From assembly GCA_030390025.1 (NCBI GenBank), contig CM059427.1, positions 186,434,001-186,498,000 on the forward strand: a stretch of DNA of 64,000 nt. Reading direction: 5' to 3'. The position numbers and the translations under genes are program-made. This stretch comes from Squalus acanthias (Eukaryota). The notes below the pieces were generated by a model. It was not told the origin of the DNA and did no database searches. It saw only the letters and a program-made list of their open reading frames with translations. Of the stretch, positions 1 through 64,000 are shown one piece after another (positions within the stretch are counted from its first letter, which is position 1; every line of letters begins with the position of its first letter).

Positions 1-174
1 AATGGAATTGTTCTGTTTTTCTCTGTAATAGTGTTTGTAGTGAAGGCAACATGATCATTTGAATATCAAAATAAGACTGTAAATAAATGAACTCCAATAT
101 AAATAATTACAAATATTGGATTAAGGAGTTGTGATTTGATATTGAAATGCTTACATTGTTCCTCATTCTAATAG

Positions 175-514
175 GAAAACCAAATCATATTTATTTTTTG
201 GATAACGAAGATAACATTCTATTAAAAGGACCTGACTATCCTGGGATGGCCCTGTTGTCTGGGAATGGAAACCACAGTCAGAGTGAAATATCCAGCGGCT
301 GGTTACTTTTCACAAAAGGAGTTCGGGCTGGTGGGACGCACAATGGAACGATCACTATAGAACAGTGACTTGTACCAAAGGATAGAATGGGATCCTGATA
401 CCATTAATCTGAGAATTAGAAATCCCACATTTAAATTTGCGGGATCGTTCATCTTGACTCAAACACAGCTGAGTAATAAAACCCTGGAACAGTACGAAAT
501 ATTTGGGATCAAAG
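175..514 (+). pseudogene. Copy A exon D1, cysteine-free V-like Ig domain, frameshifted
   Basis: AG at 173-174 and GTGAGT at 515. 340 bp versus 342 bp for the paralogous exon 57679-58020, about 90% identical. Confidence 0.9.
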
Positions 515-1106
515 GTGAGTGGAACAAAATCTAGATAAGGTTAATAAAATTAATTACGGAGATTCATTTCATGTGTAACGATGCGAGATTGCCAGGATCA
601 GGTGGGATTTATATCACCCAGTGCAGACAGCATCTCTCATTAACCAGGGGAAAGATTGTTTCTCTGAAATGGTCAACAAGAGTAAAAATGTTTTGACAAT
701 TCCACCAGAAATAGTGAAGCGAGGAATCTACCCCACAGAGAGCGTTATGGTTTGTAGACTGACCTTCAGCTTATTTAAATATTATAATGAGGCTGGTGTG
801 CTTCATGGTGATCCATCATTTCAAATTTAACTCTGGCTGGCCGGGTTTCCCAGGCCTCGGGGAACCCGTCAGCTAAAGGGAGGCGAGGACTGCTGGATCC
901 CAGAGGTAAGTGCCTTTAAGTACCAAAGGCGACATGAGGAAAAACTTTTTTACTCAGCGAGTGGTTATGATCTGGAATGCACTGCCTGAAAGGGTGGTGG
1001 AGGCAGATTCAATTGTGGCTTTCAAAAGGGTATTGGATAAGTACCTGAAGGAAAAAAAATTACAGGGCTATGGGGAAAGGGCAGGGGGAGTGGGACTAGC
1101 TGAGGT

Positions 1107-2598
1107 TGAAGGGATAATTACAAGTCCTAGCCCTTTCAGACTACCCCAGATCAGGCGTATTCCCCAGACGTTCACCTTCAACTGAAGTTAGCAGTAGGCA
1201 AATTCTAGAGACGCTTAATTGGGTCTAAAGGTTCAGACTATCTCTCCCGAAAGGAAAGGAACGGCCTGAAGATGTTACCATCCTCTGGATAGCACTTTTA
1301 ACAAGTTTAACTAGACTGTAACCTTCCGGATATTATGAGGGTCCGGAAAACCCCCCAGAATTCTGCAACTCGTCTCTGAAGAGTGTACAGAAATTGAGTT
1401 CGCAAGATTGATACAGAAATACTCTTTGAGACAATTTTAAAAATATATAGATTTAATAAAGAACTGACATCTAGTTAACAGCTGGTATGGCAATTGCAAC
1501 TTTAACTGTTCAAAATACAAATAGCTTACATTTCTTATCAGAGATCCTTATTCTCAAATCTTAATTTCATTACATTTCCACACTTCTACTTATTTCTTAA
1601 TCCAGAATATCCAGCAAAATCAAATACCTTGATTACCCGAGACTCAGAGTTGAAAACTTACAGAGCGTGCCTGTGAAGTTGAGAAACGCTTGCCCTTCCA
1701 GCGACTTCTGACTCTCTATCTGAAAAGCTCTATTTTTATACCTTTTTTTAGTGGTATTTTCTTTGAAGTTTCCTGCTGATGTAAGCTAATTGTCTCTAGT
1801 AATACTCTATTGAATTCTTTTCTATTCTTACTGTCATTTCAGCTGCCTACTTTTAGAATTCTGTTTCTACGTTTAGGCTGTTTCAAAAACTTATCATTTT
1901 TATGGTTATTATCGATTTATCTATTTGATGCCATTCTTAGGAAGTCTTTCTATTGAATTCTTAATATCACTTAACTGCTTGTAAGCCAGACGTCGTGACT
2001 CCGTGGTGTTCCAAGTTTAACACATAAATAATGTGATTGCTTGGTGTCATCTATTGATATTATATTTTCAAAGTCTTCCTATTTGTACCTTTTACAACTT
2101 GCAAATCAAAAACCCTTCTCTTAGGGTGTTTACTTGTTTTCTTGCTATCTCAATTGGTTGCATATTTAATCGTGTTTCCTGTTTCTAAGTTTAACATAAA
2201 ACTATTTTACGGCAGGTATTTCTTTTACTTGATGTCATTTTTTCAAAGGCACTTGGTTTTTTTAATGTTCTGTGCACCTGTTCGACGTGTTAGATTTTGA
2301 CACTTTACTTGGGCATTGCTATTGTTTTGTTCCAAACTCTAGACCTTCTGGAAGCACCAATGGTTTGCTTCAATAGGGCCATTGTTTTTGTATTTACAAC
2401 CATCTCCCATTTCAAAGCTTGTGGTGTTTTACAGCTTTTGTGTTAACACTTCACCTTATCTCAGAAGCCTGTATTGTGTTTGCAGCCTGTGTCGCCGAGG
2501 CTTTCCAGACTTTTAACCTCAGTATGTCATGTATTAATAATATCAGAAATCTATTTATAGGATGGTGTATTTTTCTGAAATATGGCTATTCCATTACA
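1107..2598 (-). mobile_element. Solo LTR, family X (1492 bp), inside a CR1 3' tail
   Basis: TG...CA termini, AGGT target-site duplication, TATA and polyA-like motifs on the minus strand, homologous to three other copies. Confidence 0.9.
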
Positions 2599-3832
2599 AG
2601 GTGCGCTTGCAGAGAGCTGACACGAGCTCGACGAGCCGAATGACCTTCTTCTGTGCTGTAACCATTCTATGATTTTATGATTCTCCTGGGTTACCCGACC
2701 GCTTTTTAGCACCCCCACTCCCGAACCGCAGCCAAATTAAAATTCCGGCCATTGTGTCAACTCAATAATATTTAGAAACCTTTAGTATAAATAAATCAAA
2801 ATCTTTAATTTCTGCCAACTAAGGATGTTGCGAATCAGCTGCACTTCCTCCTTGGTTGATGTGTGTAACATTTAAATGAGGCTGAGGTCACTGTCAAATG
2901 AACTTGAAACAAAATATAATCCAATCCTGAAATGTCGTAGTGGCCAAAATATGATCGTGACTGTACTGGGCCTGGATCATTGCTCCTGAGGTGTTGGCCC
3001 AAACTGCACCAGAATGTGTTGACCGTAATAGAAAGTCAACTCACTTACATTTGTTAGTGGCACTCATGGTACATAGTGCGTGGTACACGGGGAATGCCAC
3101 ATGGGTCGGGCACCAGAGTGTTGGGCGCCAGCAGCTAATGGATGGGACCATTTTATGGCCTGGCATTGGAAATAAAGTCCCTGTTGAAGATTTGATTCTT
3201 ACTAGTCATGTTGTAGGTGGGACTGAAAGTCAGGGTGGGCATTTTTAGAAGAAGCCTCTCCTGAAGTGCCATTCCTCATGGACGCTCAATGATTGGAGCT
3301 CTGCTCAGGAGCATTTTGGGAGCCCACTAATTGAAATAATGTAATGACTGTTGATGTGGATTTTGTGCACAGGCTCCCAGTGTGTGTGTTGGGTGGTCTT
3401 ACTGAAGTGTGCGAGGCACATTGAGAACAGAGTGGGACTGGAGCCTTCTCCATGTCTGATAATATGGGCGCTACATTTCCATCACACCCTCCTCTGGTGA
3501 GATTCCATCACCTGTCCATTGTGGTGTCGACTTCCCCAAATGCCATCCAATCTATGTAACCTTAACCTGACCCCGGATACTCCAGCAGGGTCAGGGGTAA
3601 AGGTCATCGGCCGCACTCTGGCTCATTCACACTGGCAGAGCTGGACTGAGAATTTTCGGGCCCATTGTGTTATTCTACTGATAAAATGCACTTGTGTGTA
3701 ACCTGGCCTGACTCTTTAATGCAGCAAGGTACAAGTGCTGATAATGGGCACATCCTACAGTCAGTTAGAACCTAATCGTTGGATTGTAAATGTCACTACT
3801 TACACTAAATCTTATTGATCTGTTTTTCACAG

Positions 3833-4102
3833 TTGAGTCGAGTCTACAGAGTGCTGTGGTGGGCAGTGACGTTACACTCAGCTGTACCATCTCCAAACTC
3901 TCAGATACAGTCAGTCTTCAATGGAAACAGAGAAACTCATCTCAGCAGAACAGGAGCAACACTGATCAGATCCGACTAAATAACACAGTCTATCTGATAG
4001 TCAAACATGTTGCAGTAGAGGATAAGGAGTTGAACGCGTGTGAAGTGCAGGAAAATGGATCCATTATTCTCACAGGAAAAGCAGATTTTTATGTGGATCA
4101 AT
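3833..4102 (+). pseudogene. Copy A exon D2, C2-type Ig domain (VTLSC...W...NAC)
   Basis: ttttcacAG acceptor and GTAAGT donor, phase 1/1, 270 bp open frame. F-strand YxC has become NAC. Confidence 0.9.
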
Positions 4103-4232
4103 GTAAGTGCAGTTACCTCACGGTAGATATTAAAGAGTTACTAATATTAAACTGTTACATATAAAGTGGAGTCATACATGTCAACCATCAGCACTTCATG
4201 CTTACAATCAGCTAGTGGGGGACTGGTGCACA

Positions 4233-4517
4233 TAGAAACATAGAAACATAGAAACATAGAAACATAGAAACATAGAATCTAGGAGCAGGAGTAGGCCATT
4301 CGGCCCGTCGAGCCTGCACCACCATTCAATACGATCATGGCTGATCATTCAAATCCAGTACCCTGTCCCTGCTTTAATCCCCACAGTACACATATCCCAC
4401 CCGACCCCCGTATTTAATTCCCCCTAACATATCCCATCCTATCCCCATATTTAATCCCCCCCTAACACTAAGGGTCAATTTATCATAGCCAAATCAACCT
4501 AACCCGCACATTTTTGG
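4233..4517 (-). mobile_element. Truncated HE1-like SINE with CR1-type 3' end and (TAGAAACA)n tail; absent in copy B
   Basis: Minus-strand GTCCAAAAATGTGCGGGTTAGGTTGATT...AAATTGACCCTTAGTG resembles the elasmobranch HE1 body (from memory). ACATA duplication at the ends. Confidence 0.6.
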
Positions 4518-4879
4518 ACATATCAGCATTGAACAAAAAACTGGCCTCTCGCCCCTCAATGCCACTTCTAACCAAGTTCTGCTGCTATTTGAAGTGATTC
4601 CAGCTGCTGCATACTCTAGGCTTCAAATAAGCATTCAGCTGGAGCAGGACTGAGGGAAGAGGGAAGGGCAGTGAATCCATGGCCATGAATGGAGAGGGAA
4701 GGATGGAAATGATGGCAGTGTAGAGGAGAGATGGTGGGCAAAGGGAAATGACAGAGGCTGGGAGTGGGGCTTTGGGGGAGGAAGAGTGGGAAAGCTGAGA
4801 GTGGAACTTTGGAGTAGAAGATAAGAATTTGCATTTGTGTGAAGTGTAGAAAAAAGACTCTTATAAAAATAGCATCAAA

Positions 4880-7800
4880 GAACATAAGAAATAGGAGCAG
4901 GAGTCGGCCATTTGGCCCTTCGAGCCTACTCCACCATTCAATAAGATCATGGCTGATCCTCTGCCTCATCTCCACTTTCCTGCACTATCCTCATAGCCCT
5001 TATATCCCTTAATATTCAAAAATCTATTGATTTCTGTCTTGAATATACTCAACGACTGAGCCTCCACAGCCCTCTGGGGTAGAGAATTCCAAAGATTCAC
5101 CACCCTCTGAGTGAAGAATTTCTCTCATCTCAGTCCTAAATGTCCGACCCCTTATTTTGAGACTGTGAGCCCTGGTTCTAGACTCCCCAGCCAAGGGAAA
5201 CATCCTCCCTGCATCTACCCTGTCAAGCCCTGTAAGAATTTTGTATGTTGCAATGAGATCACCTCTCATTCTTCTAAACTCTCGAGAATATAGGCCTAGT
5301 CTACTCAATCTCTTCTCATGGGACAATCCCCCCATTCCAGGAACCAGTGTGGTGAACCTTTGTTGCACTCCTTCTATGGCAAGTATATCCTTCCTTAGGT
5401 AAGGAGACCAAAACTGTATACAATACTCCAGGTGTGGTCTCACCAGGGCGATATAATTGCAGTAAGACGTCTTTACTCTTATAATCAAATCCTCTTGTAA
5501 TAAAGGCAAACATACCATTTGCTTTCCTAATTGTTTGCAGTACCTGCATGTTAACTTTCAGTGATTCGTGTACAAGGACACTCAGGTCCCTCTGAACACC
5601 AACATTTCCCAATCACTCACCATTTTAAAAAATACTCTGCTTTTCTATTTTCCTACCAAAGTGGATAACTTCACATTTCTCCACATTATATTCCATTTAC
5701 CATGTTCTTGCCCACTCACTTAGCCTGTCTATATCCCCTTGAAGCCTCTTTGCATCCTCCTCACAACTTACATTCCCACCCGGCTTTATATCATCAGCAA
5801 ACTTGGATGTATTACATTTGGTCCCCTCATCCAAATCATTGATGTAGATTGTGAATAGCTGAGGCCCAAGCACTGATCCTTGCGGTACCCCACTAGTTAC
5901 AGCCTGCCAACCTAAAAATGACCCGTTTATTCTTACTCTCTGTTTACTGTCCATTAACCAATCCTCAATCTATGCTAATATATTATCCCTATCCCATGAG
6001 CCCTAATTTTGTTTAATCACCTCTTGTGCGGCACCTTATCGAATGCCTTCTGAAAATTCAAATATACCACATCCACTGCTCCCCCCTTATGTAATCTGTT
6101 AGTTACAACCTCAAAAAACTCTAACAGATTTGTCAAACACAATTTCTCTTTCATAATTCCATGTTGACTCTGCCCAATCCTATTATTATTTTCTAAGTGC
6201 TTTGTTACCACGTCCTTAATAATAGATTCTAGCATTTTCCCTGCTACTAATGTCAGACTAACTGGTCTGTAGTTCCCCATTTTCTCTCCCCCTCCTTTCT
6301 TAAATATTGGGATTACATTTGCCACCTTCCAATCCTCGGGAGTCATTGTCAAATCTATGGAATTTTTGGAAAATGACAACCAATGCATCCACTATCCCTA
6401 TAGCCACCTCTTTCAAAACCCTCAGATGTAGGCCATCAGGTCCAGGGTATTTATTGGTTTTCAGTCCCATTAACTTTTCCAGTACTATTACTAATACTAA
6501 TTTCTTTGAGTTCCTCATTCTTGCTAGACCCTTAGTTCTCCACTATTTCCGGAAAGTTTTTTGCATCTTCTTCTGTGAAGACAGACACAAAGGGCTGGAT
6601 TTTGCCAGCCGAGATGAGTTGGGGGCGGGACTGCTGCCTTCCGGGTTCTAGTCCCGCCCCCAGCCATGTCTGACGAATCTACGCTATTGTCCCTTGATTG
6701 GCCATGTAAAGCCCGCCCTGCGGGCGTACCGGCAAATAATGGGAAAGCCTGTGACAGATGACGTCAGCGTATGATGCTTCATCTGTTGAAACTTTTTTGA
6801 CAGATGAATTGTCAGCGTTTGACAGCTTCTCAAAGCTGTCAAACACTGACAATCTCTGTTCTAAGGTGAGCCCTTACACAAAGGATCACCAAGACCTCTC
6901 ACCTCAGCAGAAAGCAGATGGCTGCTGCATCTGAGAATGCAGGAGCCATTCTGTCATCTCTGCCGTTGAGACAGGCACCTCTGGATCCTCGACGGTTGAA
7001 GCCTGCAGAAGGAAGCAAAGGTAAGCAAACTCTTTTCAAAACTTTACACTCACCTCTCATACTTATCTGTCCACACTTGCACCCATCATTCACCTCTACA
7101 GCTGACATGTTGACCCCTCGCACCCCCGCAGACCCACTGCTCGCCTCGCTAACCCTGGCAAGGTTCGCAGCTGTCGGGAAGCCTGCAATTGTAGGCACAA
7201 AATGGGGAAAAGCCTCAAAACTGCCTGTTAACTACCTGTTAACTGGCAGTTAATTGGCTCTAATCCCCTTCCCACCTCGAGGAGACGGGTCCCTGCGTGA
7301 CTCAGTGACCCACCTCCCGGGAAGATGGCACGGAGGCGGGTTGGGAGCGGGGTCGGTACCGGCTCCCAGTTTCTGCCATTTTCCCGGCAGTCCCGCCTCC
7401 ATATCCGCCTCCCCAGGGCTGGGAAAATTCCCCCAAAAGTATTTGTTTAATTTCTCTGCCATTTCCTTATTCCCCATTATAGCCTGTAAGGGATCCACAT
7501 TTATCTTTGCTAATCTTCTTTTTACATACCTATAGAATATTTTACAATCTGTTTTTATGTCTCTCGCTAGTTTACTCTCATATTCTACTTTCCCTTTCTT
7601 TATCAATTTCTTCGTCCTCCTTTGCTGAATTCTAAAATCTCCCAATCCTCAGGCTTACTACTCTTTTGGACAGCATTATAAGCCTCTCCCTTTGATCTAA
7701 TACTATCTTTAACTTCTCTTGTTAGCCACGGTTGGACCACTTTTCCTGTGGGGTTTTTGTACCTTAAAGGAATGTCAATTTGTTGTAAATTATGTATTAA

Positions 7801-8347
7801 TTCTTTAAACGCTAGCCATTGCTTATCTACCATCATACCTTTTAATGTAGTTTCCCAATCTATCTTAGCCAACTCGCCCCTCATACCTACGTAGTTTGCT
7901 TTGTTTAGATTTAAGAACCTAGTTTGGATTTAACTAAATCACTTTCAAACTCAATATAAAATTCTATCATTTTATGGTCACTCCTCCCTAAAGGCCCCTT
8001 TACTACAAGGTTATTAATTAACCCTTTCTCATTGCACAATACTAGATCTAAAATAGCCTATTCCTTAGTTGGTTCCTCAACATACTGATCTAGAAAACTA
8101 TCTTGCAGACATTCCATGAATTTGTCCTCCACACTATTACTGCAAATTTGGTTTGTGCAGTTTATATGTAGATTGAGGTCCCCCATGATTATTGTATTAC
8201 CTTTGTTACATGTGCCTCTAATTTCCTGATTTATACTCTGCCCTACATTACAACTACTGCTTGGGGGCTATAAACAACTCCCACCAGTGTTTTCTGCCGT
8301 TTCTTAGCTCCACCCAAACTGATTCTACTTCTTGATTTTAAGAGCTA
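4880..8347 (-). mobile_element. 5'-truncated CR1 LINE, interrupted by a MITE; absent from the copy B intron
   Basis: RT and C-terminal ORF fragments (NYRPVSLT, QGSVLGP, FADD, HLEYCIQFW). The empty site is visible near 61137. Confidence 0.95.
6592..7434. mobile_element. Harbinger-type MITE
   Basis: Starts GGGCTGGATTTTGCC, imperfect TIR, AAA TSD, interrupts CR1. A related reverse copy lies at about 63540-64000. Confidence 0.75.
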
Positions 8348-9449
8348 AACTAATGATGTGGATCAGGGTAAGTCCAGAACTACCTTACAGTAGATATTAA
8401 ATATCACAGTGAAATAACATTGTCACACACAAAGGACAGGGAGCACAGAGACAGCATATGCTTTTACTACAGACTGGGACCTTATTTTCTCTTTGGAACT
8501 TTGGTGTAAATATACCGTTGCAATACAGTGGGCAAATATCAGCAACCAGGTCTTGATGGATCTGACAATAAATAGCGAAAGAGTTGACGGTGGACAGCAA
8601 CATTCTCACACAGCTCATCAGTTACCAAAACACAGAGACAATTCTTTTCTAAATATGGTTCACTTTACTCACTGCAAAGGCACAGCATTAAAGTCCAGCC
8701 CTGAATATCTACTCAGTGCTCGTCCAATACACACACCTTGGGTACAACACTGATTGACTTTGGTTGAACATCATTGGTATTACAAGAATTGTACCAGCAG
8801 TTATGGTGCTCTGCGATTGTTAACATCTGAGATCAATAGATTGGGAGTGGAGGGAGGGCGGATGGTTTTAATGTGGCCTGGTTCTGTACAGGTAACTGAA
8901 TGGGGAACCACTTCACCAGCTGTCGAGAGGCAAGTGGGGCAGAGGAACAAGGCTACAACCGATATTTGCTTTTCTTGTCATGAATTGTCTAATTAAGTGA
9001 GGCTGTTTAATATTGGAAGGTAGAAAATCAAGATTTGCAGCATGTTTCTTTAATAAGTTGAACCGTACTATAAAACAGAAACAGCAATTGCTTTCAGTAA
9101 CGTAGCATCTTGAAGAAAGAAAAAAATATAATTTACTGAAGAAGAATGAAGTGAACATCAAGCATTAGTAAATGTTAAGAGAGACGACTGAAAGCTCGGT
9201 AAAAGAGATACGTTTACAGTGTGTGCAAAGACACGGCAAGAGGTGGAGGGGTTTAGGGAGGGAGTTCCAGAGGTTAGGGCTGAGGGAACAGAAGGTTATG
9301 CCACCAATCTTGGAATAGAGGGAGGGGACAGAGAGAGGACTACAGGGAATGTGAAACAATATAATTCTGCAGTTGAGGCTGTGGAGTGATTTGTCGATGG
9401 CAATGAGGATTTTATATTCGATGTGCTGAGGGACAGGGAGCTAGTGTGT

Positions 9450-9509
9450 GGGAGGGAGGGAGGGAAGGAAGGAAGGGAGGGAGGGAGGGAGGGAAGGAGG
9501 GAGGAAGGA
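9450..9509. repeat. (GGGA/GGAA)n microsatellite
   Basis: Direct inspection. Confidence 0.9.
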
Positions 9510-10163
9510 AACGCGGAAACGCACAGGTATAAACTCTGTGCAAAATTGTTAAATACAGAAGAGACAGATGTTCCCTGTGAAAAAACCCACAGATTGCCAC
9601 CAATTCAAACAACAGCGACCTTGCTTTAAGGCTTATGTTAACGTGGGCCAGGCCCATGGAGCCGACGTGTGTCGATTTTACATGGGGGAGGTGAGCACTG
9701 GAGGCAGAATTTTGCCAAAACTCATGAAATTCAACACGGGATCTTCTTTGAATAATTATTCCATGTAAATGAGGATTGAACTTACCTGAAGGAACCATAT
9801 TTAAAACATCGCAAAATTTCACAACCTGCAGCCGCCACCAGCAGGACTCCATGTCGCTGGCCCAGCCTCAGAATATTGGGCCTGTGACGTCATGGTGTCG
9901 TCCATGGGACAGTAATCTCATCATATTAAATATCAAAAGGGGTTTATTTTATACATTTCTGTTGTCTTTTGGAAATTGAATTCACCCAAGTTGTACAATT
10001 TTTAAACAGTTCATAGCTGTGATAACACCTTATTAAATGAAGTTCCAATGATTAAAGCACAAAATATTTTTATATAATTGTAGCCGGAATTATTCTTTCT
10101 GTTCTCTTTACCTTGTGTGTATTGTAAAAATCTAACACGTTGTTCTCTGTCTCTCTATTGTAA

Positions 10164-10514
10164 ATTTATTTGGGAAGAGTTACTCACTTTATCGGTCAGG
10201 CACAGATCACAGTGAACTCGACCTAATTTGTTATCATTATTATAATTATGTTCACTCTCAAAATCATGCTGCATGGACCTGGAGGTCACATCATCTTCAA
10301 TATCGGGAGGAAGAAATAGCATTTACTTCGAAATCTCAGCTCATCAATGTAGACAGGACCTACTTTGGGAGTCGACTGGTGCCCACAGAGACAAAGTTTA
10401 ATGGCAAGAACTTCAGTGTGAGGATTGTCCCTGTGCTGTTTGAAGATGCCGGAGTTTACACATGTTCTCTGGGATCAAATAACATGATGACCATTAAATT
10501 AATCACAGTTAAAG
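10164..10514 (+). pseudogene. Copy A exon D3, V-set Ig domain (LDLIC...AAWTW...EDAGVYTC)
   Basis: Open frame LFGKSYSLYRSG...IKLITVK with canonical V-set motifs and GTAGGA donor at 10515. The polypyrimidine tract ends in ttgtAA, not ttgtAG. Confidence 0.85.
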
Positions 10515-10592
10515 GTAGGAGACAGAATGTTGTCGTTGTTTTTAGTGATCAAGTTATTGTTTAAAATCTAAATGATTTTCTTGTTTCCACAG

Positions 10593-10862
10593 TCACAGCT
10601 GAACCATCTGATGCAGTGACTGAGGGAGACACCGTTACCCTGACCTGCTCTGTCTCTGATGTCAATGAATCAATGAGACTTGTTTGGATCAATAGTGATG
10701 GCAAAACTGTTGGAGAAAAAACATGGAATGGATCGAATGGGGAAGAGAAATCATTGAGACTGATTATTCAGAAAGCTGACAGAGGCAGAGGGAACTGGAT
10801 ATGTGCTTTGTTTTATCAAAACAGTCCCCAGGTTTTAGTCCCGTACTATCTGGAGCCCAGTG
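10593..10862 (+). pseudogene. Copy A exon D4, C2-type Ig domain with WxC F-strand (VTLTC...W...GNWIC)
   Basis: tttccacAG acceptor and GTAAGT donor, phase 1/1, 270 bp. Separated from D3 by a 78-bp intron. Confidence 0.9.
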
Positions 10863-12513
10863 GTAAGTGACTCAGGGTTTGCTCTTTATATTTATAATCT
10901 CGATAGAAAATTCTGGTCACTTATTGTTCTTGTTGTCAGAAGTAGCCCTCCTTTATATCCTGTGTGTGAGGCTCTACAGTGGGGCAGAGCCTCAGAAAAT
11001 CTACCCTGAGATAACTCAGCACAGCCTGGGATCGAGCTTGGAACTTTCCTGCTCTGTATGTCTCAACTACACTCTTGGTACATAGGAAAGGAAACAGCTT
11101 CTTCCTCATTTTGCTCTCAAAAGAAATTACACTGGGAGTGTGGAGTTGCTGAATTTAGTCAGTGAGCACTGGAGGTCCCCCCTCAGATATCATTTATGTT
11201 CACTAGTAAAGCCTTTTGTAAGTAGACGAAGAAGTGATATATCCTGGTATGGGGTAAAGCAGAGACAATGCCACCCTAAAGCCAAGCCTAGAATCCACCT
11301 TCTGTGAGTCTGTGAACTCGCAGACTCACCGGCAGCGGCAGCAGCGAGAGCGGCCCTGGGAGGAGCCTGAGCGACAGCGGGGAGTATAAGGAGCGGGAGC
11401 GAGAGTGAGGTCCAGACTCACCAGCAGCGGTGAGAGCGGCCCTCAACAGGCAACATTCGAAAGTGACGTCAGATATTAAAAGTGACATTGGCACAAGGGA
11501 AGCTGCTGATTGGTGAGTAGTGGGTGAGTATTTTTTTTTAAGTTTAAAGCTTATTCTGTTAAGTTAGTTCTTAGTCTTTAAATAAAGGGTACTTCTTAGT
11601 CTTTTAAATAAAGGTTAGTACTTTGTCTTTTAAATAGTCTGTTAGATAAAGGGATGACAGGAATGGCAGGGCAGCTCAGTCTAGCGGAGTGCACATCCTG
11701 TGGCATGTGGAAAGTCTTGGACACTTCACGTTGCATGGATGACTACATGTGCAGTAAGTGTCACCAGCTGCAATGACTCGAGCGACGGTTTACGGAGCTT
11801 GAGCGGCGACTGGAGTCACTGTGGTGCATCTGCGAGGCTGAGAACTACGTGGATAGCACGTTTAGTGAGGTGGTCACTCCGCAGCCTAAGAGAGAGTGGA
11901 CAGAGAGCAAGTGGGTGACCACCAGACAGAAGAAGACCAGGCAGACAGTGCAGGAGGCCCCGGAGGGCATCTCGCTCTCCAACCGGTATTCTATTCCGAG
12001 TACTGGTGGGGCGATGGTCCCTCTGAGGAGTGCAGTCAGAGCCAAGTCCTCGGCACCACAGGTGACTCCGCTGCACAGGGGGGGAGGAAAAATAGTGGAA
12101 GAGCAATAGTGGTAGGGGATTCAATAGTGAGGGGAGCAGACAGGCGTTTCTGCGGCCGCAGACATGACTCCCGAATGGTATGTTGCCTCCCTGGTGCCAG
12201 GGTCAAGGATGTCACCGAACAGCTTCAGAGCATTCTGGGGAGAGAGGGAGAACAGCCAGATGTCGTGGTCCATATCGGTACCAATAACATAGGTAGAAAG
12301 AGGGATGAGGTCCTGCAGGCAGAGTTTAGGGAGCTAGGAGTCAGATTAAAAAAAAGGACCTCAAAGGTAGTAATGTCTGGATTACTCCCGGTGCCACGTG
12401 CTAGTGAGTCCAGAAATAGGATGATAGAGCAGATGAATGCGTGGCTGGAAGGATGGTTCAGGAGGGAGGGCTTTAGATTCCTGAGGCATTTGGACCATTT
12501 CTGGGGGAGGTGG

Positions 12514-13830
12514 TGTGAAGGAATAAGCAATATACCTATTCAGAAAAATACACCATTCTATGAAAGAATTCTGGCTTTATTAAAACATGACAAACTGGGT
12601 TTGGAAATCTAAAAACCTAACAATGGAGAAGCTGTATTGTTAACAGCATTCTGGCTATGGGGATGGGATGGTTGTTGACACTGAATCAATAACCTTGTTG
12701 AAACAGAAGGTTGGAGGCTCCCGACGGTCTGAATCTTTGGAAAAAAGACAATGGTACACCCTGTTAAGGTGTTCTAAATTACACTTCGGAAAGAAACACA
12801 TAAAATTAAGAAACATATGCCTTCGTAAAAATGACATCAAGTAAAAGAAACACCTGCCATCACATCGTTTTTATGTTAAACTTATAACACCTACGGAGGA
12901 GAGACACAAGTCTGTGTTACAACCAGCTGAGGTGACTTAAGAATTGCATAGATCACCCTGGTTGAGGTGTTCTAATTTACACTTCGTAAAGAGACACAAA
13001 CAGAAGGCCTTGGTAGAGATGACATCAAATAGACGCTGTTACACCGTTTTTTATGGTGGGCTTGGGACACCTGGGGTACAGACATAATTCTGCATTGCCA
13101 CCAGCTGAACTGACTAAGAATAGCAGGGGTCAGCAGAAAAATGACTAGAGATAATTATCTTACATCAGCAGAAAACATCAAAGGAAATACCACTGAAAAG
13201 GATATAAATATTGAACTTTCAAATAGGATGAGAGTCTCACTGTAAAGGGGCAAAGCGATTCTCAGGCTTCAGAGGCAGGCTCTAAGTCTACATCTCTTTG
13301 TACCTCGGGCATCAAAGGTATCAAAGGTATTTGATTTTGGTGGATATCCTAGAGTAAGACTAAGAACTGTAAAACTGTAGAGAAGTTAAGATCTGATAAT
13401 AAGAATTGTAAGCTTACTCTTTTTGGAACTGTTAATGTTGCGATTGAAACACTTACTGTAATTACATGTCGGTTCTTTAATAAATCTATATCTTTTTAGA
13501 ATTATCTCACATACTACTTCTGTATCAAACTCACAAACTCAATCTCTGTACGCTCTTTGGTGAGGAGTTGCAGAATTCTGAGGGAGTTTTCCGGACCCTC
13601 ATAATATCCGGAATGTTACAGTCTAGCTAAACTTATTAAAAGTGCTATCTGGAGGACGGTAACATCTTCAGGTTGTTACTTTCCTTTAGGAGAGATGGTC
13701 CAGACCTTTAGACCAAATTAAGCATCTTTAGGATTCGGCTACCTCAAACTTTAGTTGAAAGTGAACGTCTGAGGAATACGCCTGATCCGGGGTAGCCCTA
13801 AAGGGCCTAGGACTAGTAATTATCCCTTCA
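12514..13830 (+). mobile_element. Solo LTR, family X (1317 bp), inside CR1 ORF1
   Basis: TG...CA termini, GTGG TSD, TATAAA at 13203, AATAAA at 13479. Confidence 0.9.
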
Positions 13831-16385
13831 GTGGGACCTGTACCAGCCGGACGGGTTGCACCTCAACAGAGCTGGGACCAATATCCTCGCCGCGGCAGGG
13901 TGGGGGGTGGGGGCGGGGGGTGGGTTGCTAGTGCTGTTGAGGAGGGTTTAAACTAGCTTGGCAGGGGGATGGGAACCTAAGAATAGAGTCAGTAGGGAGG
14001 AAAGAAAAACTGGAATTGGAAAACAAAAACATAGAAAGTAAATTGGAAGGACTGATGAATCAAGGGCTAGATTGTAGTCAACAAGGAGGTTTGCCTGTAC
14101 TAAATTGTATATACTTCAATGCAAGGAGTATAGCGAACAAGGCAGATGAGCTGAGGGCACAGGTAGATACTTGGGACAATGATATTATAGCTATTACAGA
14201 GATGTGGCTGAAAGAGGGGCAGGTATGGCAGCTCAACATCCTGGTTACAGGATTTTCAGACGGGATAGAGAGGGAGGTAAAAAGGGAGGGAGGGTCGCGG
14301 TATTGATTAAAGAAACTATTACAGCTGTGAGGAGGGATGATATGTTGGAGGGATCATCAAACGAGGCCATATGGGTCGAATTGAAAAACAAAAAAGGGGG
14401 CAATCACACTGCTGGGAGTGTACTACAGACCCCCAAACAGTGAGAGGGAGATAGAAGAACAAATATGTAGACAAATTTCTGAGAAGTGCAAAAACTATAG
14501 GGCAGTAATAGTAGGGGATTTCAACTACCCCAATATTAACTGGAATAAAATTAGTGTGAAGGGTATAGAGGGTGCGGAATTCCTAAAATGCATCCAGGAG
14601 AACATTTTTAGCCAGTATGTAGCAAGCCCAACAAGGGAGGGGGCGGTTCTGGACTTATTTTTAGGGAATGAAGCTGGGCAGGTAGAAGGCATATCAGTGG
14701 GGGAGCATTTTGGTGCTAGTGACCATAATTCCGTTAGATTTAAGGTAGTTATGGAAAAGGACAAGGATAGACCAGGAATAAAAATTCTAAATTGGGGAAA
14801 AGCAAATTTTGCTAAGCTCAGAGGGGATTTAGCCACAGTGGACTGGAAACAGCTACTTGAAGGTAAACCAGTGTCAGAGCAGTGGGAGGCATTCAAGGAG
14901 GAGATCCGGAGGGTTCAGACCAAATATGTGCCCTCAAAGAAAAAAGGTGGGACTAACAAATCTAGTGCCCCCTGGATGTCTAGGGACATACAGGGTAAGA
15001 TGAAGAAAAAAAGGGAGGCGTATGACAGATACTGAGGGCTAAATAGTGCAGAATCTTTAGAGGAGTGCAGAAAGTGCAGGGGTGCAATTAAAAAGGATAT
15101 TAGGAAAGCAAAGCGAGGGCATGTAAAATTCTTGGCAAGTAAAATCAAGAAAAACCCAAAGATGTTTTATAAATATATTAAGAGTAAGAGGATAACTAAA
15201 GAAAGGCTAGGGCCTATTAGAGATCATGAGGGTAATCTGTGTGTGGAGACGGGAGATGTCGGTAGGGTTCTTAATGAATACATGCTTCTGTTTTCACAAA
15301 GGTGGGGCGAAGCAGACATTGCTATCAGGGGAGGAGCAGTGTGAAATATTAGATGAAATAGACATAGTGAGAGAGGAAGTATTAAGGGGTTTAGCAGCTT
15401 TAAAAGTGGAAAAATCCCCAGGCCCGGAAGGAAAGTATCCCAGGCTGTTAAGCGAAGCAAAAGAGGAAATAGCAGAGGCCTTGGCCATCATTTTCCAATC
15501 CTCTCTGGCTTCAGGTGTGGTGCCAGAGGACTGGAGGACTGCTAATGTGGTAACCTTGTTTAAAAAGGGAGAAAAGGATAGACCGAGTAATTACAGGCCA
15601 GTCAACCTAACCTCGGTGGTGGGAAAATTATTGGAAAGAATTCTGAAGGACAGGATAAATCTTCATTTAGGAAGACACGGATTAATCAAGGATAGTCAGC
15701 ATGGATTTGTTAAGGGAAGGTCGTGTCTGACAAACTTGGTTGAATTATTTGAGGAGGTAACAAGGAGGGTAGATGAGGGTAGTGCATTTGATGTAGTGTA
15801 TATGGACTTTAGCAAGGCTTTTGATAAGGTTCCACATGGCAGACTGGTCACGAAGTTAAAAGCCCATGGATCCAGGGCAAAGTGTCAAGTTGGATTCAAA
15901 ACTGGCTCGGAGACAGGAAGCAGAGGGTAATGGTTGATGGGTGTTTTTGTGATGGGAAGGCTGTTTCCAGTGGGGTTCTGCAGGGCTCAGTACTAGGTCC
16001 CTTGCTTTTTGTGGTATATATCAATGATCTAGACTTGAATATAGGGGGTATGATTAAGATGTTTGCAGATGATACTAAAATCAGCTGTGTGGTTGATACT
16101 GAAGAAGGAAGCTGTAGACTGCAGGAAGATATCAATAAATTGGTCAGGTGGGCAGAACAGTGGCAAATGGAATTCAATCCGGAGAATTGTGAGGTAATGC
16201 ATTTGGGGAGGGCTAACAAGGAAAGGGAATACACAATAAATGGTAGGACACTGAGTAGTGTAGAGGAACAAAGGGAGCTTGGTGTGCATTTCCACAGATC
16301 CCTGAAGGTAGCAGGCCAGGTAGATAAGCTGGTTAAGAAGGCATATGGAATGCTTGCCTTTATTAGCCATGGCATAGAATACAAG

Positions 16386-16482
16386 TCACAGTAACTCTAC
16401 CTGAAGAAGGGGCAGGATAGCTCCGAAAGCTTGTAATTTTAAATAAATCTGTTGGACTATAACCTGGTGTTGTGTGACTTCT
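16386..16482 (+). mobile_element. 97-bp Penelope-type terminal fragment of a second family
   Basis: 13-bp TSD CATARAATACAAG, hammerhead-like core, short inverted ends AAGTCACA/TGTGACTT. Confidence 0.65.
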
Positions 16483-16671
16483 CATAAAATACAAGAGCAT
16501 GGGGGTCATGCTTGAACTGTATAAAACAGTAGTTAGGCCTCAGCTAGAATACTGCGTGCAGTTCTGGTCACCACATTACAGGAAAGATGTGATTGCACGA
16601 GAGAGGGTGCAGAGGAGATTTTACAAGGATGTTGCCGGGAGTAGAGAATCTTAGCTATGAGGAAAGACTGG

Positions 16672-18370
16672 TGTAAGGGGTTCGCGGCGTGCTTGGATCG
16701 CAGACGGTGCTGGTGCGGGGTTAGGCCTTCGTTGCCTAATACTATTGCTTGCTCTGGTCTCCGGCCAGCCTTGTTGCAATAAGCACCTGTGAGTGGTTCG
16801 ACTCACTCGCCCTTACGGTTCTAACACTGGACTTAGGTGCGAGAGCAGTAATGCAGAGAAAAACTCAAATAGACCCGGTTGAATAGTACGAAAATGGAAA
16901 TCTTTATTGCATAGCGTCTAAAATAATGAAGTACATGTCATAGGCACAAATTAACGATAGTACAAGTATACATACATTCATAAAGCTTGGTCTATGGTAA
17001 TGAAGAACGCACGGCACATCGTAAAAAGGGGAACACATTATACTTTATCCTTAATAAAACCACCCTCCTTTTATCAATACCTACACTACATCTAGATTTG
17101 TAGGATCGGGAAACATGCTCACCACTCGTGATACTTCAGAGAATTTTAAAGTGAGGCACTCGGCTCGTTTCGCTGCAGCGCCTGACTGTCACGTGTTTGG
17201 AGGGGTCTCTGTACGCCACTTGTTTATCTTCGCTGCTGCGGTAAGCAGGCCAGACCGTCTTTTGTCATGAAGAACTCGACAGAACTCGGACACGTTTGTA
17301 GAATTCAAAGAAAAGTCTTCCTGTACCGACACCAGTTGTCGATAGAATTCAAAGAAGAGTCTTTGACCGGTTCGTGGAATAACCTGTAGAGTTCAAGAAA
17401 TGGGTCTTATATTTTCGGGCGCGGTCGGGGTTTACTGACCGCGGCGGCACGTGGATTCTTCTTCTTCTTGTCTCGTTTCGTTTTGTCTCTTCGGGCCTTC
17501 GGGTCCAGACACCGTTTACCGACTCTCGGGATGGTGCACCCGGTCACTTGCCTTTGTCGAGGCGGCTCGTTCCGTTTGAGCTCCACCCAACATTCGAATA
17601 ACCGACCAGTACGGCTAAAAGTCAAGAGTCAACAATGTCCAGCCCTCAAGAAGAGCTTCAGCAAGGGTCCGCCGAGAGATAAGAGTCGATTCAAGCGAAT
17701 AAGCGCACTGGGAGAATAAGAGAGTGATGGATATTTGTTCACTATAGTTATAGTGCTGTGTTCCCTTATCTCCCGCCCAAATCTTAATGTTTGTCCTTTG
17801 TGAAATATTGGCGCTCAAAACTCCCAGCATGGGGCGATTCTTGTCTTTAATGGGTTTCGGTAGCACCTGAAACTGGCCAACTACCCGTTAATGTTTTCCC
17901 CATTGTTGACCCAGGCAGGATCGTATGAATTGTCTCCCTGACTGGTTATGGGGGCCCCCGAATACTTGTTTAATCACCCGAGAATGTCTCTCTCATTGTA
18001 GAGCCGTGGGGGTATTTGTGTATTGATGTGTCTGGATGGGCCTTCGATTGCCCAGTACAATGAACCTTACTTGTGCATGGAAAACGATTCCAGCACTCAT
18101 ATCTTTTGCTATTGTTTCGAATGCAAACAGGTCGCATCCTGTCTTTATCACTGTTTATCGAGTATGATCCCGTCTTATATTGAAATGTTTATTCGAACGC
18201 CATCTTGTCTGCCCACTGAAATTCTGGAAGCTTCTGTCACGATGCGCGGCAGCCATTTTACAGGCTTCTGTGTACTTTTTAATCATGACAGCATTTCGTT
18301 TAAATAAACTGATCAAACGAATCTGCTTCTCTCTCGTTATTTTGAATCGCGATAATTGCGAAACTTTACA
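16672..18370 (-). mobile_element. Solo LTR, unrelated family Y (1699 bp), inside CR1 ORF2
   Basis: TGTAA...TTACA termini, CTGG TSD, CR1 sequence resumes seamlessly afterwards. Orientation inferred from minus-strand TATA (about 17410) and AATAAA (about 16905). Confidence 0.8.
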
Positions 18371-20598
18371 CTGGATCGGCTGCGTTCGTTTTCCTTGGAG
18401 CAGAGGAGGCTGAGGGGAGACCTTATTGAGGTGTATAAAATAATGAGGGGCATAGATAAAGTGGATAGAACGGACCTATTTCCCTTACCAGAGGGGTCAA
18501 AAACCAGGGGGCACAGATTTAAAGTAATTGGTGGAAGGTTTAGAGGGGATTTGAGGGGAAATTTCTTCACCCAGAGGGTTGTGGGGGTCTGGAACTCACT
18601 GCCTGAAAGGGTGATAGAAGCAGGAACCCGAACCACATTTAAAAAGTACTTGGATGTGCACTTGGGATGCTGTAACCTTCAGGGCTACGGACCTAGAGCT
18701 GGGAAGTGGGATTAGGCTGGATAGCTCTTTGTTGGACGGCACAGACACGATGGGCCGAAATGGCCTCCTTCCGTGCTGTAACATTCTATGATTCTATGAT
18801 TCTGTGATAAGATTACATCGAAGGATTAGCTGGAGGAACCGACTATCTTCCCTCATCCCTTGTCTTTATTTATCCTCATAATAATAAGGTTGAGTCCATG
18901 AGGGTGCTGCCAGAAAATGAAAAGCGAAGGTGTAGTGTTAGGAGATTTAAATCAGTCAGGAAATATTAAAAGAGGAAAAAGCATCAATGGTACATGGCTG
19001 AAATAAAGAACAGAGGGAAAAGAAACAAAATGAAGCATCAGCTATACTTGGTTAAAAAAACTCACAGGATTGAAGGAAGCAAAAGCCAGTTAGACTGTTA
19101 AACTTACTGTGAATTCAGCTCTATCACCAACGTTGTTTGTGCCGGATTCTCACACAGGTCTTGTGATTCACTGAGCAGTGCGAATTCCGACAGAGTATCC
19201 GTGATAGGCACCAGACAGCAATTCACCACCTCAACAGCACCTGTCCACGCACTGAGTGTTAATAATAGGCTCAGCAATATTACAAGGCAAGGTTTCACAA
19301 CCAGCAGCACAGTGCGTGGATCCTGCATTAGCTCCCACACTAGAAACCCCGCCAGAGGAACTTGGGGTCGAAGTGAACTATCGGGTGTCTGACCGGCGGA
19401 GCGGGATGGCGATGGACGGCCGCCCGATGGTGCTGACGGCAGGCCCGGTCCATGTTGACGGACGGGCCTCATTAGCATCACACCGGCAGGCCTTGGGCAG
19501 AAATCGATGGGCCTACCGCCTGACTCCGCCCACCCAGCGCTAGGCCCGGGAGAAGATCGCCGTGGCAACAGTGACTGCAGGAATGGGGGGAAGGGGGGCT
19601 GAGCCATTCCTGGCCATTTTCTGGGACATTATCATCCCGATTCCACCAGCCAGGAGGCCTCAAAATTCAACCACTCACTCCCTGAACAGTGGGATTATAG
19701 GTCATTGAATACAATGGTACATTGAGGCTTGCAAACCAGATATTCGAGAAGACAATTACATTGATATGGAGAGTAAACTAAAGACAAATGATTGGGGGAT
19801 AACATGGTAGATTACATTCAATGTTCTGTTTAATAGTTTAAAATTAGGTTTGATAATCTTGACCATGATCAATGCCATGGGAAATGACCCAGTCCATCAT
19901 AATTATACTGGAAGTCTGTCTACTGATGAAATTGTCCATTTATATCATGTAGTTACCTCATTTAGTTTTACAATATTATATTAAGATTTTGAAATAAAAT
20001 ATTAAATTAAATATACCATAGATAAACATTGCAACAACACACAAAACTTTCAAAAACATGCATGGTAACACTGTTAAACATTAATAGTTTCAACAAAATT
20101 GCACTTTGTCAAAATAGGTGTTTTTTAAGTGCCTGCCAGTTACAGATCTGTGGCTGTCTCACACCTTGATGGTTAATGTCTCCCCAGACAGCACAGCCGA
20201 GATTGGGAACTCACCACCTGGGGAATCTCAGGTGTGAATCTGTATTCTGCCACTCTGGTCAGGACAACACTTTCACATCCAGTTTGTCAGTTAAGATAAT
20301 GAATGACCCAATTTTGAGTTTATTCACTCCCTTTTCATTCCCTCAGAGCTGCTCACTTTAATTCTAAACCATTGCACCCACAAGAATCTGATGAAAATAG
20401 TCAAATCCAGACACATAAATGTGACAAAAAGAACACAACGTGGACTTGGTCTTGATGGAAATATTTGGTTCTCTGGCTCCCAGTGTTTAAAGCAGAATGT
20501 TTTCATTTTCCACATCTTTTACAGAATAACTGGCAGGAGTATTTAAATATTAAACGAGATGGAGAGTGAAATGAAAATCTCAACTTTGTCCTTCACAG

Positions 20599-20702
20599 TG
20601 AGACCACTTCCGGAGATTTGGGTCATCACAGTTTCGGGCTACTTGTTGGTTAAACTGGGCGTTGCTGTTGGACTAATTTGCTGCTTGAAGAGGATGACCA
20701 GA
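20599..20702 (+). pseudogene. Copy A transmembrane exon (VRPLPEIWVITVSGYLLVKLGVAVGLICCLKRMTR)
   Basis: cttcacAG acceptor in phase 1, matching D4. Hydrophobic 24-aa span with a central Lys, then CC and basic residues. GTAAGA donor in phase 0. Confidence 0.8.
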
Positions 20703-22558
20703 GTAAGAATTTCTTTAAGCTTTCCAGTAAATCAGGAATTAGTGCCGAGCTGTCACTTGACTCTGAGAAACTGATGTTCGTTGAACAGATATTATGTGGT
20801 CACAAACTGTATTTTAAAATTTCATTTAAATATTGTACATTATACTGAATTTAAAGTAAACATCACTTAAATGAAGCAATTGTTCAAATTTGGTGAAATG
20901 TTATAGCTTTGAATATTTTTCCTGATTCAAACGGCAATAAATTCCCTGCTCCAACTTTCCATCAGGCTCTGAGGAAGGAATCAGGGCGATCTCGGAGGGC
21001 CATACCTGATTATTAATGAATGGACAATGCTCAAACTAGGAGCCCAATCTTTTAATATTTTTCACTGATTATCACGAATATTCCTCTTTTAAATTAGTAA
21101 CTTGATATTTGTCAGAAACCAGTATTTGAGCACAACCAGTAAAAATTACAATAAAAGGAAACTACTAATGTATTCTGTGACAATTAATGAGTTTGATCAT
21201 TTTAATGTGTGCTGTTATTCTTGTTGCTGTGACCTGGTGGCGCTAGAGAGCTGCAGTAGTGTTGGGGCCTAGAAATTAATTTGTCGCTCTGTAAACCACT
21301 TCCTCTGTGGCCAGTTTGGTTCACCTGATTTACTCAAAGTCAAATCTCAGTCGATTCAAAAGCCAAGTTTCTGTTTCGGAGAGCCCTGTCGTGTTTGTGT
21401 TCGAGAAAGGAGTGTTTCAAGTCTATGTGGTTCTGGGTGAAGCGAGGCATTGTAGAATGGGAACTATTGGGGTGAGAGGCACAGAAATGTGGTAACTAGT
21501 GGAAAGTTTGAACTGACATGAAGGATGTGAGGTAATCTGTATTGTTCAGGATGTTTACTTAGAATGACATAGAATTTACAGCACAGAAACAGAACATTCG
21601 GCCCAACTGGTCTGTGTCGGTGTTTATGCTCCACACGAGCCTCCTCCCACCCTACTTCATCTCACCCTATCGACATATCCTTCTATTCCTTTCTCCCTCA
21701 TGTACTTATCCAGCTTCCCCTTAAATGAATCTGTATTATTCGCCTAAAACACTGCATATGGTTGCGAGTTCCAGCGAGGAAGGAATAGGGAAATCTCTGA
21801 GGGCCAAACCTGATTATCAATGAATGAAATAAAGACAGAAAATTAATGAACATTGCTCACACTAGCAGCCCAATATTCTAGTTTTAAAATTTTCATTTAA
21901 TTTACTATCACAAATATTCCTCTTGGAAATTGGAAATTGGTAACTTGATTTTCGTCAGAAACCAATATAATTTGAACAGATGTTTGAAAATGCACAACCA
22001 GTAACAATTACAATAAACTGAACAGTACGACTGTATTTAGTGAAAATTTATTTTGATAAACTTTACATCAGATCACAGCTCAGGGACGTAATAAAAGTGA
22101 CAGAATCAGTAGCTTTAGTAGGAGAGTATTGTTCTGTCAGAGGCAGAGTTGTAAGTTCAAGGAGGTAACTTTACTGGTGAGGTCAGTCGACCACAGGGAG
22201 AACCTCTTAGGAATGTGATAACACTATGGCCATGAACTTCGAGCTCAATGGTGTGACCTTATTTTACATACATTCATACATTCATTGTAGGAAAAATCTT
22301 CCACAGTATCTTCTATCAATAACTGGAGTTAGTTTATCATTTTAATCAGGTCTGTTCCTTCCAATTACTGAAGCCTTGAATTGTTGAAATTATCTCATTA
22401 ACACTGAGCCAGTGATGTGTGGGTCATGGTCTGTTCTGTTCCCCATTCTGTAAAATTACTGCTCTATTCAACTTCGTCTTTATCTATCACTTCCAGTCCA
22501 GTGTTTATTATTGAAGGATAAGCTCTTTATTTAAAGCACATTTCTTGCCTCTTGTCAG

Positions 22559-22666
22559 ATATCGAACAGCTGGAATCCACACGAGGTGACAGGAAATGAA
22601 ACAGATGATTCACAAGAAGCCGTCGCATTACAGACCCTGAACTCTGATACTGATCTGAGATCATAG
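22559..22666 (+). pseudogene. Candidate terminal cytoplasmic exon (ISNSWNPHEVTGNETDDSQEAVALQTLNSDTDLRS*)
   Basis: tttcttgcctcttgtcAG acceptor, phase 0 compatible with the TM exon, TAG at 22664-22666. A possible AATAAA lies at 23340. No independent support. Confidence 0.5.
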
Positions 22667-23640
22667 AATGACTGATACAGCACAGAAGGAGACCATTCAG
22701 CCCATCATTCTTGTGCCCATCGAGATCTGCAGTCTCTGGAAACTAGATCGATCCAACTTGGGAAACTTTAGAAATAGATTTGTGGTTTTATTCTGGATTT
22801 ATTTTGTGGTAATTTTTTTATGTAGCTGGTTTAGTTTATATCCCGAAGTGTCCATTTCAATAGTTCCCAGTCTCAGTATCTGTTACTTTACTTTACAAGT
22901 CCTAACTTGCCAGGTCGCTGTAAGAAATTCTAATGGTGGAAAATCGTGCTGATGTTGGGCTGAATTCCTGATCTCCACTCGTGGCCGGTGAGGCTCCAGG
23001 CTGGGGACACAGTTTTATAACTGTAGGGACTGATGGTGACCCAGTGCTGCAGCCGTGGGTGGAGCTTGAAGTGTTGGGACGTGGATTTGTGACTGTGGGT
23101 CCCCAGTGAGTGATCTCAGCTGGACTCTCTCTGCAGAGGAGCTGAATGGAGCTGAGCTGCTACAAATGAGAAGGAATGAAACTCGGCTCAGTAAATATGG
23201 GCATCTCCCCTGTACCTCCCAGCACCTGTTCAAACAACGAGATCGCGGAATCTCCGGAGAATGTTGTCTCCATGCTCTCACCCAGGGAATTGTTTGCAGC
23301 AGAGTGCGACTAAAAGATTAACAGAAAAGAAACAGCATGAATAAAAGTTGTGAAAAGTAAATCTGCAAATTAAAGTGGGAATGATTACAGCTTTGGGAAT
23401 GTTTTATTAATTTATCCTTAACAATCAATTAAAAGTCCTGATAATCAATTGTTTGCTGATTTTACTGATTGATTGTGATGAAGAGTTTGCTTCGGAATGG
23501 AATGGGAAAATGTTTCCTCTTGTCATTGAATCTCTCCTGCCCTCCACCCTATCACAGACCTTCCCCTTTATTCTTTCCTCCCCCTTTTTTCACCCGCTCT
23601 GTACTTGCTTAAAAACTGTTCAATCTCTAACATCTGCCAG

Positions 23641-25081
23641 TTTAGGGATAATTACAATCCTAGCCCTTTTCTGGCTACCCCAGATCAGGCATATTCCCCA
23701 GACGTTCACCTTCAACTAAAGTTAGCGGTAGCTGAATCCCAGAGATGCTTATTTGGGTCTAAAGGTAAAGACTATCTCTCCCTAAAGGAAAGGAATGGCC
23801 TGAAGATGTTACCATCCTCCGGATAGCACTTTTGACAAGTTCAACTTGACTGTAACCTTCCGGATATTATGAGGGTCCGGAAAACCCCCCAGAATTCTGC
23901 AACTCCTCTCAAAAGAGTGTACAGAAATTGAGTTTGTGAGATTGATACAGAAATACTCTTTGAGACAATTTTTAAAATATATAGATTTATTAAAGAACCG
24001 ACACTTAGTTAACAGCTGGTATGGCAATCGCAACTTTAACCGTTCAAAATATAAATAGCTTACATTTCTTATCAGAGATCCTTATTCTCAAATCTTAACT
24101 TCGTTACATTTCCACACTTCTACTTATTTCTTAATCCAGAATATCCACCAAAATCAAATACCTTGATTACCCAAGACTCAAAGTTGTAGGCCTACAGAGT
24201 TGTTCTGAAGGCGAGAATCACTCTGCCCCTTCCCAGTGACTTCTGACTATCTGAAAAGCTCTATTTTTATACCTTTTTTTAGTGGTATATTCTTTGAAGT
24301 TTTCTGTTGATGTAAGCTAATTATCTCTAGTCATATCTCTGTTGACTTCTTTCTATTCTTACTGTTAATTCAGCTGTTAGCTTTCAGAATCCTGTCTGCT
24401 GTATAGCTGTTCGAAAGTTATCTTAAATTATGGTTATGACAGATTTATCTCTTTGATACCATTCTTAGGAAGTTTTCCATTGATTTGTTAAATCACTTTA
24501 GCTGCTTGTATTACAGACATCGTGTCTCCTAACTGTTCCATTTTCAATACAAACACAATGTGATTGCTTGGTGTCATCTATTGATATTATATCTTCAAAG
24601 TGTTCTGTTTGTACCTTTTACAATTTGTAACTCAAAAACACTTCATCCAGGGTGTTCATTTTCCTAGCCATCTTAGTTGGTTATATATATAATCGTGTTT
24701 CCTGTTTCATTTGATGTTACTTTTACAAAGGCACATGGTTTTTTAATATTCTGTTTTTCTTGTTCGAAGTGTTAGATTTCAACACTTTACTTGGGCATTG
24801 CTATTGTGTTGGTTCCAAACTGTAGACATCTTGGAATCAAGCCTTTCCTTTTTCAATAGGGCCTTTGTCTTTGTATTTACAAACCAATTCCCATTTCAAA
24901 GCTTGTTTGGTGTTTACAGCTTTTGTTATCAATTGTTCTTTTCTCAAAAGCCTGTATTGTGTTTGCAGCCTGTGTTGCCGAGGCTTTCCAGACGTTTAAA
25001 CCCAGTATGTCATGTATTAATAATATCAGAAATCTGTTCATAGGATGGTGTATCTTTTGGAATATGGCTATTCCCTTTACA
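23641..25081 (-). mobile_element. Solo LTR, family X (1441 bp), inside a Penelope tail
   Basis: CCAG TSD, close homologue of 1107-2598, one terminus mutated. Confidence 0.9.
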
Positions 25082-25282
25082 CCAGTTCTGTTGAAAGGTC
25101 ATTGAGCTGTAACATTAACTCTCTCTCTCCACAAATGCTGCCTGTTCTGCTGAGTATTTCCAGCATTTTCTGTTTTTATTCCTCTTTAGCCATGTTGCAT
25201 TAATGGGGAGGGTACATTTCCCTTTTCGTTTGACTCCATTCTTTTAACCATTTATGGGAATGCATCCAAGGTAATGGATCTG

Positions 25283-25753
25283 TGTACATGATAAACCCCT
25301 TCGAATCCAGCACAGCTCCAGTCCTGTACATGATAAACCCCTTCGAATCCAGCACAGCTCCAGTTCTGTACATGATAAACCCCTTCGAATCCAGCACAGC
25401 TCCAGTCCTGTACATGATAAACCCCTTCGAATCCAGCACAGCTCCGGTCCTGGACATGATAAACCCCTTCGAATCCAACACAGCTCCAGTCCTGGACATG
25501 ATAAACCCCTTCGAATCCAGCACAGCTCCAGTTCTGTACATGATAAACCCCTTCGAATCCAGCACAGCACCAGTCCTGTACATGATAAACCCCTTCGAAT
25601 CCAGCACAGCTCCGGTCCTGGACATGATAAACCCCTTCGAATCCAACACAGCTCCAGTCCTGGACATGATAAACCCCTTCGAATCCAGCACAGCTCCAGT
25701 CCTGTACATGATAAACCCCTTCGAATCCAGCACAGCACCAGTTCTGGACATGA
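25283..25753. repeat. 42-bp minisatellite, 11 full units plus a partial unit
   Basis: Unit TG(T/G)ACATGATAAACCCCTTCGAATCCA(G/A)CACAGC(T/A)CC(A/G)GT(C/T)C, head-to-tail with no spacers. Confidence 0.97.
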
Positions 25754-26942
25754 CGAGACGGCTGAGCCAAAGCCTGAGATTGTTCTGTGTGAAACTTTCA
25801 GGCCTTTGATCTGCTCCTCGCTTTCATAATAAACCTGGACTCACTTCCCCAGATTCTGGGTCACAAATAGTTTATCAAAATGTACAGAAGTATTACAGTG
25901 AATGAAAATGAGGCCAAGAGAGATTCCCTCAACTGAAGTGAGGTGTGATCTGGTTGCTGAGTCGTCGCCTCCTAATCCAAGTTCGGAGAGTCCCTTCTCA
26001 TCCATTGTCTGTTCCAAACTGAGGAGAATCTGTGGGAGATGAGTGACTAAATATCAAACTGTGTGGGAGAGGGAGGTCATTGGGAGGGGGACGGCCCATC
26101 ACCACCTCAGGTGCCAGTGCTGCCCTCATCCTGAGAATAAATATAAAAAGGATCCTTTTTCAGTGTGTATTTTCCAGAAGTTTCCTCCACAGCCTGCATT
26201 CTGCAGGGAAATAAAGTTTCTTCTCATCTCTGTCCTCAGGTTTCATATTTTTACTGAGCTCCTCTAGTTTTTTATTCATAAATCAACTTAAACTACCTGC
26301 TCACACCTAAATTGTCAGTCGCTCTCATCATTTTAAAGATTTCAATCATGTCATGTGTCCCCCTCAGTCTTCTTCATAGAATCATAGAATGGTTACAGCA
26401 CAGAAGGAGGCCATTCGGCCCGTCGAGCCCGTACCAGCTCTCTGCAAGAGCACTTTAGCGAGTCCCACTCCTACGCCCTTTCCCCGTAGCCCTGCAAATT
26501 GTTTTCCTTCAGGTACTTATCCAATTCCCTTTTGAAAGCCATAATTGTGTCTGCCTCCACCAGCCTCTCAGGCAGTGCATTCCAGATCATCACCACTCGC
26601 TGAGTAAAAAGCTTTTCCTCATGTCGCCTTTGGTTCTTCTGCCAATCACCTTAAATTTGTGTCCTGTGGTTCTCGACCCTTCCACTAATGGGAAAAGTTT
26701 CTCTCGATCTACTCTGTCTAGATGCCTCATGATATTGAACACCTCCATCAAATCTCCTCTCAACCTTCTCTGCTCTAAGGAGAACAACCCCAACTTCTCC
26801 AGTCTATCCACGCAACTAAGGTCCCTCATCCCTGGAACCATTCATGTAAATCTTTTCTGCACCCTCTCTAAGGTCTTCACATTGTTACTAAAGTGCGGTG
26901 CCCAGAATTGGACACGTTACTGCAGCTGAGGCTGAACCCTAT

Positions 26943-29024
26943 GGGCTCGATTTTGCTAGGCCCGAGGAGGCAGGATTGGAGGCATGTGAGGTGTTAAAAT
27001 TGCAAAAAATGGCAGGCGGCTCCGATCCCGCCTCCAGCTCACCTCCGAGCAATTTTCCAAGAATCGGGGTTTCAGACCCTGTTTCCATCCCGCCTCCAAG
27101 AGGCGGGATAGGCCCTTAAGGCCCTTAGCAACCAGTTAATTGCCTCTATAATCCCATTTGGAGAGGCCTTTCTGATTTTAACACTTTTCCCCCATCCTGT
27201 ACGTCTCCTCTGGAACACGCCAGTGATACCTGGCGGCCTCACAAGTGGATTGCTTACTAACAGCTGCAGCTCCATCATTAAAAAGGAGTTTTCACCAATG
27301 ATCATTTCCAGGTGGCAGAACTTTGTTGTCTCAGGTCTGGGGGAACTTTTAGCAGGTATACCCATTGTTGTGGAAGTTTGGAGCCTGACACACATCTCCA
27401 GTGTGACCTCTGGGAAACCCCTCTCCCCACCTTGACTGAGCGCTTCCTCAACTGAGGCATATACCAGAAGCATGGGAACCATTTATTTCCTTTCCTCCTG
27501 GACATCAGATTCGGACGAAGACAAGCAGAACCATGAACAAGAGCAGCACCAACAGCAGCAGCAACAACAGGATCGCCAAGCTGCTGCTCACCCACCTGAA
27601 GCTGCACAGGCCAGAAGTCGCCAGCGCGTGACCACATTGCTGCCCGGGATGCAAGGGACACACTCATGTTGGCCAGATTTGCTTAGCCTGCACAATCAAA
27701 CACTTTCGCCTCGCACCTTCTTACCAGAGCATCGACAATGGACAAGAACCCTAACCCTAACCCTAACCCTAACCCTATCAATCTGACCACCATACTGACA
27801 ATTGCAAGTCGCTCTAAGCCTTCAATGTGGAAGTCCCATTTGCGAAATAACACAGGCCAGAACTTCAACAGTTTGCCATCAGAATTTTTTTTATCACAAC
27901 AAGCAACTGATGGCATTTCAAAAATAGACACTACACAACACCCAAGTGACTACCCTTGTGATTACTTGTGCTTTATCTTCCTCTTACGCGTACTCCTACG
28001 TGGTGCTTTCCCTGTGGCTTTAGCAGATGTCAATGAGAGAGATGCCAAACTATTCTGTCACCAGCTTGCTGTGATGCGCCTGTCTGTTCCTCCCTCACTT
28101 GGAAATCCTACTCGATCCCGGCGATTTCCAGGGCCGCCTCCTCCGAGGTGGTGAGCTGGGCTACTGAGGGTGGCCCTCCTCCTGTCCTCGCTCTTTCCCT
28201 CTTATTGTGGACTCTCTTTTCCTGCAATGAGGAACACAAGTGGAGTTTGAGTGAGAATGAAGGAGTGAGTGTAGAGAATCCATAGCATAGATGCTTAGAA
28301 GGAGACAAAGGGCCCTCCCTGTGTGTTGTAAGTTGTTGTCATTGCATCACAGTGATAGGGAGTGTGAGGGCTGCATGGTCAAAAAGTTAAGTGAATGTGA
28401 CCGTAGAGAGAGAGGGAATGGGTAAGGGTGCAGGGATGTCAGTTTCAAGTGGGATGTGGAGGAAGAGGTTGGCACAGCAGAGTGCTGGTGAGGAGAGGCG
28501 ATGGGGATCAGATTGAGGGTGATGGGAAAGTCATACTCACTTTTCCTGTGTGGAGAAGGTCATGAAACCTCTTCCTGCACTGCAGCCAGATTCTGCGGCA
28601 CATAGAGATTAAGTTGACCTCCTGTGCCACTTGCATCCACACAGCTTTAGTCTGCTGGGGAGGCTTTTTCCTCCCTGAGGAAGGGAAGAGCACCTCCTTA
28701 TTTGATCTAGCTCCCTCCACCACTTTGGCCTACTGGTGGACATAGTTGCTGAATGAAGCGATCACAACAATGGGCATAAATTTTAAAGTCTCCAGAAGAA
28801 GCAAGGCTGCTTGCAGGCCTTAAATCCAGCAGCATTGATGACTTCATCGGAGGCGACTTTCTGTATGAAAAGACTCATTTTTGCCAGGGGTTTCCACACG
28901 CTGAAAATCAAGTGCCCAATTAGGGGAAAATCACACTTTTTTCCCACTTCACATCGGAGTTGGGGTGCTGACACGAAAACCACCTGACACGCCCTAGCCT
29001 GCCCCCAATGGCAAAATCCAGCCC
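26943..29024. mobile_element. Internally deleted PIF/Harbinger DNA transposon with remnant Myb/SANT gene (-) and possible transposase N-terminus (+)
   Basis: TIRs GGGCT(C/G)GATTTTGC, 3-bp TSD TAT. Myb exons at 28541-28723 and 28108-28221 (W..VA..VN...QCRKRF.DL; RTGGG) joined by a GT-AG intron. Confidence 0.85.
27747..27776 (-). repeat. Interstitial telomeric tract (AACCCT)5
   Basis: Five perfect hexamers, equivalent to TTAGGG on the minus strand. Confidence 0.9.
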
Positions 29025-29580
29025 TATGCCTCTATTTATGAAGCCCATGATCCTGTAAGCTTTTTTAACTGCTTTCTCAACCTGACCTGCCACCTTCAAC
29101 AATTTGTGCACATACACCCCCAGATCTCTCTGTTTATGCACCCTCTTTAGAATTGTGCCCTTTAGTTTATATTGCCTCTCCTCGTTCTTCCTAACAAAAT
29201 GTATCATTTCAGTGAAAAGACCTCCATCTGTCACTCACCAGACTTTGACAAAACCAGAAGGGAACACAAACAGGGTTTAGGATCCTTCCTGTTTCTATGC
29301 AAAAGTTACCGTTTTTAACCAGCTTCCACGGTTTCATTTGTACACGTACTATTTTAAAATAAAATCTACAAAAATCTGACGACATTGAAAATCATTCCTT
29401 AGAAATCTTTGTGTGTAATTCCCATCTTTAGAAAGGATCGGGAAACTGGAAGAGGTGAAGGGGTCGCCTTATTGATTAAAGACACTATTAAAACAGTAGT
29501 AAAAGAGGGTAGAGGTAAGGGAAAGCAATCGACGGTTACTCTGTGGTTAGAATTGAGTAATAAGAGAGGACAAAACTATA

Positions 29581-30908
29581 CTACAAGCCCACTGACTCCC
29601 ACAGCTACCTGGACTACACTTCCTCCCACCCCGCCTCCTGTAAGGACTCTATTCCATTCTCCCAGTTTCTCCGTCTCCGCCACATCTACTCTGACGATGC
29701 CACCTTCCATACCAGTGCTTCCGAAATGTCTTTCTTTTTCCTCAACCGAGGATTCCCCTCTACTGTGGTTGACACGGCCCTCGACCATGTCCGTTCTATC
29801 TCCCACACTTCTGCCCTCACCCCTGCCCCTCCCTCCCGGAACCACGATAGAGTTCCCCTTGTCCTCACCTTTCACCCCACCAGCCTCCACATTCAACGGA
29901 TCATCCTCCGCCATTTCCGCCACCTCCAGCATGATCCCACCACCAAACGCATCTTCCCCTCACCTCCCCTTTCAGCATTCCGTAGGGACCGCTCCCTCTG
30001 CGACACCCTAGTCCACTCCTCTACCACCCCTAGCACCCCTTTCCCTTCGCCCGGCTCCTTCCCATGCAAGCGCAGGAGATGCAACACATGCCCTTATGCC
30101 TCCCCCCTTCCCACTGTCCAGGGCCCCAAACACCCCTTCCAGGTGAAACAGCGATTTACTTGTACTTCTTGCAATTTAGTATACTGTATTCGCTGCTCAC
30201 GATGTGGTCTCCTCTACATTGGGGAGACCAAACGCAGATTGGGTGACCGCTTTGCGGAACACCTCCGTTCAGTCCGTAAGAGGGACCCTGAGCTTCCGGT
30301 CGCCTGTCTCTTAAATTCACCACTCTATTCCCACTCAGACCTCACCGTCCTCGGCCTCTTGCATTGTTCCATGGAAGCTCAGTGTAAGCTCGAGGAACAG
30401 CGCCTGATCTTTCGATTAGGCACTTTACAGCCTTCTGGCCTCAATATAGAGTTCAACAATTTCAGATCATAACCTCGGCCCCTATCATATATATATTTTT
30501 TATCCACACTTTTTGTTTGTGCCTTTTGTTCTTCTCTCCCACATGGCAGCTGTCTTTCATTTTGCCAGCGCAATTCACACCCTATCTAGAGCCATCCTTT
30601 GTTTCTTAACCTGTCCCATTACCATCTCCTGTTGCCTTGAATATCTCTTAATGTCTCTTTACTTCTCCTGCTTTCCATCCTATCACAGACCTTCCCTTTT
30701 GTTCTTTCATCCCCTCCCCCAATTCCCAGCCCCTAAACTTGCTTTAAAATCTGTTCCATTTCCTGCTTTTTTCCAGTTCTGACAAAAGGTAATCGACCTG
30801 AAACGTTAACTCTGTTTCTCTCTTCACAGATGCTGCCTGAGCCGCTGAGTTCCTCCAGCATTTTCTGTTTTTATTTCAGATTTCCAGCATCTGCAGTATT
30901 TTCTTTTT
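29581..30908 (+). mobile_element. 5'-truncated Penelope-like element (RT C-terminus and GIY-YIG endonuclease)
   Basis: NLVYCIRC...LYIGETKR...RFAEH...GLN motifs, 13-bp TSD GGACAAAACTATA. Confidence 0.92.
30775..30811 (+). ncRNA. Degenerate hammerhead motif (core CUGACAA)
   Basis: Same position in the Penelope tail, with the conserved core G changed to A. Confidence 0.55.
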
Positions 30909-31155
30909 GGACAAAACTATAATGGGAGTTGTCTGCAGGCCTCCTGATAGCAGCAATGAAGTGGCAGAATGTATTAATTTAGAGATTAGAGAGGCTTGTA
31001 GCAAAAGCAGAGTTGCTTTACTGAGAGACTTTAATTTTGATGCAGGCTTGAAAGAGCAGAGTAGCTCAAGTCAAAAAAGCAGTGAATTTTTTGAGTGCAT
31101 TCAAGGTAGTTTTCTAGAGCAATATGTTCTAGAACCAACAAGAAGGCAGGCCATA

Positions 31156-32150
31156 ATAACAACAGAAAACGCTGGAAAAACTCAGCAGGCCAGGCAGCAT
31201 CCATGGAGAGAGAAACAGAGTTAACGTTTCAGGTCGAAGACCTTTCGTCAGAACTGGAAAAAAGCAGGAAATGAAATAGATTTTAAAGCAAGTATAATGC
31301 TGGGAATTGGGGGAGGGGATGAAAGAACAAAAGGGAAGGTCAGTGATAGGATAGAAAGCAAGAGAGATTCAGAGACATTGAGAGACATTCAGAGATATTC
31401 AAGGCAAGAGGAGGTGGTAATGTGACAGGTTGAGGAACAAAGGATGGCTCTAGATGAAGTGTGAAATGTGCTGGCAGAATGAAGGACAGCTGCCAGCTTC
31501 TGGGAGGGAAGAAAAAAAAGGGCCAAACAAAAGGGTGGATAAAAAAAAAAAAAAAAAAATATGTATATATGTGATGGGGCCGGGGTTAGGATCTGAAATT
31601 GTTGAAATCTATGTTGAGTCCAGAGGGCTGTAGAAGTAAAGGGCATTAAGGGTTACGGGGAGCGGGCAGGAATTTGGACATGAGTCTAGGTTCGGATCGG
31701 TCATGGCCCTGTGGGTAGTGGAGCAGGCCCAGGGACTGTGTAGCCTGATTCTGCTCCTATTTTGTGTGTGCAATTCTGTTAGATGCAGGAGATGGTTCTG
31801 TGATAGATAGTAGATTGGCGGTTAGGATCAGATCAGCCATGATCTTATTGAATGGCGGAGCAGGCTCGAGGGGCCGATTGGCCTACTCCTGCTCCTATTT
31901 CTTATGTTCTTATGTTCTTATGTAGAGTGCCTAATCGAAAGATGAGGTGCTGTTCCTCGAGCTTACGCTGAGCTTCCGTGGAACAATGCAAGAGGCCGAG
32001 GACGGTGAGGTCAGAGTGGGAGTGGAGCGGAGAATTAAAGTGACAGGCCACCGGGAGCTCGGGGTCCCCCTTACGGACTGAACGGAGGTGTTCCGCAAAA
32101 CGGTCACCCAATCTGCGTTTGGTCTCCCCAATGTAGAGGAGACCACATCG
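31156..32150 (-). mobile_element. Penelope-like 3' fragment, itself interrupted by a CR1-type tail (about 31635-31920)
   Basis: GIY-YIG fragment, 12-bp TSD AGGCAGGCCATA. Confidence 0.9.
31219..31255 (-). ncRNA. Minimal hammerhead ribozyme motif (Penelope)
   Basis: AGUU-CUGACGA-A-AGGUC-UUC-GACCU-GAAAC-GUU-AACU. Confidence 0.7.
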
Positions 32151-32825
32151 AGGCAGGCCATACTAGATTGAGTAATGAGTAATGAGCTAGACTTAGTGAA
32201 TAATCTAACAGTAAGGGAACATTTATCTAACAGTGATAATAATATGATTGAATTCAATGTTAGGTTTGAAAAGGAGAAACGTAACACTGTTACTATGATT
32301 TTAGATTTTGGTAAAGCTAACTTTAACGAGATAAGGCAGAGACTGACGAGAGCAATCTGGTCAAAACTGCCATCGGGTAAAACTACTGAGGAACAGTGGG
32401 AGTTGTTCAAAAAGGAACTTAATGCAGGACCAGTCTATAACCCTAAGGGACAACTTACCAAATTACTTACCAAATAAAACAGCTCTGGCTGACAAAAGAG
32501 GTGAGAGATAACATCAAACTACAGGAAAGAGCATAGAGAAGTGCAAAGAATAGTGTAGATCCAGGGGACTGGGAGAGATATAAAGAACAGCAAAGCAAAA
32601 CAGAAAACTAGTAAGAGCTGCAAAAAGGGAATACGAAAAGAAACTTGCGAGAGATATCAAGATTAACACAAAAAGTTTTACAATTATATTTGAAGAAAAA
32701 TGGCAGTCAAGGGTATTTTGGGCCTTTAAAAACAGATGCAGGTAATATTGCAAATTAAATTAAGAAATTAAGACTTGTTGAATAATTACGTTGTGTCAGT
32801 CTTCACAGTAGAGTAATAGGATAAT

Positions 32826-33584
32826 GGGCCGTATTTTCCGATCGGAGGCTTCCTGCGTGCGGAGGCCTCCGATCTGGAAAAAATCTACGGACTTATCTGA
32901 GGGCTCCCGAGGTCCGGACACTTCCACTCCTGGGCCTCTCCAACTTGAAATGTGCAGGGCCCACGTATCCCAGAGGCGCAGGCAGTTCACAAGCGTCCCT
33001 GGGATCACGTGGGCCATGGGGAGCCAATCAAAGAAGGGAATCTCCCTTCATACACTTGACAGATAGAACTGTCAAATATATGAATGGAGATCACCCCAAA
33101 AACACTTTAAAACATTAAATAAAATAAAACAAAATTCACATTTTTAAAATTCGTTGAAATTACAATAAATTAAATATTTTAAACAAAAATTTAATTTTTT
33201 GAAAAAAATAATTAAGTTTTTTTATGGGGCTAAAAATAAACTTACCTTTTTTTTTAAAGTATTTTTAAATGATAAATGAGTGAAATTTAAAAAAAAAACA
33301 TTTTTCAAATCTTATGCTGGTAAAAGCAGGCCTTGCTCCTGCTTTTACCAGGCGTAAGATTTCTAAGGGTTTTCTGTGGGCGGAGGTTCTCCAGAAAGTG
33401 GAACTATCTGCCCGCAGAGACCCTTCTCCAGGGCAGGTGTCTGATCTGTCAAGAGCATTCTTGACAGATCGGAAATGCCGGTTTTCAGCACATGTGCTTG
33501 GCATGCCTGAAACTGGCATTTCCGATGTCTCTACGGGTGTGTACATAGCGCGTACACACCTGTAGGGATCAGGATATATGGCCC
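32826..33584. mobile_element. Harbinger-type MITE
   Basis: TIR GGGCCGTATTTTCCGATC / GATCAGGATATATGGCCC, TSD AAT. Confidence 0.8.
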
Positions 33585-34844
33585 AATATACCTAACATTC
33601 CAGGCAAACTAATAAAGGACTGGAACTTACTAAAGTTAATGTAAGCAAGAAAATAGTTGTAGAACAAATAAATGGCACTAAAGCCTACTTCTGCTCCTAT
33701 TTCTTATGTTCTTACATCCCCAGGACCTGATGGTCTCCACCCCAGGGTTTTAAAGGAAGTAGGTGAGGAAATTGCAGATACTTTAGCCATAATCTTCCGA
33801 AGCTCTCTCAATTCAAGAATTGTCCCTTTAGATTGGAAAATTTCAAATGTAACTCCATTATTTAAGAAAGATGAGAGAAACAAGGAAATTATAGATCTGC
33901 CAGTCTAACATCTGTTATGGGGAAGTTATTGGAATCTATAATTAAGGACAGAGTGACTGAGCACATGGAGAGATTTGAGCTGATTAGAGAGAGCCAACAT
34001 GGATTTGTAAAGCCTATGTCATGTCTAACGAACCTAATTGATTTTTTTGAGGAAGTAACTAAAGTAGTAGACAGGGCAATGTCTATGGATGTAGTTTATG
34101 TGGACTTCCAGAAGGTATTGAATAAGGTTCCACATAAGCGACTGTGAACTAAATTTAAAGCTCATGGAATGGAAGCCAAATTATTGACCTGGTTAGGAGA
34201 TTGTTTAGGCGGTAGAAGACAGAGATTAGGGATAATGGGCATGTACTTGAATTGGAGTAAAGTGAATCGTCTTATCTGACAAGGATCTGTGCTGGGGCCT
34301 CAGCTATTCATTATATTTATTAATGACATGGATAACACAAGAGAGAGCCACGTATCCAAGTTGGCCAAAGATTGCTGGCATAGTAAGTCATGTAGACGGG
34401 AGCATAAAATTACAAAGAGACATTTGTAAATTAAGTGAGTGAGCAAAACTGTTCAATGGAAGCAAGTGTGAGGTCATCCATTTTGGAACAAGAAAGGATA
34501 GATCCGAGTATTTTTTTAAATGGTGAAAAGTTAGGAACAGTGGAGGTCCAAAGAGATTTAGGGGTCCATGCACACAGATCACTAAAATGTAGTGGTTAGG
34601 TACAAAAATAATCAACAAGGCTAATGGAGGGGCTGAATGGCCTACTCCTGTTCCTATGTTCCTATCCTGTGTGATTCTGAAATGCAGACAGTCTAATTCT
34701 GCTAATTATGGAGTTTGGGCAGATTGCAGAAGGATGCACCAGGGCTTGATCCTAAACAGGAGGAATTAGACAATAACCTTCTAATACTAACCGATCAGGA
34801 AAAGCAGCCCATGATGAAGTCTACACTACCCTCCCTTTGGGAAA

Positions 34845-36965
34845 GAACTTTTATTTATATAGAGCCTCGCACTCCTCAGGATGTCCCAAAGCACGTTACA
34901 GTCAATGGTTTATTTTTGAAGTATGGTCACTTGTTGCTTGTTGTGGGCACATGTGGCAGCTGATTTTTCCACAGCGAGGTCCCACAAACAACAATCAGAT
35001 AAATAACCAGTTTACCTGTTTTTGGTGGTGTTGGTTGAGAGACACATATTGGCCAGGTCACTGGGAGAACTCCTCTGCTCTGTTCCAAATCATGCCATGG
35101 GAACTTTTACATCCACCTGAGCAGGCAGGCAGGACCTCGGTTTAATGTCTCATCTGAAAGACGGCAACTCCAACAATGCTGTACTCCTTCAGTTGTGAAG
35201 GAATAGCCAGGATTCAGAAAAATACACGATACTACGAACAGATTTCTGAAATTATTAATAAATGACATACTGGGTTTAAAAGTCTGAAAGCCTCGGCGAC
35301 ACAGGCTGCAAACAGAATACAGGCTTATGAGATAAGATCAGTTGTTAACACAAGGCTGTGAACACAGGCTTTGAAATGGGAATGGGTTATTGACCAAGAA
35401 ATAAGCCCTATTGATAAAGCAAAGGTTTGCTTCCAGAGCGTCTGGACATTGGAATCAAAACAATGGAATGACTCAAGTAAAGTGTTATAAGCTAACACGT
35501 CGAACAGGTGCACAGAACATTAAAAAAACAAATGCCTTTGAAAGAATGACATCAAGTAAGAAATACCTGTCGTAAAATAGTTTATGTTAAACTTAAGACA
35601 GCAAACACGATTAAATATGCAACCAATTCAGATAGCTAGAAAACAAGTAAACACTGAGAGAAGTGTTTTCAATTTACATATTGTAAATATGATACCTACA
35701 GAAGGCTTTGAAGAGATGACAACAAGTAAAAGAGATGCTTGCTGAACAAATAGTTTTAATGTTAAGCTTGAAAGATGGAGTCCCAAGGTCTGATAAAAAC
35801 CAATTGAAGTAAATTAGAAATGCATGAAGATACTAGAGAAGTGGTTTTAATTTACAAGTTGTAAAAAGTACACAAACAAGACGACTTTGAAAATATTACT
35901 TCAATGGATACACCAAGCAATCACATTGTTCTTATATTGAACTTGGAATATCACGGAGTCACAACGTCTGAAAAAAACAGTTAAAGTAGTATTAGAAATT
36001 CAATAGAAAGACTTCGATAAGAATTGCATCAAACAGAAACCATTGCTGTCATTGTGTTTATGATGGTTTTGGAAACACCTAAACAGGACACAAGTCTAAA
36101 AGCATTCAACAGAGATATCAATAAAGAATAGAACAAAGTCAGCAAAGAATGAATTGATACAATTAGCTTACACAAATAGGAAAACTTCAAAGGATAAACC
36201 ACCCAAAAAAGAGTATAAAACATAGATCTTTTCAAACGAAAAGCAGAAGTCGCTGGGAAGGCAAGCGTCTCTCAACTTAACAGACATTCTCTGTAAGTTT
36301 ACAATTTTGAGTCTCGGGGATCAAGGTACTCTTATTTGATTTTGGTGGATATTCTGGATTAAGAAATAAGTAGAAGTGTGGAAATGTAACAAAGTTAAGA
36401 TTTGAGAATAAGGATCTCTGAGAATAAGATAATGTAAGCTATTTGTATTTTGAACGATTAAAGTTGCGATTGCCATAATAAATGTTATCTGAATGTCGGT
36501 TCTGTAATAAATCTATATATTTTTAGAATAATTTCAAAGAGCATTTCTGTATCATCTTGCGAACTCAATTTCTGTACATTTAAAGGAGTTGCAGAATTCT
36601 GGGGGATATTCCGGACCCTTATAATGTCCGGAAGGTTACAGTCTAGTTAAACTTATTAAAAGTACTATCTGGAGGACGGTAACATCTTTAGACTGTTTCT
36701 TTCCTTTAGGGAGAGGTAGTCTGACCTTTAGACCCAATTAAGCGTCTTATGGGATCCGGCTACCGCTAACTTTAGCTGAAGGTAAACGTCTGGGGAATAC
36801 GCCTGATCTGGGGTAGTCCGAAAGGGCTAGGACTTGTAATTATCCCTTCACAGTAGTGTACTGAGGTATCAGCTTAGATGATGTGCTCAAGTATTGGAGG
36901 GAGTCTTGAGCCTACGACCATCCAACTCAGAGGTGAGAGTGCTACCACTGAGCCCAGGCTGTCAC
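34845..36965 (-). mobile_element. DeuSINE/SacSINE1-like element split by a solo LTR
   Basis: tRNA-like head GGCTCAGTGGTAGCACTCTC and Deu-like core GCCGTCTTTCAGATGAGACATTAAACCGAGG on the minus strand. Confidence 0.6.
35194..36850 (+). mobile_element. Solo LTR, family X (1657 bp), inside a SINE
   Basis: TG...CA termini, CAGT TSD, TATAAA at 36214, AATAAA at 36505. Confidence 0.9.
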
Positions 36966-38828
36966 TTAACAGTCCTTACGTGAAATATTGTAGCCCAGAT
37001 ATCAGAGTTTTATTTGGTAAGTTTTAATTATACTGTAATTCAGAATACCCAAATGAATAGTCACTAAATCACGTTGGGAACATAGGAACAGGGGTAGGTC
37101 ATTCAGCCCCTCGAGCCTGTTCTGCCGCCATTGAATTAGATCATAACTGATCTGTATATCAACTCCATTTCCCCACCTTTGCTCCATATCCCTTGATACC
37201 CTTACCCAACAAAGATCTTCCATCCTCAGTCTTGGGAAAATTTCAATTGACCTCGCATCCACAGAGTTTGGGAGAGTGTGTTCCATATTTCCTCTACCCT
37301 TTGTGTAAAAAAGTGTTTGCTTCATAGAGGAAGTGATCTGTCCAGATTTCAGAGAAAAGCCAGTAGATATGTGGTTGAGAACTCAGCATTTCCATAAATA
37401 GAAGACCACATTAGTTATTTTCAAAGATTGCGAAAGTCTTGGTGCATTCTGTTACATCAGGATTGACGTACAATGGAAGATGCACGAGAAAGTAGATTTT
37501 TTTAAACATGATTTATTTTCCCCAATTCCCCAACTTGTGATCCCGTCGTCATGAAGTGACTGACCTCCCCCTCCCCCACACCCACACCGCACCCCGAAAT
37601 TCCTGGGAACTATTTGGTAATTTCTTCTAAATTAATCCAAATAAAAGGAAATATTTTATGTAGATGAGACGAATTTTGAACTTTTCATTTTCTTTTCATT
37701 TTAACATTAAATAACAATAGGAACAACAATTCTAAAGACTGACAATAAGAGATATGTGCAGGGAATTAGGTTAAACTAGTATTTTCTGTCCCTGTCCCAC
37801 ACCAGCCATTCTGGACCGCAGCCTGGTTACCATGAAGGTGAGAGCTGGGCTCAGGATTCCCTCAGACCCATTCCACTGCCTGTTGGTCCTTCTTCCCCTT
37901 TGTTTAACTTTCTCAATCCCTCCTCTCTCTAGAAATGTATCTGGTCTTCCCTGGTATTTAATTCCAGGACTAATATCCTTACAGTGAAAGCATTCTCCCC
38001 GCCCTCCCTTCCTATTCAAAATGTAATTTGTGCCACCTGGTATGTGCACCCCTCATCATACGGAGCAACTTGTATGGATCAATTGTGTCTGCTCTCGTTA
38101 GCATCTTGGAAATTTCTGGCCGACAACCTCCAGGTGTGACTCCCTTAACCTTTCCTGATAAATGACACTCCTGATCTCCAGAATCATCTTTCTTGATCAT
38201 CTCTGTAATCTTCCGAAGGTAATAATATTCTTCCTGTAATTGTCCAAAGCTGTACAGAGTAGTGCAGAGAGGGTTCTACTCAGTTCATATAAAGTTGTGC
38301 CTAAAGGTTTAAGTCCTTCTGAATCTGGTTATATTGTTATTGATTTGCCCTCTATCATCTTCTGTTATCTGGAGCCGTCGTCTCCCAATCCTCCCTGCTG
38401 GAGTGGACGGGAGGACATCACGAATTAACCTTACAAGTGTGATGCAATCGGCCAAACATGCTAATGAACCCATCCCCGGGATTTGGGATGTTGTCACGGT
38501 TCATGGCTGGAGGTGGCAGGGAGTCGCGGTCTGTCCTTATTCTGTAGCGGAGCTGGAACCCCAGAATTTCAACCCCGGCACTTCATGGTGTAACACTCCT
38601 TTCATTAAAAAACAGCAGATTCTCCTATTTACCATGAGTTCTGCCATTTGAGATCCTCCAGTAACATTTAAAATAACAGATCGCAAGACTGACCCCTTTG
38701 CGACCCATCCCGAAATGTTTTTGAGCTTGATATTGAGCTACCCTCTGTTTCCTTTTTTGATCCAATTTTCGATCTCAGCTCAAACGCGCACAACACCAAT
38801 TATGTCTGAACCCTGAGCTGAAATGGAA

Positions 38829-38979
38829 GAGGAAGCTCGCCTGCCCTGTGGTTTCACAAGAGACAACGTCAATTACTTTGTGCAGAGCAACGACTGAGAA
38901 CCTCAGTGTGTTGTGTGTCGCTGTGCTGGGAGCTTTGCTGCTCAGTCTCTGGACTTCTTCACTAGTCTCTTCCCACAAG
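38829..38979 (+). promoter_or_regulatory. Candidate promoter and non-coding first exon of copy B
   Basis: Ets GAGGAA (38829) next to RUNX TGTGGT (38847), followed by an AAG|GTAGGC donor after 38979 in apparently non-repetitive DNA. Motif evidence only. Confidence 0.3.
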
Positions 38980-39259
38980 GTAGGCAATCTTACTGCAAAC
39001 ATTCTTTTTAAAGGATTGATTTAAATGTGGTTTGAATAACTGAACGCATTGCTCAAAGATCTTGTCCCTTTTTGATCTTTTACTCTTTCAAATCAGTTCT
39101 TCTGTTGCACCCTGTTCCGCTTTAGACTAAACAAGGGCATCAAGTGCTTATTTATTTGGCTTTGTCTCATTTTTCATAAAGTTTGAAGAATGAGGTTTCA
39201 TACAAATAAATGGCTGCCATCTTTTAAGTCCGAAACTAGGGTCTTAAATCTGAACAAAG

Positions 39260-40745
39260 CAAACTACATAGGTATGAGGGGCGAGTTGGCTGAGGTAGAT
39301 TGGGAAACTAGATTAAAAGATTTGATGGTAGATTTGATAAGCAATGGCAAACATTTAAAGAAATAATTTGGAAAGCGTATACATTCATTTTAGGAATTAA
39401 AACCCTACGGGAAAAGTGGTCCAACCGTGACTAACAAGAGAAGTTAAAGATAGTATTAGATTAAAGGAAGAGGCTTATAATGTTGCCAAAAGGAGAAGTA
39501 AGCCTGAGGATTGGGAGGATTTTAGAATTCAGCAAAGCATGACCAAGACATTAATAAAAAGAGAGAAAATAGAATATGAGAGTAAACTAGCAAGAGACAT
39601 AAAAACAGATTGTAGAAGCTTCTATAGCTATGTAAAAAGGAAGCGATTATCAAAAGTCAAGGTGAGTCTCTTATAGGCAGATAGGGGAGAAATTATAATG
39701 GGGAATCAGGAACTGGCAGAAACATTAAACAAATACTTTGGGCTGGATTTTCATTGACCCGTGGAGGCGGGTTTGGAGGCATGTAGGGGGTTAAAATTGC
39801 GAAAACTGGCGGGTGGGCACAAGTCCGCCTCCATCCCGCCTCCACGCAATTTTCATTAAATCGTGTCTGCTGGTCCCGACTCCGTCCCACCTTTAAGAGG
39901 CGGGATAGGCTGTTAAGGCCCTTAACAAGCACTAAATTGGCTCTGTAATGCCATTTTGAAAGGCCTTTGTGATTTTAACCCTTGTTCTACATGAAGCGCG
40001 CCTGTTCTGAACCACGATTGTGATACCTGTAGGGAGCATATTTGGATATGGATAGTTGAGGCTGGCTGGCTGGCTGGCTGATAGATATGTGGATGGATGT
40101 ATATATGGGTAGCTATGTGGAGGAGACATATCTGGGAGTGGTGATGTAAAAATATCTGGGAGCAGACTTAGGGCTGCTGCTGCTCATTTTGCATCCAGGT
40201 CCTCTCACAGCAAAGGCCAGGCAGTCTCTGAAGACCTTCAATGCAGCAGCAATGATGACATCATCAGAGGCGACTTTCAGACTGAAAACACTAATTGGTT
40301 CATGGGTTCCCACATGCTGGAACTCAATTGCCCAATTAGGTGAAAATTGCATCAATCTCCCACATCCAATTGCAATCGGGTGGATAACACGAAAAGTGGA
40401 TGACACGACACCAACCCGTGCCTTTATCAAAATCCAGCCCTTTGTTTTCATGGTAGAAGACACAAAAAACCTTTTGGAAATAGTGGGGAACCAAGGGTCT
40501 AGTGAGAATGAGGAACCTTAAAGAAGTTAGTATTAGTAAAGAAATAGTACTGGAGAAATTAATGAGACTAAAAGCCAAGAAATCCCCTGGACCTGACGGT
40601 CTACAGCCTAGGTTGTTAAAAGAGGTGGCCACAGAGATAGTGGGTGCATTTGGTTTTGATCTTCCAGAATTTCCTAGATTTTAGAATGGTCCCAACGGAT
40701 TGGAAGGTAGCACACGTAACCCCAAGAAAGGAGTGAGAGAGAAAA
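39260..40745 (+). mobile_element. CR1 ORF2 linker fragment split by a MITE
   Basis: Homologous to 6300-7900 in reverse orientation, with the SPGPDGL motif. Confidence 0.85.
39740..40440. mobile_element. Harbinger-type MITE
   Basis: TIR GGGCTGGATTTT / AAAATCCAGCCC, TSD TTT. Confidence 0.85.
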
Positions 40746-41673
40746 AGCAAGGTCAAAGAGATTTGGATGCTTTTCAAACTTGTTAAAAGTTTCAATAGTC
40801 CACATGGAGTGTTCTGGCTGGTGCTGAATTACTTTTTGGTGACTTAAAGGCTTGTGCATAAACCAGTTGCTTCCAGACATGGGTGACATAGTAGGACTTC
40901 CTCTTGGCATTGAGCATGACGAGAAGAGTGAGCAGAGGTCACACCATGCATGACAAGCTGCTAGAAGAGGGAGTAGGAGGAGGGGGAGAAGTGCTCCCAC
41001 CAGGAGGCCATATCCACAGAGAGCCTTTAGGCAGCAGATCTGTTGGAGAACAAATTTCTGGAATGCTGTAATGCCCTGGAAGTCCTTATCAACATTGGTT
41101 ATAAAGCGAAGGATTACTGCCCATTTACAGTTATCTGGGCCTTGGTAGTTCATTGAAAGATGTCAATGTGTTTAATCCAAAACAGTGACACTAAGAGAAC
41201 CATCTACTGCTTTGGGTCTGTCACATGACCTAAGTCAGGACCAGTTAAACAAGCCCATGACCCTTTCATTATTGTCCGACATTTTAAAGATCCATAAGAG
41301 AAAAAATTAGCTTGTGTTTCGGAGTGGGTATTATACGTTTTATTTGTAACGCTAATTATAAAAATGATTAGTTTCACGTAACTTTCAGACACAAGGCTCA
41401 CAATATAAGGTGTCAGCCGGGGCTCAGTGGTAGCACACTCGCAGGTATGTTTGAGGCAGAGACAATTGGAGCTTTAAGGGAAAACTGGATGAATATTTGA
41501 GGCAGGGTAAGATTCAGGGCTTTGAGAGAGAGTGGGGCAGTGGGGTTAGTTTTTGGATTGTTCTAGCAAAGTGCTGGCACAGACACAACGGGACAAATTC
41601 TTCTGTGACGTAATCTTCAATGTCTCTATAGAAAGGAGGGATGGCATTGAGGATTATAGTTAGCAATTATCTT

Positions 41674-43830
41674 TGGCCGTGATTTTACTAACCTCGGCGG
41701 GTCCGTGGCGGGCGACGTCGGTGGCGGGTCCCGACCCGGCTGCTGGCTCCATCCCAGCCTCTGAAATGAATTTACCTTGATTGGGCTTGTTAAGCCCGCC
41801 CAGCGCGTTTCCCGGCCAATTAGAGGAAGTGGGTCTGAAACCTCATTGGATGATGCGTCATCATTCGGTTTCCTTAAAGGGACCATGCCCAAATTTAGTT
41901 TGATGTTTGTGCTGTCAGTGTTCTACAGTATTGAGGTGCTGCAAACACTGACAAGCACTGCACAGAGGTGCAGGACTGCACCCAGGCTGTCCCATGACTC
42001 CCTCCATATGCTTATGGAGGGTGTCACTGCACACAGGGAGGTCCTCTTCCCTTCCCATGGGCGGAAGAGACCTCCCTAGGAGTTCAACAAAGCCTGGTTG
42101 AACATTGCAGAGGAGGGCACAAGCAGGGATGTGGTCAGGAGGACCTGGGTGCAGTGCAGTGCTGCAAATGTTTCAATGATCTCAGTAGATCACAAAACGT
42201 TAGTACAAAGCCACACTCAACCTCATCCTGCTGTGCCCCTCATCACAGCCGAATCACTCTGCTTTCCCTATCCTACTCCTCCACATCCTTACACACACTA
42301 ACTTACCTTGGACTGCCAGTCATCCCTCTCTATCTATATTATCACATCCCCATCTCACTAGTCACCCTCACACTCACCCTCATCCCAGTGCAGTCAGACC
42401 AACTAACAACACAGAAGGGTAGCAACTTGTGTGTTTTATGCAATATTCATGTAAATATTCTGTTAATGTGGTGTCATACATTGAAACCTTTATTTTCAAT
42501 TCTTTGACAGATTTATGTGCACCTTTGGATGTGGTTTAGTGAGTTGCCGTGAATGGTGAGACATAACGGCACCCCCCGCAATGGTGATGAGTGTGAAAGG
42601 AATGGCTTGGGCATTGTTAGGGATGCTTTATGCTGTTGGTGTGGGGTGGTGCCAACCTGGCACATCATGTGGCACCCAGGGTGTACATAGTCATAGAGTC
42701 ATAACGGCACAGAAGGAGGCCATTCAGCCCATCGAGTCCGTGCTGGCTCTCTGTAGAGCAATCCAGTCAGTCCAATTCCCCCACTCTATCCCCGTAGCCC
42801 AGCAAATTTATTTTCCTCAAGTGCCTATCCAGTCTCCCCTTGAAAACATTGAGTGTCTCCGCTTCCAGCACTTCCGTCAGCAGCGAGTTCCAGGTCCTCA
42901 CCACTTGCTGCACCAAAAAGTTTTTCTCACGTCCCCCCTGTATCTCTTGCCCAAAACCTTAAATCTGTGTCCCCTAGTGCTTGTACCATTAACTAGTGGG
43001 AACAGTCTTTCCCCGTCTAGCCTATCCAAACCCATTATAATCTTGTACACCTCTATCAAATCACCCCTCAACCTCCTTTGCTCTAATGAAAACAAATCCA
43101 GCTTCTCCAACCTGTCCTTGTATCTACGATCCCCCATCCCCGGAACCATTCTGGTAAATCTCCTCTGCACCCTTCACATCCTTCCACGTCATCAAGTCAA
43201 GTAAATCTGGCCATGGTGTGGCCATCCCTGGCCTCCTGGGCAGCAATGTGGTTGGGTGCTAATGCCCTGTGTCCTGTACAGCATCAGTTGATTGCAGAGA
43301 ATGTTGGTGTTGTTGTTGGTGCTACTGGTGTGCCTGGTGCTGCTGGTGTGTCTGGTGATGCTGGTGTTGGGGCTGATCATGTTGGGATTCTGAGGACCAA
43401 GCTGAGAGTTTGAAGGGCACCCATGCTGATGGAATAGATGGCAGGTGAAGTAGAGATGACAGAAGCGATCTGTCAATGGTGAGAGAGGTAATGAGGTCAG
43501 ACTGGATGGAGACTTGTGTAAAGACTTGCAGCATTCTGAATCTGTAGTGGAAATGCACTTTAGAGAAGCTAGTGGCTAAGGGAACATTTCTCAATCAGCT
43601 GGGAGATTTGATTTGACATTTGAAGCTGTCAAATAATCAGCTGAAACATTGCAAGTGACCTCCCGCCTCAGCTTCACAGACGAGGTCTAGCCACAGCCAG
43701 AAACCGGTGGGCAACTTGTCCAATTCAAAAAGCTGGGAAAAAAGCTTTGTCAAGTGGCTGTAAACAAGCCACTAATGATTTTAATTGCCTCCCCCTGGCA
43801 GTGGGATTAGTTTTTGAATTGTCCTCAGAA
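41674..43830. mobile_element. Decayed Harbinger element with a Myb remnant (about 41960-42190, +), interrupted by a CR1 tail (42690-43175)
   Basis: APRLS...EVLFPSHGRKRPP...W..IA...RRTWVQC...KCFNDL, homologous to 28541-28723. Right end uncertain. Confidence 0.7.
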
Positions 43831-46800
43831 AGTGCTGGCAGACACAACGGGACAAATTCTTCTGTGATGTAATCTTGAATGTCTCCAGAGAAGGGAAGGA
43901 TGGCATTGAAGATTACAGTGAGCAATTATCTTTGTATCCATCCAAAAGAGCCTAATCTTGGAAGTAATCATTTACTTGTTACAATTCTGCCTGAGATGTA
44001 GAGGAACAAGAATTACAGCTGAGAGAATAAACACAAAGACAGTGATCTTGTGGAAGGAATGGTGTTCCTCCAACTTCATTCCAACCCATTTCCACAAACA
44101 CACACATACACACACACACAAACACACGTGTATTTGTGTGCAGACACGCATTAGAGAGAAATAACTTTTATTTATATACTGCACTTGACATCGAGGCAGC
44201 ATTTAACCATGTGTGGCACCAAGGAGCCCCAGTAAAACTGAAGACAATGGGGAACAGGGGGAATACTCTCCAGTGTTTGGAGTCAAACCTGGGACAAAGG
44301 AAAATGTTTGTGGTCATTGGAGGCCAATCATTCCAGCCTCAGGACATTGCTGCCCACCATTTTGGTAGGTTAGGACGCCATTTTGTGCACTTAAAACAGG
44401 GGCTGCATGCTGGGATTTTTTCGGAATAAAGGTCCCAGACCCAGATAGGCTGCTTCCAACTCCAGGCTGCTGATTTCAATCATGTGCAATCTCAAGACAA
44501 AGAATTTAATTGCTTAATGCAGAGTGCACCAACCTGAGGGAAATTACCAAATAGCTTGCACAACTGACAAGAAAAATATATTGGTGCACAGGTGTGATCG
44601 AACTGAGTTGACTCTGATTTGGCTCAGTGTTAGTGATGAACACACCTTTCCTTTGGTAACTATTTCTTTTAACCCTAATCCTAATCTGTAGTTTATACTA
44701 TTTTACATCAGGTTGTTTTTTAAAAATGTATTCATTCATGGGATGTGGGCATCGCTGGCAAGGCCAGCATTTATTGCCCATCCCTAAATGCCCTTGTGAA
44801 GGTGGTGCCCTGTAATATCCTTTCACTGGGGGGCTAAAAAGCCTTGTAAAGGTTTTTTTTTTAAATGCACAGCAAAGATTTCTTTTAATAATTATTCTTG
44901 AGATATTGGCATTGCTGGTAAAGCTGGCATTTTTTGCCCATCACCAGTTGCCCTTGAGAAGGTGTGGGTGGGCCTTCTTCTTGAACCGCTGCAGTCCATG
45001 TGTGAAGGTACTCCCACAATTCCTTTAGGTCGGGAGTTCCAGGACTTTGACCCAGCAACAATGAAGGAACGGCAATATATGTCCAGTTAGGATGGCATGT
45101 GACTTGGAGGGGAACTTGGAGGTGATGGTGTTCCCATGCACCTTCTGCCCTTGTCCTTGGTGGTGGAGATCGCAGGTTTTGGAGGTGCTGCCGAAAATGC
45201 CTGACGAGTTGTGCAGTGCGTCCTGTAGATAGTACACACTGCAGCCAAGGTGCGCAAGTGTTGGAAGGCGGGAATGTTTATGGTAGTGGATATGTTGCCA
45301 ATCAAGCAGACCGCTTTGTCCTGGATAGTGTCGAGCTTCTTGTAAGTGGAGAGTATTCCATCACATTCCAGACATGTCCTTTTAGGTGGTGGACAGGTTT
45401 GGGGGAGTCACTTGATACAGCAAACCCAGCATCAGACCTGTGGTAGTAGCCACGGCATTTATATGGCTGTTACAGTTGAGTTTCTGTTCAATGGCGACTC
45501 CCTGGAAACATTGAAACATAGAAGATAGGAGCAGGAGTAGGCCATTCGGCCCCTCGAGCCTGCTCCGCCATTCGATGAGATCATGGCTGATCATTCAAAC
45601 TCAGTACCCTGTACCTGCCTTCTCCCCATATCCCTTGATACCTTTAGCTTTAAGAAATATATCTAACTCATTCTTGAATATATTTAATGACTTGGCCTCA
45701 ACTACCTTCTGTGGTAGAGAATTCCACAGGTTCACCACTCTCTGGGTGAAGACATTCTTCCTCATTTCTGTCCTAAATGGCTTACCCCTTATCCTTAGAT
45801 TATGACCCCTGGTTCTGGACTCTCCGATCATTGGGAACATTCTTCCTGCATCTAGTTTGTCCAGACCTGTCAGAATTTTATATGTTTCGATGAGATCCCC
45901 TCTCATTCTTCTATACTCCAGCGAGTATAAGCCCAATCGACCCAATCTCTCCTCATATGTCATTCCTGCCATCCCAGGTATCAGCCTTGTGAATCTTCGC
46001 TGAAATCCTTCCATGGCAAGAACATCTTTCCTCAGATAAGGCTACCAAAACTGCACACAGTACTCAAGGTGTGGTCTCATCAAAGCCCTGTACAACTGCA
46101 GCAGGACATCCCTGTTCCTATACTCAAACCCTTTCGCTATGAAGGCCAACATACCATTTGTCTTCTTCACCGCCTGCTGCACCTGCATGCTTATCTTCAG
46201 CGACTGGTGCACAAGGACACCCAGGTCACGTTGCACTTCCCCTTCTCCCAATCTATTGCCATTCAGATAATTCTGCCTTTCTGTTTTTGATACCAAAGTA
46301 GATAACCTCACATTTATCCACGTTATATTGCATCTGCCACGCTTCTGCCCACTCACTCAACCTGTCCAAATCATCCTGGAGTTTTTCGGTATCCTCCTCG
46401 CAGCACACACTCCCACCCAGCTTTGTGTCATCTGCAAACTTGGAGATATTACATTTAGTTCCCTTATCTAGATCATTAATGTATATTGTGAATAGCTGGG
46501 TTCCAAGGACCGATCCCTGCGGTACCCCACTAGTCACTGCTTGCCACTCGGAAAAAGACCCATTAATTCCTACTCTCTGCTTTCTGTCCGCCAACCAGTT
46601 CTCTATCCAAGTCAATACCTTGCCCCCAATCCCATGTGCCTTAACTTTACACGTTAATATCTTATGCTGGACCTTATCGAAAGCCTTTTGAAAGTCCAAA
46701 TACACCACATCTACTGGTTCTCCCTTATCTATTTTCCCAGTTACATCCTCAAAAAATTCCAGTAGATTAGTCAAGCACGATTTACCTTTTGTAAATCCAT

Positions 46801-47881
46801 GTTGACTTTGTCCGATCCTGTCACTGTTTTTCAAGTGCTCAGCTATTACATGCTTTATAATGGACTCTAGCATTTTCCCCAGTACCGATGTCAGGCTTAG
46901 CGGTCTATAATTCCCCGCTTTCTCTCTACCACCCTTTTTGAATAGTGGGGTAATATTAGCTACCCTCCAATCCATGGGTACAGTTCCAGATTCCATTGAA
47001 TGTTGGAAGATGATCAGCAATGCATCTACTATTTCTAGGGCCACTTCCTTAAGTACCCTAGGATGCAGATTATCAGGCCCTGGGTATTATCGGCCTTCAA
47101 TCCCGTCAATTTCCTTAACACCATTTCCCTGCAAATACTGATTTCTTTCAGTTCCTCCCTTTCATCAGACTGTATGTTCTCCAACATCTCTGGGAGGTTA
47201 TTTGTGTCCTCCTTTGTGAAGACAGAACCAAAATATGCATTTAATTGGTCTGCCATTTCTTTGTTCCCCATTATAACTTCCCCCGCTTCTGACTGCAAGG
47301 GACCTACACTTGATTTCACTAATCTTTTTCTCTTCACATATCTAGAAAAGCTCTTACAGTCAGTTTTTATGTTCCCAGCAAGCTTACTTTCATATTCTAT
47401 TTTCCCCTTCTTAATTAATCCCTTTGTCCTCCTTTGTTGAATCCTACACTGCTCCCAATCCTCAGGGTTACCGCTTTTTCTGGCCAATTTATATGCCCTC
47501 TCATTGGATCTTATGCTATCCCTAATTTCCCTTGTTAGCTACGGTTGAGTCACCCTTTTTGTTTTATTCTTATGCCACACTGGGATGAACAAATTCTGTA
47601 GTTCATCCATGCAGTCTTTGAATATTTGCCATTGCCTATCCACCGTCAACCCTTTGAGTGACATTCCCCAATCAATCCTATCCAATTTGCGCCTCATACC
47701 ATCGTAGTTTCCTTTATTTAAATTCAGGACCCTAGTCTCTGATTCAACTACTTCACTTTCCATCCTAATGAAGAATGCTATCATATTATGATCACTCTGA
47801 CCCAAGGGGCCTCGTACAATATGATTGCTAATTAATCCTTTCTCGTTACATAATACCCAGTCTAAGATGGCCTGATCTCTG

Positions 47882-49311
47882 AAATAACAACAGAAAACGC
47901 TGGAAAAACTCAGCAGGCCAGGCAGCATCCGTGGAGAGAGAAAGAGAGTTGACGTTTCAGGTCGATGACCTTTCATCAGAACTGGGAAGAGCTGGAAATC
48001 AAATAGATTTAAGGCCAGGGTAAAGCTGGGAAAAGGGGGAGGGGATAAAGGAACAAAGGAGGAGATGAAGAGACATTAAGAGACATTAAGAGATATGCAA
48101 GGCTAGAGGTGGTGTTAATGTGACAGATTAAGGCTGAATGAAGTGTGAAATCTACTGGCAGAATGAAGGACAGCTGCCAGCTTCTAGGAGGAAAAAAAAG
48201 GTGGGGGGGACAAATAAAAGGGTAGATAAAATAAAATATAAATGTGATTGGAGCTGAGGTTATGATCTAAAATTGTTGAACTCGATATTGAGTCCAGAGG
48301 GCTGTAGCGTGCCTAAACGAAAGATGAGGTGCTGTTCCTCGAGCTTACGCTGAGCTTCCGTGGAACAGTGTATTAGGCCGAGGACGGTGAGGTCAGAGTG
48401 GGAGTGAAGCGGTGAATTAAAGTGACAGGCCACCGGGAGCTCGGGGTCCCCCTTACGGACTGAACGGAGGTGTTCCGCAAAGCGGTCACCCAATCTGCGT
48501 TTGGTCTCCCCAATGTAGAGGAGTCCACATCGTGAGCAGCGAATACAGTATACTAAATTGCAGGAAGTACAAGTAAATCGCTGTTTCACCTGGAAGGGGT
48601 GTTTGGGGCCCTGGACAGTGGGAAGAGGGGAGGTATAAGGGCATGTGTTGCATCTCCTGCGCGTGCACGGGAAGGTGCCGGGCGAAGGGGAAGGGGTGCT
48701 GGGGGTGGTAGAGGAGTGGACTAGGGTGTCGCGGAGGGAGCGGTCCCTGCGGAATGCTGAAAGGGGAGGTGAGGGGAAGATGTGTTTGGTGGTGGGATCA
48801 CGCTGGAGGTGGCGGAAATGGCGGAGGATGATCCGTTGAATGTGGAGGCTGGTGGGGTGAAAGGTGAGGACAAGGGGAACCCTATCGTGGTTCCGGGAGG
48901 GAGGGGCAGGGGTGAGGGCAGATGTGCGGGAGATAGAACGGACACGGTCGAGGGCCGTGTCGACCACGGTAGAGGGGAATCCTCGGTTGAGGAAAAAGGA
49001 AGACATGTCGGAAGCACTGGTATGGAAGGTGGCATCATCAGAGCAGATGCGGCGGAGACGGAGAAACTGGGAGAATGGAATAGAGTCCTTACAGGAGGCG
49101 GGGTGGGAGGAAGTGTAGTCCAGGTAGCTGTGGGAGTCGGTGGGCTTGTAGTGAATGTTAGTCAATAACCTATCCCCAGAGATGGAGATGGAGAAGTCGA
49201 GGAAGGGAAGAGAAGAGTCGGAGATGGACCATGTGAAGGTGAGGGAAGGGTGGAAATTGGAAGCATAGTGAATGAAATGTTCTAGTTCAGGGCGAGAGCA
49301 GGAGACGGCAC
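47882..49311 (-). mobile_element. 5'-truncated Penelope-like element with an uninterrupted partial ORF
   Basis: RT thumb and GIY-YIG in ORF 48260-49311, TSD CTCTG. Confidence 0.92.
47947..47983 (-). ncRNA. Minimal type I hammerhead ribozyme in the Penelope 3' region
   Basis: Minus strand reads AGUU-CUGAUGA-A-AGGUC-AUC-GACCU-GAAAC-GUC-AACU: intact core, stem II, stem I and GUC cleavage triplet. Confidence 0.8.
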
Positions 49312-51362
49312 CTCTGGTTGGTTCCTCGACATATTGTTCCAGAAACCCATCCCGTAAACATGCTAGGAATTCCTCCTCCACAGTATTTTTACGAATTTGG
49401 TTAGCCCAATCTATATGTAAATTAAAGTCACTCATGATGACTGCTGTGCCCTTACTGCATGCTTCTCTAATTTCCCTTTAATGCCGTCCCCAACCTCCGT
49501 ATTACTGTTTGGAGGTCTATATACCACTCCCACTAACGTTTTCTGCCCCTTGTTATTTCTCAGTTCTACCTATACAGATTCCGCATCATCAGAGCTAATA
49601 TCCTTCCTTTCAATTGTGTTAATCCCCTCTTTAACCAGCAATGCTACCCCACCTCCCTTTCTTTTTTGCCTGTCTTTCCTACATATTGAATAACCCTGGA
49701 TGTTGAGTTCCCAGCCTTGGCCACCCTGGAGCCATGTTTCTGTAATCCCAATCAAATCGTATTCATTTACCTCTATTTGCGCGGCTAATTCATCCACCTT
49801 GTTCCGAATGCTCCTTGCATTAAGACACAAAGCCTTCAGGCTTGTTTTTTTAACGCTCTCAGACCTATATGAATTATTATTTACTGTGACCATGTTTGAA
49901 TTAAACCGTTGAGTTCTTTGCCTTCTACTTTTGTTTTTCTCCTTCCTGTCTTTTGCTTTTATCCTTGTTTCCCTTTCCTCTGTCTCCCTGCTCAGGTTCC
50001 CAACCCCCTGCCACTTTAGTTTAAACCCTCCCCAACAGCACTAGCAAACACTCCCCCTAGGACATCGGTCCCGGCCCTGCCCAGGTGCAGTCCGTCCCGT
50101 TTGTACTGGTCCCACCTCCCCCAGAACCGGTTCCAATGTCCAAGGAATTTGAATCCCTCCCACTTGCACCATTCCTCTAGCCACGTATTCATTTGAAATA
50201 TCCTCCTATTTCTACTCTGACTAGCACATGGCACTGGTAGCAATCCTGAGATTACTACCTTTGAGGTCCCATTTTTTAATTTATATCCTAACTCCCTATA
50301 TTCTGCTTTTAGGACCTCATCCCATTTTTTACCTATATCGTTGTTGCCTATGTGCACCATGACAACTGGCTGTTCGCCCTCCCCCTCCAAAATGTTCTGT
50401 AGCTGCTCCGAGACGTCCTTGACCCTTGCACCAGGGAGGCAACACACCATCCTGGAGTCTTGTTTGCGGCCGCAGAAACGCCTATCTATTCCCCTTACAA
50501 TTGAATCCCCTATCACTATAGCTCTTCCACACTTTTTCCTCCCAGCCTGTGCAGCAGAGCCACCCATGGTGCCAGGAAGTTTGCTGCTGCTGCCTTCCCC
50601 TGATAAGTCATCCCCCCAACAACATCCAAAGTGGTATATCTGTTTGAGAGGGGGATGGCCACAGGGGACCCCTGCACTACCTGCCTGCACCTCTTACTCT
50701 GCCTGGTGGTCACCCATTCACTTCCTGCCTGTACACCCTTTACCTGCGGTGTGACTAACTCGCTAAACGTGTTATCCACGACGTTCTCAGCATCGTGAAT
50801 GCTCCAGTATGCATCCATCCACAGCTCCAGCGCTGCAGTGCGGTCCATCAGTAGCTGCAGCTGCATACACTTACCACACACATGGTCATTAGGGACACAG
50901 GAAGCGTCTCTGATTTCCCACATATAGCAGGAGGAGCATATCACGGGGCGGAGCTCTCCTGCCATGACTTATCCTTAAATTAATTAATTAAAATTAAATT
51001 AAATGAATCCCACCAATTTCACTTCAATTAAATGATATACTCAAGGGCCCTTGTTTAACAGCAGTCCCCCCTACACCACAGAGACTCTAGAAACTATAAA
51101 CCGCAGAATTTAAGTATAGAAAAAAGGAGAAAGAGAGAAATACTCACCAACCAATCACTTACCTGCTTTCTGGTGACGTCACACTTCGATTACTTTTTAC
51201 TTCTGTCTCCCGCTCTGAGATTGGTGGACCTACCTGCTCCTCGGGCTCCCTTTTGTACTCTGCTGCCGCCACTCCACCTAGGTCCGCACCGCCGCTGCTC
51301 TTCCCTCTGCACTGCTCCACTAACATGCCTGAGTCCACAAAAAGCAGGACAAATCCTTTCTG

Positions 51363-52748
51363 GCCATTTACCGCCCCATCAGTCTACTCTCAATCACCAG
51401 TAAAGTGATGGAAGGTGTGGTCGACAGTGCTATCAAGCGACACTTACTCACCAATAACCTGCTCACTGATGCACAGTTTGGCTTCCAACAAAACCACTTG
51501 ACTCTAGACCTCATTTCAGCCTCGGTCCATACATGGACAAAGGAGCTGAATTCCAGAGGTGAGATGAGAGTGACTGCCCTTGACATCAAGGCAGCATTTG
51601 ACCGAGTGTGGCATCAAGGAGCCCCAGTAAAACTGGAGTCAATGGGAATCGAAGGGAAAACTCTCCACTGGCTGGAGTCATACCTAGCACAAAGGAAGAT
51701 GGTTGTGGTGGTTGAAGGTCAATCATCATAGTGCCAGGACATCGCCGCAGGAGTTCCTCAGGGCAGTGTCCTAGACCCAACCATCTTCAGCTGCTTCATC
51801 AATGACCTTCCCGCCAACATAAGGTCAGAAATGGGGATGTTTGATTATGACTGCACAGTGTTCAGTGCCATTCGTAACTCCTCAGATAATGAAGCCATCC
51901 ATGCCCGCATGCAACAAGACCTGGATGACATTCAGGCTTGGGCTGATAAGTGGCAGGTAACATTCACGCCACACAAGTGACAGGCAATGACTATCTCCAA
52001 CAAGCAAGAGTCTAACCACCTCCCCTTGACATTCAACGGTATTACCATCACCAAATCCCCCACCATCAACATCCTGGGGGGGTCACCATTCACCAGAAAC
52101 TTAAAAGGACCAGCCACATAAATACCGTGGCAACAAGAACAGGTCAGAGGCTGGGTATTCTGTGGCAAGTGCCTCACCTACTGCCTCCCAAAAGCCTTTC
52201 CACCATCTACAAGGCACAAGTCAGGAGTGTGATGGAATACTCTCCACTTGTCTGGAAGAGTGCAGCTCCAACAACACACAAGAAGCTCGACACCATCCAA
52301 GACAAAGCAGCCGGCTTGATTGGCACCCCATCCACCACCTTAAACATTCCCTCCCTCCACCACCAGCGTACCTTGGCTGCAGTGTGTACCATATACAAAA
52401 TGCGCTGCAGCAACTCGCCAAGGCTTCTTCGGCAGTACCTCCCAAACCTGCAAATTCTACCACCTAGAAGGGCAAGGGCAGCAGGTGCATGGGAAGACCA
52501 CCACCTCCAAGTTTACCTCCAAGTCACACACAATCCTGACTTAAAAGTATATCGCCGTTCCTTCATCGTCACTGCGTCAAAATCCTGGAACTCCCTCCCT
52601 AACAGCACTGTGGGAGTACCTTCACCACACGGACTGCAGCGGTTCAAGAAGGCGGCTCACCACCACCTTCTCAAGGGCAATTAGGGATTTGCAATAAATG
52701 CTGGCCTTGCCAGTGATGCCCACATCCCATGAACAAATAAAAAAAAAT
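51363..52748 (+). mobile_element. 5'-truncated non-LTR retrotransposon (second LINE family), frameshifted RT
   Basis: QFGF, LDIKAAFDRV and QGSVL motifs, ending in AATAAA and poly-A. Confidence 0.9.
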
Positions 52749-53287
52749 GGAGCAGCAGTGAACAAGAAAAGGTTAATTGTTGTTAATTCATATTGTCATT
52801 TATATAAAATTCATAAATTTTCTGATCAGTTTTAATTAATTATGTGTAAGTGAAAATTTTAGTGGAGAATTCTTTTGCAAGTGTACTTTTTGTCCATTCT
52901 TCCCATAATAGGTAATTACATCTCACTTTTCATTTCTATTTCAATGACTTTATTTTCAGTTGGAAAGTCTATGTGGCTGGTGGTTAAGAGGTGGATTTTG
53001 CATGGTCCATCGTTTATTAGGATGAGTAACTTTTATTACACTTCTCACTGGAAGAGGTGGAGAAGAAGTTTATGAAGAAATTTACTGAAGAAGTTTATTG
53101 TACATTTTACAGTTCCAAGTTAGAATGGGGAAATAATTTGGAAAGCTCTTTTACCTCATTTCTTTCTGTTCACAGTTTGAAGTGTTAAACGTATTCAGGA
53201 AATGTGCCTCTGGTGGTTTTCTGGTGCTATATATATATCTATATCTACATGTATATTTCTTACAGGCAAAGAGACGGAATCTGTGAA

Positions 53288-53375
53288 ATGAGGCTACGAT
53301 TTTTCTGCAGCAAAATGCCAGCTGGTTTGATGTTCAGTTTCATTGTGTTTCTACTTCCGTCTGTTTTCACACAAA
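53288..53375 (+). CDS. Copy B leader exon (MRLRFFCSKMPAGLMFSFIVFLLPSVFTQ)
   Basis: ATGs at 53288 and 53315, hydrophobic signal-like core, and a phase-1 GTAAGT donor at 53376 matching the D1 acceptor. An acceptor AG at 53264-53265 implies an upstream non-coding exon. Confidence 0.75.
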
Positions 53376-53599
53376 GTAAGTGCCTTATTTCCACCGATCA
53401 CAGTCATATTGTTTTACTTCATCATAGTGTTTAATGAATTCAAGCAAGTAAGGTCTTTATTTTCATGTCCCTGCTCCTTTAAACAGGATGTGTAAGTTCA
53501 CTTTTCAGATTCAACAATGGATCAACTTAATAAAATGAAAAATGTTATCATATTTCTCGTTGCTCTTCAACTCCTTTTCCTGATCTATCTATTAAGCAA

Positions 53600-55280
53600 T
53601 AAGAGCCGAGTAGATGATCCATATCAGCCTACTCCCGAGGTCACCACCATCACAGAAGCCAGTCTTCAGCCAATTCGATTCACTTCATGTGATATCAAGA
53701 AATGGCTGAGCGCACTGGATACAGCAAAGGCTATGGGCCCCGACAACATCCCGGCTATCGTGCTGAAGACTTCTGCTCCAGAACTAGCCGCGCCTCTAGC
53801 CAAGCTATTCCAGTACAGCTACAACACTGGCATCTATCCGCCAATGTAGAAAACTGCCCAGGTATATCCTGTCCACAAAAAGCAGGACGAATCCAACCCG
53901 GCCAATTACCGTCCCATCAGTCTACTGTCAATCATCAGCAAAGTGATGGACGGTGTCATCGAATGTGCTATCAAGCGGCACTTACTCACCAATAACCTGC
54001 TCACTGATGCCCAGTTTGGGTTCCGCCAAGACCACTCGGCTCCCAACCTCATTACAGCCTTGGTCCAAACATGGACAAAGGAGCTGAATTCCAGAGGTGA
54101 GGTGAGAGTGACTGCCCTTGACATCATGGCAGCATTTGACCGAGTCTGGCATCAAGGAGCCTTAGTAAAACTGAAGTCAATAGGAATCAGGGGGAAAATG
54201 CTGCACTGGTGGGAGTCATACCTAACACAAAGGAAGATGGTTGTGGTGGTTGAAGGTCAATCATCACAGCCCCAGGACATCGCTGCAGGAGTTCCTCAGG
54301 GCAGTGTCCTAGGTCCAACCATCTTCAGCTGCTTCATCAATGACCTTCCCTCCAACATAAGGTTAGAAATGGGGATGTTCGCTGATGACTGCACAGTGTT
54401 CAGCGCCATTCACAACTCCTCAGATAATGAAGCAGTCCATGCCCGCATGCAACAAGACCTGGACGACGTTCAGGCTTGGGCTGATAAGTGGCAGGTAACA
54501 TTCGCGCCACAGATGTGCCAGGCAATGACTATCTCCAACAAGCGAGACTCTAACCACCTCCCCATGACATTCAATGGCATTACCATCACCGAATCCCCCA
54601 CTATCAACATCCTGGGGGTCACCATTCACCAGAAACTTAACTGGACCAGCCACATAAATACTGTGGCAACAAGAGCAGGTCAGAGGTTAGGTATTCTACG
54701 GCGAGTGTCTCACCTCCTGACTCCCCAAAGCCTTTCCAACATCTACAAGGCACAAGTAAGGAGTGTGATGGAATACTCTCCACTTGCCTGGATGAATGCA
54801 GCTCCAACAATACTCAAGAAGCTCGACACCATCCAGGACACAGCAGCCCGCTTGATTGGCACCCTATCCACCAACTTAAACATTCACTCCCTCCACCACC
54901 AGCGTACCGCAGCTGCAGTGTGTACCATCTACAAGATGCACTGCAGCAACTCGCCAAGGCTTCTTCGGCAGCACCTCCCAAACCCGCAACCTCTTCCACC
55001 TAGAAGAACAAGGGTAGCAGGCGCATGGGAACACCACCACCTCCAAGTTCCACTCCAAGTCACACACCATCCTGACTTAGAAGTATATCGTCGATCCTTC
55101 ATCGTCGCTGGGTCAAAATCCTGGAACTCCCTCCTTAATAGCACTGTGAGAGTACCTTCACCACACGGACTGCAGCGGTTCAAGAAGGCGGCTCGCCACC
55201 ACCTTCTCAAGGGCAATTAGGGATGGGCAATAAATGCAGGCCTTGCCAGCGATGCCCAGATCTAAATTTAAAAAAAAATC
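53600..55280 (+). mobile_element. Same LINE family, 425-aa RT fragment, in the leader-D1 intron of copy B
   Basis: ORF 53943-55220 with VPQGSVLGP and FADD, A-rich tail. Further fragments at about 44180-44350 (+) and 44730-45505 (-). Confidence 0.9.
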
Positions 55281-57678
55281 TCTCCATCTGTCTATCCATC
55301 GACTATTGCATGTAACAAACGTCCATCACACAGCTCGATGTCACATTTCAAAGTGTCACACTCACTCTGTGGAGCACTCTCTGTATTCCACGATATTTCA
55401 GATTTCAACTGCCTAACAGATTGAATGTGGTACAGAATGGTTTCAAAATTAATAACAATATTAAAATGTTAATCAATGCTAATAAAATTCGGAATTATTG
55501 AGAATCATTTTTTGTGTTCGAGGCTGTGCAACATATAAAAGTTACAGTTGGGTAAAACATCATTTGAAAAGGTTTGAAGGTTTGTTGCTGATCCTCACTT
55601 CGGGTCACATCTTGGTTTAGTGTCGAAAGGTGTTTAAACATCACTGTGAATACAGTGTGCACAGAGCCATTGTGGTTTTGGTAATTGTGATGTGAGCTGG
55701 TATTTAATCAAGACTTACAGACACATGGGATTTACTGCTTTAGATCACTTCCCTTATGACAATGTAAATAAAATAATGGTTAAAATGAGGTTTTATCAGT
55801 TTATTTTACCCTTGAAATGAAGGCATATGATGATTCGAAAGAGGAAATATAGCGATGAACTATTGACTGAATGATATGACCTCTGTCACCAGAGGCCACC
55901 TGGAAGTATCCAAATGCATTAATGTTAAATGTCACCTTCACAGCCACAGTTGTCACCTTTCACAGATAAGGCAAAGCACCTGGTGGAAAGAGGCTGCAAG
56001 TCAGCTTTATCTTCAAGGGCTGGTTTATCTCTGTCACGTTTCAGACAAGCGTGGAGTGGACACAGGAACCGCCTGATCTCCGCCCACCTCGTGAAACCCC
56101 GTCACAGGGAGGCGACCCGACATAACCGTATCCTGCACCAATCTCTCTCCCGCTAGCTCCTGTCCACCCTGATAATGTCCCCTGTAGACCAGGAGTCGCA
56201 AGGAAATTTGGAGGTTTTATCTTCTGAAATTAGCCATGTCCTCCCTTTTTATTTTTTGTAGTAATTTTGTATGTTACATAGAATTACAAAGTATTTTACA
56301 GCACAGGAACATCTCCCTCATGTACTTATCTATGTTCAGAAAGCTCTGGTAATAGATACACAGAATATCTACTGGAAGTGTTATGTTTTCCCCTGTAACA
56401 GTGCCTGCAGTGAAGGTGACATGATACAGTGCTTTCTCCTCATGTATTATTGCTTCATTGTAACCTTCTCTGGACTGAACTCCTCAATGAAGGAGCTTTG
56501 CCAGCTTCTTGGGATTGCAGTGGGAGAGGATTTCACTCTCCCTTCTTGCCCAATTTTGGATAGATTGTGGTCGGCAGGGGCAGAAAGTGGGGATGGGGAT
56601 CGGGCGGGCTGCTCCCTGCAGATTGTTGTCACTTCACTGAATATATGGACCCAAATGTGGAGAGATTTATTCAAATTGTGTGGAGAGGCCAAGTGTTATC
56701 AGATGTTACATTCACTGTCATTACTGCCATAACAACGCTGGAACACAAGGGACAGCAGCATGTTCCCAGCATCTAGCGTTGCGTTGGCTTGTGGGAGGGG
56801 ATTTCAATTTCAAATATCATTCTGAAGTAAAGCAATTGATCATGAGGCGATCAATCACCAGGCAGATTTGTCATTGATCCATAGTTGCCCCTCCTCTTCA
56901 GCTGCCTCGTGGGTAACCAGCCCTGATCTGCTGCTGCACGACCTCGAGACCCACAGCAACCACCTCCCTCCCTCTCCCAGGTGGGTTCCTCAGATCAAAG
57001 CACGAGTCCTGCTGGGAGCCCACAGTAATTATGGAAATGATGCTGATCTCAGGAAATTCCCCGGGGTTCATGGTTTGGGAAGACAGGCGGGCAGGGAGTC
57101 TTTCACACTGACCTACAGACAGATAATGGCCAAGTGGAAAATCCTGCCTCCCTTTGTTATCGGTGCTCCTGTGGGTAGCCTGGTCACTGGTGGTCCAGGA
57201 GAACCAACAACGTACTGGGCATTGCACAAGAGGAGGGGAGATCACTTGTAGAGATCGCTGACCTGATTTATGAGCCTGAAGTTTTATGACTGCACCAGTA
57301 CTGTATTCAGTTTTAGGAGAATACTGATTATTGTGATGGTAATTCAGATTTCTTAACAATATGGGAGTAACGATTCCCCTTCCACACTCCCAGTAAATGC
57401 TGGAAATACGGATTGTGAAATTGGACACTGCAGGCCCACGAGGTCAGAGTGCAGTGGCAGAAATTCACCCTCTAATGTCCTAAAGTATCAGTGGATTAGG
57501 CCAGATTATTCCAGACAGTCAGCTCTTCACCGGGGTGTGTATGTGTCATTGCTGAATCCGCTGTATATAAAAAATATGACTGTAAATAAATGAAGTCCAA
57601 TATTAATCATTACAAACATGGGATTAAGGAGTTGCGATTTAAATATTTAAATACTTACATTGTTCCTCTTTCTAACAG

Positions 57679-58020
57679 GAAACCCAAATCATATTTATTT
57701 TTTGGGTGAGGGAGATGACATTCCATTAAAAGGACCGGACAATCCTGGGAATGGCCCTGTTGTCTGGGAATGGAAACCACACTCAGGGCAAGAAATCCAG
57801 CGGCTGGTTACTTTTCACAAAGGGAGTTCGGGCTGGTGGTTCGCACAATGGAGCAATCACTACAGAAACAGTGACTTATACCAGAAGGTAGAACGGAATC
57901 CTGGTACCATTAATCTGAGAATTAGAAAACCCACATTTAAACTTGCGGGATCGTTCATCTTGACTCAAACACAGCCGAGTAATAAAATCCTGAAACAGTA
58001 CGAAATATTTGGGATCAAAG
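57679..58020 (+). CDS. Copy B exon D1, intact cysteine-free V-like Ig domain
   Basis: tctaacAG acceptor and GTGAGT donor, 342 bp open frame NPNHIYFLGEGDDIPLKGP...VVWEW...LAGSFIL...FGIK. Confidence 0.9.
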
Positions 58021-58555
58021 GTGAGTGGAACAAAGTCTAGAAAAGGTTCAATAAAATGATTCTCAGTGAATAATTTCATGTGTAATGATGAGAGATTGCC
58101 AGGATCACATGAGATTTATATCACCCAGTGCAGAGAGCACCTCTCATTAAAACAACCAGGGGAAAGATTTTGTTCATTGTTTCTCCTGAAATGGTCAACA
58201 TGAGTAAAAACATTTCGACAATTTCACCAGAAATATCAAACCGATGAATCTACCCCACAGAGAGTATTATGGTCTGTACAGTGGCACACTCTCTGTCAGA
58301 TGTACTGAATTCTGTTACCAAACCAATAGATCCCTGTAGTAATAGGCCTCAGCGCGATGGGACAGGAATAAGATGGGACAGGAATAAGATTGGCCAGAAT
58401 CACTGCTCCTGATTGCTGTCCAGTGAACCTGTTAGATGTGTCACTTGGTTTAGGTCCCAGAGGATGTCAAGTTTCCCTGGAACTCGTACTATGACAAGGA
58501 GTTAACAGCTTCACAAAAACAGGGAGAAACATAGCAGAGATAAAGAGATACATTG

Positions 58556-59342
58556 GAGGGATTTTAACGCCAAATAACGGGTGACTTGGGGTCGGGTTGG
58601 AGGTTACAGAGTTAAAAATCTGAATCCCGGCCCCAACTCCGGTCCAACCCGCCCACTTCCAGTTTTAACGGGACCGGGGGGGGGGAGGTTGAGGGGGGCA
58701 GCCAACCTGCTCGCAGGAGGTGGGTTGGCACTTTAAATATTATAATGAGCTTGGGTGCCTCATAGTGATCCACCATTTTAAATTTAATTGTGGGCTCGGA
58801 GATTCCGCCAGCTAAAGGGTGACGAGGACTGCTGGATCCAGGGCTTCTGCTTCGCCACCCTGCCCACGATCGGACACCCCTCCCCCCGACCCTTCCGATC
58901 TCCCCCCAACCTCCTCCTGATGCTGTCGACACCCCCCCCCCACAAGACCTCTGAACACTGATCTCCTCTCCTGCCTCCCGATCTGCCCGCTGGCCTTCCG
59001 AGCCCCGTCCAGACTCAGATCCCCCCTCCGGCATTCCAACCTCACCCCTCTGGCCTTTGACCCCCCCTTCAATCTCCGTACCCCTTCCGGACTTCCGCCC
59101 TCCCCCATCTGGTCTTGCGAGCGCCCTCCTCCAGCCTTCCGAACAACCTTTCTAGATCTCCGATTCCCCCCTCCAGCCTTCGACAACCCCACCAGTCCCA
59201 CCCTCCCTCCTTTCTGCGGCCTGGTGCCACAGGCTGGCTGGCTGCTGCAGGTGGGAAACAGAGATTCAAAATGTAAATCAGGCCCTGCCACTAAATTCGG
59301 CCCCGCCACTCCCTATCTGGCTCCAAATTACAATTCCGGCCA
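58556..59342. mobile_element. MITE-like repeat; relatives at about 770-915 plus 2685-2750 and, reversed, at about 62060-62600
   Basis: Shared blocks TTTAAATATTATAATGAG and CAGCTAAAGGG..CGAGGACTGCTGGATCC. Confidence 0.6.
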
Positions 59343-60375
59343 TGAATCAAAATTTTTAGTTTCTGCCAACTAAGGATGTTGCGAATCAGCTGCACTTTCT
59401 GTTTGGTTGATGTGATTAACATCTAAATGAGGCTAAGGTCACTGTCAAAGGAAGTTGGTACAAAATATAATCCAATCCTGAAATGTCATATTGGTCAAAG
59501 TATGTACTAGGCCTGGACCATTGCTCCTGAGGTGTTGGCCCAAACTGCACCAGAATGCGTTGACCATAATAGAAAGTCAACTCATTTACATTTGTTAGTG
59601 GCACTCATGGTACATAGTGCGTGGTACACGGGGAATGTCACATGGGTTGGGCATCAGAGTGTTGGGCGCCAGCAGCTAATGGATGCCACCATTGTTTTGG
59701 CCTGACATTGGAATTAAAGTCCTTGTTGAAGATTTGATTCTTACTTGTCATGTTGTAGGTGGGACTGAAAGTCAGGGTGGGCATTTTTAGAACAAGCCTC
59801 TCCTGAAGTGCCATTCCTCATGGACGCTCAATGATTGGAGCTCTGCTCAGGAGCATTTTGGGAGCCCACTAATTTAAATAACGTAATGACTGTTGATGTG
59901 GATTTTGTGCACAGGCTCCCAGTGCGTGTGTTGGGTGGTCTTACTGAAGTGTGCGAGGCACATTGAGAACAGAGTGGGACTGGAGCCTTCTCCATGTCTG
60001 ATAATATGGGCGCTACATTTCCATCACACCCTCCTCTGGTGAGATTCCATCACCTGTCCATTGTGGTGTCGACTTCCACAAATGTCATCCAAACCATGTA
60101 ACCTTAACCTGACCCCGGATACTCCAGCAGGGTCAGGGGTAAAGGTCATCGGCCGCACTCTGGCTCACTTCACGCTGGCAGAGCTGGACTGAGAATTTTC
60201 AGCCTCACTGTGTTATTCTACTGATAAAATGCACTTGTGTGTAATCTGGCCTGACTCTTTAATGCAGCAAGGTACAAGTGCTGATGATGGGCACATCCTA
60301 CGGTCAGTTAGAACCTAATCGTTGGATTGTACATGTCATTACTTACACTAAATCTTATTGATCTGTTTTTCACAG

Positions 60376-60645
60376 TTGAGTCAAGTCCACAGAGTGCTGT
60401 GGTGGGCAGTGACGTTACACTCAGCTGTACCATCTCCAAACTCTCAGATACAGTCAGTCTTCAATGGAAACAGAGAGACTCATCTCAGCAGAACAGGAGG
60501 AACACTGATCAGATCCGACTAAATAACACAGTCTATCTGATAGTCAAACATGTTGCAGTAGAGGATAAGGAGTTGTACGCGTGTGAAGTGCAGGAAGATG
60601 GATCCATTATTCTCACAGGAAAAGCAGATTTTTCTGTGGCCCAGG
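60376..60645 (+). CDS. Copy B exon D2, intact C2-type Ig domain (VTLSC...W...LYAC); gene continues past the window end
   Basis: Canonical phase-1 splice sites, 270 bp, about 96% identical to 3833-4102. Confidence 0.9.
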
Positions 60646-63600
60646 GTAAGTGCAGTTACCTCACAGTAGATATTAAAGAGTTACTAATATAAAACTGTTA
60701 CATATAAAGTGGAGTCATACATGTCAACCATCAGCACTTCATGCTTACAGTCAGCATGTGGGGGCCTGGTGCACATATCAGCATTGAACAAAAAACTGGC
60801 CTCTCGCCCCTCAATGCCACTTCTAACCGAGTTCTGCTGCTATTTGAAGTGATTCCAGCTGCTGCATACTCTAGGCTTCAAATAAACATTCAGCTGGGAG
60901 CAGGACTGAGGGAAAAGGGAAGGGCAGGGAATCAATGGCCATGAACGGAGAGGGAAGGATGGAAATGATGGCAATGTAGAGGAGAGATGGTGGGCAGAGG
61001 GAAATGACAGAGGCTGGGAGTGGGGCTTTGGGGGAGGAAGAGGGGAAAAGCTGAGAGTGGAACTTTGGAGTAGAAGATAAGAATTTGCATTTGTGTGAAG
61101 TGTAGAAAAAAGACTCTGTTGTTAAAATAGCATCAAAACTATTGATGTGGATCAGGGTAAGGCCAGAACTACCTTAAAGTAGATATTAAATAGTTACTGA
61201 AATAACACTGTTAAACACAAAGTACAGGGAGCACAGAGACAGCATATGCTTTTACTACAGACTGGGACCTTATTTTCTCTTTGTAACTTTGGTGTAAATA
61301 TAACATTGCAATACAGTGGGCAAATATCAACAACCAGGTCTTGATGGATCTGACAATAAATAGCTGAAGAGTTGAAGGTGGACAGTAACATTCTCACTCA
61401 GCTCATCAGTTACCAAAACACAGAGACAATTCTTTTCTAAATATGGTTCACTTTATTCACTGCAAGGGCACAGCATTAAAGTCCAGCCCTGAATATCTAC
61501 TCAGTGCTCGTCCAATACACACACCTCGGGTACAACACTGACTGACTTTGGTTGAACATCATTGGTATTACACGAATTGTACAAGCAGTTATAGTGCTCT
61601 GCGATTGTTAGCATCTGAGTTCAATAGATTGGGAGTGGAGGGAGGGCGGATGGTTTTAATGTGGCCTGGTTCTGTACAAGTAACTGAATGGGGAACCACT
61701 TCACCAGCTGTCAAGAGGCAAGTCGGGCAGAGGAACAAGGCTACAGCCAATATTTGCTTTTCTTGTCTAGAACTGTCAAAGTAAATGAGGCAGTTCAACA
61801 CTGAAAGGTAGAAAATCTGAATTGCCGCTTGTAAGTGGTAGCGAAGTATTAAATATAACAGCGAATGCTTGCAGTAACATAGCATCTTGAAGAAAGAAAA
61901 AAATATACTTCACTGAGGAAGAATGAAGTGGATGTCAAGCATTAGTCAGAAAGTTAGGGGAGGTGATTGAAAGCTTGGTCAAAGAGATAGGTTTTCAGTG
62001 TGTGTGTGAAGACACAGCAAGAGGTGGAGGGGCTTAGGAAGGGAGTTCCAGAGGTTAGGGTGGAGGGGAGATTGGAGCCATCGGGTGTGGGGGGATTGAG
62101 ATCGAAGGCCGGAGGGGAGATTGGAAGGGTCGTGGGGAGATCGGAGGCCGCAGGGGGTGAGTGCAGAGAAGGGATGGATGGATTGGAAAGACCGGGGTGA
62201 TGAAGGTGAGATCGGGAGGGTTGGGTCGGTGGGAGATCGTGGATTGGGGGTGTGCCCGATCAGGGAGCAGGTAAGCTGGATCCAGCAGGCAATTGGAAAG
62301 GCACTTACCTGCTGGATCCAGCAGTCCTCGCCTCCCTTTAGCTGTCGGGTTTCTTGAGGTCCGGGAAACCCGGCCGGCCAGGGTTCAATTTAAAATGGAG
62401 ATTAAATCTGAGGCAAGCCGCCTCATTATAATATTTAAATGACCAACCCACCTCCTGGGAGTGGGTTGGTTGTCCTGTCCCCCGTCCCACCATCGTTAAA
62501 ACCGGAAGTGGGCGGGGTGGGGTAGGGTTTGTGATTTTTAACATGTTAACATCCCACCCGACCCAAACCCACCCATTTTAGGGGGTTTAAAATTACCCCC
62601 TTCAACTTTGTGCAACAGTACGCCAACTGTGTGAGATGTAAAACGTGCTGCCAATTCGCGATCGATCATTTTACACTATCGCACAAAGCCAAATTACCCC
62701 CATGTTTCTGTAAGACAGCATCAGGATTGCTCCCTGGACAATAAGGAAAGGAATCCCAACATACCAATTTTTTCAGCTGCCAAGTTGTATTGCAGCAACA
62801 ATTAAAACAACTCTGGGTTAGTCTTACTGAGAAAATTTGAAGAAAAGAAAGAAAGAAAGGAAGAAAGAAAAAAGAATATGCAGAAAATGCGCAGGAGTGA
62901 AGTCTGTGCAAAATGTTAAATACAGAAGGAGACAGATGTTCACTGTGAAAAAACCTGCCAGTTGCCACCAACTCAAACAATCGCGTCTCTCAGGATAGGA
63001 GGTCGGACATTTAGGACTGAGATGAGGAGAAATTTCTTCACTCAGAGGGTGGTGAACCTGTGGAATTCTCTACCACAGGAGGCTGTGGAGGCCAAGTCAC
63101 TGAATATATTTAAGAAGGAGATAGCTAGATTTCTAGACACAAAAGGCATCAAGGGGTATGGGGAGAGAGCGGGAATATGGTATTGAGATAGAGGATCAGC
63201 CATGATCATATTGCATGGCAGAGCAGACTCGAAGGGCCGAATGGCCTACTCCTGCTCCTATTTTTCTATGTTTCTATGTCCTTGCTTTAAGGATTATGTT
63301 AAAGTGAGACAGGCCCATGGAGCAGACGTGTGCCCATTTCACATGGGGGAGGCGAGCACTGGAGGCAGAATTTTGCCAAAATTCTTGAAATTCTGCATGG
63401 GATCTTCTTTGAACATTGATTCCAGGTAAATGAGGATTGCACTCGCCTGAAGGAAACCATATTTAAACCATTGCAAAATTGCTCTGTGCAAAATGTAGTT
63501 CTATGCAGCCTGCAGCCGCCACCAGCGGAACTCCATGGGGGCGGGTAAGGAGGCTGGACTGCCAGGAAAATGGCAGAATCTGGGGGCGGGTACACATCCC

Positions 63601-64000
63601 GCCCCCAACCCGCCTCCGTGCCATCTTCCCAGGAGGCGGGTAACCGACCCGCGCTGGGAGCCGCCTCCCCGAGGCGGGAAGGGGATTAGTGCCAATTAAC
63701 TGCCTGTTAACAGGTAGTTAACAGACAGTTTTTTTGAGCATCCCTATGTTCAGCCCTGAAGTGTGGGCTTCCCGACAGCTCCGAACCACACCAGGGCCAG
63801 CGAGGCGGGCCGTCGGTCTGCGGGGGTTGGAGGGGTCGAGATGTCTGGTGTGCAGGTGAGTGATGGGTGCAAGTGTGGAGAGATGAATGTGTGAGGTGAA
63901 TGTAAAGTGTTTTAATAAGTTTTACTTACCTTTACTTCTTCCTGCAGGCTTCATCCCTTCAGGTCTCGGGAGTCCCTCATCTCACCGGCACAGAAAGCAG

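What the first reader, a model, noticed from the sequence alone, without database searches (positions are those of the whole stretch)
175..60645. Tandem family of CD4/LAG-3-shaped four-Ig receptors that is neither CD4 nor LAG-3
Seen: leader-V-C2-V-C2-TM-tail assembled from phase-compatible exons of two paralogues, with WxC in D4. Known: V-C2-V-C2 with WxC C2 domains typifies the CD4/LAG-3 family. Here, however, D1 is a single exon, D2 has YxC, and the probable tail lacks the Lck-binding CxC/CxH and LAG-3 FxxL motifs. Inference: a lineage-specific, duplicating leukocyte receptor family in cartilaginous fish undergoing birth-and-death evolution, possibly functionally uncharacterised.
Basis: partly seen in the sequence, partly recalled or inferred. 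Interest (0 to 1): 0.85.

Follow-up and report, generated by a model that had tools for sequence, protein, structure and literature searches.

The report
CD4-shaped paired immune receptor genes
Two neighbouring shark genes, one of them apparently broken, belong to an old and unnamed fish family of four-domain surface receptors that are shaped like CD4 and LAG-3 but come in matched activating and inhibitory versions, as natural-killer-type receptors do.

Summary
The exons are real. Copy B has a leader, D1 and D2. Copy A has D1, D2, D3, D4, a transmembrane exon and a tail. The Ig exons are in phase 1, and contigs from four public runs join B's D1 to D2 at the predicted site.

Copy A looks like a pseudogene. 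It has two 1-bp deletions with stops in D1 and AA at the expected D3 acceptor.

Relatives are all auto-annotated as uncharacterised proteins. They occur in sharks, rays, a chimaera, bichir, sturgeons, paddlefish, an eel, cyprinids and a coelacanth, and a lamprey protein shares the D4-like unit. The family is therefore not confined to cartilaginous fish.

It is a paired-receptor family. Of 131 proteins, 28 have a lysine transmembrane helix, 50 have ITIM tails and none has both. Same-species pairs share up to 97% of the ectodomain. The window genes are the activating type.

A predicted structure of the closest relative matches CD4 and LAG-3 best. Rat CD4 D3-D4 scores Z 16.0 at rmsd 2.7 Å. A family profile ranks LAG-3 just below CEA.

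It is neither CD4 nor LAG-3: it lacks both tail motifs and D2 has YxC. Single exons give only generic Ig matches. Synteny and a joint tree were not done.

The parts
175..514 (+). Copy A, D1 exon (Cys-less V-like domain). Broken: two 1-bp deletions relative to copy B, in-frame stops, and a length of 340 nt that gives phase 1 in and phase 2 out.
   Evidence: Alignment with copy B; translation and phases; tblastn hits in three frames.
3833..4102 (+). Copy A, D2 exon (Ig domain, 270 nt, phase 1/1). The conserved LY.C reads LNAC here.
   Evidence: About 97% identical to copy B's D2.
10164..10514 (+). Copy A, D3 exon (V-set). Homology to relatives starts at 10164, but the dinucleotide before it is AA, not AG. 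The next in-phase AG would start the exon at 10200 and drop 12 codons.
   Evidence: Pfam V-set 1.1e-6; tblastn; sequence; phases; paralogue contigs that continue from D2 into a D3 starting at the homologous position (loose ends).
10593..10862 (+). Copy A, D4 exon (C2-like Ig, NWIC = WxC, phase 1/1), after a 78-nt intron.
   Evidence: Pfam ig 2.7e-7; 342 library hits, 14 of them at E<=1e-30.
20599..20702 (+). Copy A, transmembrane exon: IWVITVSGYLLVKLGVAVGLICCL KRMTR, with a lysine in mid-helix; phase 1 in, phase 0 out.
   Evidence: (77% to P0005 435-473).
22559..22666 (+). Copy A, cytoplasmic tail exon ISNSWNPHEVTGNETDDSQEAVALQTLNSDTDLRS, stop TAG at 22664-22666. No Tyr, Cys or Phe.
   Evidence: The motif is conserved in activating members.
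53288..53375 (+). Copy B, leader exon (ATG at 53288, signal peptide, phase 1 out, donor GTAAGT).
57679..58020 (+). Copy B, D1 exon (342 nt, intact, Cys-less V-like domain).
   Evidence: (75% to P0005). No Pfam family. High contig depth and a splice joint to D2.
60376..60645 (+). Copy B, D2 exon (270 nt, intact, LYAC).
   Evidence: (Ig_2 3e-8). Joint 58020/60376 in contigs.

Best explanation
The window holds two head-to-tail genes of an ancient multigene family of fish type I membrane receptors. Copy A appears dead. Copy B is intact as far as the window reaches, and it is expressed and spliced.

The ectodomain is leader-V-C2-V-C2, built as two stiff V-C2 rods like CD4 and LAG-3. D1 is a fast-diverging V-like domain without cysteines and is the likely ligand-binding tip. 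That role is inferred.

The family is a paired-receptor system. Some genes, including copy A in this window, end in a transmembrane helix with a central lysine and a short tyrosine-free tail. Others have nearly the same ectodomain but a plain helix and a long tail with two ITIM-type tyrosine motifs.

Inferred mechanism:
- The lysine form pairs in the membrane with an acidic ITAM adaptor of the DAP12 or FcR-gamma kind and activates leukocytes.
- The ITIM form recruits SH2 phosphatases and inhibits.
- Both see the same, still unknown, ligand.

Shown here: exons, splicing of D1 to D2, family membership, the two mutually exclusive tail types, and predicted CD4-like structure. Inferred only: adaptor use, ligand, cell type, and true common descent with CD4/LAG-3.
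For: - Exon anatomy and phases.
- Homologues of the D4 exon: 342 proteins at E<=1e-3 and 14 at <=1e-30 among 1.84e9 representatives.
- The family alignment A3 shows the two tail types.
- Of 131 fetched proteins covering at least 150 profile positions, 28 have the [YF]L[LFV][VIG]KL lysine helix, 50 have family ITIMs, 0 have both and 53 have neither.
- Same-species activating/inhibitory pairs share 97.0% (435 aa), 97.0% (335 aa), 91.0% and 86.8% ectodomain identity.
- AF2 model of P0005: pLDDT 79.3, pTM 0.72, with single strands 132-147 and 336-350 running across the D1/D2 and D3/D4 borders.
- Foldseek: 7 of the top 10 hits are LAG-3 or CD4.
- VIA second look: ranks 1-4 are four-domain CD4, Z 18.0-15.9.
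- VIA against 48,161 chains: rank 1 is rat CD4 D3-D4, Z 16.0, rmsd 2.7 Å, 170 of 177 residues aligned; the next hit is Z 14.1.
- Profile against the PDB: four LAG-3 sequences at 8e-9 to 1e-7 with WxC aligned, and CD4 at 1.5e-7.
- Expression: depth is in the hundreds to 2,900 on B's D1 and D2 against 0-25 in the intron, in 4 runs from 2 studies. A GT..AG joint lies at 58020/60376.
Against: - Exon-by-exon searches do not single out CD4/LAG-3. D1 has no Pfam hit and only a chance PDB hit. D2 and D3 hit antibodies, pIgR, MXRA8 and VNAR first. D4's best hit is CD276, and LAG-3 reaches only E 0.04.
- No CD4-specific Pfam family appears in 8 homologues.
- In the profile search CEA ranks first, and pIgR, MXRA8, PD-L1 and NCAM are close behind LAG-3/CD4. 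The sequence signal is a ranking, not a gap.
- The structure is a prediction for a 75-84% identical protein of another species, not for the window gene. AF2 may lean on what it learned from CD4.
- D2 has YxC, not WxC.
- The runs laid are labelled 'RNA?' by guess.
- Only copy A shows the TM and tail, and copy A looks dead.
- Adaptor, ligand and cell type are untested.
Confidence: 0.7

Rival explanations
1. The genes are extra copies or orthologues of shark CD4 or LAG-3 themselves.
For: Same domain order, WxC in D4, single-exon D1, and best structural matches to CD4 and LAG-3. Takizawa 2023 reports CD4 pseudogene fragments near catshark CD4 (section 3.2, read).
Against: The tail has neither Cx(C/H) nor (F/Y)xxL(D/E). 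The family carries a lysine TM or ITIM tails instead. D2 has YxC. Members number in the dozens per search, with several LOC entries per species. None of the 78 or 113 listed proteins is named CD4 or LAG-3. Takizawa 2023 cites other accessions as examples of shark CD4/LAG-3 family sequences than the catshark members found here.
Confidence: 0.02
2. It is a branch of another known Ig family (B7/CD276, CEACAM, Siglec/CD22, FcR-like, CTX/JAM or CD2/SLAM), and the likeness to CD4/LAG-3 is convergent or an artefact of structure prediction.
For: Automatic names include CD276 homolog, CEACAM5-like, VCAM1-like and obscurin-like. The D4 exon's top PDB hit is CD276. CEA tops the profile search, and PD-L1 aligns across the V-C junction at 4e-7. 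The ITIM pair resembles Siglec/CEACAM1 tails; that comparison is recalled, not tested. D1 lacks the disulfide, as CD2/SLAM V domains do (also recalled). Teleost multi-Ig proteins fill the middle of the list.
Against: Those hits are short or owe their score to many repeats: CEA has 7 domains, and the teleost hits match only query residues 3-40. Two-domain superpositions favour CD4 D3-D4 (Z 16.0, rmsd 2.7 Å) over CAR (13.3), CD166 (12.7), CD48 (12.3, rmsd 6.5) and CD200R-like (12.0). LAG-3 is the top non-repeat protein in the profile search, with WxC aligned.
Confidence: 0.2
3. The family is a structural or adhesion Ig protein (obscurin- or VCAM-like), not an immune signalling receptor.
For: Source names 'obscurin-like' and 'vascular cell adhesion protein 1-like'. 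8-Ig members exist.
Against: These are type I membrane proteins with a signal peptide. They have mutually exclusive lysine-TM and double-ITIM tails and near-identical paired ectodomains. That design is known from immune paired receptors, by established knowledge of KIR, SIRP and Siglec pairs. They are multicopy and fast-evolving.
Confidence: 0.05

Closest known systems
CD4 (T-cell coreceptor)
   Same: Four Ig domains in V-C2-V-C2 order. The predicted model shows two rods with a continuous V-G to C2-A strand. It has WxC in D4 and a CC at the inner end of the TM helix. It gives the best structural matches: Z 18.0 over 317 residues for the whole ectodomain, and Z 16.0 at rmsd 2.7 Å for D3-D4. D1 is a single exon, as in shark CD4 (Takizawa 2023, section 3.2).
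   Different: There is no Cx(C/H) LCK motif. D1, not D3, lacks the disulfide. D2 has YxC. The TM carries a lysine. The family is multicopy with ITIM-tailed partners. Sequence identity is 12-16% in the structural alignments. No CD4-specific Pfam family is hit.
LAG-3 (CD223)
   Same: Same domain order. It is the top non-repeat hit of the family profile in the PDB (8.4e-9), with D3-end plus D4 aligning to both LAG-3 D1-end plus D2 and D3-end plus D4, and WxC in register. It is Foldseek rank 1. LAG-3 D3-D4 scores Z 13.2 at 22% identity.
   Different: There is no (F/Y)xxL(D/E) tail motif. The inhibitory members use classical [ILV]xYxx[ILV] motifs instead. D2 has YxC. The family is multicopy and paired with activating forms.
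Paired activating/inhibitory Ig receptors (KIR, LILR, SIRP, Siglec-5/14, PILR, CD300; in fish NITR, LITR; in skate MDIR). Named from established knowledge; no sequence comparison was made here.
   Same: A gene cluster. Near-identical ectodomains carry either a basic TM residue with a short tail or ITIM tails. The membrane-distal domain diverges fast. Pseudogenes sit among live copies.
   Different: The ectodomain is V-C2-V-C2 in CD4-like rods. That is neither the C2/I-type strings of KIR/LILR nor the V or V-I layout of NITR. 8-Ig versions exist. The activating tail carries its own conserved acidic motif (ETDD..A[VI].LQTLNSDTDL).
Lamprey V-C2 receptors with WxC: the 'CD4-like' of Pancer 2004 (paper not held) and the ITIM receptor NICIP (PMC5071834, passages read)
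   Same: A Lethenteron protein (P0081) has three V-C2 units with WxC. These match family profile positions 303-436 at 66, 57 and 36 bits, and the protein has a tyrosine-motif tail. NICIP is described as V-set plus C2-set, a TM and two ITIMs.
   Different: Whether P0081 is CD4-like, NICIP or neither was not tested, because no sequences were available to me. The unit number differs, and no match to D1 was found.

Membership tests
CD4/LAG-3 family | Ectodomain of four Ig-like domains in the order V-C2-V-C2 (Takizawa 2023, sections 3.1 and 3.6) | tested here: met
   There are four Ig exons. D3 is V-set and D2 and D4 are Ig. D1 is a V-like fold in the AF2 model of P0005, matching V domains at Z 12-13.7.
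CD4/LAG-3 family | WxC motif in strand F of D4 | tested here: met
   NWIC in window D4. It is aligned with the LAG-3 D2 and D4 WxC motifs in the profile search.
CD4/LAG-3 family | WxC motif in strand F of D2 | tested here: not met
   Copy B has LYAC and copy A has LNAC. Y is nearly invariant at this column in 29 relatives.
CD4/LAG-3 family | Continuous beta-strand from V strand G into C2 strand A, giving rigid D1D2 and D3D4 rods | tested here: met
   This holds in a predicted model only. DSSP strands 132-147 and 336-350 cross both borders. D3D4 superposes on rat CD4 D3D4 at rmsd 2.7 Å over 170 residues.
CD4/LAG-3 family | Cytoplasmic Cx(C/H) (CD4) or (F/Y)xxL(D/E) (LAG-3) | tested here: not met
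   The copy A tail has no Cys, Phe or Tyr. Relatives carry a lysine TM or ITIMs.
CD4/LAG-3 family | Position in the conserved LAG3-CD4 genomic neighbourhood | not testable with these tools
CD4/LAG-3 family | CD4 or LAG-3 as top matches in database similarity searches | tested here: inconclusive
   None of the 78 and 113 listed relatives is named CD4 or LAG-3. Single exons give generic Ig hits. The family profile ranks LAG-3 2nd-4th and 6th, and CD4 from 7th, of 1,103 PDB sequences.
Paired activating/inhibitory Ig receptors (functional class) | Closely similar ectodomains joined to opposite signalling ends within one genome | tested here: met
   Identity between lysine-TM and ITIM proteins of the same species is 97.0%, 97.0%, 91.0% and 86.8%. 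Of 131 proteins, none carries both ends.
Paired activating/inhibitory Ig receptors (functional class) | Basic residue inside the TM helix of the short-tailed form | tested here: met
   GYLLVKL in window exon 20599-20702. The same motif occurs in 28 relatives.
Paired activating/inhibitory Ig receptors (functional class) | Physical association with an ITAM adaptor, and SHP recruitment by the ITIM form | not testable with these tools
   This needs co-precipitation and signalling assays.
B7 / CD276 | Specific similarity of the V and C domains to B7 members across whole domains | tested here: inconclusive
   CD276 matches only residues 1-38 of D4. PD-L1 aligns across the V-C junction at 4e-7 to 2e-5, weaker than LAG-3. 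No B7 member is in the top 50 structural rows.
CD2/SLAM | Disulfide-less V domain followed by a C2 domain with SLAM-like geometry | tested here: inconclusive
   D1 lacks cysteines. NTB-A scores Z 13.3 for one domain, and CD48 Z 12.3 at rmsd 6.5 Å for two domains, below CD4. No SLAM or CD2 sequence is in the top 60 of the profile search.

The most novel reading that the evidence does not exclude
This family is the surviving sister, or an ancestral-type relative, of CD4 and LAG-3: a germline-encoded, rapidly diversifying, paired activating/inhibitory receptor system built on the same V-C2-V-C2 rod. On this reading CD4 (activating) and LAG-3 (inhibitory) are a fixed single-copy pair derived from such a system. 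The family itself would then be a candidate for the long-sought NK-type or myeloid paired receptors of sharks, possibly recognising MHC class II-like or other polymorphic ligands. The lamprey V-C2(WxC) protein would push the module back before jawed vertebrates.
Probability: 0.22. Interest if true: 0.9.

Novelty: new variant of a known kind. Interest (0 to 1): 0.68.

Why it matters
To my knowledge (recalled, not searched) no multigene paired receptor family comparable to KIR, LILR or NITR has been established for sharks, and the origin of the CD4/LAG-3 pair is open.

This is a family with the CD4/LAG-3 body plan that switches between a DAP12-type lysine helix and ITIM tails. It is present from chimaeras and sharks to sturgeons, eels, cyprinids and coelacanth. 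It offers a concrete candidate for innate lymphocyte or myeloid recognition in early jawed vertebrates. It also offers a testable model for how an MHC coreceptor and its inhibitory twin arose.

The family is already in public annotations as 'uncharacterized protein'. Cloning, expression mapping and ligand screens are therefore directly feasible.

One caveat on priority. Two papers (Redmond 2018; Smith 2019; passages read) say that Venkatesh 2014 noted 'several CD4/Lag3-like molecules' lacking CxC. A nurse-shark entry (V9NJF3, 'Obscurin-like protein') belongs to this family. The family may therefore have been glimpsed in a supplement I could not open.

Tried and rejected
- Single-exon searches. 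Pfam and PDB searches with single exons gave only generic Ig matches. D1 gave none beyond a chance match to a neurotoxin fragment at E 0.27, which I disregard.
- A TM helix straight after D4. A candidate at 10939 has only about 10 hydrophobic residues and was dropped. The real TM exon lies 9.7 kb downstream.
- Tail exons by splice-site scan alone. This was inconclusive, and homology settled it.
- First classifier for tail types. It was too loose on family membership, because full-sequence E-values let in teleost multi-Ig proteins, and too narrow on motifs. I replaced it.
- CD4-specific Pfam families. None appeared in 8 homologues.
- Literature. Seven searches found no description of this family. 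I read Takizawa 2023 (sections 3.1 part 1, 3.2 and 3.6, plus passages). I read passages only of Venkatesh 2014, Redmond 2018, Smith 2019, the lamprey NICIP paper PMC5071834 and PMC8813856. Pancer 2004 is not held.
- Not obtained. I could not get shark CD4 or LAG-3 sequences through the tools, so there is no joint tree. The last word-index search reached no protein named CD4 or LAG-3.
- Not done by rule. The exons of the window were never joined into one protein for any search or fold. Full-length work used database proteins of other species.

Full report
WHAT IS IN THE WINDOW. The window has no N runs and consists mostly of retroelement ORFs. A self-comparison shows one segmental duplication on the + strand:
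- 68-756 matches 57571-58278 at 87%.
- 2791-4234 matches 59342-60777 at 94.5%.
- 4515-4879 matches 60770-61137 at 96%.
- 8347-9286 matches 61136-62067 at 90%.
- Copy A has an extra insert at 4881-8346.

I read the DNA and ran tblastn with database homologues. This gave eight exon blocks and no others. Copy B has a leader at 53288-53375, D1 at 57679-58020 and D2 at 60376-60645, and then runs off the window. Copy A has D1 at 175-514, D2 at 3833-4102, D3 ending at 10514, D4 at 10593-10862, a TM exon at 20599-20702 and a tail at 22559-22666. Its leader lies before the window. The Ig and TM exons enter in phase 1, the TM exon leaves in phase 0, and the tail enters in phase 0.

STATE OF THE TWO COPIES. 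Copy B's three exons are intact with AG/GT sites. Copy A has several lesions:
- Its D1 has two 1-bp deletions relative to B, giving stops and a 340-nt exon that breaks the phase.
- Its D2 has LNAC where 29 relatives keep LY.C.
- Relatives begin D3 with (Y)L(F/Y)..., which corresponds to window 10164, but the dinucleotide before that is AA.
- No AG occurs from 10084 to 10175, and the next in-phase AG, which would start the exon at 10200, would drop 12 codons.

I read copy A as a pseudogene. The caveat is that I did not check these bases against reads.

EXPRESSION. One run search found eight holders with 16-29% of the words. That is about the exon share of the query. All are labelled 'RNA?' by guess. 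I laid four of them, from two studies, on 57400-60900.
- Word depth is 130-1,790 over D1 and 270-2,900 over D2, against 0-25 in the intron.
- One contig in X2 skips 58018 to 60374 with GT..AG; moved two places on, this is exactly 58020/60376.
- Contigs in X1, X3 and X4 that begin at 60370 carry 13 loose letters equal to the end of D1.
- After D2, loose ends read as D3 starts of paralogues at the homologous acceptor position. Others differ and are unexplained.

Contigs cannot give level or strand. Still, the exon-only pattern and the joint speak for spliced RNA.

EXON-BY-EXON IDENTITY.
- Pfam: D1 has no family. D2 hits Ig_2 at 3e-8 and other Ig models. D3 hits V-set at 1.1e-6. D4 hits ig at 2.7e-7. 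The TM exon has none.
- PDB by sequence, D1: one chance hit at E 0.27.
- PDB by sequence, D2: antibodies first, and CD4 D1 at 0.0076.
- PDB by sequence, D3: pIgR, MXRA8 and VNAR.
- PDB by sequence, D4: CD276 at 2.9e-4 over 38 residues. Among the hits shown, only LAG-3 D2 aligns over nearly the whole D4 (query 1-86), at E 0.04.

On their own, the exons say 'Ig superfamily' and little more.

THE FAMILY. The D4 exon, searched against 1.84e9 representatives, gave 342 proteins at E<=1e-3, 80 at <=1e-10 and 14 at <=1e-30. The middle of that list is teleost multi-Ig proteins that match only residues 3-40 many times over. They are 'uncharacterized protein', 'hypothetical protein' or 'Ig-like domain-containing protein', plus a few automatic labels: CD276 antigen homolog, CEACAM5-like, VCAM1-like and obscurin-like.

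Species with members:
- Sharks: Scyliorhinus, Chiloscyllium, Hemiscyllium, Stegostoma, Rhincodon, Ginglymostoma, Heterodontus, Carcharodon, Cetorhinus, Heptranchias and Pristiophorus.
- Rays and skates: Pristis, Mobula, Hypanus, Hemitrygon, Narcine, Leucoraja, Amblyraja and Rhinoraja.
- The chimaera Callorhinchus.
- Bony fishes: Polypterus, Acipenser, Huso, Polyodon, Anguilla, Triplophysa, Puntigrus, Misgurnus and Latimeria.

Several species have runs of neighbouring LOC numbers. The closest protein is P0005 of Pristiophorus japonicus, at 64-84% per exon. The bony-fish proteins match the family profile end to end:
- eel units: 281 bits over positions 25-464
- bichir: 308 bits
- coelacanth: 298 bits

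A lamprey protein (P0081) matches positions 303-436 three times, at 66, 57 and 36 bits, and has WxC in each unit.

PAIRED DESIGN. Alignment A3 of 29 members shows one ectodomain and two endings. One ending is ...IW.IT.SGYL[LF]VKL...GLI.. followed by a short tail with ETDD..A[VI].LQTLNSDTDL. The other is a plain helix and a long tail with (E/D)IHY[GA]S[IV].F and SVIYAQI.

Of 247 proteins fetched up to that point, 131 have a stretch covering at least 150 of 507 profile positions. Of these, 28 carry the lysine helix, 50 carry family ITIMs, none carries both, and 53 carry neither. The 53 are truncated models, secreted-looking forms, or sturgeon tails with YDNV/YENC.

Within species, lysine and ITIM proteins share most of the ectodomain:
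- P0005/P0179 share 97.0% over 435 aa.
- P0208/P0223 share 97.0% over 335 aa.
- P0201/P0209 share 91.0%.
- P0188/P0154 share 86.8%.
- One pair (P0159/P0198) shares only 55%.

Copy A's TM and tail are of the lysine type. No ITIM exon is in the window. Many species also have 850-1,014-aa members with eight Ig domains, among them a nurse-shark entry, V9NJF3.

LIKENESS TO CD4 AND LAG-3. A profile of A3 was searched against 177,635 PDB sequences, and 1,103 matched at E<=1. CEA is first at 3e-14, the sum over seven domains. Then come four LAG-3 sequences at 8.4e-9 to 9.7e-8, pIgR at 2.2e-8 and CD4 from 1.5e-7. MXRA8, PD-L1 and NCAM follow at 3e-7 to 6e-7. The LAG-3 alignments pair D3-end plus D4 with both LAG-3 D1-end plus D2 and D3-end plus D4, putting nWtC on pWgC and pWqC. 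Per-stretch E-values are only 0.004-0.02.

An AF2 model of P0005 built on A3 has pLDDT 79.3 and pTM 0.72. Single strands 132-147 and 336-350 cross the D1/D2 and D3/D4 borders. Takizawa 2023 (section 3.6, read) describes this as rare and typical of CD4/LAG-3.

- Foldseek against 350,542 chains: LAG-3 is at ranks 1, 2 and 9, and CD4 at ranks 3, 5, 6 and 8. The other three of the top ten are engineered antibody fusions.
- VIA-align on Foldseek's top 985: ranks 1-4 are four-domain CD4, with Z 18.0, 17.9, 16.8 and 15.9 and 317-327 residues aligned. Of the top 30 rows, 18 name CD4 (15) or LAG-3 (3).
- VIA-align on 48,161 representatives without Foldseek: rank 1 is rat CD4 D3-D4 at Z 16.0, rmsd 2.7 Å and 170 of 177 residues. 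Next come single V domains at Z 14.1 or less. LAG-3 D3-D4 scores Z 13.2 at 22% identity.

None of 8 homologues hits a CD4-specific Pfam family.

WHY IT IS NOT CD4 OR LAG-3. The tail has no Cys, Phe or Tyr. D2 has YxC. The copies are many and paired. Takizawa 2023 (sections 3.1 and 3.2, read) describes one LAG-3 and one intact CD4 in catshark, and cites as examples shark sequences that annotation programs named as CD4/LAG-3 family. The catshark members found here carry other LOC and XP numbers and are unnamed. The same paper says shark CD4 and LAG-3 have no intron in D1.

WHAT I COULD NOT DO.
- A joint tree, because no CD4 or LAG-3 sequence reached me through the tools.
- Any test of adaptor, ligand or cell type.
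- Reading the supplement of Venkatesh 2014. According to Redmond 2018 and Smith 2019 (passages read), it lists 'several CD4/Lag3-like molecules' lacking CxC.

Seven literature searches found no paper describing this family.

VERDICT. It is wrong on restriction to cartilaginous fish. It also misses the main functional point: this is a paired activating/inhibitory receptor family, and the window carries its activating type.

Noticed in passing
window 25283-25753: A tandem array with a 42-bp period, about 95% alike between copies. It gives long repetitive ORFs in all frames on both strands.
   Followed up: no
window 29409-30472 (+) and 48260-49435 (-): Two copies, about 88% alike, of a retroelement ORF ending in a cysteine-rich block and a ...LLYIGETKRRLGDRFAEHLRSV... 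motif. From memory this resembles the GIY-YIG end of Penelope-like elements. It was not tested.
   Followed up: no
window 4881-8346; also 11.6-17 kb, 44-47 kb and 51.3-55.3 kb: LINE-type reverse-transcriptase ORFs fill the introns and the 30-kb spacer. One insertion, at 4881-8346, is present in copy A's D2-D3 intron and absent from copy B.
   Followed up: partly
window 68-756 vs 57571-58278, and 2791-4234 vs 59342-60777: The two copies differ by 13% around D1 but only 3-5.5% around D2. Most of the differences in the D2 exon change the amino acid (my reading of the alignment). This may reflect a mosaic duplication or conversion history, or selection on D1.
   Followed up: partly
proteins P0250-P0275, P0267 (not in the window): Many species have members of 850-1,014 aa with eight Ig domains (D1-D4 followed by a second, distinct D1'-D4' set) and ITIM tails. 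A nurse-shark entry, V9NJF3, is named 'Obscurin-like protein'. In D2' the second cysteine is replaced (LYTWEV).
   Followed up: partly
protein P0081 (Lethenteron reissneri): A lamprey protein has three V-C2 units, each with WxC, and a tail with tyrosine motifs. It matches the family's D3-end plus D4 at up to 66 bits. It may relate to the published lamprey 'CD4-like' or NICIP molecules, but this was not tested.
   Followed up: partly
window 22559-22666 and alignment A3, columns about 590-690: The short tail of the activating forms is conserved across the sharks in alignment A3, and a skate protein (P0013, Leucoraja) has a close variant (GNETDD..EA[VI]ALQTLNSDTDL). That is unusual for receptors thought to signal only through an adaptor.
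   Followed up: no
proteins P0125, P0163-P0169, P0241 (sturgeons, paddlefish): Sturgeon and paddlefish members end in ...DIYDNVENIYENC, two YxN motifs rather than ITIMs. This suggests a third signalling type in the family.
   Followed up: no
window 60638-60646 (table 7): Contigs leaving D2 continue in at least four different ways. Two read as D3 starts of paralogues. Two others (in X3 and X4) resemble no exon in the window and may be alternative splice forms or other family members.
   Followed up: no

Follow-up and report, generated by a model that had tools for sequence, protein, structure and literature searches.

Mammalian killer cells judge their targets with paired on/off receptors. An earlier note on 64,000 nucleotides of Squalus acanthias DNA (the whole stretch analysed here, referred to as the window) pointed to a lysine within a transmembrane (TM) helix, followed by a short tail free of tyrosine, and proposed an activating receptor whose ITIM-bearing inhibitory paralogues may lie elsewhere. 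How sharks balance activation and inhibition in innate immunity is an open question, since a 2014 screen of cartilaginous fish gave neither LRC-type receptor nor FcR-gamma homologues (PMC4016189) and no NITR evidence is reported for the class (bioRxiv 2021.06.11.448072). The TM and tail exons are predicted, with a probability of about 0.75, to be the anchor of an activating-type member of a tandem paired immunoglobulin (Ig) receptor family with DAP12-type coupling.

Organization of the locus

The window is repeat-rich vertebrate DNA that holds two tandem Ig-superfamily gene copies, A and B, both on the + strand. The ectodomain of copy A is encoded by a D1 exon for a Cys-less V-like Ig domain (175..514), found by tblastn and by alignment with D1 of copy B, a D2 exon for a C2-type domain (3833..4102), whose frame is open and which carries Asn where copy B has the F-strand Tyr, a V-set D3 exon (10164..10514), and a C2-type D4 exon with WxC in strand F (10593..10862). 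All of these lie on the + strand, as do the TM and tail exons that follow. No extra Ig exon was found by tblastn between D4 and the TM exon, and in one-cassette homologues D4 is spliced straight onto a Lys-type TM. Copy A is a complete one-cassette Lys gene, and the 30 kb that separate it from the next gene contain no ITIM exon. Throughout the window, neither tblastn with 67 proteins nor a profile of 58 ITIM-type C-termini (best i-E 1) identified ITIM-type TM or tail exons.

One-base deletions near 246 and near 361, together with a TGA at 284-286 in the homologous frame, break the D1 exon of copy A, and the D3 acceptor of this copy reads AA rather than AG, with an in-frame AG 36 nt inward (ending at 10199). 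These lesions make it most likely that copy A is a pseudogene, the term already used in the earlier note. Skipping of D1 and D3 would preserve the frame, and D1-less or D3-less isoform models exist in the family; copy A could still be expressed in this way.

Copy B comprises a signal-peptide exon (53288..53375, + strand; tblastn E 8e-10) with ATG and GT donor, an intact, Cys-free D1 exon (57679..58020, + strand) with 90% DNA identity to that of copy A, and an intact D2 exon (60376..60645, + strand). Its D3 and everything beyond, TM included, lie past the window end at 64000, and the intron self-alignment between the copies reaches about 63480. Exon identity between A and B tracks that of the flanks (D1, 90 versus 88–89%; D2, 96 versus 93–95%). 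The D1 exons differ by 25 non-synonymous and 4 synonymous codon changes, from which no diversifying selection is read because copy A is broken. D1 of copy B has no Pfam match and no PDB sequence match. Among 32 proteins D1 varies more than any other domain, with a mean identity of 46% against 63, 53, and 62% for D2, D3, and D4, and this Cys-free domain is likely the ligand-binding one.

Other features of the window include a minisatellite-like tandem repeat with a 42-base unit and several open frames (25200-25830), and numerous LINE-like fragments in the introns and in 22700-53200, which lie on both strands and include parts of reverse transcriptase and endonuclease. An Rfam scan of the window gave no match. 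The intron between the TM and tail exons carries a short internal duplication (20971-21197 and 21776-22057, 67% identity).

Transmembrane exon and tail

The segment IWVITVSGYLLVKLGVAVGLICCL is encoded on the + strand inside an AG/GT-bounded exon of 104 nt (20599-20702), entered in phase 1 and left in phase 0. The mid-membrane lysine is confirmed in this spliced exon; it lies in a YLxxKL motif, its codon, AAA, occupies 20652-20654, and, counting from Trp, it takes position 12 in a hydrophobic stretch of 23 residues. The tail exon, also on the + strand, starts in phase 0 at 22559 and runs through 35 codons to a TAG ending at 22666, without Tyr, Cx(C/H), or (F/Y)xxL(D/E). A profile of the region after D4 from 25 Lys-type homologues, scanned against 3127 six-frame peptides of the window, matches the TM and tail exons with i-E values of 3e-21 and 2e-10, the third-best match having 1.2. 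A search of the TM exon against the PDB returned chance matches only (best E 0.56).

Two observations identify 22559-22666 as the genuine tail exon. Alignments to it with scores of 67-147 were obtained for 8 of 26 Lys-type homologues, and its final residues recur at the end of two catshark proteins. The 35-residue, tyrosine-free tail of the earlier note holds for the exon, which has neither ITIM nor ITAM, but the cytoplasmic part amounts to about 40 residues, five of which come from the TM exon. Read-through into the intron after the TM exon would likewise give a Tyr-free tail. The possibility of a truncated ITIM tail was not supported, as seven of eight ITIM tails aligned like shuffled sequences and the score of the remaining one was equalled by 6 of 300 shuffles. 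Truncation of the tail end by a repeat is ruled out, since the catshark orthologues terminate at the same point. The juxtamembrane CC of the earlier note is present in the window copy but occurs in 6 of 26 Lys-type homologues, and is regarded as incidental rather than as a family feature.

Homologues and transmembrane classes

A D3 query retrieved 59 proteins, exclusively from sharks and rays. A profile search gave 150 matches, and the figures drawn from it rest on 120 among the matches listed. A full HMMER search gave 61 proteins, including those of chimaera, coelacanth, sturgeon, bichir, and eel, and an eel query gave 36 teleost proteins. Nearly all of the homologues are annotated as uncharacterized or hypothetical, with a few generic automatic names such as obscurin-like. 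The set used for classification consists of 129 named elasmobranch records from 22 species, taken from the matches listed; these are automatic gene models, isoforms included, and the set is exclusive of chimaera, bony fish, extra cluster members, and the short Heterodontus record P0087.

A hydrophobicity scan assigned 61 of the 129 records to a class with neutral TM and ITIM, 22 to a Lys class without ITIM, 6 to a neutral class without ITIM, 5 to an Arg class without ITIM, and 2 to an Arg class with ITIM; 33 had no TM call. Scoring against the TM exon of the window, with the Lys position left unscored, identified 26 homologues in 14 of the 22 species (scores 69-147, the next class reaching 41). 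All 26 have the lysine, and Y, L, K, L, and G are invariant in the pattern Y-L-x-x-K-L...G. The lysine is shared by sharks and rays, and so is not private to the window copy. Lys-type tails are short and variable in the gene models (0-45 residues after the TM), and none of the 26 contains an ITIM or ITAM. ITIM-bearing paralogues do exist elsewhere, as the earlier note had anticipated: 55 of the 61 ITIM-type records carry two ITIMs, and ITIM forms are present in all 14 species with a Lys form. No Lys form was seen in 8 of the 22 species. In the catshark Scyliorhinus canicula an ITIM locus (LOC119965406) and a Lys locus (LOC119965407) are numbered consecutively and apparently lie on the same contig. 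Intact Lys-type orthologues are found in the catshark (XP_038652086) and the sevengill shark (XP_067851889), and XP_038652085 is an ITIM form. Conservation of the lysine, motif-free tails, and the existence of ITIM paralogues support the assignment of the window gene as a putative activating member.

Other charged forms were also observed. Five Mobula proteins (P0007, P0029, P0035, P0135, and P0189) have an inhibitory-type TM with Arg near the outer end, where the ITIM-bearing sawfish relative P0025 has Gly, and have lost the ITIM part of the tail. Their Arg placement is like that of FcR-gamma partners, and they are nested in an ITIM clade of the D3-D4 tree; they would constitute a second activating-like type. 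Among the 36 teleost records, 25 have an ITIM and five (P0192, P0202, P0203, P0204, and P0207) combine an outer-end TM Arg with a short ITIM-free tail; eels and salmonids have the paired design too, on a different TM. Sturgeon and bichir records P0084 and P0088, with a neutral TM and a short tail containing IYDNV/IYEN-type tyrosines, belong to neither the ITIM nor the Lys type. The accessions of the reedfish member P0129 (XP_051786094) and of the nurse shark member P0020 (AGQ17915, obscurin-like in GenBank) lie near those of CD8 records (XP_051786116 and AGQ17914, respectively; PMC10768021). These are weak hints that the reedfish gene is linked to CD8 and that the nurse shark sequence was deposited alongside CD8 sequences.

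Ectodomain and comparison with CD4, LAG-3, and G6F-like

The ectodomain is built of a V-C2-V-C2 cassette, repeated one to four times per protein, in which D1 is V-like by model only, having no Pfam hit. Cysteine is missing from 110 of the 146 D1 domains; 148 of the 169 D3 domains contain two, as do most D4 domains. WxC is present in 170 of 176 D4 domains and in none of 162 D2 domains. The AlphaFold model for the sevengill orthologue, built on an 18-sequence alignment and with a mean pLDDT of 81, has four Ig domains and one TM helix, with a single strand spanning each V-C2 junction (residues 124-138 and 331-346). Its top natural Foldseek matches are LAG-3 (8dgg, 7tzg) and CD4 (1wio), at ~16% identity and low global TM-scores of 0.25-0.33. 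LAG-3 and CD4 also stand near the top of PDB sequence searches, with B7-H3, CEA, and pIgR close by, and neighbours in the language-model Atlas, which serve as leads only, include contactin-2, G6F-like, CD4, and LAG-3 clusters. The D3 search reached one named non-family match that was looked up, lungfish XP_043935555, which is called LAG-3 in the supplement of PMC10768021.

With CD4 and LAG-3 the family shares the V-C2-V-C2 order, the WxC of D4, and, in the model, the junction-crossing strand that has been described for those receptors (PMC10768021). In contrast to them, it has a Cys-less D1, a D2 without WxC, and charged-TM forms, is multigene, and repeats its cassettes. The tails differ as well. 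The LCK motif Cx(C/H) of CD4, as defined in PMC10768021, is absent from the window tail, from the 26 Lys tails, and from the 61 ITIM tails; the (F/Y)xxL(D/E) motif of LAG-3, defined in the same source, occurs in 2 of 61 ITIM tails and is absent from the window and Lys-type tails. Identity as CD4 or LAG-3 is ruled out by these tail motifs. Catshark CD4 is on chromosome 16 (PMC10768021 supplement), while the receptor family lies on a 244-Mb contig, probably one of the largest chromosomes, and apparently on a different chromosome from CD4.

Fish G6F-like, a near-top language-model neighbour, resembles the family in its four Ig domains and in YxN, which is present in 40 of 61 ITIM-type tails here. 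G6F-like signals through its own ITAM together with YxN, the Grb2-type motif of G6F (PMC3528668). The shark family, in contrast, has no ITAM in any of its 61 ITIM-type or 26 Lys-type tails, which rules out this identity, and there was no G6F-like record among the sequence matches listed.

Pairing of Lys-type and ITIM-type ectodomains

Quick trees were built from the membrane-proximal D3-D4 unit with 89 and 67 rows, the latter omitting 5 outgroups, 5 Arg-type rows, and 12 isoform or long-branch rows. In neither tree do the Lys labels group together: they change 17 times on 89 rows and 18 times on 67 rows, where shuffled labels give 19.1. A single clade of Lys-type ectodomains, forced on the 67 rows, is 1200 log-likelihood units worse and is rejected (AU p 1.5e-37). 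In 7 of 23 Lys records the same-species ITIM partner is 90-99% identical over D3-D4, a signature of paired receptors; in 11 of the 23 the best same-species ITIM form is nearer than any Lys form of another genus, and the reverse holds in 12. The pattern suggests that a single old type of TM exon has been combined with many lineages of ectodomain, as exon exchange would give, a process described between paired receptors (PMC5112662); conversion, recombination, or re-duplication may have produced it here. Chimeric gene models may add to it.

Adaptor and proposed mechanism

In the proposed mechanism, inhibitory members, with a neutral TM and usually two ITIMs, would recruit phosphatases. In activating members the central TM lysine would pair, inside the bilayer, with the two aspartates of a dimeric ITAM adaptor, likeliest a DAP12 orthologue, and, by mammalian rules, the adaptor would provide surface delivery and Syk-family signalling. 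Ectodomain exons would have been repeatedly swapped or re-duplicated between Lys and ITIM types, so that paired forms may bind the same ligand. Such repeated exchange would be expected of activating copies that act against pathogens exploiting the inhibitory ones.

By analogy, an adaptor-coupled activating design is very likely, and DAP12 itself is the probable adaptor. Type I partners of DAP12 carry Lys at 7-12 of a 20-23-residue TM, while FcR-gamma partners have a TM Arg near the outer (N-terminal) end and DAP10 pairs with NKG2D (PMC1440944). The window lysine, at 12 of 23, falls within the DAP12 range, at its edge; a DAP12-type dimer is therefore the best guess, and the list of DAP12, FcR-gamma, DAP10, and CD3 in the earlier note can be narrowed accordingly for this putative receptor.

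Alternative explanations

An activating receptor that works through CD3/zeta, DAP10, FcR-gamma, or an unknown membrane protein is somewhat unlikely. Another adaptor is conceivable because the invariant Y, L, L, and G that accompany the lysine in all 26 homologues exceed what DAP12 partners need, as these share the Lys alone (PMC1440944), and no report of shark DAP12 was found in the searched literature; the combination of a type I protein with a central Lys, however, is the DAP12 pattern rather than that of FcR-gamma or DAP10. The short-tailed form might instead be a non-signalling decoy that competes for ligand, its lysine serving retention or self-association, for which the variable length of the tails and the putative status of the adaptor could be adduced. 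Retention of a buried lysine across 14 shark and ray species argues against a decoy, and the separate Arg-TM short-tail forms of Mobula and teleosts fit repeated selection for adaptor coupling; we consider the decoy very improbable. It is also quite unlikely that the near-identical Lys/ITIM pairs come from a single gene with a choice of TM exons, or from chimeric models. P0186 and P0150 are indeed almost identical (D3, 113/114; D4, 86/87), multi-cassette models are possibly read-through of tandem genes, and P0022 has a TM in mid-protein. Every close pair nevertheless differs at some residues and has separate locus numbers, and the complete Lys gene of the window is followed by 30 kb free of ITIM exons; alternative TM exons would in any case result in opposing signals all the same.

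A prior description of the family, as skate MDIR, fish DICP, or under another name in subscription journals, is likewise unlikely, although a nurse shark member has been in GenBank under the obscurin-like name. Clearnose skate MDIRs (ABC86796-9), compared here by their description, are a multigene family of activating and inhibitory Ig receptors in a cartilaginous fish, as is the present one, but they resemble CD300, TREM, and pIgR (PMC3031540), in contrast to the likeness of the shark family to CD4/LAG-3. pIgR is the best PDB match of D3 alone (E 1e-4 over 40 residues), pIgR matches being weak, and the whole-protein fold in the model is nearest LAG-3/CD4. CD300/pIgR domains carry an extra Cys pair. 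Central TM Lys with a short tail versus an ITIM tail, clustered genes, and ectodomains common to both types are shared with DAP12-coupled paired receptors (KIR2DS/KIR2DL; fish NITR and DICP), from which the shark family differs in its scaffold, its own adaptor and ligand being putative. DICPs include four-domain forms with charged TMs, but all DICP domains have C23 and C104, and D1/D2 domains usually four conserved Cys (bioRxiv 2021.06.11.448072); a D1 that is mostly Cys-free and D3 and D4 with mostly two Cys rule out this identity. No MDIR- or DICP-named record stands among the matches listed (59, 120, and 36). No prior description was found in the literature, including the available parts of PMC10751288, PMC6795676, and PMC3964593, most subscription immunology journals being outside this scope, nor in supplements (PMC10529500 and the searched part of PMC3964593). 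The family is apparently unnamed and undescribed, a provisional conclusion.

Significance

The window copy is probably dead, and it is the family that carries the value. The paired-receptor design is familiar; in this family it sits on a CD4/LAG-3-like scaffold. Activating forms appear to have arisen more than once, with Lys in elasmobranchs, Arg in Mobula, and Arg in eels and salmonids, and the family reaches coelacanth and teleosts. With intact candidate pairs now named in catshark, sevengill shark, sawshark, skates, and rays, the questions of the adaptor and of an MHC ligand are directly testable. A bolder and unlikely possibility is an ancient origin of the family as a third branch within the CD4/LAG-3 clan, with an MHC ligand retained and a role as a KIR-like missing-self system in sharks and many bony fish. 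If so, ITIM members would sense self MHC and DAP12-coupled members would be remade repeatedly against pathogen mimics. Such a system would fill the place of NK-type receptors, which have yet to be found in cartilaginous fish, and would suggest that CD4 and LAG-3 descend from paired receptors.
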